Assembly (NCBI GenBank): GCA_963662545.2
Contig: CAXXLL010000002.1
Location: 320,001-384,000 of the forward strand
Direction of reading: 5' to 3'
DNA: 64,000 bases
From: Gammaproteobacteria bacterium
GTDB lineage: Bacteria; Pseudomonadota; Gammaproteobacteria; Ga0077536
Below, one piece after another: positions 1 to 64,000 of this stretch. The position numbers and the translations under genes were made by a program. The number at the start of each line of letters is the position of its first letter. The stretch's first letter is position 1. The notes beneath the pieces are model-generated. The model ran no database searches, was not told where the DNA came from, and worked only from the letters and a program-made list of their open reading frames with translations.

Positions 1-698
1 CGCGAACGCTTGTCCGCCAGCAGCTGCTGCAGGCTGACGACATCCGTCGAAAGTGCGGTGATCTTCTTTTGCGCTTCGTCGATCAGCGCGAGCCTCTTAA
101 TCACGTCGGTGAAGATCGCCGTGGTTTTTTCGAAGCCGTCGGACAGCCGTTTTTCAACCTGACCACCGATCTCTTTCAAACGGTCATCAGTCGCCTTGGT
201 AAGGGCTTCCACTCGCCGACCCAGGTCGGTGGAGCTGCGCAGTAGGGATTCTCCGAGCTGCTTGTGAAGGCTGCCAAAACCCGTCTGCATGCTGTCCTGC
301 AGTGTTTTGAGAGAGCGCGCGTTTTGCTCCTCGGTACGTGTACGGTGTTCGCTCATATTCGAGCTGATCTGCTCGCGGATCTCCCCTAATAATTGAATGA
401 GCTTGGTGCGGTTGTCGCTAAGCCCTTCGTTAACAGCGCCTTTGAACGTATCGAGCTTCGCGCCGACTTGCTCGCGGAGATCCGTCCCGTCCTTGGCAAA
501 CTGGGTCTGCAGTTGTCCGAGACGCTGATCGAGTAATTCGAGCGTGGTTTTTTGCGCGGTGAACGACTGGATCAAGGTTTCGAGTCGGGCATCAGAGGCG
601 GACGGCTGCCCGCTCTTTCGAAACATCACCATCAGCCAACCGACGCCCGCGGCCACGAGGCCAAGCAGGACAGCGAAAACGAGTTCGAGGCCGGTCAT
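1..698 (-). CDS. rmuC: DNA recombination protein RmuC (5' part; runs off the window start)
   Basis: Manual translation from ATG at 698: MTGLELVFAVLLGLVAAGVGWLMV (N-terminal TM) then a coiled coil ending ...VEKRLSDGFEKTTAIFTDVIKRLALIDEAQKKITALSTDVVSLQQLLADKRSR, typical of RmuC. Not in the ORF track because it has no stop in the window. Confidence 0.85.
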   Translation of the reverse strand, partial: MTGLELVFAVLLGLVAAGVGWLMVMFRKSGQPSASDARLETLIQSFTAQKTTLELLDQRLGQLQTQFAKDGTDLREQVGAKLDTFKGAVNEGLSDNRTKLIQLLGEIREQISSNMSEHRTRTEEQNARSLKTLQDSMQTGFGSLHKQLGESLLRSSTDLGRRVEALTKATDDRLKEIGGQVEKRLSDGFEKTTAIFTDVIKRLALIDEAQKKITALSTDVVSLQQLLADKRS

Positions 699-838
699 AG
701 CAAAGTTCGAACTCCAGAGGTGTCGCGATATTTCATCTGAATCTGCCTGTTGCCGGCTGCTATTATCGGAGTAGGCATGCTACCGGCCTGTTCAAAGAAA
801 CTCTGTTTATGGAGTCATCGTCTACCTGAGCCACCATC

Positions 839-1921
839 ATGTCCTCTGGTCATCGCTTGAACAAGCCGCTGAAAGGACGCGGCAGCATTTTATCCCCGGA
901 ACCGCGTTACCTCGGCACGGCGCGCGAAGCGCTCGACGATGGTTGGGGCAGTGCGGATCTGGAACCGGCCCGGCTGCATACCACGGTTACCGAGGAGCGG
1001 ATCCAAGGCATCATCAACCGCAACGAGTCTCCGGATCTGCCCTTTAATTTATCGATCAATCCGTACCGCGGGTGCGAACACGGTTGCGTGTATTGTTATG
1101 CGCGGCCCGCTCATGCATTCATGGATCTTTCGCCCGGGCTCGATTTCGAGAGCCGCTTGTTCAGTAAACCCGGCGGGCCCGAGGTTTTGCGGCGGGAACT
1201 CGCGAAATCGCACTATCGTTGCGAGACAATAGCCTTGGGTGCGAATACTGATGCGTACCAACCGATTGAAAAGCGTCTCAAGATTACTCGGCGCTTGCTG
1301 GAAGTGCTGGCAGAGTGCAACCACCCGGTCACGATTGTATCGAAGTCTGCACTAGTCGAACGCGATATCGATCTGCTGGCGCCGATGGCAGAAAAGAAGC
1401 TCGTGCAGGTCTTCATTTCGGTGACGACGCTCGACCGGGAGTTGGCGCGCAGGATGGAGCCGCGGGCGGCCGCGCCGCAACGCCGCATCGAAACCCAACG
1501 CCGGCTCAATGACGCCGGCATCCCCACGGGGGTGATGTTCGCCCCGGTGATTCCGGCGCTGAATGATCATGAACTGGAAACGATATTGGAGCACGGCGCA
1601 CAGGCCGGCTGCCGATTCGCCGGCTATATCGTGTTGCGATTACCGCGCGAAGTAAAACCGATGTTCAAGGAATGGCTGGCGGCGCACTACCCACTGAAAT
1701 ACGACCGCGTCATGAATCGAATCAGGGATCTGCGCGGCGGACATGAAAGCGACACGCAATTCGGCCGCAGGATGAAGGGGCAGGGCGTGTTCGCCAAGCT
1801 GCTCGCAAAGAGATTTGAGCGCACCTGCCGCGCGCTCGGTATAAACGACTCCCGTTACGAATTGGATACGTCCCTGTTCCGTGCTCCAGGCCGAAATACG
1901 AATCAATTGGAACTTTTTTGA
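839..1921 (+). CDS. Radical SAM protein, PA0069/Rv2578c (spore photoproduct lyase-like) family
   Basis: SINPYRGCEHGCVYCYAR (CX3CX2C), NTDAYQPIE, EPRAAAPQRR, C-terminal QLELF. Confidence 0.9.
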   Translation: MSSGHRLNKPLKGRGSILSPEPRYLGTAREALDDGWGSADLEPARLHTTVTEERIQGIINRNESPDLPFNLSINPYRGCEHGCVYCYARPAHAFMDLSPGLDFESRLFSKPGGPEVLRRELAKSHYRCETIALGANTDAYQPIEKRLKITRRLLEVLAECNHPVTIVSKSALVERDIDLLAPMAEKKLVQVFISVTTLDRELARRMEPRAAAPQRRIETQRRLNDAGIPTGVMFAPVIPALNDHELETILEHGAQAGCRFAGYIVLRLPREVKPMFKEWLAAHYPLKYDRVMNRIRDLRGGHESDTQFGRRMKGQGVFAKLLAKRFERTCRALGINDSRYELDTSLFRAPGRNTNQLELF

Positions 1922-1952
1922 AACGAATTCATTAGCTGATCGCTCGCGATCC

Positions 1953-2636
1953 TCATCGCCGCAGCACCCGGATCCAGCGCCAGAAATTCAGCAGACTCCC
2001 AAGCGAAGCGGACAGATAGGTCAAAGCGCATGCCGTGAGTATGCGCCGCGCCTTCGGCAAATCGTCCGAGGACAGGTAGCCCATGCCGAGAATCGGTAGC
2101 GCGCGCTTGAAGCTCGCGTCCCATTCGACCGGCAGCGTTACGAGGTGGACCATGACCGGCACCAACATCACCGCGACGCCCAAGAGCAGCATGCCGGCAC
2201 CGGCCGACGGCGCACGAGTGAGAACGGTGATGAACGGCATGGCGATCAAGATGAACGAAGCGATGCGCTCGGCGTAAGCGGCGGCGACGGCGAGTTGCGA
2301 GCGGATCCGCAGAGGGCGGTAGCCGATGTGGTGCTGGATGGCGTGTCCGACTTCGTGTGCCGCGACCACGATGGCCGACAAGGAGCGGTGATCGTAGTGC
2401 GCTTCGCTCAAGCGCACCGTGCCCGTCATCGGGTCGAAATGATCGCCCATGCCGTCGTCGGCCTTTTCGACGCCATAGTCTTCCATGTGCGCGTTTTTCA
2501 ACAGGTGTGTGGCGAACTCGGCCCCGGTCCCAGGTATATTCTGGCGTTCGCTGGCGTGGGCTTTCAAAACGTGTCGCGCCCACAGCTGCGGTCCGAAAAT
2601 GACGATCAGCAACAGTAGGAGGAGGGCAATAGCCAT
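1953..2636 (-). CDS. Membrane zinc metallopeptidase (YugP/Zn_peptidase_2-like)
   Basis: DHFDP, VAAHEVGHAIQH (HEXXH), VTLPVEWDASFKRAL, TM segments. Confidence 0.85.
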   Translation of the reverse strand: MAIALLLLLLIVIFGPQLWARHVLKAHASERQNIPGTGAEFATHLLKNAHMEDYGVEKADDGMGDHFDPMTGTVRLSEAHYDHRSLSAIVVAAHEVGHAIQHHIGYRPLRIRSQLAVAAAYAERIASFILIAMPFITVLTRAPSAGAGMLLLGVAVMLVPVMVHLVTLPVEWDASFKRALPILGMGYLSSDDLPKARRILTACALTYLSASLGSLLNFWRWIRVLRR

Positions 2637-2655
2637 GGAAATACCAGCGGTTGCA

Positions 2656-3180
2656 TCAATTGATCGTTGCCGAACCGCTGGTTGCGTCGGCTTGTCCTGC
2701 TGGGTTCGGACCCTCGCCGAGATTCCACTCTGCAGCCTTTAATGCATTATCCATAAGCGCCATAAATGAATGGACGAGATGTGGATTCAATGCCAAGTCG
2801 ATACCATTGCCGCGATCGGGCCCAACCGTGAGAACGATGCTGCCGTCGTTCTTGGGCTGCAGCCGGAATCGTGTTAGCACCAGCGGTTCATCACCCAGCG
2901 GCAGCGATTTATCCTGCGCCTTGTAGGGTGTTTTGAAATCCGCCGCCTGCACCGCCTGCTCTCGTTCGAAGTTGAGCAGCTCCCGTTTTGCCGCGAGATC
3001 CGCCTGTACTTGAATACGGGCTTGCGTGGACAAGGATTCACCGAGGTGGGCGCGTAACACCTTGACAAACCGCCGGGTGAGCCAGAATCGGAACTCCTTA
3101 CTGTCCTGGGTCGACAGGCGCATCAACAATCGATCCTGGCTGGCGACGTAGGTAATCTGGATTTGTTCGAGTTGAGACAT
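2656..3180 (-). CDS. Conserved hypothetical protein
   Basis: 174-aa ATG ORF with protein-like composition (QDRLLMRLST..FWLTRR); ends 19 bp before the peptidase gene on the same strand. Confidence 0.7.
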   Translation of the reverse strand: MSQLEQIQITYVASQDRLLMRLSTQDSKEFRFWLTRRFVKVLRAHLGESLSTQARIQVQADLAAKRELLNFEREQAVQAADFKTPYKAQDKSLPLGDEPLVLTRFRLQPKNDGSIVLTVGPDRGNGIDLALNPHLVHSFMALMDNALKAAEWNLGEGPNPAGQADATSGSATIN

Positions 3181-3403
3181 GGCGTATTTCGTCGACTAGC
3201 GGACCCTCTCGTTCATCATCTCAATGGGTGGGCAACGCGGACAATCCGTGTCCTGACAGCGATCATAAAACACCCCGCCTCGTTCGTATTCCCAAAGACC
3301 TAAATCGTGAATTCGGATCCGGCCTGCTCGTCGCCCGGTTTGCCGATCGCCGGGGCTGGTCGTCATGGCGCGGGATCTCGCGTTGGCCTCGTGCGATTGC
3401 TAG

Positions 3404-3563
3404 CAGCCTGTCGGACTTAGGGAATCGTAGCGAGGCGGTTGGGAGAGCGGTCTGAGAGGTGTCATGGTTTGAGGTGAATAGTGGGTCTATTTAATGAGAA
3501 CCATGGCACATCTGGACCGCTATCCCAACGCCGTAGTAGATTCTTCCTAAGTCCGACAGGCTG
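3404..3563. mobile_element. MITE family B copy 1 (160 bp)
   Basis: TIR CAGCCTGTCGGACTTAGG / CCTAAGTCCGACAGGCTG; CTAG duplicated at 3400-3403 and 3564-3567; internal inverted arms; central AATAG-TGGGT-CTATT. Confidence 0.9.
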
Positions 3564-3624
3564 CTAGGCTGCGCTCCTTTCGCATCGGCGGTTGAGCCGG
3601 CAAGGCAGGGGAACGATCTGATTC

Positions 3625-4752
3625 ATGAACATACGGCTAGAGGCAATGGGCGATTCCCCTCGCGCTCGCTACGAGGCCGATCTGGCGGCTGGCGTCATTA
3701 CGGCGGATGCTGCTCAAAAGGGGGCGGTCGAGTGTCTGGAGCGCACCTATCGTGAATTAGCGGAAAGCGACGAGCAGGCGTCGGGCGGCCTCGTCCATCG
3801 CCTGTTCGGCCGTCGCCGTTCCCGCTGGTTACCGGTGCGCGGCGTCTATTTATGGGGCCGCGTCGGCCGCGGCAAAACGTATATCGTCGACACCTTTTAT
3901 GACTGCCTGGGTTTCAAGGAAAAGCGGCGGATTCATTTCCACAGCTTTATGCGGCGCACGCATGACGCCCTGAAACGATTGCACAACGAACCGAATCCAT
4001 TGAAACGCCTCGCCGCCGAGTGGGCGGCAGAGCACCGGGTGCTTTGCCTTGACGAATTTCACGTGGGCGATATCACTGATGCGATGCTGCTCGCCAAGCT
4101 GTTTGAGGCGCTCCTCGAGCATGGCGTGACTCTAGTCGCCACATCGAACGAAGCTCCTGAGGAGTTGTATGCCAACGGATTGCAGCGTGAACGGTTTCTT
4201 CCCGCTATTGAATTGATCAAGAAACAGCTCGAAGTTTTCGAGTTGAGCGGCGATCTGGATTACCGTTTGCGCGCGCTGGAACAGGCGCCCGTGTATTACC
4301 GGTGTGCGGCGGGCAAAGTGAGGGACAAGCTCGAAAAGAGTTTTTTGGCGATCGCGCCGGAAGCGGGCGCCGCCGCTGTCGAACTTGAGGTCGAAGGGCG
4401 GTGGATCCCGACCCTGCGGCTGGCGGACGGCGTCGTGTGGTTCGCCTTCGAGGTTCTTTGCGGCGGGCCGCGTTCGACCATCGACTATATCGAGATCGCG
4501 CGCTGCCATCACACGGTGATCGTCAGTGACGTACCGCGTCTGGGGCGCGACGATAACGACGCGGCCCGGCGCTTCGTTAATCTGGTCGACGAATTCTATG
4601 ACCGCAACGTCAACTTGATCGTCTCTGCGGAGGCCGAACCGGAGGATCTCTATCACGGGGGCCGCCTCGCGAAGGGATTTTTACGCACCGCCAGCCGGCT
4701 GCGTGAGATGCGGTCCCACGATTACCTTGCCAGGCCTCATATTACGGATTGA
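3625..4752 (+). CDS. zapE: AFG1/ZapE family ATPase
   Basis: GVYLWGRVGRGKT (Walker A), RIHFHSFM, LCLDEF (Walker B), ATSN, GLQRERFLP, RRFVNLVDEFYD. Confidence 0.93.
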   Translation: MNIRLEAMGDSPRARYEADLAAGVITADAAQKGAVECLERTYRELAESDEQASGGLVHRLFGRRRSRWLPVRGVYLWGRVGRGKTYIVDTFYDCLGFKEKRRIHFHSFMRRTHDALKRLHNEPNPLKRLAAEWAAEHRVLCLDEFHVGDITDAMLLAKLFEALLEHGVTLVATSNEAPEELYANGLQRERFLPAIELIKKQLEVFELSGDLDYRLRALEQAPVYYRCAAGKVRDKLEKSFLAIAPEAGAAAVELEVEGRWIPTLRLADGVVWFAFEVLCGGPRSTIDYIEIARCHHTVIVSDVPRLGRDDNDAARRFVNLVDEFYDRNVNLIVSAEAEPEDLYHGGRLAKGFLRTASRLREMRSHDYLARPHITD

Positions 4753-4797
4753 TGCCGGCAAAAATATCTATTAAATTCAATTGCTAATACTATTTAT

Positions 4798-4825
4798 TTG
4801 ACATTTTAAATTATCTAACTATTCT
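4798..4825 (+). promoter_or_regulatory. Putative sigma70 promoter
   Basis: TTGACA-N16-TATTCT inside a very AT-rich tract upstream of the small ORF; a TATAAT also occurs at 4831. Confidence 0.55.
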
Positions 4826-4870
4826 ATCTATATAATTGGTAGATGATTTGTACGGCAATCTGATCACGAG

Positions 4871-5095
4871 GTGCCGGTGTCAGACGAAATGGATATGCAA
4901 CTCGAACCCGTCACGATCAACGAACAGACCATTGCGCGGGCCATCGCGCGCCATTACGGCGACGGCGGTGTTTACATGCCCGACGACGCTAAACGGGTCG
5001 ACGCGATGAAACAGGCGGTCACCAACGGATTCGTCAGTGAAGACGGATTCCTGACCCGCAAGGGGCGGCGTCTGCTGGCGCGAGCCGAATTTTGA
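4871..5095 (+). CDS. Small hypothetical protein (66-74 aa depending on start)
   Basis: ORF lies between a promoter-like AT tract and an intrinsic terminator; C-terminus GFVSEDGFLTRKGRRLL. Confidence 0.7.
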   Translation: MPVSDEMDMQLEPVTINEQTIARAIARHYGDGGVYMPDDAKRVDAMKQAVTNGFVSEDGFLTRKGRRLLARAEF

Positions 5096-5141
5096 TACCT
5101 CCGTGGGTGAGTTGACAGGTCTATCCTGTCACCAGCGTATT

Positions 5142-5171
5142 AGGGCTGCTCTCGCAGCCCTCTTTTTTTTG
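5142..5171 (+). terminator. Rho-independent terminator
   Basis: AGGGCTGC-TCTC-GCAGCCCT stem-loop followed by a T9 tract. Confidence 0.85.
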
Positions 5172-5282
5172 GCATCTCGAAGAAAGCCGGCGCAGGACGG
5201 GTCACTTTGCATGTTTGCCGATTCCGTGTGAGGTACATCGGGCCTGCTCAAGATCCCTTGCACTGACGCCGACAAGAGACTG

Positions 5283-6638
5283 ATGAGCCGAACTATTGTC
5301 GAACGAATGGCCCTTCCGACCGATTTTCCCACCCAAGCCGTGCCGTCGGGGCAGCTCCGCGTCATCATCATCGGTGACTCGCGGTCGGCCATGGCGCGGA
5401 TCCGCCGCATGCTGGCCGAATGCTTTCCCGACGTCGAGGTCACGGAATTCGACCCGGAACAGCAGGGGAAGCCGGGTCCCGATTTCGGTTGGTCGGAATA
5501 CGATGTCGCGTTGATGGATTACCAACTCGGCGTCCACGAGAACGGGCTCGACTGGTTGGAAACCTACCGTAGCTGCCCGGGATTCCCGCCGACGGTATTG
5601 ATGAGTGACGAAGGCGACGAATATATCGCGGCGCGCTCGATCAAACTGGGCGCCTACGATTACATTAAAAAGCAGGATATTACGACCGCGCGGCTGTCCC
5701 AGTTGGTCGGTGCGGCAGTGCATGAAGTTCACGGCCCCTCGTCATCGGATGTGACGCTGCGCGAGGCGCGTGTGTCGCCGCACCTCGCCATTCTGGCACG
5801 GCTCGCGGCGCGTTCCGGCGGGTCTGTAGCGGAGGGCGCCGATGCCGTCGGATATCGTTTCGTTCGCTTGATCGGGCAGGGTGCGAGTTCGAGCGTTTAC
5901 CTCGCTGAGCGTTCCACCGACAGCACAACCCTGGTGTTGAAAGTCATCGATACGGCCGCCATCGCCGACCCGCAGATCGTCGAACGCTTTATCCGCGAAG
6001 CCGAAATCGTAGCGAGCATATCGAGCCCTTACGTGGTGCGTTTCTTTGATCACGGCCTGACCCAGACCTACGGTTACATTGCAATGGAATTCTTCACGCG
6101 CGGCGATCTCAAGCAGCGGATCGAACCCGGTATCGCGTTCAACGATGCCCTGAAATACACTCGGTACATCGCCCGGGGCCTTCACGCTATCCACCAGCAG
6201 GGTATCGTCCATCGTGATCTCAAGCCCGGAAACATTATGTTTCGTGCCGACGACAGTCTCGCGCTCGCAGACTTCGGTATTTCCAAGCGCGACGACCAGC
6301 AGAGCGATCTGACGAATCAGGGCAGCGTGCTCGGCACGCCAAACTATCTCAGCCCCGAGCAGGCGCTGGGGCGCGACGTCGACTACCGCACCGACTTGTA
6401 CAGTGCGGGGGTGGTGCTGTTCGAAATGCTGGCCGGAAGGAAGCCGTTTAGGGCTGACACACCATCAGCACTTGTCTACCAGCATGTCTACGCGGATATT
6501 CCGAACTTGCCCGAGCACGCATCCGCATTCCAGCCGCTTATCAACAGCCTTCTAGCGAAAGACCCGAACGAGCGCATGCCGAGCGCGTACGCTCTGGTCG
6601 CCGCGATCGATCGGCTTCAAAGCAGGCGCGCTGCTTGA
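5283..6638 (+). CDS. Receiver-domain / Hanks-type Ser/Thr protein kinase hybrid
   Basis: N-terminal REC (ALMDYQL, GAYDYIKK). Kinase motifs: IGQGASSSVY, LVLK, HRDLKPGN, DFG, GTPNYLSPE. Confidence 0.9.
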   Translation: MSRTIVERMALPTDFPTQAVPSGQLRVIIIGDSRSAMARIRRMLAECFPDVEVTEFDPEQQGKPGPDFGWSEYDVALMDYQLGVHENGLDWLETYRSCPGFPPTVLMSDEGDEYIAARSIKLGAYDYIKKQDITTARLSQLVGAAVHEVHGPSSSDVTLREARVSPHLAILARLAARSGGSVAEGADAVGYRFVRLIGQGASSSVYLAERSTDSTTLVLKVIDTAAIADPQIVERFIREAEIVASISSPYVVRFFDHGLTQTYGYIAMEFFTRGDLKQRIEPGIAFNDALKYTRYIARGLHAIHQQGIVHRDLKPGNIMFRADDSLALADFGISKRDDQQSDLTNQGSVLGTPNYLSPEQALGRDVDYRTDLYSAGVVLFEMLAGRKPFRADTPSALVYQHVYADIPNLPEHASAFQPLINSLLAKDPNERMPSAYALVAAIDRLQSRRAA

Positions 6639-6666
6639 TCTGAACCGGCGTCATTGACGCCGTCGA

Positions 6667-6695
6667 CTTGAAATCGACCGATCGAGGGACCATTT
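6667..6695 (+). promoter_or_regulatory. Putative sigma32 (RpoH) promoter of lon
   Basis: CTTGAAA-N14-GACCATTT about 50 bp upstream of the lon ATG; matches the CTTGAAA-N13-17-CCCCATNT consensus. Confidence 0.7.
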
Positions 6696-6746
6696 GGATG
6701 GGGAAACCTCTGTGGCCCGTCGGGTATCGATGCCCGCCGAAAGATC

Positions 6747-9137
6747 ATGACTGACGAAGAACCCGAAGTTCTTATTCCCGAAAACACTGCTGATCAGCCG
6801 GGCAGCGTTCCGGCGCGCTTGAGTGAGGTTCTTCCGGATCGCCTGTTGCTCCTGCCCCTCAAGGCACGGCCTTTCTTCCCCGCGCAGACCATGCCCATCG
6901 TGATCGAAGAAAAGCTCTGGCTCGAGACGATCGATCGGGTCGGTGAAACTCCGCACCAATTCGTCGGGCTGGTCTATGCGCGTCACGAAGGCGACGGCGT
7001 TCCGCGGCCGGAGGATTTCGCAATATTCGGAACCGTCGCGCGCATGCACCACCCGATGCGTGATGCAGGGCGCATTCAGTTCATCGCCGAAGGTATCGAG
7101 CGCTTTCGGATCGCGGAGTGGGTCAGCGTCGACCGCCCTTTCGTCGTGCAGGCGGAGTATCCGCGCGCGCGCCAAGAAAACACCCAGGAGATCCGAGCTT
7201 ACGCGCTGGCCATCATCAACAAGATCAAGGAATTGCTGCCGCTGAACCCCTTGTATAAGGAAAATCTGAAAGGATTCCTGGAACGGTTTACGCCGGACGA
7301 CGCTTCGCCGCTGGCTGACTTTACCGCTGCGATGACCAGCGCCGATGCCGAGCAGCTTCAGGAAATATTGGAGACGGTTCCGTTGGGGCGGCGTATGGAG
7401 AAAGTACTGCTGCTCGTCCAGCACGAACTCGAGATCGCCGGCTTGCAGACCGAGATTCAAAAGCGTGTCGAACAGCGGATTTCGGAGCAGCAGCGTGAAT
7501 TTTTTCTGCGCGAGCAACTCAAGGAAATCCAGAAGGAACTCGGCCTGTCCAAGGATGACAAGACGCTGGAACTCGAACGTTTCCGGGAGCGCTTGGAAGG
7601 GCGCGAAGTTCCGGAAGATGCGCAGAAACGCATCGACGGTGAAATGCAGAAATTATCACTTCTGGAGCCGGGATCCCCGGAATACGGCGTGACGCGGAAC
7701 TATCTGGACACGCTGACCGGTCTGCCATGGGGCGTGCACTCCGCTGACCACATCGATCTTGAAAGGGCGCGACGCGTTCTCGACCGCGACCATGCGGGGC
7801 TCGACGACGTCAAGAACCGCATTATCGAGTTTCTGGCCGTGGGCAAGTTGAAAGGCGAAATCGCGGGTTCGATCCTGTTACTGGTTGGACCTCCCGGGGT
7901 GGGGAAAACGTCGGTTGGAAAATCGGTGGCTGCCGCGCTTGGCCGCGAGTTCTATCGGTTCAGCGTTGGCGGAATGCGCGACGAGGCCGAGATAAAGGGC
8001 CACCGGCGCACTTACATCGGCGCCATGCCCGGCAAGTTCATCCAGGCGATTCGCGAAACCGGCGTGGCGAATCCGGTCATCATGCTCGACGAGATCGACA
8101 AGATAGGTGCCTCTTATCAAGGCGATCCCGCATCCGCGCTGCTCGAAGTGTTGGACCCCGAGCAAAACGCCGGCTTTCTCGATCATTACCTCGATGTCCG
8201 CTTCGATCTGTCCAAGGTGCTTTTCATATGCACCGCTAACCAGCTCGACTCTATTCCGCGTCCCTTGCTGGACCGCATGGAAACACTGCGGCTGTCCGGT
8301 TATCTCACGGCGGAAAAAATAGCCATCGGCCGCCGGTTTCTCTGGCCCAAGCAGCGTGCGAAAGCGGGGTTGACCGCCGCCCAGGCCAAGGTCAGCGACG
8401 GCGCATTAAAGGGTATCGTCGAGAACTATGCCCGCGAGGCCGGTGTCAGGGGCCTCGAGAAGCAGTTGGGCCGGATTGCGCGCAAGGCCGTGATGGAAAC
8501 CCTGCGCAAGGACTCGAAACCGATCTCCGTAACGGGGAAGAACCTGCAGGAATTCCTGGGCGCACCGATTTTCCGCAAACAGGTTCCCCAGCGCGGCGTC
8601 GGTATCGTGACGGGGCTTGCCTGGACCGCCATGGGCGGCGTCACGCTTGACGTGGAAGCAACACTGGTCCACACCAAGAACCGGGGCTTTAAGCTGACCG
8701 GGCAGCTCGGCGAGGTCATGCGCGAGTCGGCCGAAATCGCCTACAGCTACATCGCGTCAAAGCTGGCACGCTTTGATGGCAATCCGGAATTTTTCGACCA
8801 GGCCTTCGTGCACCTGCACGTCCCGGAAGGCGCAACCCCGAAAGACGGTCCGAGCGCCGGAATCACCATGGCGACGGCGCTGTTATCGCTGGCGCGGGAT
8901 CAGAAACTACGCGGTCAGGTAGCGATGACGGGCGAAATCACCTTGACGGGACGCGTGCTGGCGGTCGGTGGGATCCGGGAAAAAATCATTGCGGCGCGCC
9001 GCTCGGGCATCAAGGAAATCATCCTACCTGAAGCCGTTCGCGGTGAGTTCGAGGAACTGCCTGAATACGTCCACAAGGGCATGACGATTAACTTCGTCTC
9101 GCGATATGAGGAGGTCGCTGCGCTCGTATTCAAGTGA
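6747..9137 (+). CDS. lon: ATP-dependent Lon protease
   Basis: LON N-domain, GPPGVGKT, GHRRTYIGAMPG, DEIDK, PKDGPSAG (catalytic Ser), GGIREK. Confidence 0.97.
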   Translation: MTDEEPEVLIPENTADQPGSVPARLSEVLPDRLLLLPLKARPFFPAQTMPIVIEEKLWLETIDRVGETPHQFVGLVYARHEGDGVPRPEDFAIFGTVARMHHPMRDAGRIQFIAEGIERFRIAEWVSVDRPFVVQAEYPRARQENTQEIRAYALAIINKIKELLPLNPLYKENLKGFLERFTPDDASPLADFTAAMTSADAEQLQEILETVPLGRRMEKVLLLVQHELEIAGLQTEIQKRVEQRISEQQREFFLREQLKEIQKELGLSKDDKTLELERFRERLEGREVPEDAQKRIDGEMQKLSLLEPGSPEYGVTRNYLDTLTGLPWGVHSADHIDLERARRVLDRDHAGLDDVKNRIIEFLAVGKLKGEIAGSILLLVGPPGVGKTSVGKSVAAALGREFYRFSVGGMRDEAEIKGHRRTYIGAMPGKFIQAIRETGVANPVIMLDEIDKIGASYQGDPASALLEVLDPEQNAGFLDHYLDVRFDLSKVLFICTANQLDSIPRPLLDRMETLRLSGYLTAEKIAIGRRFLWPKQRAKAGLTAAQAKVSDGALKGIVENYAREAGVRGLEKQLGRIARKAVMETLRKDSKPISVTGKNLQEFLGAPIFRKQVPQRGVGIVTGLAWTAMGGVTLDVEATLVHTKNRGFKLTGQLGEVMRESAEIAYSYIASKLARFDGNPEFFDQAFVHLHVPEGATPKDGPSAGITMATALLSLARDQKLRGQVAMTGEITLTGRVLAVGGIREKIIAARRSGIKEIILPEAVRGEFEELPEYVHKGMTINFVSRYEEVAALVFK

Positions 9138-9179
9138 AAATTTGCGACCTCTGTGGGTACCTATATGCTCCACTACCAG

Positions 9180-10493
9180 CTAGCGGTCTCGCCAACCTAT
9201 GATGGCGCGGGAACGTTCACCGAATTCGGGCATCGCTGCGATACCAGCCAGCATTGCCGCGATGATCAGGATGCCAACGACCAGAAACACACCCGGGATC
9301 GGTACACCGAGGCCGTAAAGACCCATCGTGAACAGAGCCGAAACGACCATGAACAATGCATTGCTGACGTTGAGCGCGGCGACCATACGCGCGCAGCGCG
9401 GTCCTGCAACGCGCGCCTGCAGAGATGCATAAAGCGGCACGATGAAGAGTGCGCCGCAGGCACCGATCAAGCATAGATCGACGAACGTTCGGACCGCGGG
9501 TCCGTAGAAGAAGAAAGTGCTCAGGCTCAGCGCATCGGATGATGCTTTTGGAGTTCCGGCAAGAAAAACATCGAATGAGGCCAGAGCCAGGCCCAAAGCC
9601 GCTGGCGGTACGAGGCCGAGTTCGATGCGAGCGCGCGAAAAACGTTCGCACAGCAGAGAGCCCGTGCCAATGCCTACCGTGAATGCGGCGCTGAGCAGGG
9701 TCACCGCTTGCGCGTCGGCATTCAGTAACTCCTTTCCGAAGGTCGGCACCATGCTTAGATAAGTTGCGCCAACGAACCAGAATCCGGAAATCAAAAGGAT
9801 GATGGTCAAGACATCGCGATCGTCCGCCGCATCGCGCAGGATCCGCACGGTCGAACGGACGGGATTCAAATCGATCCGCATCCCGGCCGCGCTCGGCGCC
9901 GCCGGTGGGATGTACCCCGCCGACAGACGGCCCAGTATCGCGAGCACCATGACCGCGACGATGACCAGCCCCGGTCCTAGATCGTCCACGCTGGCTAACA
10001 TACCCCCACATACGCCGCCGAGGAGGATCGCGACGTAGGTGCCCATTTGGATCAGCCCGTTGCCCCCCGTCAATTCGGTCTCTTTGAGATGCTGGGGCAG
10101 GATCGCGTATTTAAGCGGACCGAAGAAAGTGGATTGGGCGCCCATGAGGAATAGCACGGTTAGCAGGAAGTAGAGATCTTCCAGCCAAAATCCGGCAGCA
10201 CCCAGACCCATGACGAAAATTTCCGTTGTCTTGATGCGTCGAATGAGGCGAGATTTTTCGTATCTGTCCGCGATCTGGCCGGCCAGGGCGGAGAACAAGA
10301 AAAATGGCAGTATGAAAATCCCGCCGGTCAGGACCACCAGCATGCGCGTATCCATGCCCGTTCGCTCGGCAACGGTAAAGGTCACGAAGATTATCAGCGC
10401 GAAGCGGAAGACGTTGTCGTTAAATGCCCCGAAGAATTGCGTGTAAAACAAAGGTGCGAACCGGTCGGAACGCAACAGCTCGTACTGGCTCAT
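9180..10493 (-). CDS. MFS transporter, lysophospholipid transporter LplT/Aas-associated type
   Basis: RFAPLFYTQFFGAFNDNVFR, FILPFFLFSALAGQIADRYEK, STFFGPLKYAILPQHL, GNGLI. Start reassigned to ATG 10493 (MSQYELL). Confidence 0.85.
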   Translation of the reverse strand: MSQYELLRSDRFAPLFYTQFFGAFNDNVFRFALIIFVTFTVAERTGMDTRMLVVLTGGIFILPFFLFSALAGQIADRYEKSRLIRRIKTTEIFVMGLGAAGFWLEDLYFLLTVLFLMGAQSTFFGPLKYAILPQHLKETELTGGNGLIQMGTYVAILLGGVCGGMLASVDDLGPGLVIVAVMVLAILGRLSAGYIPPAAPSAAGMRIDLNPVRSTVRILRDAADDRDVLTIILLISGFWFVGATYLSMVPTFGKELLNADAQAVTLLSAAFTVGIGTGSLLCERFSRARIELGLVPPAALGLALASFDVFLAGTPKASSDALSLSTFFFYGPAVRTFVDLCLIGACGALFIVPLYASLQARVAGPRCARMVAALNVSNALFMVVSALFTMGLYGLGVPIPGVFLVVGILIIAAMLAGIAAMPEFGERSRAIIGWRDR

Positions 10494-10584
10494 CGATCGC
10501 GGCCGGAATTCGCGGGCCGGCGCCACGCCATTAGCGTTTCTTGCCGGGTGATTGTGAGATACTCATTAAGGGGCTTAAGACGCA

Positions 10585-12036
10585 ATGTCGATAGTAACCG
10601 AACTCGACCTTCTCAAATACCGCCGCACAAAGATCGTCGCGACTATTGGACCGGCGTCGAACACGGAGGACGTCGTCGCCGATCTGATCAGCGCCGGGGT
10701 TAATGTTTTTCGCGTCAACATGTCCCACGGCAACCATGAGGGACACGCCGAAGCGATCAAGCTGATTCGCCGTGTAGCGAAAACACAGGGGTCACACACC
10801 GCAATACTCGCCGATCTCTGCGGCCCGAAGATCCGTACCGGTAAGTTCCATAATGGTGTCGCCCAGCTCCTAGCGGGCAGTGAAGTGACGGTTACTACGG
10901 CCGAGGTCATGGGCGATGAGACGGTTATCCCTTGTCAATATGAGGCGTTGCCGGATGACGTGAAACCTGGGGATCGCTTTTTATTGAACGATGGTGCGTG
11001 CGAGTTGCGCGTGTTGTCGATCGAGGGCGGCGATGTGCGCTGTACGGTCCTTGCCGGAGGCCCCGTGGGTGATCACAAGGGCATCAATCTGCCGGGCACC
11101 GCGGTCTCTGCACCATCTCTCACGGACAAGGATCGCATCGATGCAGCGTTTGCGCTCAAAATGGAGGTCGACTTTCTGGCGCTGTCGTTCGTGCGTACCG
11201 GCGCGGATATTTCGATGCTCCGCGAAATCGTCGAGGCGGCGGGATCCCCGGCCGGCATCGTCGCCAAGATAGAGAAACCCGAGGCGCTGACTAACAGCGA
11301 GGACATCATTCACCGGTCTGATGCCATCATGGTCGCGCGCGGCGATCTCGGCGTTGAACTCAATCCGGAACTCGTTCCGCTCGCGCAGGCGCAATTGATC
11401 AGCCGTGCCCGCGCGCTCAACAAACCCGTAATCGTCGCGACTCAAATGCTGGAATCGATGATCACCAGTGCGCGGCCGACCCGCGCGGAAGTTTCCGATG
11501 TATCCCATGCCGTGGCGAACGGCGCGGACGCGATCATGCTGTCCGGTGAATCCGCGGTCGGCCAATTCCCCGTCGAGGCGGTCGAAATGATGGATCGCGT
11601 CGCACGGCAGACCGAGTCCTACCACTGGCACGCCGATTTGGAATATCCGGGCGCCGTTACGGATGACCGCGAGCGCCTGCCATTCGGTGATGCCATCGCT
11701 GATGCGACCGCCAAGCTGGTCGACGACATGAACGCCCGCGCTGTCATCGTGATTTCGATGCAGGGTACGACCGCCGCCACGATCAGCGCCGCGCGACCGG
11801 CCGCGCCGGCGGTCGCTATCTCCAACGATGCGCGGACCTGCCGACGGATGAACCTGATGTGGGGAATGATTCCGCATTTCGAGGACTCGGCGGGTGCCGA
11901 AAATCCAAATCAAATCGCGCGTCGCGTGGTGAGGGAACTCGATCTTGGTCGTGCCGGTGATTACGTCGTCATGGTGCGCGGCTTCCATGCTGATCCACAG
12001 TGGAATACGCCGTCGATCACGCTGCTGCAGGTCTAA
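10585..12036 (+). CDS. pyk: Pyruvate kinase
   Basis: RRTKIVATIGPAS, RVNMSHG, AKIEKPEAL, MVARGDLGVE, ATQMLESM, RPTRAEVSDV. Confidence 0.97.
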   Translation: MSIVTELDLLKYRRTKIVATIGPASNTEDVVADLISAGVNVFRVNMSHGNHEGHAEAIKLIRRVAKTQGSHTAILADLCGPKIRTGKFHNGVAQLLAGSEVTVTTAEVMGDETVIPCQYEALPDDVKPGDRFLLNDGACELRVLSIEGGDVRCTVLAGGPVGDHKGINLPGTAVSAPSLTDKDRIDAAFALKMEVDFLALSFVRTGADISMLREIVEAAGSPAGIVAKIEKPEALTNSEDIIHRSDAIMVARGDLGVELNPELVPLAQAQLISRARALNKPVIVATQMLESMITSARPTRAEVSDVSHAVANGADAIMLSGESAVGQFPVEAVEMMDRVARQTESYHWHADLEYPGAVTDDRERLPFGDAIADATAKLVDDMNARAVIVISMQGTTAATISAARPAAPAVAISNDARTCRRMNLMWGMIPHFEDSAGAENPNQIARRVVRELDLGRAGDYVVMVRGFHADPQWNTPSITLLQV

Positions 12037-12041
12037 TCGTC

Positions 12042-13703
12042 ATGTCGAGAATCGTCGCCGCCTTGCTCCTTGCTATTGCGCTGGTCCCGTCCGCCGCGAC
12101 CGAGACGATGCTGCTCGATCAGGGGTGGAACGATCATGACCGCGCTTGGTTTTATCACGTCAACCAGGGTTCCCGCCTGCTTTCTTATGGGGTGTTCATG
12201 GCGCTGGAAGCGGTGGATGGTCGAGGCTTGTTCCGCAGCGATGCCAATCTGCGCCGCTACGGCTATATCCCCGCACCGCCCACACAATACAACCCCGACG
12301 GGCTACCCATCGGCTTCGCACGCGATCGCGATTACGTGGGCCTGACCTGTGCGGCCTGCCACACCAGTGAGTTTGAATACGGGGGCGTGCGTGTTCGCAT
12401 CGAGGGCGGACAAGCGCACATCGATCTTCAATCGATGCTCGACGATTTGGAACGTGCGCTCGCCGCCACGCTCGAAGACACTAAGCGGTTAGTGCATTTT
12501 CAGCAACGCCTAAAAGTGAATGGCACTCCGGGCAATGCGAAAGCCCTGCTGGAACAGACTTTCGCAGCGCGCCGTGATGAAAATATGCGGAACCATACCG
12601 AGCTTCGATTCGGTTATGCCCGGCTCGATGCTTTCGGTGCGATCCTCAATAAGGGGCTGGCGCTTACCGGTGTCGATGGGAATCACAATCCGCTGAATGC
12701 GCCGACCAGCTACCCTTATATATGGGACACGCCGCACCACGACTGGGTCGAGTGGAACGGATCGTCATCGAATCCGTTAGAGGGGGCGTTGGCCCGTAAC
12801 GTGGGCGAGGTCATCGGCGTTTACGGCCACGTCGACGTCGAACGCCGTAAGCTATTCGGGCTGATCGACCGCGGCTATTCGTCCTCGGTGCGCTTACGCG
12901 CCCTCAGACGCATTGAAAAGCACGTGGTCCGCTTGCAGTCGCCCGTCTGGCCGGAGACCGTTTTGCCGCGCATCGATAGCGATCTCGCTGGACGAGGCAA
13001 GCCCTTATATGACACGTATTGCGGTGCGTGCCATCTGCCGATTGATCGCACGGACGCGGCTCGCAAGATCAAGGTGAGAATGAGCAGTCTCGAGCGGGCG
13101 GGTACGGACCCCGCGATGGCGCGCAATGCCATCGAACGACTCGGGCGTTCCGGGCGGTTCGAGGGGGAGCTTCGTTTCTATCTCGGTGGCGATACCCTGG
13201 CTGCGGAAGCGCCGGCGCTTTATATCGTCAATCATGTCATGGCTGGCGTGCTTAGCCACGGAATCGACCAGGTGTTGCTGGCGCAGCGCGACGCCCGCTT
13301 GATGGGACATGGCCCGGAACGACACCCGCGGAAATATCTCGACGGCGAACTCATGGAGGCGGGTACCGAAACCACGGTCGAAGCACTGCTCGCCTACAAG
13401 GCGCGCCCCCTGAACGGTGTCTGGGCAACCGCACCTTATCTGCATAACGGTTCCATTCCGAACCTCGAGGAAATGTTATTGCCCGCTGCACAGCGCGCGA
13501 AGAAATTCCTCCTCGGACGCTGGCTCTTCGACCCCGCTAAAGTTGGGTATACACAACAACTCAGTAAAGGTTACTTCCTGTATGACACCAGTCTGCCCGG
13601 CAACAGCAATGCCGGGCATGAATATGGCACGGGCAAGGACGGCAGCCCGGCGCTCGATCAGGGCCAACGTAAAGCGCTGCTCGAATACCTCAAGACGCTG
13701 TAG
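12042..13703 (+). CDS. Exported di-heme c-type cytochrome, RoxA-like / CcP-MauG superfamily
   Basis: Signal peptide MSRIVAALLLAIALVPSAA (ATG 12042); two CXXCH (CAACH, CGACH); YKARPLNGVWATAPYLHNGSIP; GNSNAGHEYG; ALLEYLKTL. Confidence 0.88.
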   Translation: MSRIVAALLLAIALVPSAATETMLLDQGWNDHDRAWFYHVNQGSRLLSYGVFMALEAVDGRGLFRSDANLRRYGYIPAPPTQYNPDGLPIGFARDRDYVGLTCAACHTSEFEYGGVRVRIEGGQAHIDLQSMLDDLERALAATLEDTKRLVHFQQRLKVNGTPGNAKALLEQTFAARRDENMRNHTELRFGYARLDAFGAILNKGLALTGVDGNHNPLNAPTSYPYIWDTPHHDWVEWNGSSSNPLEGALARNVGEVIGVYGHVDVERRKLFGLIDRGYSSSVRLRALRRIEKHVVRLQSPVWPETVLPRIDSDLAGRGKPLYDTYCGACHLPIDRTDAARKIKVRMSSLERAGTDPAMARNAIERLGRSGRFEGELRFYLGGDTLAAEAPALYIVNHVMAGVLSHGIDQVLLAQRDARLMGHGPERHPRKYLDGELMEAGTETTVEALLAYKARPLNGVWATAPYLHNGSIPNLEEMLLPAAQRAKKFLLGRWLFDPAKVGYTQQLSKGYFLYDTSLPGNSNAGHEYGTGKDGSPALDQGQRKALLEYLKTL

Positions 13704-13892
13704 GGGAAAATTCCAATCTGAAATCCGAGTCACATACGGCCTGTCGATCCAACGAACATCCGACGCCAAACACTGATTTCGAAAAAGTCCCGAGGCCTAT
13801 GAACAGGGTCCAATAAAGACTTGCGGGAATCTAAGATTTCGGGGTAAGCCCGGCTGCGGCTGGAGCGGGTATTCGCCCAGGGTCAATCCGGC

Positions 13893-15356
13893 TCATTCGA
13901 CGCGCAAACTCAGCCGCGGCTGTTCCAGCAGCAGGAACAATACGTTGTCCGCGAATGCCGGGTCTTCAGTCAATCCCAGGTGATCGCTGAAAAGGAACTG
14001 CACGCCGCTCCAGGCAATCGGCGACTGTAGCATTCCGCGCCGCATCGTCCCGGCCCGCTCGTCGAGTAATGCACTGCTGCGCAGTACGCTGCCATCGCCC
14101 GGACCCGTCGTGCGTATGGACAACTCGCCGGTCGACACGTCGACTTCGGCCTGGGCGTTGGTTTCGGCGGCGTCGCCCGCGACCAGGTGCAGGGAGAGGC
14201 CGGGCGGCGGCACCGCTGGCGCATCCATGGCCTGGTGAAAGTGCACGGCGCGCGCGAGCGATTTCTGCAGGTGATCGCGCGCGATCGCGAGGCGCTGGTC
14301 GCGTTTCAGCACGCCCGGCAGTAGGACCTTCAGGATCTCATCCTGATCCGGATCGACCAGGCCCCATTTCATACGGATCCAGAGTTCGGGATCGGTGATG
14401 TCCAGGGGCGTTTCGGGATCGGCGCTGTCGACCAGGGGCCGATGCCTTGTACGCGGTATGAGTTGATAGATCGCGGGCATGGTGCCGAGTATCGCGGCGT
14501 CGTAGCTCGGCAGGCTGGGCAGCAAGTGCACGCCCTCCACCAGATGTTTGAAGCTGTCGACCGATCCCGCGCTGGGCGTGCCGATGAAAATCACGCGTTC
14601 GACGTGGCGCGCGCCTGCCCAGGTCAATTCGGGCAGCGAGCCGTCCGCGGGCAGATCCTGGGTTCCGTAGCGCAGGTAGTAGCGGGCCACGAGGCCGCCC
14701 ATCGAGTGCGCGACGATGTCGAATTTGACTTCGTGGTCGGCAATGCCGAACCGGCGCTCGGTTTCGCGCTTTACGTAGGCCTGCTTCTCGATGATGTAGT
14801 CGTGGAGTTTTTTGGCGCTTTCCACCAGGTCGCGGCGCCAGTCATAGGCGAACTGGAAACAGGTATAGTGACGGTCGCCGTAATCGACGGCGTTCGCCTC
14901 CCCGATTTCTTCGTCACGGTAGCCCCCGACCCCCAGGGTTTTCAGAATCCGGTGATACGCCTTGAGTTCTACGCTGAGACCGAGGAAAGAGACCTTGATG
15001 CGGTCGAGCGCCCCTTCCGCAGTCAGGTTGTCAGTGAGTTCCGCCAACGAGGCGCCGATGGTCATCGGCAGCGCCAGCAGTCGTACCTCTTCGGGATCGG
15101 TCGGTTTGGCGAAGCCGGCGCCCCAGGCGCCCCAGACAACCTTGCCGTCCTCCACCGTGGTCAGCCGGGAGCCGAGTATGCCCGGGATCAGGATGACCGG
15201 ATTGCGTTCCGGCGATTCGTTCATCGCGAGTTCGCTGTAGAGGAAACCCAGGTCCGGCGAGGTGACTTCGGATTCGCAGCCGGGTAGCAAGGCGGCGCAT
15301 GCGAGGACGAGAAAGCGACGGATAGGGCGGTGAAGATAGATCATCGGCCGGAACAC
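13893..15356 (-). CDS. Alpha/beta-hydrolase lipoprotein, LCAT/phospholipase-acyltransferase-like
   Basis: Lipobox LPGC; PVILIPGILGS; FAYDWRR; IVAHSMGG nucleophile elbow; GTPSAGS; GDGSV; late His (SDHLGL). Alternative ATG at 15344. Confidence 0.85.
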   Translation of the reverse strand: MFRPMIYLHRPIRRFLVLACAALLPGCESEVTSPDLGFLYSELAMNESPERNPVILIPGILGSRLTTVEDGKVVWGAWGAGFAKPTDPEEVRLLALPMTIGASLAELTDNLTAEGALDRIKVSFLGLSVELKAYHRILKTLGVGGYRDEEIGEANAVDYGDRHYTCFQFAYDWRRDLVESAKKLHDYIIEKQAYVKRETERRFGIADHEVKFDIVAHSMGGLVARYYLRYGTQDLPADGSLPELTWAGARHVERVIFIGTPSAGSVDSFKHLVEGVHLLPSLPSYDAAILGTMPAIYQLIPRTRHRPLVDSADPETPLDITDPELWIRMKWGLVDPDQDEILKVLLPGVLKRDQRLAIARDHLQKSLARAVHFHQAMDAPAVPPPGLSLHLVAGDAAETNAQAEVDVSTGELSIRTTGPGDGSVLRSSALLDERAGTMRRGMLQSPIAWSGVQFLFSDHLGLTEDPAFADNVLFLLLEQPRLSLRVE

Positions 15357-15361
15357 CTCGG

Positions 15362-16435
15362 TTAATCGACCATCACATTCCGGGGTTCGTCTGCCACGAT
15401 TCTATTCCGGGCTCTGCGGAATTTCGATATCTCGTCGTAAATGACACGGCGCGCGCGACTGATCCCCCCGAGCGGCCGGTGCTCCGGAAGGACACGCCAG
15501 GGGTTGAAGGACAGATTTTCGCAAAACGCCATGCGGCCGGGTGAATCAAAAGTCTGTGCTGGAATCTCGATCTTCGCCACTGGAATAAAAGGCGAACGGC
15601 TTTCGCTCCATTCCCGGCTGGGGTCTTCAATCGGCATGGAAGCTGCATCGGATTGAAACTGCAGGGAAAACTCGAAGCAGGCATCGCCCGCCGCCAGCCG
15701 AGCGCCGAGTTGGCGTGCGAGAAAATCGTCCGGCGGTGTCTGCGGCAGGGGGGTGTTGGCGCGCGTACACGGGCTAGCACTGTATTTTACCGCACGGCCG
15801 TCACCGAACCGGTAAGCCACCATGCTGAACCAGCGAAGGTCGAGCAGATCGGCATGCCGCGCGAGCATCTCGCGGACGATCATGAAGGCCCGCAGGTGCG
15901 AATCGAAGGGATTGAAAAAAAACGACAGCGCGCGGTCGTCGGCGAAGGCCTCGAATGCCTGCGAGTAGGTCGCGACATCTGGAAACACGAACACCGGATG
16001 TGAGACCAGGAGGAAATCCTGGGTACGGGCATTCGGGTCAGGTTCGAACAACTTTGAACCATCCACTTCCAGGAGCTTAAGGGCCATGCCCCGGACGTCT
16101 GCTTCGATGTCCGCTTGGGGATCGGCGTTGTTGGAAAACCGGATCCATACCGGGTAGCTCGCGCCTGCTTGAAATACACCGACTTGCAGCTCGGCGGGTA
16201 AATCTGCATCGATGGCGAAGCTTCCATGCACGCAACCATGGTGTTTAGGGTGCGCCCCACGGCGTGTCAGTTCACCGCCATCACGCGCTTCGATGGCGTC
16301 CGTGAACATCGATACCACCCGTTCGATTTCGGCGGCTTCGCCTGGGGGCACGCGCTCTTCTGCGACGCCGGGCAGGTCTTGTTGGGAACAGGCGGCGAGA
16401 AAAATGAGGCTGCAGCTCAGGGCAATACCCGGCAT
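15362..16435 (-). CDS. Catalase-related heme lipoprotein (y4iL-like small catalase fold)
   Basis: Start reassigned to ATG 16435 (MPGIALSCSLIFLAAC lipobox); RRGAHPKHHGC distal His, RFSN, DVRGMALK, MPIED, LSFNPW, RPLGGISRARRVIY proximal Tyr. Confidence 0.88.
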   Translation of the reverse strand: MPGIALSCSLIFLAACSQQDLPGVAEERVPPGEAAEIERVVSMFTDAIEARDGGELTRRGAHPKHHGCVHGSFAIDADLPAELQVGVFQAGASYPVWIRFSNNADPQADIEADVRGMALKLLEVDGSKLFEPDPNARTQDFLLVSHPVFVFPDVATYSQAFEAFADDRALSFFFNPFDSHLRAFMIVREMLARHADLLDLRWFSMVAYRFGDGRAVKYSASPCTRANTPLPQTPPDDFLARQLGARLAAGDACFEFSLQFQSDAASMPIEDPSREWSESRSPFIPVAKIEIPAQTFDSPGRMAFCENLSFNPWRVLPEHRPLGGISRARRVIYDEISKFRRARNRIVADEPRNVMVD

Positions 16436-16460
16436 CGCAGCCAGGTGGCTTGCCCGCCGC

Positions 16461-16907
16461 TCAGAACGGGATATCGTCGTCAAATTCGTCCGTCGGTTGC
16501 TCGGACGGTCCCGGTGCCGAAGCCGAAGCCGAAGCATCGCCGCTCTTCACGGGGGCGCCACCCCCGGTACCGCGGCCGCCCAACATCTGCATTTCATTGG
16601 CGACGATTTCGGTGGTATAGCGGTCATTCCCGTCGCGGTCCTGCCATTTGCGAGTTTGAATGCGTCCTTCGACATAGATTTGCGAACCTTTATGCAAGTA
16701 CTGTTCTACGATTTCCGCCAAGCGTCCGAAGAACACTACCCGGTGCCATTCTGTCCGTTCCTGTTGTTCAGCGCTCTCTTTATCGCGCCATGATTCAGCG
16801 GTGGCCAACCTTACGTTGGCAACCGCGCTGCCGTTTGTGGTGTAGCGAATCTCCGGATCCGCGCCGAGGTTACCGATCAGAGTGGCCTTGTTGATTCCGC
16901 GTGCCAT
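16461..16907 (-). CDS. ssb: Single-stranded DNA-binding protein
   Basis: [22 protein letters not shown]...TEWHRVV...C-terminal DDDIPF; start at ATG 16907. Confidence 0.98.
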
Positions 16908-17384
16908 GGGTGCTTTCTCCCTAGTGATTATTGAGTCGTCCTTGATTCTCGAACCGACTATGAATCCGCCTCGACTCTCATGGTCCGCGATCATGCGGTT
17001 GCGGGTGGGCTCATAACGGAGTCTCGGATTCTACCGAAGGTAAACGATGACGTCAGTCCTTTGAACGGGCCAGGAGGCTCTTGGCGATGAATCGCGCGAA
17101 GTCGATTCGGGCGCGGCAGACCAGGGCGCGGCCCGGCAGAACCGGCATTAATCCAAGGATTTCTGCATTCAGCTTGCCACCGACCCCACCCGTAAACACG
17201 ACGAGAGATTAGAACGTGACCCAGCCGCCCGGTCTAGCAACACCAGGCGATCCGCCATCCGTGAGGGAGCGAGCTAGCGATGAAGTGAAATCGACTTGGG
17301 CGAGCCTGAAAAAACGCCGTATAGTACTCGTTTGATCTTTGCGCGCCGGTTGAACGACGCGCAGAAATTGATTGCCACTATCTA

Positions 17385-20237
17385 ATGAAAACCATACAAC
17401 TGCGCGGGGCGCGCACTCACAACTTGAAAAACGTCGATGTCGATCTGCCCCGTGATCGGCTCATCGTCATCACCGGGCTTTCGGGATCGGGTAAATCCTC
17501 CCTCGCCTTCGACACGATATATGCCGAAGGGCAGCGCCGCTACGTCGAGTCCCTGTCGGCTTACGCCCGGCAATTCCTCTCCGTGATGGAGAAACCCGAT
17601 ATCGATCACATCGAAGGCCTTTCGCCGGCCATCTCAATCGAGCAAAAATCAACTTCGCACAATCCGCGCTCGACGGTGGGAACGATCACGGAGATATACG
17701 ATTACCTGCGGCTATTATTCGCGCGGGTGGGCGAGCCGCGATGCCCGGATCATGCAGAGGTGCTGGAGGCGCAGGCGGTGTCGCAGATGGTCGACCAGGT
17801 TCTCGCCCAGCCCGAGGATTCGAGGTGGATCCTGCTCGCTCCGGTTGTACGCGGACGCAAGGGCGAGCATCACCAGGTGTTTGAACACCTGATCCGCCTC
17901 GGCTACGTTCGCGCGCAAGTTGACGGTGAAATCGTGATGCTCGACGAACCACCCGTGCTCGCGTTACGCAAGAAACATGACATTGACGTAGTCGTCGATC
18001 GCTTCAAGGTGCGTGAAGACTTGAGGTTGAGACTCACCGAGTCGTTCGAGTCAGCCTTAGAGCTTGGCGAAGGGGTCGCGCGGGTACGGTCGATGGAAGG
18101 AAATAGTCCGGAATTGCTGTTCTCCTCCCGTTTCGCATGCCCAGTCTGTGGATACAGCATTAACGAACTCGAACCACGTCTGTTTTCCTTCAACAATCCC
18201 GTCGGCGCTTGTGCGTCTTGTGACGGCCTCGGCGTGGTTCAGTACTTTGACGAGCAGCGCGTGGTACAGCGTCCGGAAATCAGTCTGCCCGCCGGCGCCA
18301 TTCGGGGTTGGGATCGTCGCAATGCTTATTATTTTCAACTGATCAACGCGCTGGCACGCCATTACGAATTCGATATCGACACGCCTTATTGCGACCTGCC
18401 GGAGTCCGTGCGCACGATCATCTTGCGCGGGAGTGGCAAGACCGAGATTGTATTCACCTATTTCAAGTCAGGCGGGCGAACCTATAAGCGTAAACATCCG
18501 TTCGAGGGCGTGATGAACAATATGGAGCGGCGCTACCGCGAGACCGATTCGAATGTGGTGCGCGAAGATCTCGCGCGTTACCTCGGCAGCAAGCCATGCC
18601 CCGACTGCGATGGCACGCGCCTGAACCGTGCTGCGCGCAACGTGTTCGTGAATGAGATGAACGTGGCCGCGATCACGGCGAAGCCGATCGGGATGGCATA
18701 TGAGTTTTTCGAAGCACTGGAATTGCCAGGTCAGCGTGGCGAGATCGCGGAAAAGATCGTCAAGGAAGTGCGCTTGAGGCTCCAGTTCCTGGTCAACGTA
18801 GGACTCGATTACCTCGCGCTGGATCGCAGCGCCGATACGCTTTCCGGAGGCGAAGCCCAGCGCATTCGACTTGCGAGCCAGATCGGCGCCGGCCTGGTCG
18901 GCGTGATGTACATCCTGGACGAACCTTCCATCGGCCTGCATCAACGCGACAATCAACGCCTGCTGAAAACACTGCGGCATCTGCGCGACCTCGGGAACAC
19001 GGTGATCGTGGTCGAGCACGATGAAGAAGCGATCCGGGCGGCGGACCACGTGGTGGACATGGGCCCTGGCGCCGGCGTGCACGGCGGGAATATCGTGGCC
19101 GAGGGGATTCCGGATGCGATCGCCGCATGCCCCGAATCCCTCACCGGACAATACCTATCCGGAAGGCGCGCGATCGAGATCCCTACCATGCGGGTAGCGG
19201 CCAATCCCAAACGCATGCTCGAAATCTTCGGCGCCTGCGGCAATAACCTGAAATACATAGACGTGCAGATCCCGGTCGGGCTGATGACCTGCGTCACGGG
19301 CGTATCGGGGTCCGGCAAATCGACCCTGGTTAACGACACGCTCTACCGCGTCACCGCGCGCGAACTCAACGCTGCGACGGTCAGCGTTGCGGAGTATCGC
19401 GAGATCAAAGGACTTGATCAGTTCGACAAGGTGGTCGATATCGACCAGAGCCCAATCGGCCGCACGCCGCGTTCAAACCCCGCCACTTACACGGGACTGT
19501 TCACGCCGATCCGGGATTTGTTTGCGGCGATGCCCGAGGCCCGTTCACGCGGCTATAAGCCGGGACGGTTCAGTTTCAATGTCAAGGGTGGGCGCTGCGA
19601 TACTTGTCAGGGAGATGGGCTAATCAAGGTCGAAATGCATTTTCTGCCTGATATCTACGTGGCCTGCGACCTGTGCAAGGGATCGCGCTACAACCGCGAA
19701 ACACTGGAAATAGCCTACAAGGGTAAGTCCATTAGCGATGTCCTGGAAATGACGGTCGAAGAAGCGCGCCAGTTCTTCGATGCCATTCCTGCGGTCGCCG
19801 CCAAGCTGCAAACACTGACGGAAGTCGGCCTGTCGTATATTCGCCTCGGGCAGAACGCGACGACGCTTTCCGGCGGCGAGGCGCAGCGCGTCAAACTCTC
19901 GCGTGAGTTATCGAAACGCGATACGGGTAAAACACTCTACATCCTTGACGAGCCCACGACCGGGTTGCATTTTCATGACATCAAGCAATTGCTCAAAGTT
20001 CTCCATCGGTTGCGCGATCACGGCAATACCATCGTCGTCATCGAGCACAATCTCGATGTCATCAAGACCGCCGACTGGATCATCGACCTCGGTCCCGAGG
20101 GGGGCGACAAGGGCGGTGAGGTGATCGCAACGGGCACGCCCGAGACCGTCGCCGAAAACCCGGTCTCCTACACGGGACAGTTCCTCAATCGGGTATTGTA
20201 CAAACGCGGCGAAATCACCGAGCGCATCTCCGCCTGA
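17385..20237 (+). CDS. uvrA: Excinuclease ABC subunit A
   Basis: [23 protein letters not shown], two ABC domains, zinc fingers, LSGGEAQR twice. Confidence 0.99.
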
Positions 20238-20252
20238 ACCCGAGTTCGCGCT

Positions 20253-20903
20253 TTAAATTGCAATCTGGCGCCCGAGCACGTATCCGTATATCAGGATCAC
20301 CGGTGCCTGGATCAACAGCTCCATCGCATTGGGTACGACCCGGTCGAACCCGGTCGTATTGAATGCCCGATCCAGTACCTCGCCCAAGCGCTGCCCCGAG
20401 CGCGCCGCCAGTTGATGGCCGAACACGACGATGCAGACAATGAGCAGCGCAGTTGCTAGTCCCGGCCAGACCGTGGCGGCCGTCGCTCCTAGGTATTCCG
20501 TGTACCAGGTGAAAACGGCACCCGTCGCGATGATGCCCTGGAGCGGAACGATCAGTTCGGTGCGCTTCCTGAACGGAGGGAAGAGAGGCAACAGTAGCGT
20601 GCATACGAACAGTATGCCGAGTAGATTGTTCAACCGCAGCGATTCATCGGCCAGCAGTCGTCCGATTTCCGGTGCGTGCCGTAGACCGAACAGGGAAGGG
20701 TAGGCCAGGAATACGAAAGCCATGATCACGGCGGCGCGAACGAACGGCGTCAGCAGGTGATGCCGGCTCCAATGAAACACATGGTTGCTTTCGAGTACAC
20801 CATTGAGGTGGTGTTCGATGAAGGGCTCTGCGATGCCGGCGAGCAAGAAAAATGAAAGTGCGAAAAACACGTCCAGCGTCGTCGTTGCTTCTGTGAAAGA
20901 CAT
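20253..20903 (-). CDS. Hypothetical integral membrane protein
   Basis: 216-aa ATG ORF with about 5-6 hydrophobic segments; convergent with uvrA. Confidence 0.7.
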   Translation of the reverse strand: MSFTEATTTLDVFFALSFFLLAGIAEPFIEHHLNGVLESNHVFHWSRHHLLTPFVRAAVIMAFVFLAYPSLFGLRHAPEIGRLLADESLRLNNLLGILFVCTLLLPLFPPFRKRTELIVPLQGIIATGAVFTWYTEYLGATAATVWPGLATALLIVCIVVFGHQLAARSGQRLGEVLDRAFNTTGFDRVVPNAMELLIQAPVILIYGYVLGRQIAI

Positions 20904-20919
20904 GATCGAAGGGCTTTAA

Positions 20920-21081
20920 AGAACCTCTGAATAAGTCATGGCACATTTGCCTTGCCCATGAAATCGCGCAGATCTGTGTTAGGAACTTTGCCAATAGTCC
21001 CCGCTAGTGGCTGCAATTCGTGCCTTGATCTGCACTATTTCATAAACAATTCAGACGCACCTTGACTTATTCAGAGGTTCC
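20920..21081 (+). mobile_element. MITE family A copy 1 (162 bp)
   Basis: AGAACCTCTGAATAAGTCA...TGACTTATTCAGAGGTTCC with TTAA on both flanks. Confidence 0.92.
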
Positions 21082-21154
21082 TTAAAAGCGCCACGGCGCG
21101 ATTCGCGATTCGAGTATGATGGAGATCCCGTCTGCTCTCAAAGGAAATCGATCA

Positions 21155-22093
21155 ATGCCCGCTTTGATCTGCGGTTCTTTCGCCTATGACAACATCATGG
21201 TGTTTCAGGACCGTTTCAAGAACCACATTCTCCCGGACAAGATCCATATTCTGAACGTATCGTTCCTGGTACCGGAGCTGCGCCGGGAGTTTGGCGGGTG
21301 TGCGGGTAACATCGCCTATAACCTGAAGATGATCGGCGGCGATCCGCTGCCGATGGGTACGGTCGGACGGGATTTCGCGCCGTATGCACAATGGATGGAC
21401 GTACAAGGTATCGAGCGGCGCTGCGTCAGGGAGCTGGATGACACCCTGACCGCGCAGGCGTTCATCACCACCGATCTCGATGACAACCAGATCACGGCCT
21501 TCCATCCGGGTGCCATGGAGCATTCAGCCCTCAACGCCGTCGTCGATGCAGGCGCCGTCAGCATCGGCATCATCGCGCCGGATGGTCGTGAGGGCATGAT
21601 TCGTCATGCCGAACAGATGAAAGCTTCCGGGATCCCGTTCATTTTCGATCCCGGGCAGGGCATGCCGATGTTCGACGGCGAGGACCTGAAGCGTTTCATT
21701 GACGACGCCACCTGGGTCACAGTGAACGATTACGAATCGGAACTGATGCAGGAGCGTACCGGTCTATCGCCTGGCGAGATCGCGGAACACGTGCTGGCGC
21801 TCGTGATAACACGCGGCGGCGAGGGGTCCCACGTCTATATCGACGGTGCCCGTATGGAAATTCCTGCCGCGGCCCCGGCGACGATCAAGGATCCCACCGG
21901 TTGTGGCGACGCTTACCGGGCGGGGCTTTTGTACGGCCTCGGGCATGACTTGCCGTGGGAGACTACCGGGCGCATCGCGTCTCTGCTGGGTGCGATCAAG
22001 ATCGAGAATGCGGGCACGCAGAATCATCATGTATCGCGCGACGAATTCGCCGCGCGCTATCGTTTGGCCTTTGGCATGAGCCTCGAGTGGTGA
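21155..22093 (+). CDS. PfkB-family carbohydrate/adenosine kinase
   Basis: ICGSFAYD, FGGCAGNIAY, FDPGQ, DPTGCGDAYRAG; ATG 21155 preceded by AAGGA. Confidence 0.9.
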   Translation: MPALICGSFAYDNIMVFQDRFKNHILPDKIHILNVSFLVPELRREFGGCAGNIAYNLKMIGGDPLPMGTVGRDFAPYAQWMDVQGIERRCVRELDDTLTAQAFITTDLDDNQITAFHPGAMEHSALNAVVDAGAVSIGIIAPDGREGMIRHAEQMKASGIPFIFDPGQGMPMFDGEDLKRFIDDATWVTVNDYESELMQERTGLSPGEIAEHVLALVITRGGEGSHVYIDGARMEIPAAAPATIKDPTGCGDAYRAGLLYGLGHDLPWETTGRIASLLGAIKIENAGTQNHHVSRDEFAARYRLAFGMSLEW

Positions 22094-22286
22094 CTTCGGT
22101 CGGGATTTCAATTGTTGACAAATGTGACATGCAACGCATTTCAGCCATTCAGGGGTGTCGCCAATTACTGCGGTATGTAAGACTTTTTGGAACACCTATG
22201 GACTAAAGGCAGGAACGCTGCGCGAAACCGAACATGCGTCGGTCTGCTGACAACAAGTCACAGCAATCGCTCTGCAATCACTCTCG

Positions 22287-23261
22287 ATGATGCGCCAACT
22301 GGATAAGTGGACGTTTGAAACTCTTCGCGGGCTGATCGCTGCCGGCCTGTTAGTAACGGCCCAGTACGCTTCCGCGACCTCCATCACGCTCGATTACTCT
22401 ATGGACGATTCCGGTTTTTTTGGCGTCGGCACGGATGCCAGAACCGTACTCGAAGCCGCGCGGGATTTTTTCGAGGTTCGCGTAACGGACGTCTTGGGGT
22501 CGATCATGCCGGGTGGCGGTAACACCTGGACCGCTACCGGGACGGATCCGTCCACCGGTGCAGGATTCACGATCAACGATATGACGCTGGTGGACGAGAT
22601 TATCGTATTCGTGGGCGCCCGCGATCTCGAAGGATCCTTGGGCAAGGCCGGACCCGGCGGCCATTTTGCAAGCGGTTCGCAAACGTTCCTCGATTCGGTC
22701 GAACTGCGCGGGCAAGGGCCTGGCGTCGGCACGACCGAAACCGCCATCTGGGGCGGCAGCATCGCCCTGGATATTAACACCACCTGGAATTTCGACGTGA
22801 ATTCGGGTGGGGGGAGCGACGCCTTATCCGTGTTGCTGCACGAATTCGGCCACGTCTTTGGATTCGGCACGGTGGATGCGTTCGACGCCATGGTCAACGG
22901 TTCAAATCAGTTCACAGGCGCGGAGTCCGAGAGTCTATTTGGCGGCAGTGTCCCCCTGGATGGCATCGTCGCTCATTTTGCAGCCGGCACCTCAAGTAAC
23001 GTCGCTGGTGGAACGGAATCTTACATCGGCGCGCTGGCAGGCGCCGCGCAGGAAACTGCGATGGATCCAAACATCACGATCGGGACGCGCAAGCTCTTCA
23101 CGGATCTCGACCTCGCCGTTCTGGACGACATCGGTTGGGACATTGAAAATCCGCCCGCGGTCATTCCGCTCCCGGCCGGCGTGTGGATGCTCTTGAGCGG
23201 GATCGTTTTGCTCGGCTTGAACGGTAATTCTCTCCGACGACCCGTCGATTCCGAAACCTAG
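22287..23261 (+). CDS. Exported zinc-metalloprotease-like protein with VPLPA/PEP-CTERM sorting domain
   Basis: Signal peptide (..TAQYASA), HEFGHVFGF (HEXXH), LDDIGW, C-terminal AVIPLPAGVWMLLSGIVLLG plus basic residues. Confidence 0.85.
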   Translation: MMRQLDKWTFETLRGLIAAGLLVTAQYASATSITLDYSMDDSGFFGVGTDARTVLEAARDFFEVRVTDVLGSIMPGGGNTWTATGTDPSTGAGFTINDMTLVDEIIVFVGARDLEGSLGKAGPGGHFASGSQTFLDSVELRGQGPGVGTTETAIWGGSIALDINTTWNFDVNSGGGSDALSVLLHEFGHVFGFGTVDAFDAMVNGSNQFTGAESESLFGGSVPLDGIVAHFAAGTSSNVAGGTESYIGALAGAAQETAMDPNITIGTRKLFTDLDLAVLDDIGWDIENPPAVIPLPAGVWMLLSGIVLLGLNGNSLRRPVDSET

Positions 23262-23485
23262 TTCCTTCCTGCCTGAACCCGTCGACCAGCAACTCTTCGA
23301 ACGCTTTGAGATCCGTAATCGGCGCGCTGCAGACCTGGCCGCGTCACAGGTAAGCCGTGACGGTGAAGGCGCCCCGGACGGCGCGCTCCTTGAGTATCCC
23401 GGGCAGTTCGCCGGCGTCGGCCGGGATCACGAAGCATGTGCCGCGCAAGGACGCCGCCCAGTCCGCGGCCTTGCGCCAATCGAAA
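23262..23485 (-). pseudogene. C-terminal remnant of a thioredoxin-domain-containing protein (YyaL/SPATA20-like)
   Basis: Manual translation ...CFVIPADAGELPGILKERAVRGAFTVTAYL*RGQVCSAPITDLKAFEELL resembles the YyaL C-terminal AYVCxxxxCxxP motif. In-frame TGA at 23344-23346; no upstream body. Confidence 0.6.
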
Positions 23486-23710
23486 GGGTTGTCTGCATGC
23501 TGGAGCTGGTAGGGGCTGATTTGATCGTGGTTCTATTTTGTCGCTCTGCAGTGTGTCTGCGTGGCGGTTCAACCTCTAGAATCCTGCCTATGAGCATCGT
23601 TAAAGAGCGCGTGCCTTCGATACCGCCCCTCACTCAGGTATCGATTCTCAAGACGCTTTCCCCGCGTTGCCATCGTGTATTTTCTTCGGCTTTTTTGTAT
23701 CGTCGTAGCC

Positions 23711-24505
23711 ATGATCCAGTTCCCCAACCTTAACCCGGTCGCATTCGAAATAGGGCCGGTGGCAGTGCACTGGTATGGGATTACCTATATCGCGGGGATC
23801 GCGCTCGCCTGGCTTTACCTGCACAGGGGCGCCCGGTACGGCGTTGATGAATGGACCACCCAACAGGTCGACGACCTGGTTTTTTATGCGGCCTTGGGGG
23901 CCGTGCTGGGCGGCCGCGTCGGATACGTTATGTTCTACAATGCCGTCGCGTTTTTTGACGACCCGCTCTCAATATTTGCCGTATGGCATGGCGGCATGTC
24001 ATTTCACGGTGGCGCAGTGGGGCTCGTCCTCGCGATGTGGTGGTTCGCGCGCAGCCGCGGTATGCGATTTCTCGAGGTTACCGACTTCGTTTTACCCGCC
24101 GTGCCGATCGGGCTCGGACTCGGCCGGATCGCGAACTTCGTCAACCAGGAATTGTGGGGCGCAGCGACCGATCTGCCCTGGGGCGTGGTGTTCACCCATC
24201 CGGCAGCGGGCGGATGGGCGCGACACCCCTCACAGCTCTACGAGGCCCTGCTCGAAGGCTTATGCCTGTTCGTCATTCTGCGCCTGTTGCGCGCGCGCCG
24301 GCCGTCGGTCGGCATCGTATCGGCCTGGTTTCTCATCCTCTACGCGGTTTTTCGGGGCGCGGTAGAATTCGTGCGTGAACCCGACGCCCATATCGGCTAT
24401 ATCGGTTGGAACTGGCTCACCATGGGACAGCTACTGTCGGGACCGATGCTGATCGCGGGCATCGCCATCTTAATCCTGGCGCTGCGGCGCGAAGCTACTG
24501 ACTAA
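23711..24505 (+). CDS. lgt: Prolipoprotein diacylglyceryl transferase
   Basis: VHWYG, LGGRVGYV, GGMSFHGG, GRIANFVNQELWG, RHPSQLYEA; start ATG 23711. Confidence 0.97.
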   Translation: MIQFPNLNPVAFEIGPVAVHWYGITYIAGIALAWLYLHRGARYGVDEWTTQQVDDLVFYAALGAVLGGRVGYVMFYNAVAFFDDPLSIFAVWHGGMSFHGGAVGLVLAMWWFARSRGMRFLEVTDFVLPAVPIGLGLGRIANFVNQELWGAATDLPWGVVFTHPAAGGWARHPSQLYEALLEGLCLFVILRLLRARRPSVGIVSAWFLILYAVFRGAVEFVREPDAHIGYIGWNWLTMGQLLSGPMLIAGIAILILALRREATD

Positions 24506-24666
24506 GGAATCTCTGAAAAAGTCACGGCACATCTGCCTTGCCCATGAAATCGCGGAGCCTTACGTGACGAACCTTGCCATAGTCCCCGCTATGGCCTGCG
24601 ATTCGTGCCTTGATTCGCACCCTTGCATGAACCATTCAAACGCACCATGACTTATTCAGAGGTTCC
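24506..24666 (+). mobile_element. MITE family A copy 2 (161 bp), directly after the lgt stop
   Basis: Same TIRs; flanks CTAA (contains the lgt TAA) and TTAA. Confidence 0.92.
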
Positions 24667-24675
24667 TTAAAGCTC

Positions 24676-25470
24676 ATGCAAACCTATCTCGATTTGATTC
24701 GCCACGTGCGAAATCACGGCAGCCGGAAGGATGACCGTACCGGGACCGGTACCTTGAGCGTCTTCGGGTACCAGATGCGATTCAAACTGGCCGACGGCTT
24801 TCCGCTGCTCACGACCAAGAGGGTCCACCTCAAATCGATCATCCACGAACTCATTTGGTTTCTCCGCGGTGAATCGAACGTGGCCTACCTGCGTGAACAC
24901 GGTGTGTCGATCTGGGACGAGTGGGCGGACGAGAACGGTGAACTCGGTCCCGTCTACGGCGTTCAATGGCGGTCGTGGCCTGGCGCGGACGGCACGGCCA
25001 TCGACCAGATCTCCCAGGTCATCGACGCTATCCGCAACGATCCGAATTCGCGCCGTCTGATCGTCAGCGCCTGGAACGTGGGCGAAGTCCCCCGCATGGC
25101 GCTGGCGCCGTGTCATACGTTGTTTCAGTTCTACATTGCGCAGGGAAAATTGTCGTGCCAGCTTTACCAGCGAAGCGCGGACATCTTTCTCGGGATCCCG
25201 TTCAACATCGCCTCGTATGCCCTGCTGACCATGATGATCGCGCAGGCTTGCGAACTCGAGGTCGGCGATTTCGTTCACACCTTGGGCGATGCCCACCTCT
25301 ATCTCAATCACCTGGAACAGGCGGATCTACAGCTCACGCGCGAACCTTTCGCCCCGCCCCACTTGAGGCTCAACCCGGATGTCACTTCGGTATTCGACTT
25401 CCGCTATGAAGATTTCGTGCTCGAAGGCTACGAAGCGCATCCGCCGATCGCGGCGCCGATCGCGGTTTGA
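24676..25470 (+). CDS. thyA: Thymidylate synthase
   Basis: [42 protein letters not shown]. Confidence 0.99.
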
Positions 25471-25632
25471 GGAAGCTCTGAAAAAGTCATGGCACATCTG
25501 CCTTGCCCATGAAATCGCGCAGCTCAGCGTTACGAACCTTGCCCATAGTCCCCGCTATGGCCTGCGATTCGTGCCTTGATCTGCGTGATTTCATGAACAA
25601 TTCAGACGCACCATGACTTATTCAGAGATTCC
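25471..25632 (+). mobile_element. MITE family A copy 3 (162 bp), directly after the thyA stop
   Basis: Same TIRs; flanks TTGA (contains the thyA TGA) and CTGA. Confidence 0.92.
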
Positions 25633-25677
25633 CTGAGCCTCCTGCCGGCGGTTTTCACGATCGGAGTCAGCGCACTC

Positions 25678-26166
25678 ATGAGATTGAGTCTCGTGGTCGC
25701 CATGGATCGCAACCGATTGATTGGCCGTGGCGGAGGTTTGCCCTGGCGTCTTCCGGCCGATCTCAAGCGCTTCAAGTCCATCACCATGGGTAAACCCATC
25801 ATCATGGGGCGCAGGACCCATGAATCGATCGGGCGTGCGCTGCCCGGCCGGCGCAATATCGTACTTACCCGTAACGATAAATTCGCTGCCGAAGGTTGTG
25901 AAGTATTTCATTCGCTGCCGGAGGTCCTAGCCGCGCTGCATGATGTACCCGAAGTCATGGTCGTGGGCGGCGCCGCGCTATATGTTGAAGCGCTGCCCTT
26001 GTGTGCGCGACTCTATCTGACCGAAGTGGACACCGATACGACGGGTGATGTCTACTTTCCCGAATTTCAGTGCAGCGCCTGGCACGAAGTTTCCTCGGAA
26101 CAGCATGTGGCAGACGCCGAGCATGCCTACGATTATTGTTTTAGGGTCTTGGATCGGATCAGCTGA
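25678..26166 (+). CDS. folA: Dihydrofolate reductase
   Basis: LPWRLPADLKRFK, IMGRRTHESIGRALPGRRN, VGGA, GDVYFP. Confidence 0.97.
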   Translation: MRLSLVVAMDRNRLIGRGGGLPWRLPADLKRFKSITMGKPIIMGRRTHESIGRALPGRRNIVLTRNDKFAAEGCEVFHSLPEVLAALHDVPEVMVVGGAALYVEALPLCARLYLTEVDTDTTGDVYFPEFQCSAWHEVSSEQHVADAEHAYDYCFRVLDRIS

Positions 26167-26995
26167 ACGGGTTTGCCTGTGACGATTCGATCTGAAAACG
26201 CCGTCCGTCCTCCAGCCGCATAGCCGATAGCTGACCGCCCCACACAGCGCCTGTATCGAGAGGGTAGACCTTGTAGCGCACGCACTCTGCGGCGCTCATG
26301 CGCAAGGTCGACCAGTGACCGAAGATAATTTCCGCGGAACGGCTTGCACGTTCGGGCAATTTGAACCAAGGCGCGAGATGGCGTGCGTTCTGGGGTGCGC
26401 CTTTTTCATCGAGGCGCAAGCGGCCATCGGCATCGCAAAACCGTAATCGCGTAAAGCAGTTCGTAATGAAACGCAGACGTTCGAATCCGTTCAGGGCAGG
26501 ATCCCAGCGCTCCGGCGTATTGCCGTACATCACTTCCAGAAAAGCGGCGAATTCATCGCTGCGGAGCATGCGTGTCACTTCGCCCGCGTGATCGACGGCA
26601 TCGCTCACGGTCCAGGCGGGCGGTAGGCCCGCGTGAATCATAGTGAATCCAAGTTCGGGATCCCGGTGAATCAGCGGTTGTCGCCGGAGCCAGTCGAGCA
26701 GCTCCTCGCGATCGGGAGCTGAGAGGATCTTATCCAGCGTGTCTTTCCGGCGCGGCCGCATGCCTTTGACATAAGCGCATGCGAGCAGGTGCAGGTCGTG
26801 ATTACCCAGTACGGTCACGGCCCGATCGCCCAGCGCGATGACTTTCCGCAGAACGGCAAGCGATTCCGGGCCGCGATTGACCAGGTCGCCCGTCAGCCAG
26901 AGCCGGTCATGCCGGGAGTCGAAACCCGCGGCTTCCAGAAGCCTCATGAATTCGCGGTAGCAGCCTTGGATGTCGCCGACGGCGTAGGTTGCCAA
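26159..26995 (-). CDS. apaH: Symmetrical bis(5'-nucleosyl)-tetraphosphatase
   Basis: YAVGDIQGC, GDLVNRGP, LGNHDLHLL, HAG, FGHWS, LDTGAVWGG. Confidence 0.96.
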   Translation of the reverse strand: MATYAVGDIQGCYREFMRLLEAAGFDSRHDRLWLTGDLVNRGPESLAVLRKVIALGDRAVTVLGNHDLHLLACAYVKGMRPRRKDTLDKILSAPDREELLDWLRRQPLIHRDPELGFTMIHAGLPPAWTVSDAVDHAGEVTRMLRSDEFAAFLEVMYGNTPERWDPALNGFERLRFITNCFTRLRFCDADGRLRLDEKGAPQNARHLAPWFKLPERASRSAEIIFGHWSTLRMSAAECVRYKVYPLDTGAVWGGQLSAMRLEDGRRFQIESSQANPFS

Positions 26996-27032
26996 TGGAC
27001 CTGAGAATCTCCCGGAATCAGCGGCCAGTTAG

Positions 27033-27194
27033 GGAACCTCTGAATAAGTCATAGTGCTTCTGAATTGTTCATGAAATTGCGTAGATCAAGGCACGAAGCG
27101 CAGGCCATAGCGGGGACTATTGGCAAGGTTCGTAACGCCGAGGTGCGCGATTTCAGGGGCAAGGCAGATGTGCCATGACTTATTCAGAGGTTCC
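27033..27194 (-). mobile_element. MITE family A copy 4 (162 bp, reverse orientation), directly after the apaG stop
   Basis: Same TIRs; TTAG duplicated at 27029-27032 and 27195-27198. Confidence 0.92.
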
Positions 27195-27575
27195 TTAGTG
27201 TAGCAAGTTCGGCGCGGAGAGTTTAAAGGCGGGAATTTCGGCATCGAAACGTACACCGTCGTCGGCCATCATTTCGTATGATCCGGTCATCGTGCCGACA
27301 GGCGTTTCGATCATCGCAGCACTGGTGTAGCGGAAAGTTCCACCAGGTTGGAGTATGGGCTGCTCGCCGACCACCCCTTCGCCTTTGACTTCCTGCACCT
27401 GGCCCGCAGCGTCGGTAATGATCCAGTGGCGATTTAACAACTGCGCGGTGATTGAACCCGAATTTTCGATCGTGATCGTGTAGGCGAATACGTACCGATC
27501 GGTTTCGGGATCGGATTGTTCTTCGACGTATACCGTGTCGACAGTCACGCGGATATTGTATTTTTCGTCATTCAT
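27195..27575 (-). CDS. apaG: ApaG protein
   Basis: YVFAYTITI, QLLNRHWIITD, GEGVVGEQP, GTMTGSY. Confidence 0.97.
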   Translation of the reverse strand: MNDEKYNIRVTVDTVYVEEQSDPETDRYVFAYTITIENSGSITAQLLNRHWIITDAAGQVQEVKGEGVVGEQPILQPGGTFRYTSAAMIETPVGTMTGSYEMMADDGVRFDAEIPAFKLSAPNLLH

Positions 27576-27623
27576 TTACGTGCCCGGTCTGTCGTAGCTC
27601 AAGCTTCCCATTTACGTCTGCGG

Positions 27624-29138
27624 TCAAATTTTACGCCGGTTTCGATCCAAACTGCGAAAGTTGACGGCCTCGGCGATATCTCTCTCCTCGATCGAATCCC
27701 GCTCTTCCATGTCGGCGATGGTCTTCGCCACCTTGAGAACTTTGTGGTACCCGCGTGCGCTTAATGCAAGCTGCTCTGTCGCGGTTTCGAGTAGTTTCAC
27801 CGCTGCTCGAGACGCATGGCAGCTTGCGGCCACGACGCCCACATTGAGTAAGCTGTTAAGCACACCTTGTCGCTGCAGTTGCCGTCGCCGCGCGCGGAGA
27901 ACGCGTTCGCGTACGACGGCACTCGTTTCCTCGCTGGTGTGTCGGCCGCGGAGCAGCTCGTGCGTCTGGCGCGCGACTTCCAGGTGGATGTCGATGCGTT
28001 CCGTCAGCGGTCCGGAAATCCGTGCGGTGTAATTCGCAATACGGTCGGGACTGCAGCGGCATTCGAGCACGGGATCGCCATCGTAGCCACACGGGCACGG
28101 GTTCATCGCCGCGATCAATTGAAATCGTGCGGGGAAGGATACCGTCCGCATCGAACGGGATATCGTGACACGGCCGGACTCGAGCGGTTCACGTAGCGCC
28201 TCGAGGGCGCGGCGGTCGAATTCCGGCAGTTCGTCCAGGAATAGCACACCGTTGTGCGCAAGCGATATTTCTCCTGGCCGCGGCGTGCGCCCACCGCCCA
28301 CCAACGCGGCCGCCGAGGACGAATGATGCGGCGATCGAAACGGCCGCGATCGCCAGCCGGCATGCGTCACCGGAAGCGAGCAGATCGAGCGGATAGCGGC
28401 GGTCTCCAGCGCATCGCTTTCGGACATGTCCGGCAGCAATCCCGAAAGCCGTGCGGCGAGCATACTTTTACCCGTGCCCGGCGGGCCGATCATCAGCAAA
28501 TTGTGACCGCCGCAGGCCGCGATCTCCAAAGCGCGTTTGGCGCGATACTGGCCGACGACATCAGCGAGATCCGGCAGTGGCTCTGCCGGTTGATCGAACT
28601 TTGGCGGCTCGATCTCAGGGAGTATTTCCAATTCAAGCAGATGGCGGCAGACATTGCCGAGTGAATCCGCCTCGAAAATGCGCATGCGGTCGATGAGCGC
28701 CGCATCGACCCCGTCCGTATGGCACACGATGAGATCGCGACCCGCCTCGCGCGCGGCAATGGCGGCGGCGAGTGCCGCCCCGACCGGCCGCAAGCTTCCG
28801 TCCAGCGCCAGTTCGCCAAGAAACTCGACGTTCAACATCGAATCGGGTGGAAGCTGGCCCGAAGCAGCCAGAACGCCGAGCGCAATGGCGAGATCAAATC
28901 GAGTTCCTTCTTTGGGGACGTCGCCGGGCGCGAGATTGACGGTGATGCGGCGGCGCGGAAACTCGAAACCGGAAGTGATCAACGCCGAGCGAACGCGTTC
29001 CCGGCTCTCGCGTACGGCCGTTTCCGGCAAGCCCACGATCGTGAACGAAGGCAACCCACCGGACAGATGCGTTTCCACGCTGACCGCCAACGCGGCCGTC
29101 CCATCCTGACAGCGGCTATGGGTGAGAGCGAATGACAT
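27624..29138 (-). CDS. comM: YifB/ComM Mg-chelatase-like AAA ATPase
   Basis: VGLPETAVRESRERV, NLAPGD, GPPGTGKS, RSPHHS, LAHNGVLFLDELPEF, AAMNPCPCG. Confidence 0.93.
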   Translation of the reverse strand: MSFALTHSRCQDGTAALAVSVETHLSGGLPSFTIVGLPETAVRESRERVRSALITSGFEFPRRRITVNLAPGDVPKEGTRFDLAIALGVLAASGQLPPDSMLNVEFLGELALDGSLRPVGAALAAAIAAREAGRDLIVCHTDGVDAALIDRMRIFEADSLGNVCRHLLELEILPEIEPPKFDQPAEPLPDLADVVGQYRAKRALEIAACGGHNLLMIGPPGTGKSMLAARLSGLLPDMSESDALETAAIRSICSLPVTHAGWRSRPFRSPHHSSSAAALVGGGRTPRPGEISLAHNGVLFLDELPEFDRRALEALREPLESGRVTISRSMRTVSFPARFQLIAAMNPCPCGYDGDPVLECRCSPDRIANYTARISGPLTERIDIHLEVARQTHELLRGRHTSEETSAVVRERVLRARRRQLQRQGVLNSLLNVGVVAASCHASRAAVKLLETATEQLALSARGYHKVLKVAKTIADMEERDSIEERDIAEAVNFRSLDRNRRKI

Positions 29139-29283
29139 GCCTTCCTAGCATCGGTGTTTGAAGCTCGCGGTCGCATCCTGCGGCCGCGTTCGGCGAGAGC
29201 CGAAGGCAGTGAGTCTAACAGGCTGATGAAAAATGTCTCGCCGGCGCTGGAAGACTGTTGGGCTTGCGGTGCCCTAAGGGCTC

Positions 29284-29544
29284 CTAGTCCGCGGTCTTCT
29301 CCATGTCCGCGAGGCGCGCTTCGAGGGTTTCCAGCTTTTCACGTGTGCGTCGCAGCATCGCCGCTTGTGCATCGAACTCCTCACGGGTGACGAGATCCAT
29401 CCGCGCCAGCGTTGTTTCCAGGAGGACCCGGACATTTGTCCTGAATTCGTCCCGCAGGACGCGGGCATCGGCCGGCAGCAGCCCACTGATCTTCTCGGCA
29501 ATCGTTTCAAAGGTCCGTAGATCAAGCACGATTTTATTCCTCAC
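29284..29544 (-). CDS. ubiK: Accessory factor UbiK (YqiC/BMFP family)
   Basis: MDLVTREEFDAQAAMLRRTREKLETLEARL signature; usual position between comM and glnK. Confidence 0.9.
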   Translation of the reverse strand: MRNKIVLDLRTFETIAEKISGLLPADARVLRDEFRTNVRVLLETTLARMDLVTREEFDAQAAMLRRTREKLETLEARLADMEKTAD

Positions 29545-29613
29545 CAGCCCCGGGATTTCGCCGGGTTTGAGCGCAGCTTAATCGGCCGGCGGCGCGCTCG
29601 CCAGCCGCCAAAT

Positions 29614-29763
29614 TGCACGGCACGGGTGCGTTTGCGGGTGGTGTCGCTTCATTTTGGTGCAGGAACATTGCGCAGTGCGGAAATAAAGGTAATCTAATTT
29701 ATTAGATAATACTTGTAACTTAATGTAATTCAAGTATTATTTAAGTCTGGCACGCAAGATGCA
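29614..29763 (+). promoter_or_regulatory. NtrC-dependent sigma54 promoter of the porin-glnK-amtB operon
   Basis: Two NtrC-like boxes, TGCACGGCACGGGTGCG (29614-29630) and CGCTTCATTTTGGTGCA (29645-29661), 31 bp apart; AT-rich spacer; TGGCACGCAAGATGCA (GG-N10-GC) at 29748-29763. Confidence 0.85.
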
Positions 29764-29841
29764 ATGTGTTGGACAAACCTACCCGCAGGGATCCACGGAT
29801 GGCACTGGTCGGGCAACTGACGTTGGTTAGGAGGAAATACA

Positions 29842-30594
29842 GTGAAAAACTTACTTTCAGTCATGATTCTAGCGGCGGCATTATCGATGCCGCTGGCAGT
29901 GGCGGCGAACGATGCCGCCGGCGATTCTCCGCATCAATTCAGCGCCAACGTCTTGATGGCGACGGAATACCTGTATCGCGGACTCACGCAGTCGAACGAG
30001 GACCCGGCGATACAGGGCGGCTTCGATTATTCCCACGAGACCCTGGGCGTTTACGTGGGATTTTGGGCATCGAGCATCGAGTTCAATGCGGGAACCACGA
30101 ATACGGCCTCGATCGAGACTAACTTCTACGGCGGCATCGCCGGTGAGTTCGGCAACGGTGTGAGCTGGGATATCGGTGGTTTGTATTACTACTATCCGGA
30201 CAGTAACGAAGACACGGTCGGCGATTATAATTTCGTCGAGGTCTACGGCAACCTCGGTTACACCGTCGAGGCGTCTTGGGATCCGACGATCGATTTCGGG
30301 ATCGCCTATACCCCCGACTTCTTCGGCGAAGACGACGACGGCATCTACCTGCACGGCGGCCTCAGTTTTACCTTGCCGCACAACTTTGGCATCTATTCGA
30401 ATATCGGCTACCAGGACGTCAACGGCGGCAAAACCTCCGGTCCTGCCGGTTTCAATTATGTCCACTACGCCGTGGGGCTGACTTACGATTTCGGCATTTT
30501 GACGTTCGATGGATCGTGGAACGATGCGGATGACGATTGCGGCCCCGGCGATGCCTGTGAGGCCTTCGTACTCACGGTCTCCAGCAGCTGGTAG
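29842..30594 (+). CDS. TorF-family putative porin
   Basis: Signal peptide; YLYRGLTQS...PAIQGGFDY...GVYVGFWAS; YYYYP; aromatic C-terminus. Confidence 0.88.
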   Translation: MKNLLSVMILAAALSMPLAVAANDAAGDSPHQFSANVLMATEYLYRGLTQSNEDPAIQGGFDYSHETLGVYVGFWASSIEFNAGTTNTASIETNFYGGIAGEFGNGVSWDIGGLYYYYPDSNEDTVGDYNFVEVYGNLGYTVEASWDPTIDFGIAYTPDFFGEDDDGIYLHGGLSFTLPHNFGIYSNIGYQDVNGGKTSGPAGFNYVHYAVGLTYDFGILTFDGSWNDADDDCGPGDACEAFVLTVSSSW

Positions 30595-30624
30595 TCATAA
30601 AGTAATGAATATCCTATGAGCGGA

Positions 30625-30649
30625 CCCCGGCCGCATTGCACGGCCGGGG
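30625..30649. other. GC-rich intergenic hairpin between the porin gene and glnK
   Basis: CCCCGGCCG-CATTGCA-CGGCCGGGG; no U tract. Confidence 0.55.
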
Positions 30650-30677
30650 CCGCGAACGGACCCGCCACCCACAATAA

Positions 30678-31028
<351 letters not shown>

Positions 31029-31079
31029 GAAAGGGTTGCGTCGTTGGTACCGCCCCCGAAACCCACGAGGATATAACCG

Positions 31080-32393
31080 ATGAAACGATTAAGCTTGGGG
31101 AAGGTCGTCATTGCCGTTCTTCTGCTTCTCGCAGCGGCCATGCCGAATATTGTAATTGCGCAAGAGACGCCGATGCTGGATTCCGGCGACACCGCCTGGA
31201 TGCTCACCTCGACGGCGCTGGTGTTGTTTATGACGATACCAGGACTTTCACTCTTCTACGCGGGCATGGTCCGATCCAAGAATGTGTTGTCGGTGATGAC
31301 CCAATGCTTTGCGATCACCTGCCTCGTGACAGTTCTGTGGACACTGTACCTGTACAGCCTTGCCTTCGGTGAAGATGTTAACGGAATCATTGGCGACCTT
31401 AGCAAGGTTTTTATGAGAGGGATCGGCCCTGAGACGCTCAGCGGCACTATTCCCGAGTCAGTGTTCTCCATGTTTCAACTGACTTTTGCGATCATTACTC
31501 CGGCCCTGATCGTCGGTGCGTTCGCCGAGCGCATGAAATTCTCCGCCTTACTGTGGTTCATGGCCCTTTGGGTTACTTTGGTTTACGCGCCGGTCGCGCA
31601 CTGGGTTTGGGGCGGCGGTTGGCTCGGTGACTACGGCGTCCTGGATTTCGCGGGCGGCACGGTGGTGCACATCAACGCCGGTATCGCCGGTCTGGTGGCG
31701 GCGTTGGTCTTGAGAAAACGGACCGGTTACCCCGGGACGCCAATGAAGCCGAATAATCTGGTACTGACGGTGGTCGGCGCCGCGATGTTATGGGTCGGTT
31801 GGTTCGGTTTCAATGCTGGCAGTGAACTGGCTGCTGATGGAACTGCTGGCATGGCCATGGCCGTAACGCAGATCGCCGCGGCGACCGCAGCGCTCACCTG
31901 GATGTTTTCAGAATGGCTTAGCCACGGTAAGCCAAGCGCTTTGGGAATGGTTTCAGGCGCCGTCGCGGGGCTGGTGGCCATTACGCCAGCGTCTGGTTTC
32001 GTCGGACCGATGGGCGCCCTGGCGATCGGCATTGCCGCGGGTTACGGTTGCTATCTGGCCGTTGTGAAGGTCAAGCGTACATTCGGTTATGACGACTCCC
32101 TCGATGTCTTCGGGGTACATGCCGTAGGCGGTATTATCGGGGCCATGCTGACCGGTGTGTTTGTCGACACGGGCCTTGGCGGCAGCGGCCTAGGGGACGG
32201 GATTACGATGCTTGCGCAGGTCGGCAAACAGTTCGTCGGTGTCGTGGTTACGATCGTCTACTGCGGATTCGTCAGTTTTATCGTTCTCAAGGGACTCGAA
32301 GCGACTATCGGCCTGCGTGTCATGGATGAAGAAGAAGAAATCGGGCTCGATCTGATCTTGCACGACGAACAGGGTTACAACATAGGGCTATAA
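31080..32393 (+). CDS. amtB: Ammonium transporter (copy 1)
   Basis: GDTAW, FQLTFAIIT, DFAGGTVVHINAG, WFGFNAGS, DDSLDVFGVH. Confidence 0.97.
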   Translation: MKRLSLGKVVIAVLLLLAAAMPNIVIAQETPMLDSGDTAWMLTSTALVLFMTIPGLSLFYAGMVRSKNVLSVMTQCFAITCLVTVLWTLYLYSLAFGEDVNGIIGDLSKVFMRGIGPETLSGTIPESVFSMFQLTFAIITPALIVGAFAERMKFSALLWFMALWVTLVYAPVAHWVWGGGWLGDYGVLDFAGGTVVHINAGIAGLVAALVLRKRTGYPGTPMKPNNLVLTVVGAAMLWVGWFGFNAGSELAADGTAGMAMAVTQIAAATAALTWMFSEWLSHGKPSALGMVSGAVAGLVAITPASGFVGPMGALAIGIAAGYGCYLAVVKVKRTFGYDDSLDVFGVHAVGGIIGAMLTGVFVDTGLGGSGLGDGITMLAQVGKQFVGVVVTIVYCGFVSFIVLKGLEATIGLRVMDEEEEIGLDLILHDEQGYNIGL

Positions 32394-32722
32394 AACAGGG
32401 TCGTACTGATCGCAGGGTGCGCGGGCCGTGTGGGTTCGTGCGCAACGATGGTCGGCATCAGGGTCCCCGGAGCGGATTAATTCGCGGCCGTCGACCTTGG
32501 CGAATGCCGCCTAGATGCCCGGGCCGCATTCGTCAACACCTGAACGTTTTCCACCACCGTCACGTGTGCTTACTTGAGGCGCTCAACGCGCCCCACCTTT
32601 TGAGTCCGGTCGACTGCGGAGGGGCCTAGGCAGTCCCGCAACCCGGCCGTTTCTGGCTCGGTTCGAAACAGGCGGCATTCCACGCCGAAATACGAGAGAA
32701 TTGCACCGACGCTGGGCTCTAG

Positions 32723-32942
32723 GAGCCTGTAGGGCATAGGATAAATCTACTGCGGCGGTGGGGAATCGGTCTAGTTTTCCGATCATTTTGTCGAGCGCAT
32801 TCAAGCGCTTCACCCTTTCAGGGCTTACGCGAAAATTCGTTCCCGACGAATTTATCGTTGAATAGTTAACGCTATTCGGCTCAAATGATCGAAAAGCTCA
32901 CCCCCACCTGCCTCACTACGATTCGCTATGCCCGACGGACTC
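32723..32942. mobile_element. MITE family B-related element (220 bp) carrying a nested ~65-bp insert
   Basis: Imperfect TIR GAGCCTGTAGGGCATAG / CTATGCCCGACGGACTC; CTAG on both flanks; ends similar to 3404-3563; apex GAATAG-TTAACG-CTATTC at 32860-32877. Confidence 0.8.
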
Positions 32943-32965
32943 CTAGCCCCAACGCGTGCCGGTAA

Positions 32966-33370
<405 letters not shown>

Positions 33371-33439
33371 TAAACGAGCGGGCCTGCTCCGGGGGCCCAA
33401 TGAAGATGCGGAACGAATAAGAGAAGGGGGGGAGCGATC

Positions 33440-34717
33440 ATGTCGCGATTTATGCTTTTATCGGCAATGCTGATTTTTCCGGCTGTTGCATCGGCCGATT
33501 CACTGGATACTGGAGATACCGCCTGGCTTCTGACGTCCACGGCGCTGGTGTTGCTCATGACCTTGCCGGGGCTCGCGCTGTTCTACGCGGGCCTCGTGCG
33601 GAGCAAGAACGCGCTTTCGATGTTAATGCAATGCTTTGCCCTGGCATGTCTTATGTCTCTTCTGTGGGTGGTGGCGGGTTACGGCATTGCTTTCGGGGAC
33701 GGCGCCGGACTCAATAAGTTCATCGGCACGGGCAATCTCTTGCTGACCGATGTCACGCGTGATTCGATGAGCGGAACAATCCCCGAATCCGTCTTCGTGA
33801 TGTTCCAGATGACGTTCGCGATCATCACCCCCGCGCTGATCTTGGGTGGGTTTGCCGAACGCATGAAGTTTTCGGCCGCCATTTTGTTCAGCGCGTTCTG
33901 GCTGCTCGCCGTCTATGCACCTGTGTGCCATTGGGTATGGGGCGGCGGCTGGCTTGCTGACATGGGCCTGCTGGATTTCGCGGGCGGGACGGTCGTCCAT
34001 ATCAACGCCGGCGTCGCCGCCATCGTCGCGGCATTGGTTTTGGGGAATCGGCGGGGTTTCCCCGAAACTGCGATGCCGCCGCACAATCTAACTTTAACCG
34101 TCGCCGGCGCCTCGATGCTGTGGGTCGGTTGGTTCGGCTTCAACGCCGGCAGCGCGATCGCGGCCAATGGCGATGCGGGCATGGCAATGCTGGTGACTCA
34201 CATTTCGGCCGCCGCGGCATCGCTGGCCTGGATGTCGGTCGAATGGATCAGGCACGGCAAGCCGAGCGTACTCGGGATCGTAACAGGCATGGTTGCAGGA
34301 CTCGGGACGATTACGCCGGCCTCCGGATACGTGGGCCCGGTCGGCGCGCTGTTCATCGGGATTTCGGCGGGCGTGGTCTGTTATTTCGCCACACAAACCA
34401 TCAAGCGGACGTTTCGCTTGGATGACTCTCTCGACGTTTTTCCCGTGCATGGAGTCGGCGGCATACTCGGCACGACACTTACGGGTGTATTCGTGGCGGA
34501 ACGCTTTGGCGGTGCCGGTTTGGCCGAGGGTACGACCATGATGGCGCAGGTGACAACCCAGGTGATCGGAGTCGTTGCGACGGTGGCCTGGTGCGGGGTA
34601 GTGACTTTCATACTGCTCAAAATCGTCGATGCGCTGGTCGGATTGCGTGTTTCCTCGGAAATAGAAACCAACGGCCTTGATCTCAGCGAGCACGACGAAC
34701 GCGGATACAATTTGTAA
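33440..34717 (+). CDS. amtB: Ammonium transporter (copy 2)
   Basis: GDTAW, DFAGGTVVHINAG, DDSLDVFPVH, C-terminal GLDLSEHDERGY. Confidence 0.96.
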   Translation: MSRFMLLSAMLIFPAVASADSLDTGDTAWLLTSTALVLLMTLPGLALFYAGLVRSKNALSMLMQCFALACLMSLLWVVAGYGIAFGDGAGLNKFIGTGNLLLTDVTRDSMSGTIPESVFVMFQMTFAIITPALILGGFAERMKFSAAILFSAFWLLAVYAPVCHWVWGGGWLADMGLLDFAGGTVVHINAGVAAIVAALVLGNRRGFPETAMPPHNLTLTVAGASMLWVGWFGFNAGSAIAANGDAGMAMLVTHISAAAASLAWMSVEWIRHGKPSVLGIVTGMVAGLGTITPASGYVGPVGALFIGISAGVVCYFATQTIKRTFRLDDSLDVFPVHGVGGILGTTLTGVFVAERFGGAGLAEGTTMMAQVTTQVIGVVATVAWCGVVTFILLKIVDALVGLRVSSEIETNGLDLSEHDERGYNL

Positions 34718-34959
34718 TCCGGCGTGATTACGGGCGATCTTTCAGGCCGATGAAGAACCCGGGATTTCGTGGACGTATAAAAAACCGTTCCCAAGTTCGG
34801 GGTGAATGAATACAATAAGCGGTTGAAATCGTAGCTCGAAGCGACACCGACGCGGCGGCGCTCAGGCCGACCGCGCCGGCTATGCACCGCCCGGGGAGCG
34901 CTGGTTCGAACCGCCTTGGAGCCTATCGGTATAGCCATCCACCGTAGTAGCGAACGGAT

Positions 34960-36033
34960 ATGTCAGACGGACAACTCGTAGATAAAAAAATCCTGAAAAC
35001 CCTGGTGCCGCCGAACGCACTTAACGCGGAGAATTTCCAGGAACTCGCGGGGAAGGCCTTCATCGAGGAATTCGGGCCCGGGAAGACGATATTCAAGGTT
35101 GGCGAGGTAGACCGCAAGACGACTTATCTTCTTGAAGGCGAAATTGTTTTGACGGATGGCGATGGAAAATCGACATCCATCCGCGGCGGTACTGACGCCG
35201 CCAAACACCCACTGGCGAACAACCAGCCGCGCAAACAGTCGGCGAAGACCAAGGGCGCTTGCAAGATCACGCGGTTCGACAGCGACCTCCTGGATATCCT
35301 CTTGACCTGGGACCAGCTCTCCGGCATCGAAGTCGCCGAGATTTCGGTCGACGAAAACGGCGAAGACGCAAGCGATAGCGGTGATTGGATGACGCGCATC
35401 CTCCAATCTCAGGCATTCTTGCAAGTGCCTCCGGCGAATATCCAGGCGATGTTCATGCGCATGCAGGAAGTGCCCAAGAGCGCGGGTGAGGCCGTCATCA
35501 AGCAGGGCGAAGATGGCGATTACTACTACATCATCAAGCACGGCAAGGCCAAGGTTACGCGCGCCTCGAAGACCGGCGCTGAATTGACGCTGGCAACGCT
35601 CAAGGACGGTGATGCCTTCGGTGAAGAAGCACTTCTGTCCGAGGCCAAGCGCAATGCGACCATTACCATGGAGACCGAGGGCATGTTGATGCGTCTCTCC
35701 AAGGAGGACTTCAATGCCCTGCTAAAGGAGCCGATGCTCAGCTGGTTGACGCTTACCGAGGCCATGGAGCGGGTGGTCGCCGGTGCGAAGCTGCTCGACG
35801 TTCGACTCGAGAGCGAGCATTCGAATTCGGGCCTCGAGGGCGCCATGAACATTCCCCTGTTCATGCTGCGGCTCAAGGCCGATAGCCTGGACCCGAACAC
35901 ACCCTATATCGTTTATTGCGATACCGGCCGGCGCAGTTCGGCGGCGGCCTTTTTGTTGAGCGAGCGCGGATTTGAAACCTACGTGCTCCAGGGGGGCTTG
36001 ATGGAGCAGGCAGAAAACGCGCCTGCGGCCTGA
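34960..36033 (+). CDS. Tandem cyclic-nucleotide-binding domains plus C-terminal rhodanese domain
   Basis: IFKVGE..TYLLEGE; IKQGEDGDYYYII..FGEEALL..RNAT; LLDVR, IVYCDTGRRS, LQGG. Confidence 0.85.
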   Translation: MSDGQLVDKKILKTLVPPNALNAENFQELAGKAFIEEFGPGKTIFKVGEVDRKTTYLLEGEIVLTDGDGKSTSIRGGTDAAKHPLANNQPRKQSAKTKGACKITRFDSDLLDILLTWDQLSGIEVAEISVDENGEDASDSGDWMTRILQSQAFLQVPPANIQAMFMRMQEVPKSAGEAVIKQGEDGDYYYIIKHGKAKVTRASKTGAELTLATLKDGDAFGEEALLSEAKRNATITMETEGMLMRLSKEDFNALLKEPMLSWLTLTEAMERVVAGAKLLDVRLESEHSNSGLEGAMNIPLFMLRLKADSLDPNTPYIVYCDTGRRSSAAAFLLSERGFETYVLQGGLMEQAENAPAA

Positions 36034-36069
36034 GAATAATCAGCCCCGCTGCTAGTGCTAGTGCTCCAA

Positions 36070-36229
36070 CAACCAGTCGAACACAGTAAGTATTGACTTG
36101 GGCGCTGACACAGCGGCCCAGACGCGCCATGGTCTTCGTTAAATAGACCCACTATTCTCCGCAAACCATGACACCCGTTCTCTCGCTCTCTCACGTGTCT
36201 CGCTACGAATCCCTAAATCAGACAGGCTG
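36070..36229 (-). mobile_element. MITE family B copy 2 (160 bp, degenerate, reverse of copy 1)
   Basis: Aligns essentially without gaps to the reverse complement of 3404-3563 (core CCATGG..TTAAATAGACCCACTATT..AAACCATGACACC); ends GACAGGCTG then CTAG. Confidence 0.85.
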
Positions 36230-36233
36230 CTAG

Positions 36234-36490
36234 CCCGCATATTGCATGAAGGCGGCCGGGGCGCTCCGAGAAGTTATTGAGCGAACAGGAATAACTAGGC
36301 CATTCGACGATGTTCAAGCAAGTCGCAATCTGTACAGCCGCTTGTGGCCTACGACGGCGCCCGCTGGTCCATGCACGCCTGGACTCAGGTCAAGCCCTCG
36401 CCATAGCTACAGCTCAGACTCGAGCTCCAGACCGGCGTCCAGACGCTCCTGTCCTGCGCCGGCACCGCCGTTCTTCATGCAATATGCGGG
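36234..36490. mobile_element. MITE family C (257 bp)
   Basis: Perfect 18-bp TIR CCCGCATATTGCATGAAG / CTTCATGCAATATGCGGG; CTAG at 36230-36233 and 36491-36494. Confidence 0.9.
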
Positions 36491-36516
36491 CTAGCCTGCG
36501 TCGGTTTTAATCCGCA

Positions 36517-37374
36517 GTGTCCCGATGGTTCTCAAGCCGCGAATCTGACGCCGACTATTTCTGCGTGATCGGGAGCCCGATCGAACACAGTAAATCGCCG
36601 TTGATCCACGCGGCTTTTGCCGCCCAGACAGGCCGCGAACTGGTTTACGACCGGGTGGAGGTTTTACCCGGCCAGCTAGCAGCCGCCGTCACCGAATTTC
36701 GTGGCGTCGGCGGGCGGGGCATGAACGTAACGGTGCCACTGAAGCAAGAGGCCTTTGCGCTAACTGAGCGGCGAATGGAACGGGCGGAGGAGGCGGGCGC
36801 CGCAAATACGCTCTGGTTCGACGAAAATGGCGCTGTCGTCGCCGACAACACCGACGGCAGCGGGCTCATGCGCGATCTCGAATTCAATCAAGGCATTGCG
36901 CTCGTAGGAAAGCGACTATTACTGATCGGCGCGGGGGGCGCTGCCCGCGCGGTCGTGCCGGCCCTGGCCGCCGCTGCGCCTGCGGCACTTGTCATCACGA
37001 ATCGAACGGAACACAAGGCGACGGCGATTGCCAAGGCGTTCGCACACCGCGCGACGATCGAAACCTTGCCCTGGGGGGCCGATTTAGCCGAGCCCTTCGA
37101 CATCGTCGTCAATGCGACTTCTCTCAGTCTCCAGGGTGAACTGCCTGCGATCTCTAAACGCTGCGTGCATTCCGGAACAGTGTGCTACGACATGATGTAT
37201 GCGAACGAACCGACGGTGTTCGAGACTTGGGCGCGGGCCGCGGGAGTCGCGCACGCATTCGATGGGCTCGGCATGCTGGTCGAGCAGGCAGCCGAGGCTT
37301 TTCTTGCCTGGTATGGCGTCAGGCCTGAAACCGCGGCAGTGATCGCTCAAATTCGGGCATCGCTGGCAGCTTAG
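36517..37374 (+). CDS. aroE: Shikimate dehydrogenase
   Basis: IGSPIEHSKSPLIH, GMNVTVPLK, AANTL, DNTDG, GAGGAARA, NATS, YDMMY, GLGMLVEQAAEAF. Confidence 0.96.
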   Translation: MSRWFSSRESDADYFCVIGSPIEHSKSPLIHAAFAAQTGRELVYDRVEVLPGQLAAAVTEFRGVGGRGMNVTVPLKQEAFALTERRMERAEEAGAANTLWFDENGAVVADNTDGSGLMRDLEFNQGIALVGKRLLLIGAGGAARAVVPALAAAAPAALVITNRTEHKATAIAKAFAHRATIETLPWGADLAEPFDIVVNATSLSLQGELPAISKRCVHSGTVCYDMMYANEPTVFETWARAAGVAHAFDGLGMLVEQAAEAFLAWYGVRPETAAVIAQIRASLAA

Positions 37375-37430
37375 TGAAAAACCCAGCGCGGCGGTGACTT
37401 TTCGAAACGCTAGGGCGAAACTGATCTTAG

Positions 37431-37592
37431 GGAACCTCTGAAGGGTTCATGGTGGGTCTGAATGGTTCATGCAATGGTGCAGGTCAAGGCACGAATCGCA
37501 GGCCATAACGGGGATTAGGGCTAAGGTTCGTCGGTTAAGGCTCCGCGATTTCATGGGCAAGGCAGATGGGCCATGACTTATTCAACGGTTCC
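37431..37592 (-). mobile_element. MITE family A copy 5 (162 bp, reverse)
   Basis: Same TIRs; TTAG on both flanks; 6 bp from the dctM stop. Confidence 0.92.
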
Positions 37593-37598
37593 TTAGGT

Positions 37599-38915
37599 TC
37601 AAGGCAGGCCGTGCCACCGGTCCATGATGTCCGGCAGCCACGAAGCAAGATCTGGGAAGGCCACAATCGCTGCAACGGTCACGACCTGGATCCCGACGAA
37701 AGGCATGATCCCCCGGTAAATATCGGTAATGCGTACGCTTTCCGGGGCGACCGCTTTCAGATAGAAAAGTGAAAATCCAAAGGGCGGGGTTAGAAATGAC
37801 GTTTGCAGATTTACCGCGATCAACAAGGCGAACCAGAGTAGATCCACCCCCATACTACGCGCGATCGGTTCAAGAATCGGTACGACGATGAAACAGATCT
37901 CGACGAAATCTAGAAAGAATCCGAGCACGAAGATCAACACCATGCTCAGCAGTACGAACGTGAAAGTCCCGCCGGGTAAACCGACAAAAAAAGACCCGAC
38001 AAGACCGTCGCCGCCGAGACCCTTGAATACGAGACCGAAAGCGGTTGCACCAACCAGTATCAAAAAAACCATGCTCGTCAATTTCATGGTTTGTAAAGCC
38101 GCCTGATACAGATTGTGGCGATCGAGGCGGCGGTGTGCCGCGGCGAGCAACATGGCTCCGGCCCCACCGATCGCGGCTGACTCCGTTGGCGAGGCGATCC
38201 CGAAAAAGATCGACCCGAGTACCGCCACGATCAAGGCGAACGGCGGGATCAGGGATTTCAATACGCGCCCGAGCAGCCCGCTCTCGCCAACGGTGCCGAC
38301 GGGAGGCGCCGTGTGGGGCGAGGACCAGGCCCGCCAGGCGATGTAGATTAAATAAAGCAGGATCAAGACCATCCCGGGGATGACCGCAGCCATGAACAGG
38401 CGCCCGATTGGAACCCCCATCACGTCCGCGAGCAGGATCAATACGATGCTCGGTGGAATCACCTGACCGAGCGTTCCGGACGCGGCGATCGTACCGGCGG
38501 CGAGCGAGGTGTCGTAATGGTGCTTGAGCATCGCCGGTAGGGCGATCACGCCCATGGTCACGACCGTGGCGCCGACCACGCCAGTCGTCGCGGCGAGCAA
38601 GGCCCCAACGATGACGACTGCGAATGCAAGGCCGCCGCGCAGTCTTCCGCAGAGCATGGCCATGGTTTCGAGCAGTTCCTCGGCCAGTCCAGATTTTTCG
38701 AGCACGACACCCATGAAGATAAACAAGGGCACCGCGAGCAAGGTGAAATTGGTCATGATGCCCCAGATGCGTAGCGGGAGGAGGTCGAAGAATTCGAGCC
38801 CCAGCGCCGCGCCGCCAAACAGCATGGCTACCGCCCCGAGGGTGAACGCGACGGGGTAGCCCATCAGCAGCGCACCGATTACGGCTACAAACATCACGAT
38901 GGCCCATATTTCCAC
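37599..38915 (-). CDS. TRAP transporter large permease (DctM family)
   Basis: LAVPLFIFMG, LAATTGVVGATV, ASGTLGQVIPPSI, TESAAIG, NLQTSFLTPPFG. Confidence 0.93.
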   Translation of the reverse strand: MEIWAIVMFVAVIGALLMGYPVAFTLGAVAMLFGGAALGLEFFDLLPLRIWGIMTNFTLLAVPLFIFMGVVLEKSGLAEELLETMAMLCGRLRGGLAFAVVIVGALLAATTGVVGATVVTMGVIALPAMLKHHYDTSLAAGTIAASGTLGQVIPPSIVLILLADVMGVPIGRLFMAAVIPGMVLILLYLIYIAWRAWSSPHTAPPVGTVGESGLLGRVLKSLIPPFALIVAVLGSIFFGIASPTESAAIGGAGAMLLAAAHRRLDRHNLYQAALQTMKLTSMVFLILVGATAFGLVFKGLGGDGLVGSFFVGLPGGTFTFVLLSMVLIFVLGFFLDFVEICFIVVPILEPIARSMGVDLLWFALLIAVNLQTSFLTPPFGFSLFYLKAVAPESVRITDIYRGIMPFVGIQVVTVAAIVAFPDLASWLPDIMDRWHGLP

Positions 38916-38918
38916 GGG

Positions 38919-39428
38919 TCAGTCGCCCGCTTTCGGGTTCGCGATCAAGCGGCACAGATCGGCAAGACCTTGCAGGAAGAGTAAAGAGAAACCCACCGGG
39001 ATGAAGGCTTTGACGGCCCAGCGCTGGGTCAGACCGCCGGGATCCGGCGATATCTCGCCGTGGGCCCAGGCGTCGTATACAAACGGAATGGAAGCCCACA
39101 CCACCAGGGCGCAGAAAGGCATGAGGAACAGTACGATTCCGGTTATATCGATGGCGCGGCGCAGTTCATCGCTTACACGCCTGCTGCGGTATAAAACGTC
39201 GACCCGCACATGTCCGTCATATTTCAGGGTATAGGCGGCGCCCAGTAGAAATATTGCTGAAAACAGGTGCCATTCGAGCTCCTGTAGAGCGACCGACCCT
39301 TGCCTGAACACATAGCGCATAGCGACGTCGTATACGGTGACGCCGACCAGCACGACCACTAAACCGGTCGTTAAGCGGCCGGCGTATTCCGTGATCCCGC
39401 CGAGGATGGAAATGAATCTTGAAACCAT
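38919..39428 (-). CDS. TRAP transporter small permease (DctQ family)
   Basis: DVAMRY, QELEWHL, GHVRVDVLY, EISPDPGGL. Start reassigned to ATG 39428 because the track start lies inside a MITE. Confidence 0.9.
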   Translation of the reverse strand: MVSRFISILGGITEYAGRLTTGLVVVLVGVTVYDVAMRYVFRQGSVALQELEWHLFSAIFLLGAAYTLKYDGHVRVDVLYRSRRVSDELRRAIDITGIVLFLMPFCALVVWASIPFVYDAWAHGEISPDPGGLTQRWAVKAFIPVGFSLLFLQGLADLCRLIANPKAGD

Positions 39429-39451
39429 GCGATGACGGCCAATACCTTTAG

Positions 39452-39613
39452 GGAACCTCTGCATAAATCATGGCCCATCTGCCTTGCCCATGAAATGGCG
39501 GAGCCTTACGTTACGAACCTTAGCCATAGTCCCCGTTATGGCCGGCGATTCGTGCCTTGATCTGCACCATTGCATGAACGATTCAGACGCACCATGACGT
39601 ATTCAGAGGTTCC
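39452..39613 (+). mobile_element. MITE family A copy 6 (162 bp)
   Basis: Same TIRs; TTAG on both flanks. Confidence 0.92.
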
Positions 39614-39727
39614 TTAGCGTGGGGCTCTCAACAGGATGCGGATTTTTGGGACAAGCTGCGAAGTCAGGGCGAATTTTTCTCAAAAAACCAGGGGTTTACG
39701 CCTGAAAAGGCGCTATTCGCGGGCGCT

Positions 39728-39944
39728 TTATGCACATGTAAATCGGCGCTGGTCACAGACATCGGCAGTTAGCGTTGGTTTCCCCCATTCCAGTCCCAAT
39801 AACTCGTGTAACTGCTTGTTATCCAGCAGCAATCATAGAGCTGGTTATTTCTTGGCCGATCTAACGCGCACGTTGGCAAAGGTGCCGAATTTCGTCTCTG
39901 GCACACCTTTGCTCCACAAGCTTATCCACAGACACTGTGAGTAA
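39728..39944. promoter_or_regulatory. DnaA-box cluster (DARS-like)
   Basis: TTATGCACA at 39728; IHF-like TAACAAGCAGTTA (minus strand, 39809-39821); TGCTCCACA-3-TTATCCACA-5-TGTGAGTAA at 39910-39944. Confidence 0.65.
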
Positions 39945-40024
39945 TGCGGGCCGACCTGCGGCGCGACTTGATATCAGCCAGTTGCCGTGTCTGGTTGAGC
40001 CCCTGTATTCGATTCACCGGCTGA

Positions 40025-40185
40025 GGAACTCTGCATAAGTTATGGCACACCTGCGTTACTCCTGAAATCGCGGAGCCTTACGTTACGAATCTTAGCCCTA
40101 GTCCCCGCTCAGGTCTGCGATTCGTGCCTTGATCGGCACGATTTCATGCACCATTCACCCGCACCATAACTTTTTCAGAGGTTCC
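40025..40185 (+). mobile_element. MITE family A copy 7 (161 bp, diverged), abutting the rsmA stop
   Basis: GGAACTCTGCATAAGTTATGG...CCATAACTTTTTCAGAGGTTCC; flanks CTGA / CTAA. Confidence 0.88.
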
Positions 40186-40983
40186 CTAAGCGCCGTGCGG
40201 TTTTCGCTGGTAGATGATCTGGGCGAGGCAGACGAAATTTTCGACCGATAGCTTTTCCGCACGTGAGCCCGGGTCGATCCCGCACCGTGCGAAGTCCGGG
40301 GCGCTGACATGCCCGGCGAGCGTATTGGCCAGGGTCTTGCGCCGGGCGGAAAACGCCGTGCGTAGGAGTTCAGCCAGGCACCGGTCGAATTCTGCATCGC
40401 CGGGGTCTTCACGGGGCCGAATCTCTATGACGGCAGAGTCTACCCTGGGCGGCGGCTGAAAGCTTTCGGGACCGATGTCCAGGTGCCGGATCACGTCGCA
40501 GCGGTGCTGGATGATGACACTGAGGCGACCATAAGCCTTGGTTCCGGGTTCTGCGCAGAGTCGCTCGGCGACTTCTTTTTGCAGCATCAGGATCATGCAG
40601 CTGAACAAGTCGGCGTGCTCGAGCAAGCGCGTGATCAGCGGTGTCGAAATATTGTAGGGGAGGTTACCGCAGACCTTCCAGGCGCGCGCTCGTCCACCGA
40701 GCTGTTTGAAGTCGAATCGGAGGATGTCGCCGGTATGCAGGGTGAAGCCGGTTGCGCCTGCAAATCGTTCTTCGAGCCGTGCCGCGAGCTGCCGGTCGAT
40801 TTCGACAGCCAGTAGCTCCGCCCCCGAGGCGAGCAGGTGCTCGGTCAGCACACCGCCGCCCGGCCCGATTTCGAGTACGCGATCAGTCGAGGTCGGGGAG
40901 ACGAGATTGACGATTTCGTCGATGACGAAAGAATCCACGAGGAAATGTTGGCCAAACCGCTTGCGCGTAATGTGGGCTTTCAT
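40186..40983 (-). CDS. rsmA: 16S rRNA m6(2)A dimethyltransferase KsgA
   Basis: RKRFGQHFL, EIGPGGG, EIDR, GNLPYNIST, MLQKEVAER, PPPRVDSAV. Confidence 0.97.
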   Translation of the reverse strand: MKAHITRKRFGQHFLVDSFVIDEIVNLVSPTSTDRVLEIGPGGGVLTEHLLASGAELLAVEIDRQLAARLEERFAGATGFTLHTGDILRFDFKQLGGRARAWKVCGNLPYNISTPLITRLLEHADLFSCMILMLQKEVAERLCAEPGTKAYGRLSVIIQHRCDVIRHLDIGPESFQPPPRVDSAVIEIRPREDPGDAEFDRCLAELLRTAFSARRKTLANTLAGHVSAPDFARCGIDPGSRAEKLSVENFVCLAQIIYQRKPHGA

Positions 40984-41026
40984 AGGTCAGTTCTTAAGCC
41001 CCCAGTTCCCAAATACGGTCGCAATG

Positions 41027-41118
41027 AACCATAGAGATCACAGAGGACACAGAGCAAAGAGAAAAAAGACCGTTTACAGGTCACAAATATATTGGTTTTC
41101 TTTGTGGTCTCTGTGGTT
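41027..41118. repeat. CACAGAG-type inverted-repeat element
   Basis: AACCATAGAGATCACAGAGGACACAGAG ... CTTTGTGGTCTCTGTGGTT (9-bp periodic arms; 19-bp IR with 3 mismatches) around an AT-rich core. Confidence 0.75.
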
Positions 41119-41189
41119 TTATTTTACTGTGCCGTTCTAAACCGTCTGCGGATCAGTGCGAGCTCTGAGATTCCATCTATGTGTGGGCT

Positions 41190-42218
41190 TTAGGTGCAGG
41201 CATCGTAAATCCGGGTCCGCGTAAGGGTAGCGGCGAGTTCGATGGCCGCGCAGAGACTGCCGGCATGCGCTTTGCCAGTGCCCGCCAGAGCAAGCGCGGT
41301 ACCGTGATCGACGGACGTACGAATGAAGGGCAGCCCCAGGGTCACGTTCACCGCATCGCCAAACCCGACGGCCTTGAGCGCCGTGAGGCCTTGATCATGG
41401 TACATGGCGACGATCGTGTCGAAATCCGCGCGATTCGAAGCCGTGAATGCGGTATCGGCGGGCACGGGACCGGTGATCGACCATCCCTGTTCGCGACGTG
41501 CCTGAACGGCCGGGCGGATCACCTCGGCTTCTTCGGTGCCGAGGTAGCCGTCCTCACCGGCGTGCGGATTGAGTCCGCAGACGCACAGGCGCGGCTCAGC
41601 GATACCGAACCGGCGCTTCAAATCGTGCTCGAGGACATCGAGGACCGCGTTGAGCCGCGGTTTAGTCACTGCGGTGGCGACCTTTCGCAAGGGCAGGTGG
41701 GTGGTGACGAGCGCCACTCGGAACGTGCCGGCGACCAGCATCATGACGGGGACGGGTACGCCCAGTCGCTCGGCCAGATATTCGGTGTGACCAGAAAACG
41801 GAATGCCGGCCTCATTGATAATCGATTTCTGCACGGGGCCTGTGACCAGAGCGTCGGCGCTCCCCGCCAGACAGCTGTCCATTGCGGCGTCCAGGCAATT
41901 GAGTACGTAGCGGGCGTTTCGAGCGTCGAGTTGACCGGGTCGGGACGGGACCGCGGTGCCGATCGGAACCACGTGTATGACGCCGCTCGCCGTATCGTCG
42001 TACTCACCGGCGCCCGACACCTCGACGATTTCGATATCGAGACCGAGCTGGCCGGCCCTATTTCGTATCAGCTCAGGATCGGCAAAACAAATCGTGCGGG
42101 CCCCGTTCGGTTTTGACGCGCACAGAAGTGCGAGATCAGGTCCGATACCCGCAGGTTCCCCAGGTGTTAGCGCTATTCGAGGAGGCGTGAACTTATTCGT
42201 CGATGCGGTATTCGACAT
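41190..42218 (-). CDS. pdxA: 4-hydroxythreonine-4-phosphate dehydrogenase
   Basis: GEPAGIGP, FSGHTEYL, GLNPHAGE, GPVPADTAF, MYHDQG, IRTSVDHGTA. Confidence 0.97.
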   Translation of the reverse strand: MSNTASTNKFTPPRIALTPGEPAGIGPDLALLCASKPNGARTICFADPELIRNRAGQLGLDIEIVEVSGAGEYDDTASGVIHVVPIGTAVPSRPGQLDARNARYVLNCLDAAMDSCLAGSADALVTGPVQKSIINEAGIPFSGHTEYLAERLGVPVPVMMLVAGTFRVALVTTHLPLRKVATAVTKPRLNAVLDVLEHDLKRRFGIAEPRLCVCGLNPHAGEDGYLGTEEAEVIRPAVQARREQGWSITGPVPADTAFTASNRADFDTIVAMYHDQGLTALKAVGFGDAVNVTLGLPFIRTSVDHGTALALAGTGKAHAGSLCAAIELAATLTRTRIYDACT

Positions 42219-43467
42219 ACGCCTCGTCGCGCAGGCGACGCAACCAGGACTCGCGCTTTTCGTCGGTTTTACGCTTACGAATCACACGGCGCGCCCGATC
42301 GCGTTTGAACTCTTTGGTGCCGTCAATTTCGCGCCGATCCTGGACTTGAAGGATATGAAAGCCGAACTCGGTGCGGAAAGGCTGGCTGATCTCGCCGATT
42401 CGTGCCGCGAGCATCGCTTCCTCGAATTGAGGGACCATATTGCCCTTGCTGACCCATCCGAGATCGCCGCCTTCCAATGCAGATTTCCTGTCGTCGGAAT
42501 TCCTCTGTGCCAATTGCGCGAAATTGGCGCCGCCGTCCAGCCGCAGCCGGATTTGCGAGATTCTCCTGAACACCTGGGTCTCTGGTAGTAATTCGTTCGG
42601 CTTGATGAGGATGTGCCGAACCTTATGCTGCTCGACCATGATTTTCTCGCCGGTGCGTTGATCGACGAGTTTGACGATATGAAAACCGCTTGGACTGGTA
42701 ATGATACCGCTGACTTCGCCGATCTCCATTGTACTGACGGAATCGGCGAAAAGAGTCGGTATTTCCTCACCCTTGCGCCAGCCGAGGTCGCCCTTGTCCA
42801 GCGCCGTTTGGCCGTCGGATACAGCGATAGCAAGTGCGCCGAAATCCTCGCCGGCGTCGAGGCGGTCCAAGATGTCTTTGGCCTTATTCCTCAGCGCCCT
42901 AAGCTCATCGTCGCCCGCACCGACGGGCGTCGTGATGAGAATATGAGACAGGAGGTATTCGAGAGCGTTGTCCTCCTCGTTGTTTTCGTTGGACAGAAAA
43001 TTTTCGATCTCCTGCTCGCGCACCTTTACGCGGTTGTCGACTTCCTCTTTGCGCAGCTTAGCCATGACGATTTCCTGGCGAATCTGCTCGCGGAAGTAGT
43101 CGAACTGATGGCCGTCGGATTCCAGAATCTCGCGGAATTGTTCCAGGGATAGTTCATTGCGCCTGGCGATATCCAAAATCGCATGATCGAGGGAGTTTTC
43201 TTCGACTTCCACACCGATGCGGTCGGCCAGCTGCAACTGGATTTTCTCCAATACCAGACGCTCCATGACCTGCCTTTCGAGGATGGAGGTCGGCGGCGTC
43301 TGGGTTCCCTGATTACGCAACTGAAGCCGGACGCGGAGCATTTGCTCCTCAAGCTCGCTCTGCATGACGACATCTTCATCGACTACGGCGAGGATCCGGT
43401 CGAGTTCCGTTGCGTTAACTGCGGCCGCCGCGAAAATACCGGCAGCAAGGCCCGGGAGCCAGTTCAT
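42193..43467 (-). CDS. surA: Periplasmic chaperone/PPIase SurA
   Basis: Signal peptide from ATG 43467; LDRILAVVD; two parvulin domains (SHILI..GDLGW; RHILI..GGDLGW); WLRRLRDEAYV. Confidence 0.95.
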   Translation of the reverse strand: MNWLPGLAAGIFAAAAVNATELDRILAVVDEDVVMQSELEEQMLRVRLQLRNQGTQTPPTSILERQVMERLVLEKIQLQLADRIGVEVEENSLDHAILDIARRNELSLEQFREILESDGHQFDYFREQIRQEIVMAKLRKEEVDNRVKVREQEIENFLSNENNEEDNALEYLLSHILITTPVGAGDDELRALRNKAKDILDRLDAGEDFGALAIAVSDGQTALDKGDLGWRKGEEIPTLFADSVSTMEIGEVSGIITSPSGFHIVKLVDQRTGEKIMVEQHKVRHILIKPNELLPETQVFRRISQIRLRLDGGANFAQLAQRNSDDRKSALEGGDLGWVSKGNMVPQFEEAMLAARIGEISQPFRTEFGFHILQVQDRREIDGTKEFKRDRARRVIRKRKTDEKRESWLRRLRDEAYVEYRIDE

Positions 43468-43672
43468 GGGCAGTACGGCGATTTTACAAACATCGTATTC
43501 CAAGGCGTAGCAGATTTATCTTAAATCCGCCGAGCGCGGCGCACACGCGGATATTTTTTAGACGAGCGCTAGGGCTTTAAAACGAGGCGCAAATTGTACC
43601 TCATTGCGCCAGACTTGAAGAATTATCATCGCCAAATCGGCCTTGGGTCGTGCCTGACTCCTGGGTGCCGGC

Positions 43673-45946
43673 TCAGTCGAAAGGATCCACGTATCCGGGG
43701 ATCCCGCGCCGTAAAAGCGCAGTCGCGTCCTGCCCGAATCCGCCGAGACCACGAAAGTGGACCTGCATGAAGAAGCCGTTTTCAAACTCGCCCTGCGTGT
43801 TACGCAAAAAGCGCCGGCCGATCAGGCGTGCGCCCCAACAACAGCTTTCATACTCAAGTCCCCAAATCGTTTCGAGCGAGCGGTTTTCCTGCAGGGAATA
43901 GTTCCAGCGGCCGACCATGGCCAGCCGATCGGTCAGCGGCCAGCGTATTGATACGTCCGTCTGTTCGATATCGGTCACCGCGCGACGAAACCGGTACCTC
44001 AAGTTCAATACGGTTTCGAGGTTCGGCCGGTAGCGGAGCATGATCGCCAGCTTTTCCGTCTCGGGTTCGTCGGGATCCCACTGAATCGTTCCACGGGCGC
44101 TCCAGTCGCCGATGAGGCTGGTCGCCGCTTCGGCGATGATCTCCGACTGACTGTCTCGCTCTTCGAACCCGCCCGGCAGGGTCACTTCGCGATCACGGAA
44201 GAAGAAAGTCTGGCCGAGGCTGAATCGGAAAGTCTCACGGCCATTTTCGGCATCGAGTGCACGGGTCGTCACGGCCAGCGCGACCTGGTTTGCGTCGCCG
44301 ACGCGATCACGCCCGGAAAACCGGTTGTACCGAAAAAGATTCTGAAACGAAATATCGAACCTGCCGCCGTCGAACCGCGGTATGTCGTCCTGACCGACGT
44401 GCGGAATCAAGAGATAAAAGATGCGCGGTTCCAGCGTTTGCAGTTGCGATTTACCGAACAACGAGAACTGCCGTTCGAGAAATAGCCGTGTATCTACACT
44501 GAATATGGGGACCGTGCGCGATTCGCGATCGTCAAAAACGTCACGCGGATCGTCGAGAAGGTACTCCGTATGACGAAGTGCCAGGCGCGGAGTGAAGGAC
44601 ATGTAGTTCGTTCTGAACACGCGATTTATCTGGGGTTCCAGATCGATGCGCCCGCCGGTGACACTGTCGTTGCGATCGAAATAAGTAGTTTCCGCGAGCA
44701 CGGAAGCGTTTATTAGATATTGGTTGGCCGGCGCCGAGGCTCTGAGAACGAATTGCGGAAGGCGTGCATAAGGTTCCGATGTGGAAGGGATCGTTTCGTC
44801 TACCGTCTGGTAGTCCTGCACGAGAACATAGCCGGAGAACCGGCTCTGGCTGTAACTGAGCGTAATCCGACGGTCGAGGAATCGCTGGCTGGTGATGCTG
44901 AGATTGTTACCGAAATCACTGAAATATCGATCGTCGGAGACATTATTGAAAATGACGTTCGCGCGGCCGCGATTGTTCAGGAATGAATGCCGATGTCTGA
45001 ATGCAAGAAGAGATCGATCATCGTCATTGCGCAAATCATCGCTAGGCAAGTATTCGAATTCGATCTGTCCCGCGAAGCTAGGCTGCAGATAGCGGTATTG
45101 ACCGCCGAGCATGGCGCCGCGGTCGGCCATGATCCGCGGCGTAATGGTCGCATCCTGATGCGGAGCAATGTTCCAGTAGTAGGGGACTCTCGCGTCGAAA
45201 CCAGACTCGTTCGACGAACCATAAGAGGGCGCCAGGAATCCGGTCTTGCGTTTGTCGCTGATCGGAAAGTTGACGTACGGAAAATAGAAAACCGGTATGT
45301 TCTTAACTCGAAGCACAGCGTTGCGGGCGGAACCCCGGTCTGATTCGTGATTAAGCTTGATGGAGCTTGCCGATATACGCCAGGCTTCGTCGGAAAGCGG
45401 GCAGGTCGAATAATCGACGCCTTCGAGCAGGGTGACATCGGCTTTACGATCGTTGATAAGTCGTTCGGCATTACCGCGGCCGCGGCCACCGAGTATCCAG
45501 TAGCGGCCCTCATCCAGCACCGATACTTCGCTATTGAGATCGTAGGTCGCCCGCGTGCCCGCCCAGATGATACTCGACTCCCAGATGTGGGCGCGTCCTT
45601 CGGCTTGAAATACGCCGGTGTCGTTGTCGTAAGTGATCACTTCGGCACGCAGGGCGCGATCGCCCTGGACGACCTCTACGTCACCGCTGAACTGGGAAAG
45701 GCCTTCCTTCACGAGGCGCGTACTGTCGGCTCGGATTTCAGTACTTTCGGGATCGGCGGAATCTTCGGTATATCCGGGTCGGATCGGGATGAAGCGCTCG
45801 GCAGGGCACAATCGCCACTGGAAATTGCCGGCACGCTCATCGAGCACGCGGGCCTCAGCAATACCGCCCGTCAACGCCGTGAGCAGCGCGAGCGCGAGCA
45901 AGGCCGGCGCTGTAGCCGGCTGGCGTAACCTCGTTATTTTTTTCAT
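43673..45946 (-). CDS. lptD: LPS-assembly protein LptD
   Basis: YSTCP, PVFYFPY..RKTGFLAP, PYYWNIAP, SGRDRVGDANQ, YESCCW. Confidence 0.96.
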   Translation of the reverse strand: MKKITRLRQPATAPALLALALLTALTGGIAEARVLDERAGNFQWRLCPAERFIPIRPGYTEDSADPESTEIRADSTRLVKEGLSQFSGDVEVVQGDRALRAEVITYDNDTGVFQAEGRAHIWESSIIWAGTRATYDLNSEVSVLDEGRYWILGGRGRGNAERLINDRKADVTLLEGVDYSTCPLSDEAWRISASSIKLNHESDRGSARNAVLRVKNIPVFYFPYVNFPISDKRKTGFLAPSYGSSNESGFDARVPYYWNIAPHQDATITPRIMADRGAMLGGQYRYLQPSFAGQIEFEYLPSDDLRNDDDRSLLAFRHRHSFLNNRGRANVIFNNVSDDRYFSDFGNNLSITSQRFLDRRITLSYSQSRFSGYVLVQDYQTVDETIPSTSEPYARLPQFVLRASAPANQYLINASVLAETTYFDRNDSVTGGRIDLEPQINRVFRTNYMSFTPRLALRHTEYLLDDPRDVFDDRESRTVPIFSVDTRLFLERQFSLFGKSQLQTLEPRIFYLLIPHVGQDDIPRFDGGRFDISFQNLFRYNRFSGRDRVGDANQVALAVTTRALDAENGRETFRFSLGQTFFFRDREVTLPGGFEERDSQSEIIAEAATSLIGDWSARGTIQWDPDEPETEKLAIMLRYRPNLETVLNLRYRFRRAVTDIEQTDVSIRWPLTDRLAMVGRWNYSLQENRSLETIWGLEYESCCWGARLIGRRFLRNTQGEFENGFFMQVHFRGLGGFGQDATALLRRGIPGYVDPFD

Positions 45947-46041
45947 TTACGCAAGGATGCGTGAGTGATATCCAGCGTTAAGCTAAAAGTCGCACAAATA
46001 CCGCATGTCTTCAACACGCGTAACGAAGTCCGTATCGCTGA

Positions 46042-46668
46042 TTAACCGGCGGATCCCGGGAGGTTTTTCTTTCGTTGCCTTAGATACGCGTCAATGCGCG
46101 ACAATTTATCTATTCCGGCGACTGTTTTGAGAATGTCCACCTTGTCGGAAATGTCCAGCGGGAGCACCTCGGCGAGCCGATGACCCACCCACAGTGCGCT
46201 GTCCATGTGCCAGCCTTTATAGGGGCCGTGCTCGAGCTTGTTTTCGTATAATTCCTCAAGCAAACCGCCCAGATATTCGAATTCCTTTGGGATCACGGCG
46301 TCGACCGGTTCGTCCAGGTAGTCGATGTCGCCGATCAGCAGCCGATTGACGCGGATACTGTGGTTGGTGACGCGAAACAAGCTGCCGCCGGAAACCTGGA
46401 TGTTAAGCAAACCGTCCTCGCCTTGATCCCATGATTCGATGGTGGCGATGGTACCGACGCGGTAGAAATGGGGCGTTGCCCCGACTTCGCGGCCATATTT
46501 GATCGGCACGATGCCGAAAGGCTTTTCGTTTCTCAGCGATTCGCTGACCATGTCGAGGTAGCGCGGCTCGAATATCCTCAATGGCAGTAACCCGGCCGGG
46601 TAGAGGACTGTTTCGAGCGGAAACAAGGGAATCGGGTCGCGCAGCTCCGGGGGTAGCGTATCGCTCAC
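46042..46668 (-). CDS. Stand-alone LON substrate-binding-domain protein
   Basis: IPLFPLETVLYP, LPLRIFEPRYLDMV, WVGHRLAEVLP. Confidence 0.88.
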   Translation of the reverse strand: MSDTLPPELRDPIPLFPLETVLYPAGLLPLRIFEPRYLDMVSESLRNEKPFGIVPIKYGREVGATPHFYRVGTIATIESWDQGEDGLLNIQVSGGSLFRVTNHSIRVNRLLIGDIDYLDEPVDAVIPKEFEYLGGLLEELYENKLEHGPYKGWHMDSALWVGHRLAEVLPLDISDKVDILKTVAGIDKLSRIDAYLRQRKKNLPGSAG

Positions 46669-48026
46669 GGTGTCTCGTCCAGGGCCTCGAGGATGCGGTC
46701 GTGGATATTATCAAATGCGCCGTTGCTCATGATTAAGATTTGATCGCCCGCACGCGCCAGCGCAGCGATATCGGTGGCAAGCGTAGCGGTTTCCCCGTAA
46801 ACGCGGCAATGGGGAACCACTCCCAGCACCCGTTCGATATCCCAGTCCAGTTTATCGCCGACAAACACTGCGATCTGGTCGGCGCTTTCGAGCGCGCTCA
46901 CCAGGCTTTCCCGGTGGACGCCCATTCGCATGGTATTGGAGCGCGGTTCCATCACCGCGATGATGCGCCCATCTGCTGAAGACGTACGCAGCGCTTCTAT
47001 GGTTGCAGCGATCGCCGTCGGATGATGTGCGAAATCGTCGAATACCCGCACGCCTCGGCGTATTCCCTTAAGCTCGAGGCGCCGCTTGACGTTCTTGAAT
47101 GACGGCAATGCCGCCAGGGCCTTCTCGCAGCTCAAGCCGGCGTCGCTGACCGCACAGATGGCTGCGAGCGTATTCAAGGCGTTGTGTTGGCCGAGCAGGG
47201 GTGAGTGGGTCCGGAACTCGCGACCGCCCGGCGGGATGATCCCCAGCGAATCGGCGGCATTCGAATCGAAATTCAATCGCCATTGGCACGCCGGCTCCTT
47301 GCCGAAAGTCATGGTTCGCGACCAACACCCCATTTCGAGGACATCGTCGATCGCCTCGTCCGGACAGCGTCGGACGATCAATGCCTCCCGTGGCAGAGTA
47401 CGGATCAGATGGTGGAACTGCGTTTGAATCGCGCCGAGGTCGGCAAATATGTCAGCGTGATCGAACTCGAGATTATTGATGATCAAAGTACGCGGTAGGT
47501 AGTGGACGAATTTTGAGCGCTTGTCGAAGAACGCAGTGTCGTATTCGTCGGCCTCAATGACGAATAAGTCACCTGCGCCGAGACGCGCGGAGAGGCCGAA
47601 GTTCTCGACGACGCCCCCGACGAGAAACCCCGGTGCAAGGCCGGCGTATTCGAGTATCCAGCTGACGAGACTGGCAACGGTCGTCTTGCCGTGCGTGCCG
47701 GCAACCGCGATGACGTGTCGTCCGCGCAGTACGTTGTTCTTCAACCAAGCGGGGCCGGACACGTACTCGAGCCCGGCGCTTAATAAGTATTCGACCGCGG
47801 GGTTACCTCGCGATACGGCATTCCCGACGATCACCAGGTCGGGTTTTGGCGTCAAGGCTTTAGCACCATAGCCATCGTGCACCTCGACGCCGAGGGATTC
47901 GAGTTGCGTGCTCATCGGCGGATAAAGATCAGCATCCGAGCCTGTCACGCGGTGCCCGCTGTCGATGGCGAGCCTCGCCAGCCCCCCCATGAAAGTGCCG
48001 CCGATTCCTAGGATATGCAAATGCAT
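46665..48026 (-). CDS. mpl: Murein tripeptide ligase
   Basis: MHLHILGIGGTFMGGLA (ATG 48026), AGTHGKTT, EADEYDTAFFDKRSKF, DDFAHHPTAI, MSNG. Confidence 0.96.
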   Translation of the reverse strand: MHLHILGIGGTFMGGLARLAIDSGHRVTGSDADLYPPMSTQLESLGVEVHDGYGAKALTPKPDLVIVGNAVSRGNPAVEYLLSAGLEYVSGPAWLKNNVLRGRHVIAVAGTHGKTTVASLVSWILEYAGLAPGFLVGGVVENFGLSARLGAGDLFVIEADEYDTAFFDKRSKFVHYLPRTLIINNLEFDHADIFADLGAIQTQFHHLIRTLPREALIVRRCPDEAIDDVLEMGCWSRTMTFGKEPACQWRLNFDSNAADSLGIIPPGGREFRTHSPLLGQHNALNTLAAICAVSDAGLSCEKALAALPSFKNVKRRLELKGIRRGVRVFDDFAHHPTAIAATIEALRTSSADGRIIAVMEPRSNTMRMGVHRESLVSALESADQIAVFVGDKLDWDIERVLGVVPHCRVYGETATLATDIAALARAGDQILIMSNGAFDNIHDRILEALDETP

Positions 48027-48535
48027 CAGACTGCCGCCCGCAAAAGGCGATCGATGAAGATAACCAACTGAATTAAAAAGATCGCGTAGCCGAAAGAGAT
48101 GAAGAAGCCGATGATGAACCGCGTGTCGAGTGCGTGTCTCAATATGTGAGCCATGACGAACAGGTTCCACAGAAAAATGACAACGCGCACCGGCTGAGGT
48201 AGTGCCGGAAACAATAGAAGCAACACCAGCACGCAACTTCCGATCAGTGTCCCGGTACCCATTAGCGCGGTCAGGGTCTGTACCGTGCGTGCTACCCGCG
48301 CGAAAGAAAACAGCAATGCGGCGGTGAGACCGACCAGCACGAACACTTCAAGCAGCGCGACCAGGATCGAGGATCCCAAAGGCAACTTGAGTTGATTAAT
48401 GGCCGTGCTCAAAACGAGGTTGGAGAGGGTCGTAAGGCCAAGCAGGGCCGGGGTGCGGGGAATATCTTGCGGCGCTAGACGGAAACAGCAAATCCCCCAG
48501 AAAGCTTGCGTCAGCGTTGCCAATGCAGATGGCAT
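48026..48535 (-). CDS. Hypothetical membrane protein
   Basis: About 5 TM segments, ICCFRLAPQDIP, HILRHAL; TGATG overlap with mpl. Confidence 0.75.
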   Translation of the reverse strand: MPSALATLTQAFWGICCFRLAPQDIPRTPALLGLTTLSNLVLSTAINQLKLPLGSSILVALLEVFVLVGLTAALLFSFARVARTVQTLTALMGTGTLIGSCVLVLLLLFPALPQPVRVVIFLWNLFVMAHILRHALDTRFIIGFFISFGYAIFLIQLVIFIDRLLRAAV

Positions 48536-48549
48536 GATCGCGGGGCTAG

Positions 48550-48589
48550 AAGCCTGTATGGCATAGGGAATCGTATGCCATACAGACTG
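48550..48589. mobile_element. 40-bp minimal family-B-type element
   Basis: AAGCCTGTATGGCATAGGGAATCGTATGCCATACAGACTG flanked by CTAG on both sides. Confidence 0.75.
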
Positions 48590-48671
48590 CTAGTCCTCTA
48601 GCTGCGCTGGTTCGACCCGGGCAGGAAAAAGCAGCACACCGTCGGGGCCGATGCGGGGTGGTCAAGCGGAT

Positions 48672-49937
48672 TCACGCGGTGGGAAGGTCTGTTCGAGTCG
48701 GCGCCTGTGTTTCGTCCCCGTATCGCGATTGCACGTAGTCATCGAGAATACGCTTGAATTCTTCGGCGATGTCGTCGCCACGCAGGGTGACAGTTTTTTC
48801 GCCGTCGATGAATACGGGCGCGGACGGTACTTCGCCCGTGCCGGGCAGACTGATCCCGATATTTGCGTGTTTGCTTTCTCCGGGGCCGTTCACGACGCAG
48901 CCCATGACGGCCAGGTTCATATCTTCCACGCCCGGGTAGCGTTCGCGCCAGGCGGGCATTTGCATTCGTACATAGGCCTGGATATCGCCTGCAAGTTCCT
49001 GGAAAACGGTACTCGTCGTTCGTCCGCAACCGGGACATGCGATAACCAGCGGCGTGAACGATCTGAGGCCCATCGTCTGCAACAATTCCTGGGCGACGAT
49101 GACCTCCCGGGTTCGGTCCCCGCCCGGATCGGGCGTGAGGGAAACTCGGATCGTGTCGCCAATCCCCTGTTGCAAAAGGATACCCATGGCGGCGGCGGAA
49201 GCGACGATGCCTTTCGAACCCATACCCGCTTCCGTTAGCCCGAGATGGAGCGCGTAGTCGCAGCGCGCCGCGAGTTCCGTGTACACGACGATGAGATCCT
49301 GAACGCCGCTGACCTTGCACGACAGGATGATGCGGTTCCGGGCGAGCCCTATTTCCTCGGCCTTGGCCGCGCTGTTCAGGGCGGAGGTAATCAGGGCATC
49401 GCGGGTCACTTCCCTGGCATCCCGCGGTTCGGGCAGCGCCGCATTGGCGTCCATCATGTTGGCGAGGAGGGTTGGATCGAGGCTGCCCCAGTTCACGCCG
49501 ATACGGACCGGCTTGTTACGTTCGATCGCGGCTTCGATCATGGTAGCGAATCGCGCGTCCTTTTTACGTCCAAATCCGACGTTTCCCGGGTTGATACGGT
49601 ATTTGTCGAGTGCATCGGCGCAGTCCGGATACTTGGTGAGCAAAGTGTGTCCGTTATAGTGAAAATCGCCCACCAACGGAACTTTGCTTCCCATCGCGTC
49701 CAGCAATTCGCGAATTCGGATGACCTGGCGGGCCGCCTTCTCGGTATTTACCGTGATCCGCACGAGCTCGGAGCCCGCCGCGGCGAGCGCTTGTACCTGT
49801 TTGGCGGTAGCGACGGCGTCCTCGGTATCGGTATTCGTCATCGACTGTACGACGATGGGCCCATCGCCGCCGACAACGATGTCACCGATGCGTACCGGGA
49901 TTGATTTTCGGCGCGTAAGGCCGTTTTCTGCGGTCAT
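48672..49937 (-). CDS. ispG: HMBPP synthase
   Basis: [53 protein letters not shown]. Confidence 0.98.
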
Positions 49938-50076
49938 GGCGGGACTGTCGACCTAGACTCGGTTACGAGGAATAGGTGAAATTCTACAGTAGCCCACACG
50001 ACGGTGCCAAAAAGCGTGTGGCAATCTGAACGAACGGCGGCGAGCATTAATATGCGGAATTTAAACGAGGGCCAAC

Positions 50077-50979
50077 ATGCGGATTGGAATTGACCTCGGC
50101 GGAACCAAAATTGAGGGCGCCGTGTTGAGCGACGGCGACCGATTCGTCGAACGGCGCCGCGTCCTCACGCCGCGCGATTATCCGGACATCTGTTCGGCCA
50201 TTACCGATCTCGTCATCGGCATGGAATCGGATCTTGGGACGCGGTGTTCGGTCGGTCTGTCGATGCCGGGTGCAATTTCTCCCGCGACGGGAAGGGTGAA
50301 GAACGCCAATACCGTGTGTCTCATCGACAAGCCCTTCGTAGGTGATCTGGAGGAGCGCCTGGACCGGGAAGTGCGCGCGGAGAACGATGCAAACTGCCTG
50401 GTCATCTCGGAAGTTTACGACGGGGCGGCGACGGGAGACGCGGTTGCATTTGGGGTCATCGTCGGGACGGGGACCGGCGGTGGCATTTACGCGAACGGTG
50501 CCCTCATCCGTGGAGCCAACGCGATCGGCGGCGAGTGGGGTCACAATCCGGCGCCGTGGATGGGTATCGAAAGCGGGGGGCGCGCATGCTATTGCGGGCG
50601 ACAGGATTGCATCGAAACCTATCTGTCCGGTCCGGGGCTTGCGCGGAGCTACCGTGAGCGCGGCGGGGGCCCGTCCGCTACTGTGGAGGCGATCGTCGAT
50701 CTAGCTGCTCGTGGCGACGCGACGGCCTGCGCGGCGCTCACCGACTACGCGCGTCAATTCACCCATGCGGTGGCTACCGTGATCAACGTGCTCGATCCGG
50801 ACACGGTCGTGGTCGGGGGCGGCCTGTCGAACATTCCGTCGCTGTCCGAAAACGTCGAGCGCTTGTTGCCGGATTACGTTTTTTCGGATGCCGTGACCAC
50901 GCGGGTACGCCGTGCGATCCACGGCGACAGCAGCGGTGTACGGGGTGCTGCCCGTCTATGGGAAGCAACCGGCGGCTGA
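50077..50979 (+). CDS. ROK-family sugar kinase (Mak/fructokinase-like)
   Basis: IGIDLGGTKIE, ENDANC, GTGTGGG, GEWGH, CYCGRQDCIE, GDSSGVRGAA. Confidence 0.92.
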   Translation: MRIGIDLGGTKIEGAVLSDGDRFVERRRVLTPRDYPDICSAITDLVIGMESDLGTRCSVGLSMPGAISPATGRVKNANTVCLIDKPFVGDLEERLDREVRAENDANCLVISEVYDGAATGDAVAFGVIVGTGTGGGIYANGALIRGANAIGGEWGHNPAPWMGIESGGRACYCGRQDCIETYLSGPGLARSYRERGGGPSATVEAIVDLAARGDATACAALTDYARQFTHAVATVINVLDPDTVVVGGGLSNIPSLSENVERLLPDYVFSDAVTTRVRRAIHGDSSGVRGAARLWEATGG

Positions 50980-51241
50980 ACCGACATTCTTCCGCACGAA
51001 AGCTGAATCCGACGTGGCTGGCGCTTCATAATGTGAATGGAGTCACAGCGAAAACCGCGATGAGCGACTACACTGAGACTAAGTCAAGGATACCTCCCAA
51101 TGCTCTTGACGCGCTCGGTGGACGCCCGATCCTCCCTCCCCCAATCCCCAGGGCGACACCGAGCATTTTTTCGCCTCTTAAATAGAATAAACTAATCGAA
51201 AATGTTATTTCGATAGAGATGAAATAAACAGACGATGATCG

Positions 51242-51934
51242 TCAACCGGTCGCCACTTTCTCCAGGCGGTAACCATGCTGGTAGATCGAGGAGAGTTTCC
51301 AGCCCGTATCGGGTGCCAGCGCGAGTTTCGATCGGATACGGCTCACGTGCGTATCAACCGTGCGCGTGTTGATATCGGGATTACGGCCCCACACGCTTTC
51401 GAGGATATGCCCTCTCGACAGCACACGCCCCACGTTTCTGAATAGAAAGACGATGAGTTCGTATTCCTTTTGCGTCACCTCGATGCGCTCACCGTCGCGT
51501 TGTATCTGGTGGTTACCCAAATCGATGAGAAACGGATCCTGTTCTATCGTCGACTGCTTGTCGTCGACGCCGGCCGTGCGCCTGACTACGGCCGTCAGGC
51601 GAGCCAGAAGCTCGCGTTGTTTCGCGGGCTTGACCACGTAATCATCGGCGCCTTCTTCGAGAGCGCGCACGATGTCGTCTTCTTGATCTTTGGCGGTGAC
51701 GAAGATCACTGGAATAGGCCAGTCGAAGTTCTCGCGGACCCAGCGCAGGACCTCGAATCCGTCCATGTCCGGGACCATCCAGTCGAGGATCAGAACGTCG
51801 TAACTGTCGTGCTTGATATTGCGGATAAACGGCTTGCCGCTATCAAAATGCTCGCAACTGTGACCGGCCGATTTCAACCAATTCATGAAGAGCGCGGCTT
51901 GATCCAAATCGTCTTCGAGCAGTGCGACCCTCAC
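51242..51934 (-). CDS. Orphan OmpR-family response regulator
   Basis: GTG 51934 VRVALLEDD, ILDWMVP, GADDYVVKP, winged helix RTVDTHVSRIR, GYRL. Confidence 0.92.
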   Translation of the reverse strand: MRVALLEDDLDQAALFMNWLKSAGHSCEHFDSGKPFIRNIKHDSYDVLILDWMVPDMDGFEVLRWVRENFDWPIPVIFVTAKDQEDDIVRALEEGADDYVVKPAKQRELLARLTAVVRRTAGVDDKQSTIEQDPFLIDLGNHQIQRDGERIEVTQKEYELIVFLFRNVGRVLSRGHILESVWGRNPDINTRTVDTHVSRIRSKLALAPDTGWKLSSIYQHGYRLEKVATG

Positions 51935-52035
51935 ATCTAATCTCCCGATTGACCCTATTAGCTTTGGGCTGCGACCGTCACCGCCCGCGATGGCGTGTTC
52001 ACTAGCCCTCAAACGTTCGTATAATAACCCCATTG

Positions 52036-52431
52036 ATGAGCAAAATTACGAAATCCGAGGACGAATGGCGGGAAATCCTTTCGCCTGAAGCCTTTGCAGT
52101 ATGCCGTCATCAGGGGACCGAACCGCCTTTCTCCGGCCGCTATGACGCGAATAAGGAAGATGGGATATATCGTTGCGTGTGTTGTGCTGCCGAACTCTTC
52201 AAATCGGAGCATAAATTCGATTCTGGAAGCGGTTGGCCGAGTTTCTGGCGGGGCGTCGACGACGGCCAATTGATCTTGCGCGACGACGACAGCCACGGCA
52301 TGGTCAGGACCGAAGTGGTGTGCGCGCAATGCGATGCGCATCTCGGCCATGTTTTTGACGACGGGCCGGAACCGACCTCCAGGCGTTTTTGCATCAATTC
52401 CGTGGCACTCGATTTCGATCAGTCGGAATAA
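52036..52431 (+). CDS. msrB: Methionine-R-sulfoxide reductase
   Basis: [43 protein letters not shown]. Confidence 0.97.
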
Positions 52432-52660
52432 GTCGGTTTAGGGGTTCCTGTCCGAGCTATCCTACGGACGCGCACCGGCGACCTGAGTCGTCAGCACGAC
52501 CGTGCCGCCGTTCTCCAATCCAAAATTCCTGGTCTCGGGCACGGCGCCGCAGGCGCGTGCTGAGGCCGGCTGAATTTCCGTACGGCGATGCCGTTATCTC
52601 GAGCTCCCTCCGGGCGAATAAAATCGCCCGGCGACCGCCCTTTTCCAAGTTTCTCTCAAC

Positions 52661-52687
52661 TAAAGTTTGGCGCGCCAGCACCGATAT
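52661..52687 (+). promoter_or_regulatory. Sigma28 (FliA) promoter of the stator operon
   Basis: TAAAGTTT-N11-ACCGATAT versus consensus TAAAGTTT-N11-GCCGATAA; about 97 bp before pomA. Confidence 0.8.
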
Positions 52688-52783
52688 CAATGCTTGACCG
52701 GCAAGCGTGACGCGCGCGCGACGAATCATGGGAAGCGGTTAAGGAAATTTCTTTTAGTTTCAAATAGTTAAAAAGGAAAAAAC

Positions 52784-53566
52784 GTGGATCTGGCGACCCT
52801 TTTAGGCTTGATTGGCGCCATCGGAATCGTGCTCACGGCGATCGTTACCGGTGGCGAGATCGGTCTATTCATCAACTTTCCATCCATCATGATCGTCGTC
52901 GGCGGGACCATCGGCGCGGTCATGATGAAGTTCACCCTGCCCCAGTTTCTGGGCGCGTTCAAGGTTGCCATGCGGGCGTTCATATTTAAACTCGACAAGC
53001 CCGAGGAACTCATCGAGTTGACCGTCGAAATGGCGCAAGAGGCGCGCAAGGGCGGATTACTCGCGCTGGAGGGCAAGGAAACCGATAACGCGTTTCTGGC
53101 CAAGGGCATTCAGATGATGGTCGATGGTCACGAGCCCGACGTGGTCAAGCAGACCCTGATGACCGACATGCGTGCGGCAGTCGATCGCCACGACATTGGA
53201 CGCAAGATCTTCAAATCGATCGGGGACGCGGCACCGGCGATGGGCATGATCGGTACGCTCATCGGCCTGGTTCAGATGCTGTCGAATATGAGTGATCCCG
53301 CCTCGATCGGACCTTCGATGGCGGTAGCGCTGTTGACGACGCTGTACGGCGCGATGATCGCCAATATCTTCGCGATACCCATCGCCGACAAACTGGCGCT
53401 GCGAGCGGACGAAGAACGCATGGTGAAATCGATGATCATCGACAGCCTGCTGGGCATCCAGGAAGGTCGGAATCCGCGGGTGATTGAGGAAATTCTTAAA
53501 ACCTATCTCCCGAGTTCGAAGCGCAACCTTCCGAACGAAGAGGTCCAGGCACCTCAGGATGATTGA
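52784..53566 (+). CDS. pomA: Flagellar stator A subunit (PomA type)
   Basis: DLATLLG, ARKGGLLALE, APAMGMIGTLIGLVQML, ALLTTLYG. Confidence 0.93.
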   Translation: MDLATLLGLIGAIGIVLTAIVTGGEIGLFINFPSIMIVVGGTIGAVMMKFTLPQFLGAFKVAMRAFIFKLDKPEELIELTVEMAQEARKGGLLALEGKETDNAFLAKGIQMMVDGHEPDVVKQTLMTDMRAAVDRHDIGRKIFKSIGDAAPAMGMIGTLIGLVQMLSNMSDPASIGPSMAVALLTTLYGAMIANIFAIPIADKLALRADEERMVKSMIIDSLLGIQEGRNPRVIEEILKTYLPSSKRNLPNEEVQAPQDD

Positions 53567-54587
53567 AGATCAACCTCGTAAGCAGGAGGAACCGGGAGGC
53601 GCTTGGATCACGACTTTCGCTGATCTCATGTCGCTGCTGATGTGCTTTTTCGTATTGCTGTTGTCTTTCGCGGAACTCGACATCATGAAGTTCAAGGCCG
53701 TGGCGGGATCAATGAAGCTCGCCTTCGGCGTGCAACGGGAAATCAAGGCGATCGAGGTACCCAAGGGAACGAGCATTATCGCCCAGGAGTTCAGCGCGGC
53801 TGCGCCCGATCCAGGGGCTATCAATGAGATTCGGCAACAGACGACCGACGAAGACAAGCAAACCCTCGAATTCACCGACGCGTTGGTTAATGAGACGGAT
53901 GGAGAGGATCCCGAAGATATGGACGGCGGCCAGCCCGAACAGTTCGAGGAAACCGAAGCCGATGCGCAACGCCTGGTCGAGGCCCTCAAAAACGAAATCG
54001 AAGAGGGCATGATCCAGATAGAGACGCAAGCCGATTCCATCGTCATTCGAATTCGGGAGAAAGGTTCGTTCCCGTCGGGCACGGCGCTGTTCGATCCGGC
54101 GTTTCAACAGGTGCTCGAAAAACTGCGCGATGCCATGCAAGACGTAGAAGGCACCATTGCGGTCGCCGGCCACACCGACGATATTCCAATCAGCACATCG
54201 CTGTACCGCTCGAACTGGGATCTTTCCTCGGCGCGAGCCGTATCAGTCGTTCATGCGCTGCTGGAAAGCGGAACGCTCGACGTGGCGCGCTTCGTCGTCG
54301 AAGGACACGGTGATGCCCATCCATTGGTGCCCAACGACACGGCCGAGAATCGCACCCAGAACCGGCGCGTCGAAGTCACGATACGCCAGAGTCAGTTCGA
54401 GCTAGACTCGGTCGAGGAGGCGATGGCCGCCTACGCCGCACCGGAATCCCGCGAAGCCCGGGCGTCACCCCGGCAAGAGCCTGAAAGCGCCCTCGACGAG
54501 CCGGCGGAATCCACGGCGCAAGAACCGGTCCCCGAGCAACCGGAATCCCGTATCGACCTGATACGCAAAGGCATAGAAGGGGCGTGA
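53559..54587 (+). CDS. pomB: Flagellar stator B subunit (PomB type)
   Basis: ATG 53559; WITTFADLMSLLMCFFVLLLSF; OmpA-like GHTD, NWDLSSARA, NRRV. Confidence 0.92.
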   Translation: MIEDQPRKQEEPGGAWITTFADLMSLLMCFFVLLLSFAELDIMKFKAVAGSMKLAFGVQREIKAIEVPKGTSIIAQEFSAAAPDPGAINEIRQQTTDEDKQTLEFTDALVNETDGEDPEDMDGGQPEQFEETEADAQRLVEALKNEIEEGMIQIETQADSIVIRIREKGSFPSGTALFDPAFQQVLEKLRDAMQDVEGTIAVAGHTDDIPISTSLYRSNWDLSSARAVSVVHALLESGTLDVARFVVEGHGDAHPLVPNDTAENRTQNRRVEVTIRQSQFELDSVEEAMAAYAAPESREARASPRQEPESALDEPAESTAQEPVPEQPESRIDLIRKGIEGA

Positions 54588-54754
54588 GGCCTGACGATGG
54601 ACCGCGCCCTTTATTTCGACCACAAACGAATGGAGCATCAAGTAAATATGTGCTTGATGAATGAAGTGCAACGGACGCCGCATTATCGTTGCAGTGAGGT
54701 AAGAAATGCCAGGAAAACATTTTTTTACCACCACCTTCAAGCGGAGCTAAGACC

Positions 54755-55354
54755 ATGACAACAGAACGTCGACGGTATTTCCGAATCCAAGAACGGGCCT
54801 TAATCAAATATCGCGTGATCCAGGAAGATATGCTCGTCGAAGAGCGCAAATTCATCTTTCTCAACGAGATTAAGGTCGAAAATCTGCACGCGGCCCTGTT
54901 GGGCATCGACCTGCGCCTGCATGACCTCGTCGCTGCTGTACGTGGGGAAAGCAAGCTCGTCGCTGAGGCCCTAGATCTCATCAATAGAAAATTAACCTTG
55001 CTCGAACGTGTCGTGTCACTGGAGAGTGCGCATTCGGGCGGATCCGAATACCACGAGCACGAACCGACCCAGATTGATCTCAGCGGCGGGGGCATGGCGC
55101 TGATCGCTACCACGCCGCTCGCCTCGAGCGCCTGGCTCGCAATCGATATGGTGCTGCTGCCGACGAATCACCCGATGCGGGTGATCGGCCGCGTGGTGGA
55201 TTGCAGACAAAACGATGGCGGCGGATTTGCGATTGCGATCGAGTTCGAGGAAATTCGCGAAGAAGACAGGGACATGCTCATCCAACACATCGTTCGCAAA
55301 CAATCGCAGGTATTGAGGGAGGAGAGACTTGAAGGCGCTGAAGACGCCGCTTGA
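54755..55354 (+). CDS. PilZ-domain c-di-GMP effector
   Basis: ERRRYFRI (RxxxR) and IDLSGGG (DxSxxG) separated by a helical insert. Confidence 0.9.
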   Translation: MTTERRRYFRIQERALIKYRVIQEDMLVEERKFIFLNEIKVENLHAALLGIDLRLHDLVAAVRGESKLVAEALDLINRKLTLLERVVSLESAHSGGSEYHEHEPTQIDLSGGGMALIATTPLASSAWLAIDMVLLPTNHPMRVIGRVVDCRQNDGGGFAIAIEFEEIREEDRDMLIQHIVRKQSQVLREERLEGAEDAA

Positions 55355-55384
55355 CAACCAGAGGGTCAAACTGGTTACACCAGG

Positions 55385-55951
55385 TCAGGCTTTTGGCAGG
55401 GTAACGCCGCTTTGTCCCTGGTACTTGCCGGCGCGATCCTTATAAGACACTTCACAATCTTCGTCGGATTCCAGAAATATCACCTGTGCGGCGCCTTCGT
55501 TGGCATAGATCTTCGCGGGCAAAGGCGTGGTATTCGAGAATTCGAGCGTGACGTGGCCTTCCCACTCCGGCTCCAGTGGCGTCACGTTGACGATGATTCC
55601 GCAGCGCGCATAGGTGGATTTGCCGAGGCAGATCGTGAGCACGTTGCGGGGAATGCGGAAATACTCGATCGTGCGCGCCAGCACAAATGAATTCGGCGGA
55701 ATAATACACACGTCCGCATTAACATCGACGAAACTTGCAGGATCGAAATTTTTTGGATCGACGATCGTCGTGTTGATATTGGTGAAGATCTTAAATTCCG
55801 GTGCACAACGCAAATCGTAGCCGTAGCTCGACGTACCAAAGGAGATGACTTTGGTGTCACCCACTTTCCGAACTTGCCGTGGTTCGAATGGTTCAATCAG
55901 ACCGTGCGATGCCGCCATTCGCTTGATCCAGCGATCGGACTTTACCGGCAC
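55385..55951 (-). CDS. dcd: dCTP deaminase
   Basis: [28 protein letters not shown]. Confidence 0.98.
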
Positions 55952-55976
55952 CTCACAGCTTCCCCGTCCGTCTCGT

Positions 55977-57062
55977 TCAATTGTTTTGAATGACTATTTT
56001 GGGAAACTTTGCAGAATGGTCCTGCGCCTGCAACGCCAGCCGGGCCGCGATCTTGCGCGCGATCTGACGGTATGTTTCCGCAATTTGGGATTCCGGCTCG
56101 ATCGCGACGGTTGGGCGCCCGTTATCGACGCCTTCGCGAATCGCGATGTCGAGCGGCAGTGAGCCCAGCAGGTCGATGCCGTATTGTTTCGCCATGGATT
56201 CGCCCCCGCCCTGGCCGAACACGTGCTCCGCATGACCGCACTGACTGCAGATATGTACGCTCATGTTCTCGACGATCCCGAGCACCGGAACGTTGACCTT
56301 TTCGAACATCTTGAGCCCTTTCCGGGCGTCGAGCAGCGCGATGTCCTGCGGTGTAGTGACGATCACCGCACCGCTCACCGGGATCCGCTGACATAGCGTT
56401 AAATGGATGTCGCCGGTACCCGGCGGCAGGTCGACGACCAGATAGTCGAGATCACGCCAATTGGTATCGTTGAGAAGCTGCTCCAGCGCGCCCGTGACCA
56501 TCGGGCCGCGCCAGATCATGGGCGTATCGTCTTCGATGAGATTGCCCATCGAGATCGATTGCAGTTCGTAGCTGATCTGCGGTTCCATGGATTTACCGTC
56601 CCGGCTTGCAGGCCGGCCGTGACTCGCGAGCATGCGCGTCTGACTCGGGCCGTAAATGTCGGCGTCGAGCACGCCGACTTTGCCACCCTCTTGTTTCAAG
56701 GCGAGAGCCAGGTTGGTTGCAGTGGTCGACTTGCCGACCCCGCCCTTCCCGGAGGCGATCGCGATGATATTACGGACCTCCGGCATTGGTTTGATTCCTT
56801 TCTGCACCTCGCGCGCTACGATGCGAGAGGAGATTTCGAATCGAATGTCGACGCCGTCGATGCCTGCGACGGCTTTTTGCAGGCGTTGTTCGAGTTCTGG
56901 TCGGTAACGGTCGAGCGGAAAACCGAGCAGGACCTTGACGGTGGCCGTCGATCCCTCGACTTCGATTCCCGTAATGGCCTTTGCAGCTACCAGATCCATG
57001 CCCAGATACGGGTCCGCCTCGGCTGCAAGTGCCTGTGTGATTCGATCTTCTGTCTGACTCAT
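55977..57062 (-). CDS. apbC: Fe-S cluster carrier ApbC/Mrp
   Basis: ATG 57062; [44 protein letters not shown]. Confidence 0.96.
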
Positions 57063-57257
57063 AAATTCGTGTCCTTTCCAGAATCGCATTTTACACCATC
57101 GGTCGAGACTCTCGCTGCTGCTTATCCTTAGGAAGCGGCAACGGTTATGTCCTTGATGGAGCCGCAAACACCCCGGATGGTTGACACGGCATCGCAGGGT
57201 CTTCTCCGGTGGCAGCTGATCAGCAGGGACGGACGGGCAAATAACCAGGTTTTCCAC

Positions 57258-57304
57258 CAGCCTGATAAACTGCGCTCCTCGAAGTTCAAGGGTCCGACAG
57301 GCTG
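57258..57304. repeat. Remnant of a family-B end
   Basis: GTCCGACAGGCTG followed by CTAA (57292-57308), identical to the family B TIR; only a short CAGCCTG partner at 57258. Confidence 0.45.
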
Positions 57305-57355
57305 CTAATCACAAGCCCATCAATAAACCCTGCAACCGCGTCCAGTTCCACCGCC

Positions 57356-59377
57356 ATGTCCGAGCAAAAGCGAAAAATTCTCGTCACCAGCGCGCTACCC
57401 TACGCCAATGGGCCGATACACATCGGCCACCTGGTCGAATACATACAGACCGATATCTGGGTCCGATTTCAGAAAATGCAGGGACACGAGTGTTACTACG
57501 TGTGTGCCGACGATGCTCACGGCACGCCGATCATGCTCAAAGCGGAGCAGGAAGGAGTGACGCCGGAGCAGCTCATCGAGCGTGTCGGTGCGAGCCATCG
57601 CCGGGATTTCGACGACTTTGGCATCGAATTCGACAACTATTATTCGACGCATACGGACGAAAATCGCGAGTTCGCCGAACTGATCTACACGCGCCTTCGC
57701 GATAAGGGCTTCATTTCAAAGCGCACGATTCGGCAGGCTTTCGATCCGCTCAAACAGATGTTCCTGCCGGATCGTTTCATTCGGGGCACGTGTCCGCGCT
57801 GCAAATCACCGGATCAATATGGCGACAGCTGTGAAGTCTGCGGCGCTACCTACGCGCCGACGGATTTGCTCGATCCCGTGTCGGCCTTGAGCGGTGTGAC
57901 GCCCGAGCTCAAGGAATCGGAGCACCTCTTTTTCACCCTGGGTGCTTTCGAGAATATGCTGAAGGATTGGCTCGCTAATCATGACCTGCAGCGAGGCGTC
58001 GTCAACAAGCTGAGCGAATGGTTCGAAGTGGGATTACAGGACTGGGACATATCACGGGACGCGCCGTATTTCGGATTCGAGGTACCGGATCATCCAGGTA
58101 AATTCTTCTACGTATGGCTAGACGCTCCGATCGGGTATCTCGCGAGCTTCAAGAACCTGTGCGTGCGCAAAGGCTTGGATTTCGAGGCCTTTTGCGGCAA
58201 GGACAGCACAGCCGAGATGGTCCACTTCATCGGCAAGGACATCATGTATTTCCACACGCTGTTCTGGCCGGCGATGCTGTACGGCGCGGATTTCAGGCTG
58301 CCTTCCAATGTCTTTGTTCATGGCTTTCTCACCGTCGAGGGGACGAAGATGTCCAAGGCGCGAGGCACTTTTGTTGCGGCCCGTACTTATCTGGAGCACC
58401 TGAATCCGGAGTATCTGCGTTATTACTTTGCCGCCAAATTGAATGCGGCCATCGAAGACATCGATTTGAATCTCGAGGATTTCGAGGCGCGGGTGAATGC
58501 GGACATGGTCGGCAAGGTCGTCAATATCGCCAGCCGCTGCGCGGGATTCCTGAGCAAGCGTTTCGACGGCGAACTCAGTGCCGAAATAGATGCACCCGAG
58601 CTGTTGGCGCAGTTTCAGGAAGCGGCGGATTCGATCGCGCGCAAATACGAAGCGCGGGAGTACGGCCGCGCCATGCGTGAGATCATGGGGCTGGCCGACA
58701 GCGCCAATCAGTACATCGACAAACGCCGTCCGTGGGTCATCGCCAAGGAAACATCGCGCGCCTCGGAACTACGGCAGGTCTGCAGCATGGGTATCTACCT
58801 TTTCAGGATCTTGATGGTGTATCTGAAACCCGTACTGCCGATTACCTGCCGCAACGCCGAAATCTTTCTCGGCGGCGCAGAGCTTGATTGGACCGATGCG
58901 CAGAACATACCGGACGAACTGCGGATCCAAAAATTCAAACCGCTGATGCAGCGCGTCGATGGAGATAAAGTCAGACAGATGATTGAAGCGAGCAAAGAAC
59001 AAGACGCAGCCGGCGACGAAAATGCCGAAGCGGGCGGCGGCATTTTCGAGCCGGAGATCAGCATCGAAGAATTCGCGCGTATCGATTTGCGCGTTGCCCG
59101 GATACAAGACGCGCGCCACGTCGAGGGCGCAGACAAACTGATCCAGTTGGTACTCGATGTCGGCAGCGAGGAAAGGCAGGTATTCGCCGGAATCAAGCAG
59201 GCCTATGAGCCGGAAACCCTGATCGGGCGTCAGGTGGTCATGGTGGCGAATCTCGCGCCGCGCAAGATGCGGTTCGGGGTGTCGCAGGGCATGGTATTAG
59301 GCGCCGGTCCCGGCGGAAAGGACATCTTTCTCCTCGAACCCGATACCGGCGCCGTGCCCGGCATGCGGGTGAAGTAG
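57356..59377 (+). CDS. metG: Methionine--tRNA ligase
   Basis: [13 protein letters not shown], zinc knuckle, WDISRD, KMSKA, C-terminal tRNA-binding domain. Confidence 0.99.
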
Positions 59378-59387
59378 CCCAGATCAG

Positions 59388-59945
59388 GTGGCCGGAACGA
59401 TGACAGGGGGGCTGACCGGCGACATCATCCTGGTCTATCTGATCGGTCTGTGTCCTGCACTGGCGCTATCCCGCAACTTCGATGCTGCATTGGGATTGGG
59501 TGCCGTCACGATCATCATGGCGCCCCCCGCCGCCTTAATCGGCTATTGGATCGCATCGACGCAAAGCCATGTGATCGTCGTGTTACCGCTGATAATAGCA
59601 GGACTGTTCATTTCAATATTCTATTCAGCGAAACTGCTCGAAATCTTTCTGCGCAAGGTTCATGGTCTACTGGAAGCCACTGTGCCGCTGATGGCCGTCA
59701 ACTGCACGTTACTGGGCATCGTTCTGATTTCCGCCAATGCCGCCGCCGGCGCCGCCGGCGCAACTCTCTACGCTTTATCGCTGGCCTGCGGCTACGCTTT
59801 GGTACTCGCCGTGTTCTCTCAATTGCGCGAGCGCTTGCTTGGCTCCGACGTCCCTAGTCCGTTTCGAGACGCGCCGGTCGCGCTGATCACCCTAGGTATC
59901 ATCGCGCTTGCCCTGTTCGGTTTTACGGGAATGCGAACACTTTAA
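59388..59945 (+). CDS. rsxA: Rnf/Rsx subunit A (divergent)
   Basis: IGLCPAL, PLMAVNCTLLG, RERLLGSDVPSPFRDAPVALITLG. Confidence 0.85.
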   Translation: MAGTMTGGLTGDIILVYLIGLCPALALSRNFDAALGLGAVTIIMAPPAALIGYWIASTQSHVIVVLPLIIAGLFISIFYSAKLLEIFLRKVHGLLEATVPLMAVNCTLLGIVLISANAAAGAAGATLYALSLACGYALVLAVFSQLRERLLGSDVPSPFRDAPVALITLGIIALALFGFTGMRTL

Positions 59946-60107
59946 GGAACCTCTGAATAAGTCATGGCCCATCTGCCTTGCCCATGAAATCGCGGAGCCT
60001 TACGTTACGAACCTTAGCCCTAATCCCGGTATGGCCTGCGATTCGTGCCTTGTATCTGCACCATTGCATGAACCATTCAGACGCACGATGACTTATTCAG
60101 AGGTTTC
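59946..60107 (+). mobile_element. MITE family A copy 8 (162 bp), directly after the rsxA stop
   Basis: Same TIRs; left flank TTAA contains the rsxA TAA. Confidence 0.92.
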
Positions 60108-60137
60108 TTTAATGCGGGCTAGGACGGGCCAATTGCA

Positions 60138-60671
60138 ATGTTATTAACCTTCGCGATTGCGATTCTGGCAGGCCTGGCCGCGGTTTGGCTCGCCTATACC
60201 GTGCGGACAGGCAGGGTATCGGGGGCGGACAGCACCGTCAGCCGGGTCGACGCGCTGTTGCCGCAAACCCAGTGTTGCAAGTGTGGCTACGATGGATGTG
60301 CGCCTTACGCCGAGGCCATCGTCTATGCGAACGAGTCAATTTCGTTATGTCCTCCAGGGGGGGATGCAACGCGCCGCGCGCTGGCATCCATGCTGGGCCG
60401 CGACCCGGGAGCCGCTGGCGGCGACGGGAGCCTGCCTACGAGGCTAGTTGCCGAGATCGTGGAAAGCGAGTGTATCGGGTGCACCAAATGCATCCGGGTA
60501 TGCCCGGTCGATGCGATCGTCGGCGCCAACGGGAGAATGCATACCGTGATTGCGAATCTATGCACGGGGTGCGATCTCTGCACACCCGTGTGCCCGACCG
60601 ACTGCATCGAAATGCGTATACCGCTAAGCCAGGGGCGCCGCCCGGTCTGGATGGCGCCGATCGCGGCTTGA
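60138..60671 (+). CDS. rsxB: Rnf/Rsx subunit B
   Basis: LPQTQCCKCGYDGC..CPPGG; CIGCTKCIRVCP; CTGCDLCTPVCP. Confidence 0.93.
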   Translation: MLLTFAIAILAGLAAVWLAYTVRTGRVSGADSTVSRVDALLPQTQCCKCGYDGCAPYAEAIVYANESISLCPPGGDATRRALASMLGRDPGAAGGDGSLPTRLVAEIVESECIGCTKCIRVCPVDAIVGANGRMHTVIANLCTGCDLCTPVCPTDCIEMRIPLSQGRRPVWMAPIAA

Positions 60672-60785
60672 TTTAAATCGAGTCGGCGGGCCCGAAGGGC
60701 GGATGCCATGGATGGCATCCGCAATCCAGCCAGAGTCGCAACGCCGTATCGCGACGCGAGAACAAGCGAATTATGAAGGTTCATT

Positions 60786-61817
60786 GTGGGACAGCACGCT
60801 AGTTCACCCTTTGTAAAAGGGAGCCGGTCGGTCGCGCAGATCATGCGCTACGTTCTGCTGGCTCTGATTCCCGCTGTCGTACTGCACGTCGTTTTTATGG
60901 GCTTCGGTATCCTGATCCAATTCGCCCTGGCGGCGTTCGTCGGCATTGCACTTGAGATCGCGATACTTCGACTGCGGCGCAAACCGTGGCGCGACGGCAT
61001 TGACGACCTGAGCGTTTTGGTTCTCGCGGCACTCTTTACCATCGCCGTTCCGCCGTACGCCCCTTTCTGGTTCACCATCGCGGGGGTTGCGTTCGCGGTC
61101 ATCGTGGGTAAGCACATCTACGGTGGCATTGGCGGCAACGTATTCAATCCTGCCATGGCGGGGTATGCCTTCGTACTGGTGAGTTTCCCCGTGGTTGGGA
61201 CCCAATGGCCCGTGATCGGCGGGGAGGCCGACTTCATCGGCCCGCTAGGGGCCTTGATCCACATTTTCGCGTCCCAGGCGAGCGCCGACGCCGTGTCCGG
61301 CGCCACAGTGCTTGATTTCAGCCGCACCCAGGCGGCCTTGATGGTGATGCGTTCTGAAATGCTGGGCGATGCGGTGTTCGGGCGCATTGCCGGTCGGTCC
61401 TGGGAATGGATCAACTTCGCTTATTTGATCGGCGGTTTATGGTTGTGTTTCCTGCGCATCATCTCGTGGCGTATCGCCGCCGGTGTCATCGTGGGAATCG
61501 CACTGCCCGCCTTGATTTTCTCTGGACTCGACCCGGAACTTCGGGCAGGGGTTTTGTTCCATTTGTTTGCCGGCGCCGCGATGCCCGCCGCGTTTTTCAT
61601 TGCCACCGATCCGGTCTCGAGTCCGGCCGCGCCGCGGGCGATGCTGGCATTCGGTTTCGGCGTCGGTCTGTTGATCTATTGCATCAGGGTGTGGGGCGCC
61701 TACCCGGATGGGGTCGCCTTCTCTGTATTGATCATGAACGCCTTAGTGCCTGGTCTCGATCGAATCTTTCGGCCCCTGTCTTATGGGCGGCGGAATACCT
61801 TGAAGGATGCGGGCTAA
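60786..61817 (+). CDS. rsxD: Rnf/Rsx subunit D
   Basis: GKHIYGGIGGNVFNPAMAG, SGAT flavinylation motif, FFIATDPVSSP, YPDGVAF. Confidence 0.94.
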   Translation: MGQHASSPFVKGSRSVAQIMRYVLLALIPAVVLHVVFMGFGILIQFALAAFVGIALEIAILRLRRKPWRDGIDDLSVLVLAALFTIAVPPYAPFWFTIAGVAFAVIVGKHIYGGIGGNVFNPAMAGYAFVLVSFPVVGTQWPVIGGEADFIGPLGALIHIFASQASADAVSGATVLDFSRTQAALMVMRSEMLGDAVFGRIAGRSWEWINFAYLIGGLWLCFLRIISWRIAAGVIVGIALPALIFSGLDPELRAGVLFHLFAGAAMPAAFFIATDPVSSPAAPRAMLAFGFGVGLLIYCIRVWGAYPDGVAFSVLIMNALVPGLDRIFRPLSYGRRNTLKDAG

Positions 61818-62436
61818 AAAAGAAATCGTTGGCGGCGCCGTCCTCGTCGTGGTTCTGGCGGCATCGAGTGTACTACTGTCCCTGGCAGGCGTGAAAATCG
61901 ACCTTGCGCGCGAACGAGCGCTGGAAGCAGCTTGGCTAAAACGCATCGAAGGGGTCATCAACGCTGAATTCGACAACGATCCGATCGGCACTCGCCAGAC
62001 CGTATCGAATGAGGTGCTTTTCGGGACTTCGATCGAAGCGCAGTACTGGACGCTGCTGCGGGGCAGTGATGTGGTGGCTTATGCCATTCAAGTGCCGGTT
62101 CCCGAGGCCTACAATGGCGTGATGAGCGTGATGGTCGGCATGGGTGCCGATGGCCGCGTAACCGGCGTGGACGTCCCCGAGCACAGCGAAACACCTTCAT
62201 ACGGCGGACGCTTGATTGCCGGCACCCGCTTTCTGGCGAGCTTTATCGATCGCGACGGGAGGGAAGACGGCGCGCTGTGGCGGGTTGCGGCGGGCGAAGG
62301 TGCGGTCGACGGTGTGACCGGAGCTACGATCACTAAAACCGCCGTGACGAACGGGGTATTTCGAGCGCTGCGATTCTACGAGGTGGTGACGGCGGCAAGC
62401 ACAAGCGAGAGCAAATCTAGAAGAGGGGTCGAATAG
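61807..62436 (+). CDS. rsxG: Rnf/Rsx subunit G
   Basis: N-terminal TM, HSETP, DGVTGATIT FMN motif. Confidence 0.9.
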   Translation: MRAKKEIVGGAVLVVVLAASSVLLSLAGVKIDLARERALEAAWLKRIEGVINAEFDNDPIGTRQTVSNEVLFGTSIEAQYWTLLRGSDVVAYAIQVPVPEAYNGVMSVMVGMGADGRVTGVDVPEHSETPSYGGRLIAGTRFLASFIDRDGREDGALWRVAAGEGAVDGVTGATITKTAVTNGVFRALRFYEVVTAASTSESKSRRGVE

Positions 62437-62438
62437 GC

Positions 62439-63104
62439 GTGGGATTGCGCGAAACGTGTGGTCGGTGCGTTGCGGTCTGCTACGAACGCAACCCGGTCAT
62501 CGCGAAAATGTTGGGTTTATGCCCGCTTCTGGCTATTACCGATACTGTCATGGACGGGGTGATCTTCGGTGGATTTTTCACTTGTGTGCTGTGCATCGCC
62601 GGCGTCGCCGTTCCGCCTCTCAGGTACCTCCTCGCCACGACTTTGCGTCCGCTTTTGTATCAGCTAGCATTGTCGATTATCGTCGCGGCAGTGGGCGCGT
62701 GGCTGATATCAAAATATTACGAAATGGTCGCGCCCTATGGTGTGTATCTCGCGCTGATAGCGGCGAATTGTCTTATCCTCGATTCCGTAGAGCATCGCAG
62801 GACAAGTGTTTCACTCTCTGCAGCGACCCTCGAGTTGTTGATTGAAGGGGCTTTCATCTGGATTTCGCTGGTCATGTTCGGCGCGATTCGCGAGATTCTC
62901 GCCAGCGGAACCTTGTTACTCGATGTCGCCGCGACCACGATTGGCGCGGTGCCCAGCCTGGGTGCGATGCCGATCGCCGGATCGTCCGCGGGCGCGCTCA
63001 TTTTATTAGGATTGATCGCTGCAGGAATCAATGCGGCGCGGCGTTCTGAGCCGGCCGGCGGCCAAATCATGTCTCCCCTCGCCGAGGCTGACCCCGCGCC
63101 TTGA
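62439..63104 (+). CDS. rsxE: Rnf/Rsx subunit E
   Basis: NPVIAKMLGLCPLLA, LIAANCLIL, GAIREIL. Confidence 0.88.
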   Translation: MGLRETCGRCVAVCYERNPVIAKMLGLCPLLAITDTVMDGVIFGGFFTCVLCIAGVAVPPLRYLLATTLRPLLYQLALSIIVAAVGAWLISKYYEMVAPYGVYLALIAANCLILDSVEHRRTSVSLSAATLELLIEGAFIWISLVMFGAIREILASGTLLLDVAATTIGAVPSLGAMPIAGSSAGALILLGLIAAGINAARRSEPAGGQIMSPLAEADPAP

Positions 63105-63745
63105 ACAAGGCCAAGCGTGAAGAATTCTTCCGCCGTCTCAAAGCGCAAGATCCCGCGCCTCGAACGGAGCTCGAATACGATTCCGATTTCCAGCTCCTGA
63201 TCGCCGTGATTCTTTCCGCGCAGGCGACCGACATCAGCGTCAATAAGGCAACACCCGCGCTCTTCGCGGCTTCACCGGATGCCGCGTCCATGTTGAGCCT
63301 GGGCGACGAGGGCTTGAAGACGTATATCCGGTCGATCGGGCTGTTCAACTCGAAAGCCAGGAACATCATCAAGACCTGCGCCATTCTCGTCGACCGCCAT
63401 GGCGGATCCGTGCCGCGCGAACGCAGGGAACTGGAAGCACTTCCCGGCGTTGGCCGAAAGACGGCAAACGTAGTATTGAACACCGCCTTCGGAGAGCCCG
63501 CGATCGCGGTAGATACCCACATTTTTCGCGTCGCCAACCGCACGCGGCTGGCGCCGGGGAAAACGCCGTTGGCGGTCGAGAAATCACTGCTTAAATCGGT
63601 GCCGAAGCCGTATCTCCTAAACGCGCATCACTGGTTGATTCTGCACGGCCGGTACACGTGTTCGGCTCGTAGCCCACGGTGCGGCGAGTGTTCGTTATTC
63701 GATATCTGTGAATGGCGGGAAAAAGACCGGTATGCTTGTGCCTGA
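63101..63745 (+). CDS. nth: Endonuclease III
   Basis: LSAQATD, LPGVGRKTANV, VDTH, CSARSPRCGECSLFDIC. Confidence 0.98.
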   Translation: MNKAKREEFFRRLKAQDPAPRTELEYDSDFQLLIAVILSAQATDISVNKATPALFAASPDAASMLSLGDEGLKTYIRSIGLFNSKARNIIKTCAILVDRHGGSVPRERRELEALPGVGRKTANVVLNTAFGEPAIAVDTHIFRVANRTRLAPGKTPLAVEKSLLKSVPKPYLLNAHHWLILHGRYTCSARSPRCGECSLFDICEWREKDRYACA

Positions 63746-63768
63746 CGGCGTGGATGAGCCCCTAAGCT

Positions 63769-64000
63769 ATGTTCGTTGAGACGCGTGACGAATCGCGGCG
63801 ATTTTTCTTTCACGTTTGGCAGAAAATGTCCGAAAAGCGGCAACTCGAGCCCCTGGAAACGCTCGTTGCGCAGGTCATTAAAGAGCACGCGGAGTACCAC
63901 GCCATACTGTCAGTTCCCGATCAGGCTCTGGACCGCGATTACACCCCTGAAGAAGGCGGAACCAATCCATTTCTTCATATGGGGCTGCACGTTGCCGTGC
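63769..64000 (+). CDS. DUF1841-family protein (runs off the window end)
   Basis: Manual translation MFVETRDESRRFFFHVWQK..LEPLE..EHAEYH..GTNPFLHMGLH. Confidence 0.8.
   Translation, partial: MFVETRDESRRFFFHVWQKMSEKRQLEPLETLVAQVIKEHAEYHAILSVPDQALDRDYTPEEGGTNPFLHMGLHVAV

Follow-up and report, generated by a model that had tools for sequence, protein, structure and literature searches.

Mobile elements of the window

The window, a stretch of 64,000 nucleotides of gammaproteobacterial DNA whose 23 examined open reading frames are housekeeping genes, carries three families of small non-coding repeats, A, B and C (Table 1). Family A is present in eight copies of 161 to 162 bp, and its end motif, with two mismatches allowed, occurs 14 times in the window, where 0.02 matches are expected. 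Family B comprises two 160-bp copies and one long variant, and family C a single copy. The eight A copies and the 160-bp element B1 at 3404-3563 had been reported in the initial annotation and are found as claimed. The related genome contributes two further families, D (154 to 157 bp) and E (about 135 bp); D was detected by self-BLAST, a procedure blind to the tip motif discussed below.

Table 1. MITE copies of the window, in order of position
Element	Position	Strand	Description
B1	3404-3563	+	160 bp; perfect 18-nt ends; CTAG/CTAG flanks; nearly perfect rod
A1	20920-21081	+	162 bp; TTAA/TTAA flanks; between divergent genes
A2	24506-24666	+	161 bp; lgt/thyA spacer, begins right after the lgt stop codon
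A3	25471-25632	+	162 bp; thyA/folA spacer
A4	27033-27194	-	162 bp; apaH-like/apaG spacer; TTAG/TTAG flanks
B, long variant	about 32723-32942	-	about 220 bp; degenerate; ends approximate
B2	36070-36229	-	160 bp; 77% identity to B1; hairpin largely decayed
C	36234-36490	+	257 bp; perfect 18-nt ends; CTAG/CTAG flanks; inserted in the CTAG flanking B2
A5	37431-37592	-	162 bp; TTAG/TTAG flanks; decayed hairpin
A6	39452-39613	+	162 bp
A7	40024-40185	+	162 bp; adjoins the stop codon of an rsmA-like gene
A8	59946-60107	+	162 bp; rnfA-like/rnfB-like spacer, right after the stop codon

The repeats are MITEs: they end in terminal inverted repeats and are flanked by 4-bp target duplications, which are TTAG, TTAA and CTGA for A and CTAG for B and C; some B and C copies show the flank variants CTAA or GTAG instead of CTAG. 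Comparison with a syntenic genome of ~91% identity (L043; block identity 85 to 95%) exposes the empty sites. Five of the eight A copies (A2, A3, A5, A6 and A7) are missing at the orthologous positions, where a single TTAG, CTGA or TTAA is found, and the window carries the target on both sides of the element. The empty sites read GGTCTGAGCG for A3, CCTTTAGCG for A6, giving a 4-bp TTAG duplication, and GGTTAAGCG for A7. A1 is kept at the same site (L043 4693-4854), A4 has its counterpart at L043 10001-10162, and the long B variant has its ortholog at L043 13460-13692. This variant matches B variants of 224 to 226 bp in three loci. Additional small hairpins take up about 66 bp of it besides the hairpin GAATAG-TTAACG-CTATTC at 32860, which had been listed as a separate case and is the tip of this degenerate B element.

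The A end GGAACCTCTGAATAAG agrees with the annotated IS5A end of Escherichia coli K-12, GGAAGGTGCGAATAAG, in 12 of the first 16 bases. YTAR is the target of the IS5 group, and the 4-bp YTAR-like duplication fits it; the IS5-like nature of family A proposed in the initial annotation is thus borne out by the ends and the empty sites. In contrast to IS5, the elements contain no transposase gene between their ends, and the ends of B, C, D and E are dissimilar to those of IS5. Family-specific inverted ends combined with duplicated YTAR-like 4-bp targets form the pattern of elements moved in trans by IS5-group transposases. The 23 open reading frames of the window gave no match to a Pfam transposase. 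Matching the terminal repeats to full-length insertion sequences, as had been suggested, gave none for any of the five end types and no credible pair of ends at long distance (a single hit of 759 bp was taken for two small elements standing separately). About 590 kb contained no repeat of insertion sequence size; the missing parent is weak evidence either way, since the sample is mostly a short-read metagenome-assembled genome, in which insertion sequence copies usually fail to assemble.

The window and 49 further loci contain 61 distinct A-type regions, 47 of them with full-length elements. All of these 47 copies lie outside genes, and 16 or more of them abut a stop codon. Since TAA, TAG or TGA is part of the target, many copies lie exactly on the stop codons of genes, in intergenic spacers and inside operons.

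Folding of the rods and its upkeep

Folded with DNA parameters, the A copies show z-scores between -2.2 and -10.0 and the C copy one of -4.0. The best copies, A3 (dG -45.4, z -10.0, the best rod of the eight) and B1 (dG -55.5, z -14.0), form continuous rods, and the old copies A5 (z -2.2), A6 (-3.4), A7 (-3.7) and B2 (-1.3) fold weakly. The internal complementary words quoted earlier for A and B are present in the sequence. The common rod-and-apex design proposed for all three families holds for A and B, which are rods with a midpoint apex, and fails for C, which has neither rod nor tip hairpin: the stretch ATAG-CTACAG-CTCA at 36403, read as a degenerate apex, forms no hairpin, and an apex hairpin is also absent from the other near-full C copy. 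In A (162 bp) the loop is centred on position 81.5, in B (160 bp) on position 81; a distance of some 80 bp between apex and end says no more than that the rod is about 160 bp long. The tip of B1 is AATAG-TGGGT-CTATT (3477-3491). For A, the apex CCATAG-TCCCCG-CTATGG does occur as described, as a minority form; the consensus of 46 copies is CCAATAG-TCCCCG-CTATTG.

Compensatory change, tested against shuffles, is found in both families. Among 46 A copies, 87.9% of the cells are paired compared to 86.6% after shuffling, a value reached by none of 500 shuffles, and slid controls give 32 to 39% pairing. Pairs changed on both sides number 14 in A against 7.5 +/- 1.7 in shuffles (0/500) and 8 in the eight B copies against 3.0 +/- 1.4 (1/500), although the control ignores relatedness, so that some of the excess in A and B may go back to a small number of events passed on within subfamilies. 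Across three organisms, four A-type elements show 84.4% pairing against 78.2% and 11 double-changed pairs against 5.4 +/- 1.4 (0/500). In family D double changes are no commoner than in shuffles (5 against 4.8; equalled in 291/500). Of the 46 A copies, 37 are more stable than a consensus randomly mutated equally often (mean -6.7 kcal/mol, Wilcoxon p 1.9e-8), and A copies further from the consensus are not predictably less stable (rho 0.20, p 0.17). Maintenance of the rod over time is supported for families A and B and for a comparison of three diverged A-type lineages.

Some of the complementary changes are clustered, as in L039 2639-2799 with its perfect 18-bp centre, L020 1474-1635 and L027 4062-4223, and these multi-base clusters point to hairpin-templated correction. 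A, B and D are quasi-palindromes of 154 to 162 bp, each folding into one long hairpin, in which template switching probably copies one arm onto the other. Propagating lineages keep the hairpin, probably in part in this way, and selection for transposition-competent palindromes may act in addition. Old individual copies decay.

Relation to described repeats

Correia elements duplicate TA, in contrast to the 4-bp YTAR-like duplication found here. REPINs are not known to have terminal inverted repeats with target duplications and depend on a RAYT, whereas target duplications are demonstrated for the present elements. As far as the excerpts of PMC10969869 and PMC3184786 describe them, the Correia or NEMIS elements of Neisseria resemble the MITEs of the window in being non-autonomous, ~100 to 155 bp long, intergenic and co-transcribed, with inverted ends, a long hairpin and a specific central motif, which is an IHF site. 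Their ends are unrelated to those found here, and the centre of the present elements is a TAG-loop-CTA hairpin that by eye does not follow the IHF consensus. The bcr1 repeats of the Bacillus cereus group and the ERIC and RU repeats of enterobacteria are about 127 to 168 bp long and likewise show compensatory changes that maintain the fold and some destabilized copies (PMC3184786 and PMC2759123, in part). They differ in hosts, ends and target duplications; bcr1 duplicates 5 bp and forms two stem-loops, compared to the single rods of A and B. REPINs share the many intergenic symmetric hairpins and a within-genome evolution of pairing (PMC3116915, excerpt). QMITE2 of Coxiella burnetii is a ~190-bp hairpin MITE with a small GTAG palindrome in its core that is the target of IS1111 (PMC10969869, excerpt). 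Like this core, the tip region of the present elements attracts insertions, with an E element inside a B element (L028 11716-12076) and, in L037, an A-type tip interrupted by 52 inserted nucleotides. The duplications of QMITE2, in contrast, measure 7 to 9 bp, its sequence is unrelated and no IS110-family element is seen here.

Rod folding with compensatory change is a classic MITE feature already described in the consulted parts of PMC3184786 and PMC10969869, so the initial annotation's undescribed class of structured mobile elements is too strong a claim. The hairpin MITEs of the window are an ordinary kind of bacterial repeat. Although their ends are unrelated, A, B and D agree closely in length and share a small tip.

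Origin of the shared tip

Of 2,620 background hairpins, 8 (0.3%) are closed by TAG..CTA, which lies at the midpoint in three of the five families, A, B and D, the last with GTAG-loop-CTAC. Random palindromes do not account for the apex motif: given this rarity, the resemblance of the tips of A, B and D is real and non-random. Part of the recurrence is common descent, as the 32860 site belongs to B and the elements of Thiodiazotropha (L004) and Nitrospiria (L044) are A-type.

The preferred reading, to which we assign a probability of about 0.7, is that non-autonomous DNA transposons of at least three families occupy the window, with D and E in the related genome, that the quasi-palindromic rods of A, B and D are maintained partly by templated correction and that the tip reflects part descent and part unexplained resemblance. 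Coincidence joined to ascertainment is an unlikely explanation of the shared tip and length. Palindromic MITEs always have a central hairpin, the motif was chosen post hoc, and lengths of 150 to 170 bp are common, with about 155 bp for bcr1, about 150 bp for RPE and 168 bp for RU-2, besides Correia, in the available portions of PMC3184786, PMC10969869 and PMC2759123. All three tips have only the 3 bp TAG/CTA in common, homology of the centres is not significant (local alignment p 0.16 to 0.9, central windows p 0.07 to 0.9), with an A-centre profile the B and D copies score no higher than shuffled decoys, and two of the five examples in the initial annotation, the 32860 hairpin and the C apex, have dissolved. 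Against coincidence stand the very low background, the 5 bp (AATAG/CTATT) shared by A and B and the detection of D by a blind method before its midpoint proved to carry GTAG..CTAC. It is unlikely that the ~160-bp rod, tipped with (A/G)TAG-loop-CTA(T/C), acts by itself as a functional cis-module, which could be a host or transposon protein site, a nucleation point of a cruciform or single-stranded hairpin joining the ends, or an RNA-processing signal, and which families with unrelated ends would have gained or kept as necessary for propagation. Such a module would fit three end-distinct families (A 162, B 160 and D 154 to 157 bp) in which the motif is no more than about 2 nt off the midpoint, and the tip's presence in at least two of four other families, with P about 6e-5 (1.4e-3 with uniform triplets) in a post hoc test on the 0.3% background. 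The Thiodiazotropha and Nitrospiria elements, with conserved ends and a ~50-nt central block between arms that have diverged and are still complementary, also speak for it, as does a loop that varies in length (4 to 6 nt) and sequence over a constant stem, which is easier to reconcile with a hairpin than with duplex DNA as the form recognized. C and E lack the tip, however, and elements with A-type ends from Pyrinomonadaceae (214 bp), Chloroflexota (76 bp) and Terracidiphilus have no core, which is thus not needed by every A-type end. The tip also decays within family A like the remainder of the element, for instance to CTAAT..GTTAT in A5. A search of about 760 kb for ATAG..CTAT found no free-standing motif. 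Outside A and B it met a few isolated sites, two of which have the full AATAG..CTATT form, and six that were folded do not look like MITEs; the wider centre pattern is confined to A and D.

A role at the level of host RNA, with operon-transcribed rods as putative mRNA stabilizers or RNase III/E processing sites, is quite improbable. Correia and ERIC elements provide the precedent (PMC10969869, excerpt), and A copies follow stop codons in the spacers of lgt/thyA/folA, rnfA/rnfB and apaH/apaG. The orientation of A relative to genes is unbiased (15 same, 10 opposite in 25 co-directional contexts), as expected if only a symmetric hairpin matters, but neutral insertion predicts this equally. The old copies lose their fold, and the absence of five window copies from the ~91% identical genome indicates that these sites do without the elements. 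Four A copies scanned contained no promoter-like or terminator-like site, and no Rfam family matched except for a chance plant-miRNA hit (E 0.064). Highly improbable is a movement of REPIN-like doublets as single-stranded hairpins by a RAYT, an IS200/IS605-like tyrosine transposase, in place of a DDE transposase. RAYT- and IS200-type transposition is not known to produce a target duplication, and the 4-bp duplications verified by empty sites already disfavour it, together with long terminal inverted repeats like IS5 ends. No RAYT gene was seen in the 23 open reading frames of the window. The long hairpins, the GTAG in the D tip and the CGTAG in the B ends would suit the GTAG-tagged palindromes known as RAYT substrates (PMC3733652 and PMC3116915, in part).

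Within the preferred reading, nesting or abutting of elements at each other's YTAR sites would create hybrids, and arm-to-arm copying would make such a hybrid symmetrical, so that elements with different ends would come to carry the same unpaired tip by inheritance. This model leaves the lengths of the three families, all within 8 bp, unaccounted for. Apart from the nested element of L028 and the C copy in the CTAG next to B2, abutting elements are found at L018 4372-4797 and L007 10001-10333, and an A-D hybrid lies at L018 13346-13562.

New repeat families of an ordinary kind

The repeats of the window are an ordinary kind of element, represented by new families. The three end motifs reported in the initial annotation are present far above chance: that of family A has 14 matches at up to 2 mismatches, compared to 0.02 expected, and those of B and C have 3 and 2 matches. 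The elements are MITEs of 154-257 bp with no transposase gene inside, and their terminal inverted repeats extend over ~22 nt in A and ~24 nt in B, with 18-nt perfect ends in C. They occur in multiple dispersed copies that are polymorphic between related genomes. Family A is found in the window in eight copies of 161-162 bp. Only one open reading frame of at least 80 aa lies within an element, at 36246-36494 in C. The window has a G+C content of 58%, and the elements are surrounded by housekeeping genes (uvrA, lgt, thyA, folA, apaH/apaG-like, two glnK-amtB pairs, aroE, dctQM, rsmA, metG, and rnfAB).

A scan of genome contigs with a degenerate A end gives at least 49 loci. Among the matches listed, 40 loci come from a single MAG, Pseudomonadota bacterium XB_MAG1169, and the others from Candidatus Thiodiazotropha, Candidatus Endoriftia, two other gammaproteobacterial MAGs, Nitrospiria, Pyrinomonadaceae (two loci), Terracidiphilus, and Chloroflexota. 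An nhmmer search of the window and the listed loci, using a profile built from the eight copies in the window, identifies at least 61 distinct A-type regions, at least 47 of them full length. The 19- to 22-nt A-type end is also carried by small elements of distant phyla. Internal-deletion derivatives of A that keep both ends measure ~47, 52, 78, and 135 bp, as expected for an unstable long palindrome. A self-BLAST search blind to the tip, the small central hairpin, covered 589,854 nt (window plus MAG loci, with overlaps trimmed and the nine loci of other organisms excluded) and yielded two further families. Family D has a length of 154-157 bp, ends beginning with TGTGCCGTCCCG, and CTAG or CTAA flanks, and family E is ~135 bp long, with an A+T-rich centre lacking the TAG-loop-CTA motif of the tip.

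Coordinates of the elements in the window and in the numbered loci (L) of the contig scan
Element	Location	Coordinates	Strand	Remarks
A1	window	20920-21081
A2	window	24506-24666
A3	window	25471-25632
A4	window	27033-27194	minus
A5	window	37431-37592	minus
A6	window	39452-39613
A7	window	40024-40185
A8	window	59946-60107
B1	window	3404-3563		160 bp; perfect-ended copy
B2	window	36070-36229	minus	opposite strand to B1; 77% identical to B1
C1	window	36234-36490		257 bp; single copy; placed in the CTAG flanking B2
Long B variant	window	~32723-32942	minus	degenerate
Long B variant	L028	9545-9770
Long B variant	L008	6603-6828
Long B variant	L040	43-266
A-type element, Nitrospiria	L044	8139-8297		159-160 bp; central ~50-nt block common with A
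A-type element, Thiodiazotropha	L004	797-956		159-160 bp; central ~50-nt block common with A
A-type end, Pyrinomonadaceae	L017	10001-10214		core and length differ from A
A-type end, Chloroflexota	L047			76 bp; core and length differ from A
A-type end, Terracidiphilus	L025			core and length differ from A
A-type element, Candidatus Endoriftia	L037	1338-1544		207 bp
A, internal deletion	L005	10001-10052
A, internal deletion	L021	1383-1460
A, internal deletion	L031	14618-14656
A, internal deletion	L046	3338-3376
A, internal deletion	L040	4570-4704		135 bp
A, clustered changes	L039	2639-2799		TGCGA to AAGG, giving an 18-bp perfect centre
A, clustered changes	L020	1474-1635		CC to GG in one arm, GAA to CCG in the other
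A, clustered changes	L027	4062-4223		TC to CT with GA to AG
A, B fragment, and D	L018	4372-4797		abutting
A and D	L007	10001-10333		abutting
E inside B	L028	11716-12076		E beside the tip
A-D hybrid	L018	13346-13562

Passages of two papers (PMC3184786 and PMC10969869) describe the folding into a long stable stem-loop as a classic MITE feature and mention central functional motifs in some MITEs, such as the IHF site of Correia elements and the methyltransferase site of Caulobacter repeats. The same passages describe the ~155-bp bcr1, whose structure is kept by compensatory changes and lost in some copies, and QMITE2 of Coxiella, with a core GTAG palindrome targeted by another IS. The general design is therefore already on record in these passages, and the earlier proposal of an undescribed class of structured elements goes too far. 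A search of the mainly open literature, with ISfinder outside its scope, gives no match for MITE with Endoriftia or Thiodiazotropha; the families themselves appear unreported in the literature searched. Rfam gives no match at the gathering score; a plant microRNA, MIR7127, matches B1 by chance below threshold, with 31 bits compared to a cutoff of 100. For annotation, 12 stretches of the window are to be read as mobile repeats and not as regulatory RNAs or terminators.

Some minor observations concern single copies. The A element at L026 10001-10178 carries a 16-nt duplication of the tip. A4 and its orthologue in L043 (10001-10162), the syntenic locus of a related genome, differ in a subfamily-diagnostic block, GCGCACCTCGGCG compared to GCGGAGCCTTACG, which suggests gene conversion between dispersed A copies. 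An exact 13-mer, CATGGCACATCTG, is common to A and B (p < 0.002 by shuffling) at noncorresponding positions: bases 18-30 of A, adjoining the end (20937-20949 in A1), and bases 98-110 of B1 (3501-3513), in the inner right arm.

Target sites, stop codons and the candidate transposase

L043, a locus of the MAG XB_MAG1169, is syntenic with window positions 16102-41922 at 85-95% identity per block, which allows a direct presence/absence test of the A copies. Five of the eight window copies (A2, A3, A5, A6, and A7) are missing from the orthologous places, and A1 and A4 occur in both genomes. At three places the empty site is clear: CCTTTAGCG in L043 corresponds to CCTTTAG-[A6]-TTAGCG in the window, GGTCTGAGCG to GGTTTGA-[A3]-CTGAGCC, and GGTTAAGCG to GGCTGA-[A7]-CTAAGCG. 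They reveal a 4-bp duplication of TTAG, CTGA, or TTAA. The mobile repeats account for differences in intergenic spacers between two closely related genomes.

The flanks of A are TTAG, TTAA, and CTAA as well as CTGA/TTGA. B1 and C1 are flanked by CTAG and some B and C copies by CTAA or GTAG, variants as expected if these are decaying duplications and not element sequence. A 4-bp YTAR target is thus found in A, B, and C; YTAR is the target of the IS5 group. Compared with the two annotated ends of IS5A from E. coli K-12 (NC_000913.3), the A end agrees at 12 of the first 16 bases and at 14 of 22, which supports the initial annotation's comparison of A ends with this group. An IS5-family DDE transposase is a candidate for the mobilization of the elements.

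The 23 window ORFs scanned contain no Pfam transposase, and ORF lists judged by eye show no transposase-like ORF beside solo ends in 8 loci. A search for long pairs of ends gave nothing credible, the one 759-bp match being judged two separate small elements, and ~590 kb contain no IS-sized repeat. Queries with A, B, and the A end gave no parent IS in a plasmid collection. No autonomous IS sharing the ends of the elements was found in this partial sample, dominated by a short-read MAG poorly suited to IS copies, and the parent IS may lie elsewhere. A passage of PMC10969869 accepts type II MITEs for which no parent is known.

Two known systems were rejected as assignments. A REPIN/RAYT system leaves no target duplication and comprises REP hairpins with a 5' GTAG and a RAYT gene with REPs on its flanks. 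Against it stand the target duplications, together with the finding of no RAYT among the 23 window ORFs scanned. Correia elements show a TA duplication and a central IHF site, in contrast to the 4-bp duplication of the elements here, in whose centre comparison by eye finds no match to WATCAANNNNTTR, the IHF consensus.

Insertion contexts were classified for 47 full-length A copies from the window and the listed loci, including two orthologous window/L043 pairs, with a simple GC3-based gene call that reproduces the Pfam-supported window genes. None of the 47 copies lies inside a gene; 25 stand between codirectional genes, 7 between convergent and 6 between divergent ones, with 9 unclear. At least 16 of the 47 abut a stop codon without a spacer, so that in these copies the stop codon served as the target and was duplicated. 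MITEs hit stop codons owing to the TAA, TAG, or TGA within their target. In the window, such stop codons are found at 24503-24505, 25468-25470, 27195-27197, 40186-40188, and 59943-59945; the element begins one base past the stop, and the gene retains its stop codon. The orientation of A relative to transcription shows no significant bias in the 25 codirectional cases (15 same, 10 opposite), and no promoter or terminator was found inside the four A copies scanned. For transposon biology, the elements offer a clean case of stop-codon landing and of long-term hairpin upkeep.

The two genomes differ in further respects. A 1.77-kb stretch (34752-36522) with the cNMP-binding/rhodanese gene at 34960-36033, B2, and C1 is missing from L043 and is bounded by a short direct repeat, CCGATG; it is an indel between the two genomes. 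The tandem pairs of a P-II (glnK-like) and an ammonium transporter gene at 30681-32393 and 33032-34717 share ~70-72% DNA identity, with the degenerate long B element between them, and the first amtB (~31115-32524) is missing in L043.

Folding and upkeep of the hairpin

The whole element forms a long hairpin, or rod, in the best-preserved copies. With DNA parameters, the eight A copies fold with z values of -2.2 to -10.0; the values of B1, B2, and C1 are -14.0, -1.3, and -4.0. In A3 and B1 the hairpin runs unbroken from the ends to the small tip; the fold is largely lost in A5, A6, A7, and B2, and that of C is held by its ends alone. In A (162 bp) the loop centre lies at position 81.5, and in B (160 bp) it lies at position 81. 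The apex noted ~80 bp from the element end is thus located at the midpoint in A and B, and this distance restates a rod length of ~160 bp and adds nothing beyond it.

For A, 46 of the 47 full-length copies were aligned, leaving out the 135-bp derivative of L040 and 14 partial or diverged regions. RNAalifold recovers only the ends, the tip, and small local helices from these copies (-15.7 kcal/mol), and because it misses the full rod on its own, pairs were counted on the named structure of A3. Paired cells make up 87.9%, compared to 86.6% after shuffling and 32-39% after sliding, and double changes, pairs altered on both sides, number 14, compared to 7.5 +/- 1.7 (0/500 shuffles). The 8 canonical B copies, with 4 long variants and fragments left out, show 8 double changes, compared to 3.0 +/- 1.4 (1/500 shuffles). 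The strongest upkeep signal is the comparison of A3 with one MAG copy and the Thiodiazotropha and Nitrospiria elements, in which the arms between ends and centre have diverged and complementarity is retained: 84.4% of the cells are paired (78.2% after shuffling), with 11 double changes compared to 5.4 +/- 1.4 (0/500). The compensatory changes for which the initial annotation proposed a test are in excess in A, B, and the four A-type elements; family D (8 copies) shows no excess, with 5 compared to 4.8 (291/500).

The A consensus was also mutated at random with as many changes as each real copy carries, in 60 replicates each. Of the 46 real copies, 37 are more stable than the simulated mean, by -6.7 kcal/mol on average (Wilcoxon p 1.9e-8), a test that measures propagating lineages and not selection on resident copies, since the consensus mixes subfamilies. 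Divergence does not predict the loss of stability (rho 0.20, p 0.17). Old resident copies decay, which speaks against the host needing every one of them.

Several A copies contain clustered complementary changes. Template switching at quasi-palindromes gives multibase changes in which one arm is rewritten from the other, and the clustered changes resemble hairpin-templated correction more than selection in single steps. Upkeep of the hairpin would be achieved in part through such correction, a mechanism for which selection is not needed; selection for transposable palindromes and templated correction may both be acting. This evidence of active hairpin upkeep, with templated correction as one contributor, is modestly interesting.

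The tip common to three families

Of the five apex examples presented in the initial annotation, two are independent. The hairpin at 32860 belongs to the degenerate long B variant of the window, which matches the 224- to 226-bp B variants of three listed loci and has an orthologue in L043. Immediately 3' of the tip hairpin, these variants contain ~66 additional nt, which form three further small hairpins (AAATTCGT..ACGAATTT, CCCCGCAGGGG, and GCGC..GCGC), and their centre is multibranched instead of a simple rod. Neither C1 nor the second near-full copy (L014) forms a hairpin at the degenerate apex ascribed to C. Family D adds a further tip, GCGTAG-CGGGCT-CTACGC, within ~2 nt of its midpoint. 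A TAG-loop-CTA on the dyad, together with a length of 154-162 bp, is therefore common to three of the five families, with unrelated ends. TAG/CTA closes only 8 (0.3%) of the 2,620 small perfect hairpins counted in sequence free of the repeats. The chance of at least two of the four other families matching the A tip is ~6e-5 with the observed background and 1.4e-3 with uniform triplets, in a post hoc test. The motif is therefore more frequent than random palindromes would give, contrary to the refuting condition of the initial annotation. This rare tip and common length form a second modestly interesting point. If the common tip holds in complete genomes, it would raise the testable question of what besides ends the spread of a MITE requires.

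One reading takes the palindrome of ~155-162 bp with (A/G)TAG-loop-CTA(T/C) on its dyad as a transposase-independent cis-module, kept while terminal repeats are swapped, reused by several IS5-type transposases, and crossing phyla (Gammaproteobacteria and Nitrospiria). It might act as a protein-binding site inside the element, or by forming a cruciform or single-stranded DNA hairpin that draws the two ends to each other. This reading is unlikely, at a probability of roughly 0.15. Common descent of the A, B, and D centres was considered and is not supported: an alignment by eye is good (CCTTG..TAG..CTA..GCCTTG in A and D) and not significant by local alignment (p 0.16-0.9) or central-window alignment (p 0.07-0.9), and a profile of the A centre gives no match in B or D above 100 shuffles of each. 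No free-standing tip motif or centre module resembling a MITE was found elsewhere in the sample. The idea that B is a 30-bp palindrome into which an A-like element has nested was dropped; all B copies have the same outer ends and CTAG flanks (with CTAA/GTAG variants), so B moves as one unit.

Another origin of the common tip starts from hybrids. With every insertion new YTAR sites arise, so that elements come to lie inside or against one another, as in the nested, abutting, and hybrid cases of the table and in the split tip of L037. Copying from arm to arm would symmetrize a hybrid, giving new ends on both sides and keeping the old loop region, the one part impossible to homogenize. We infer that a symmetrized hybrid could have passed on the tip; this origin fits the observations and leaves the common length unexplained. 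Alternatively, the element centres might be inherited subterminal IS sequence. The A tip read from the other strand, AATAGCGGGGA, bears a weak likeness (p 0.07) to end bases 10-22 of IS5A (L050), AATAAGCGGGGA. IS5A bases 56-71 from the same end agree with B bases 58-74 at 15/16, also weak (p 0.008 before correction for 12 tests).

The A-type element of Candidatus Endoriftia in L037 has a split tip: an insertion of ~52 nt, with TAG as its last bases, separates AATAG from the CT..T side precisely where the two would meet.
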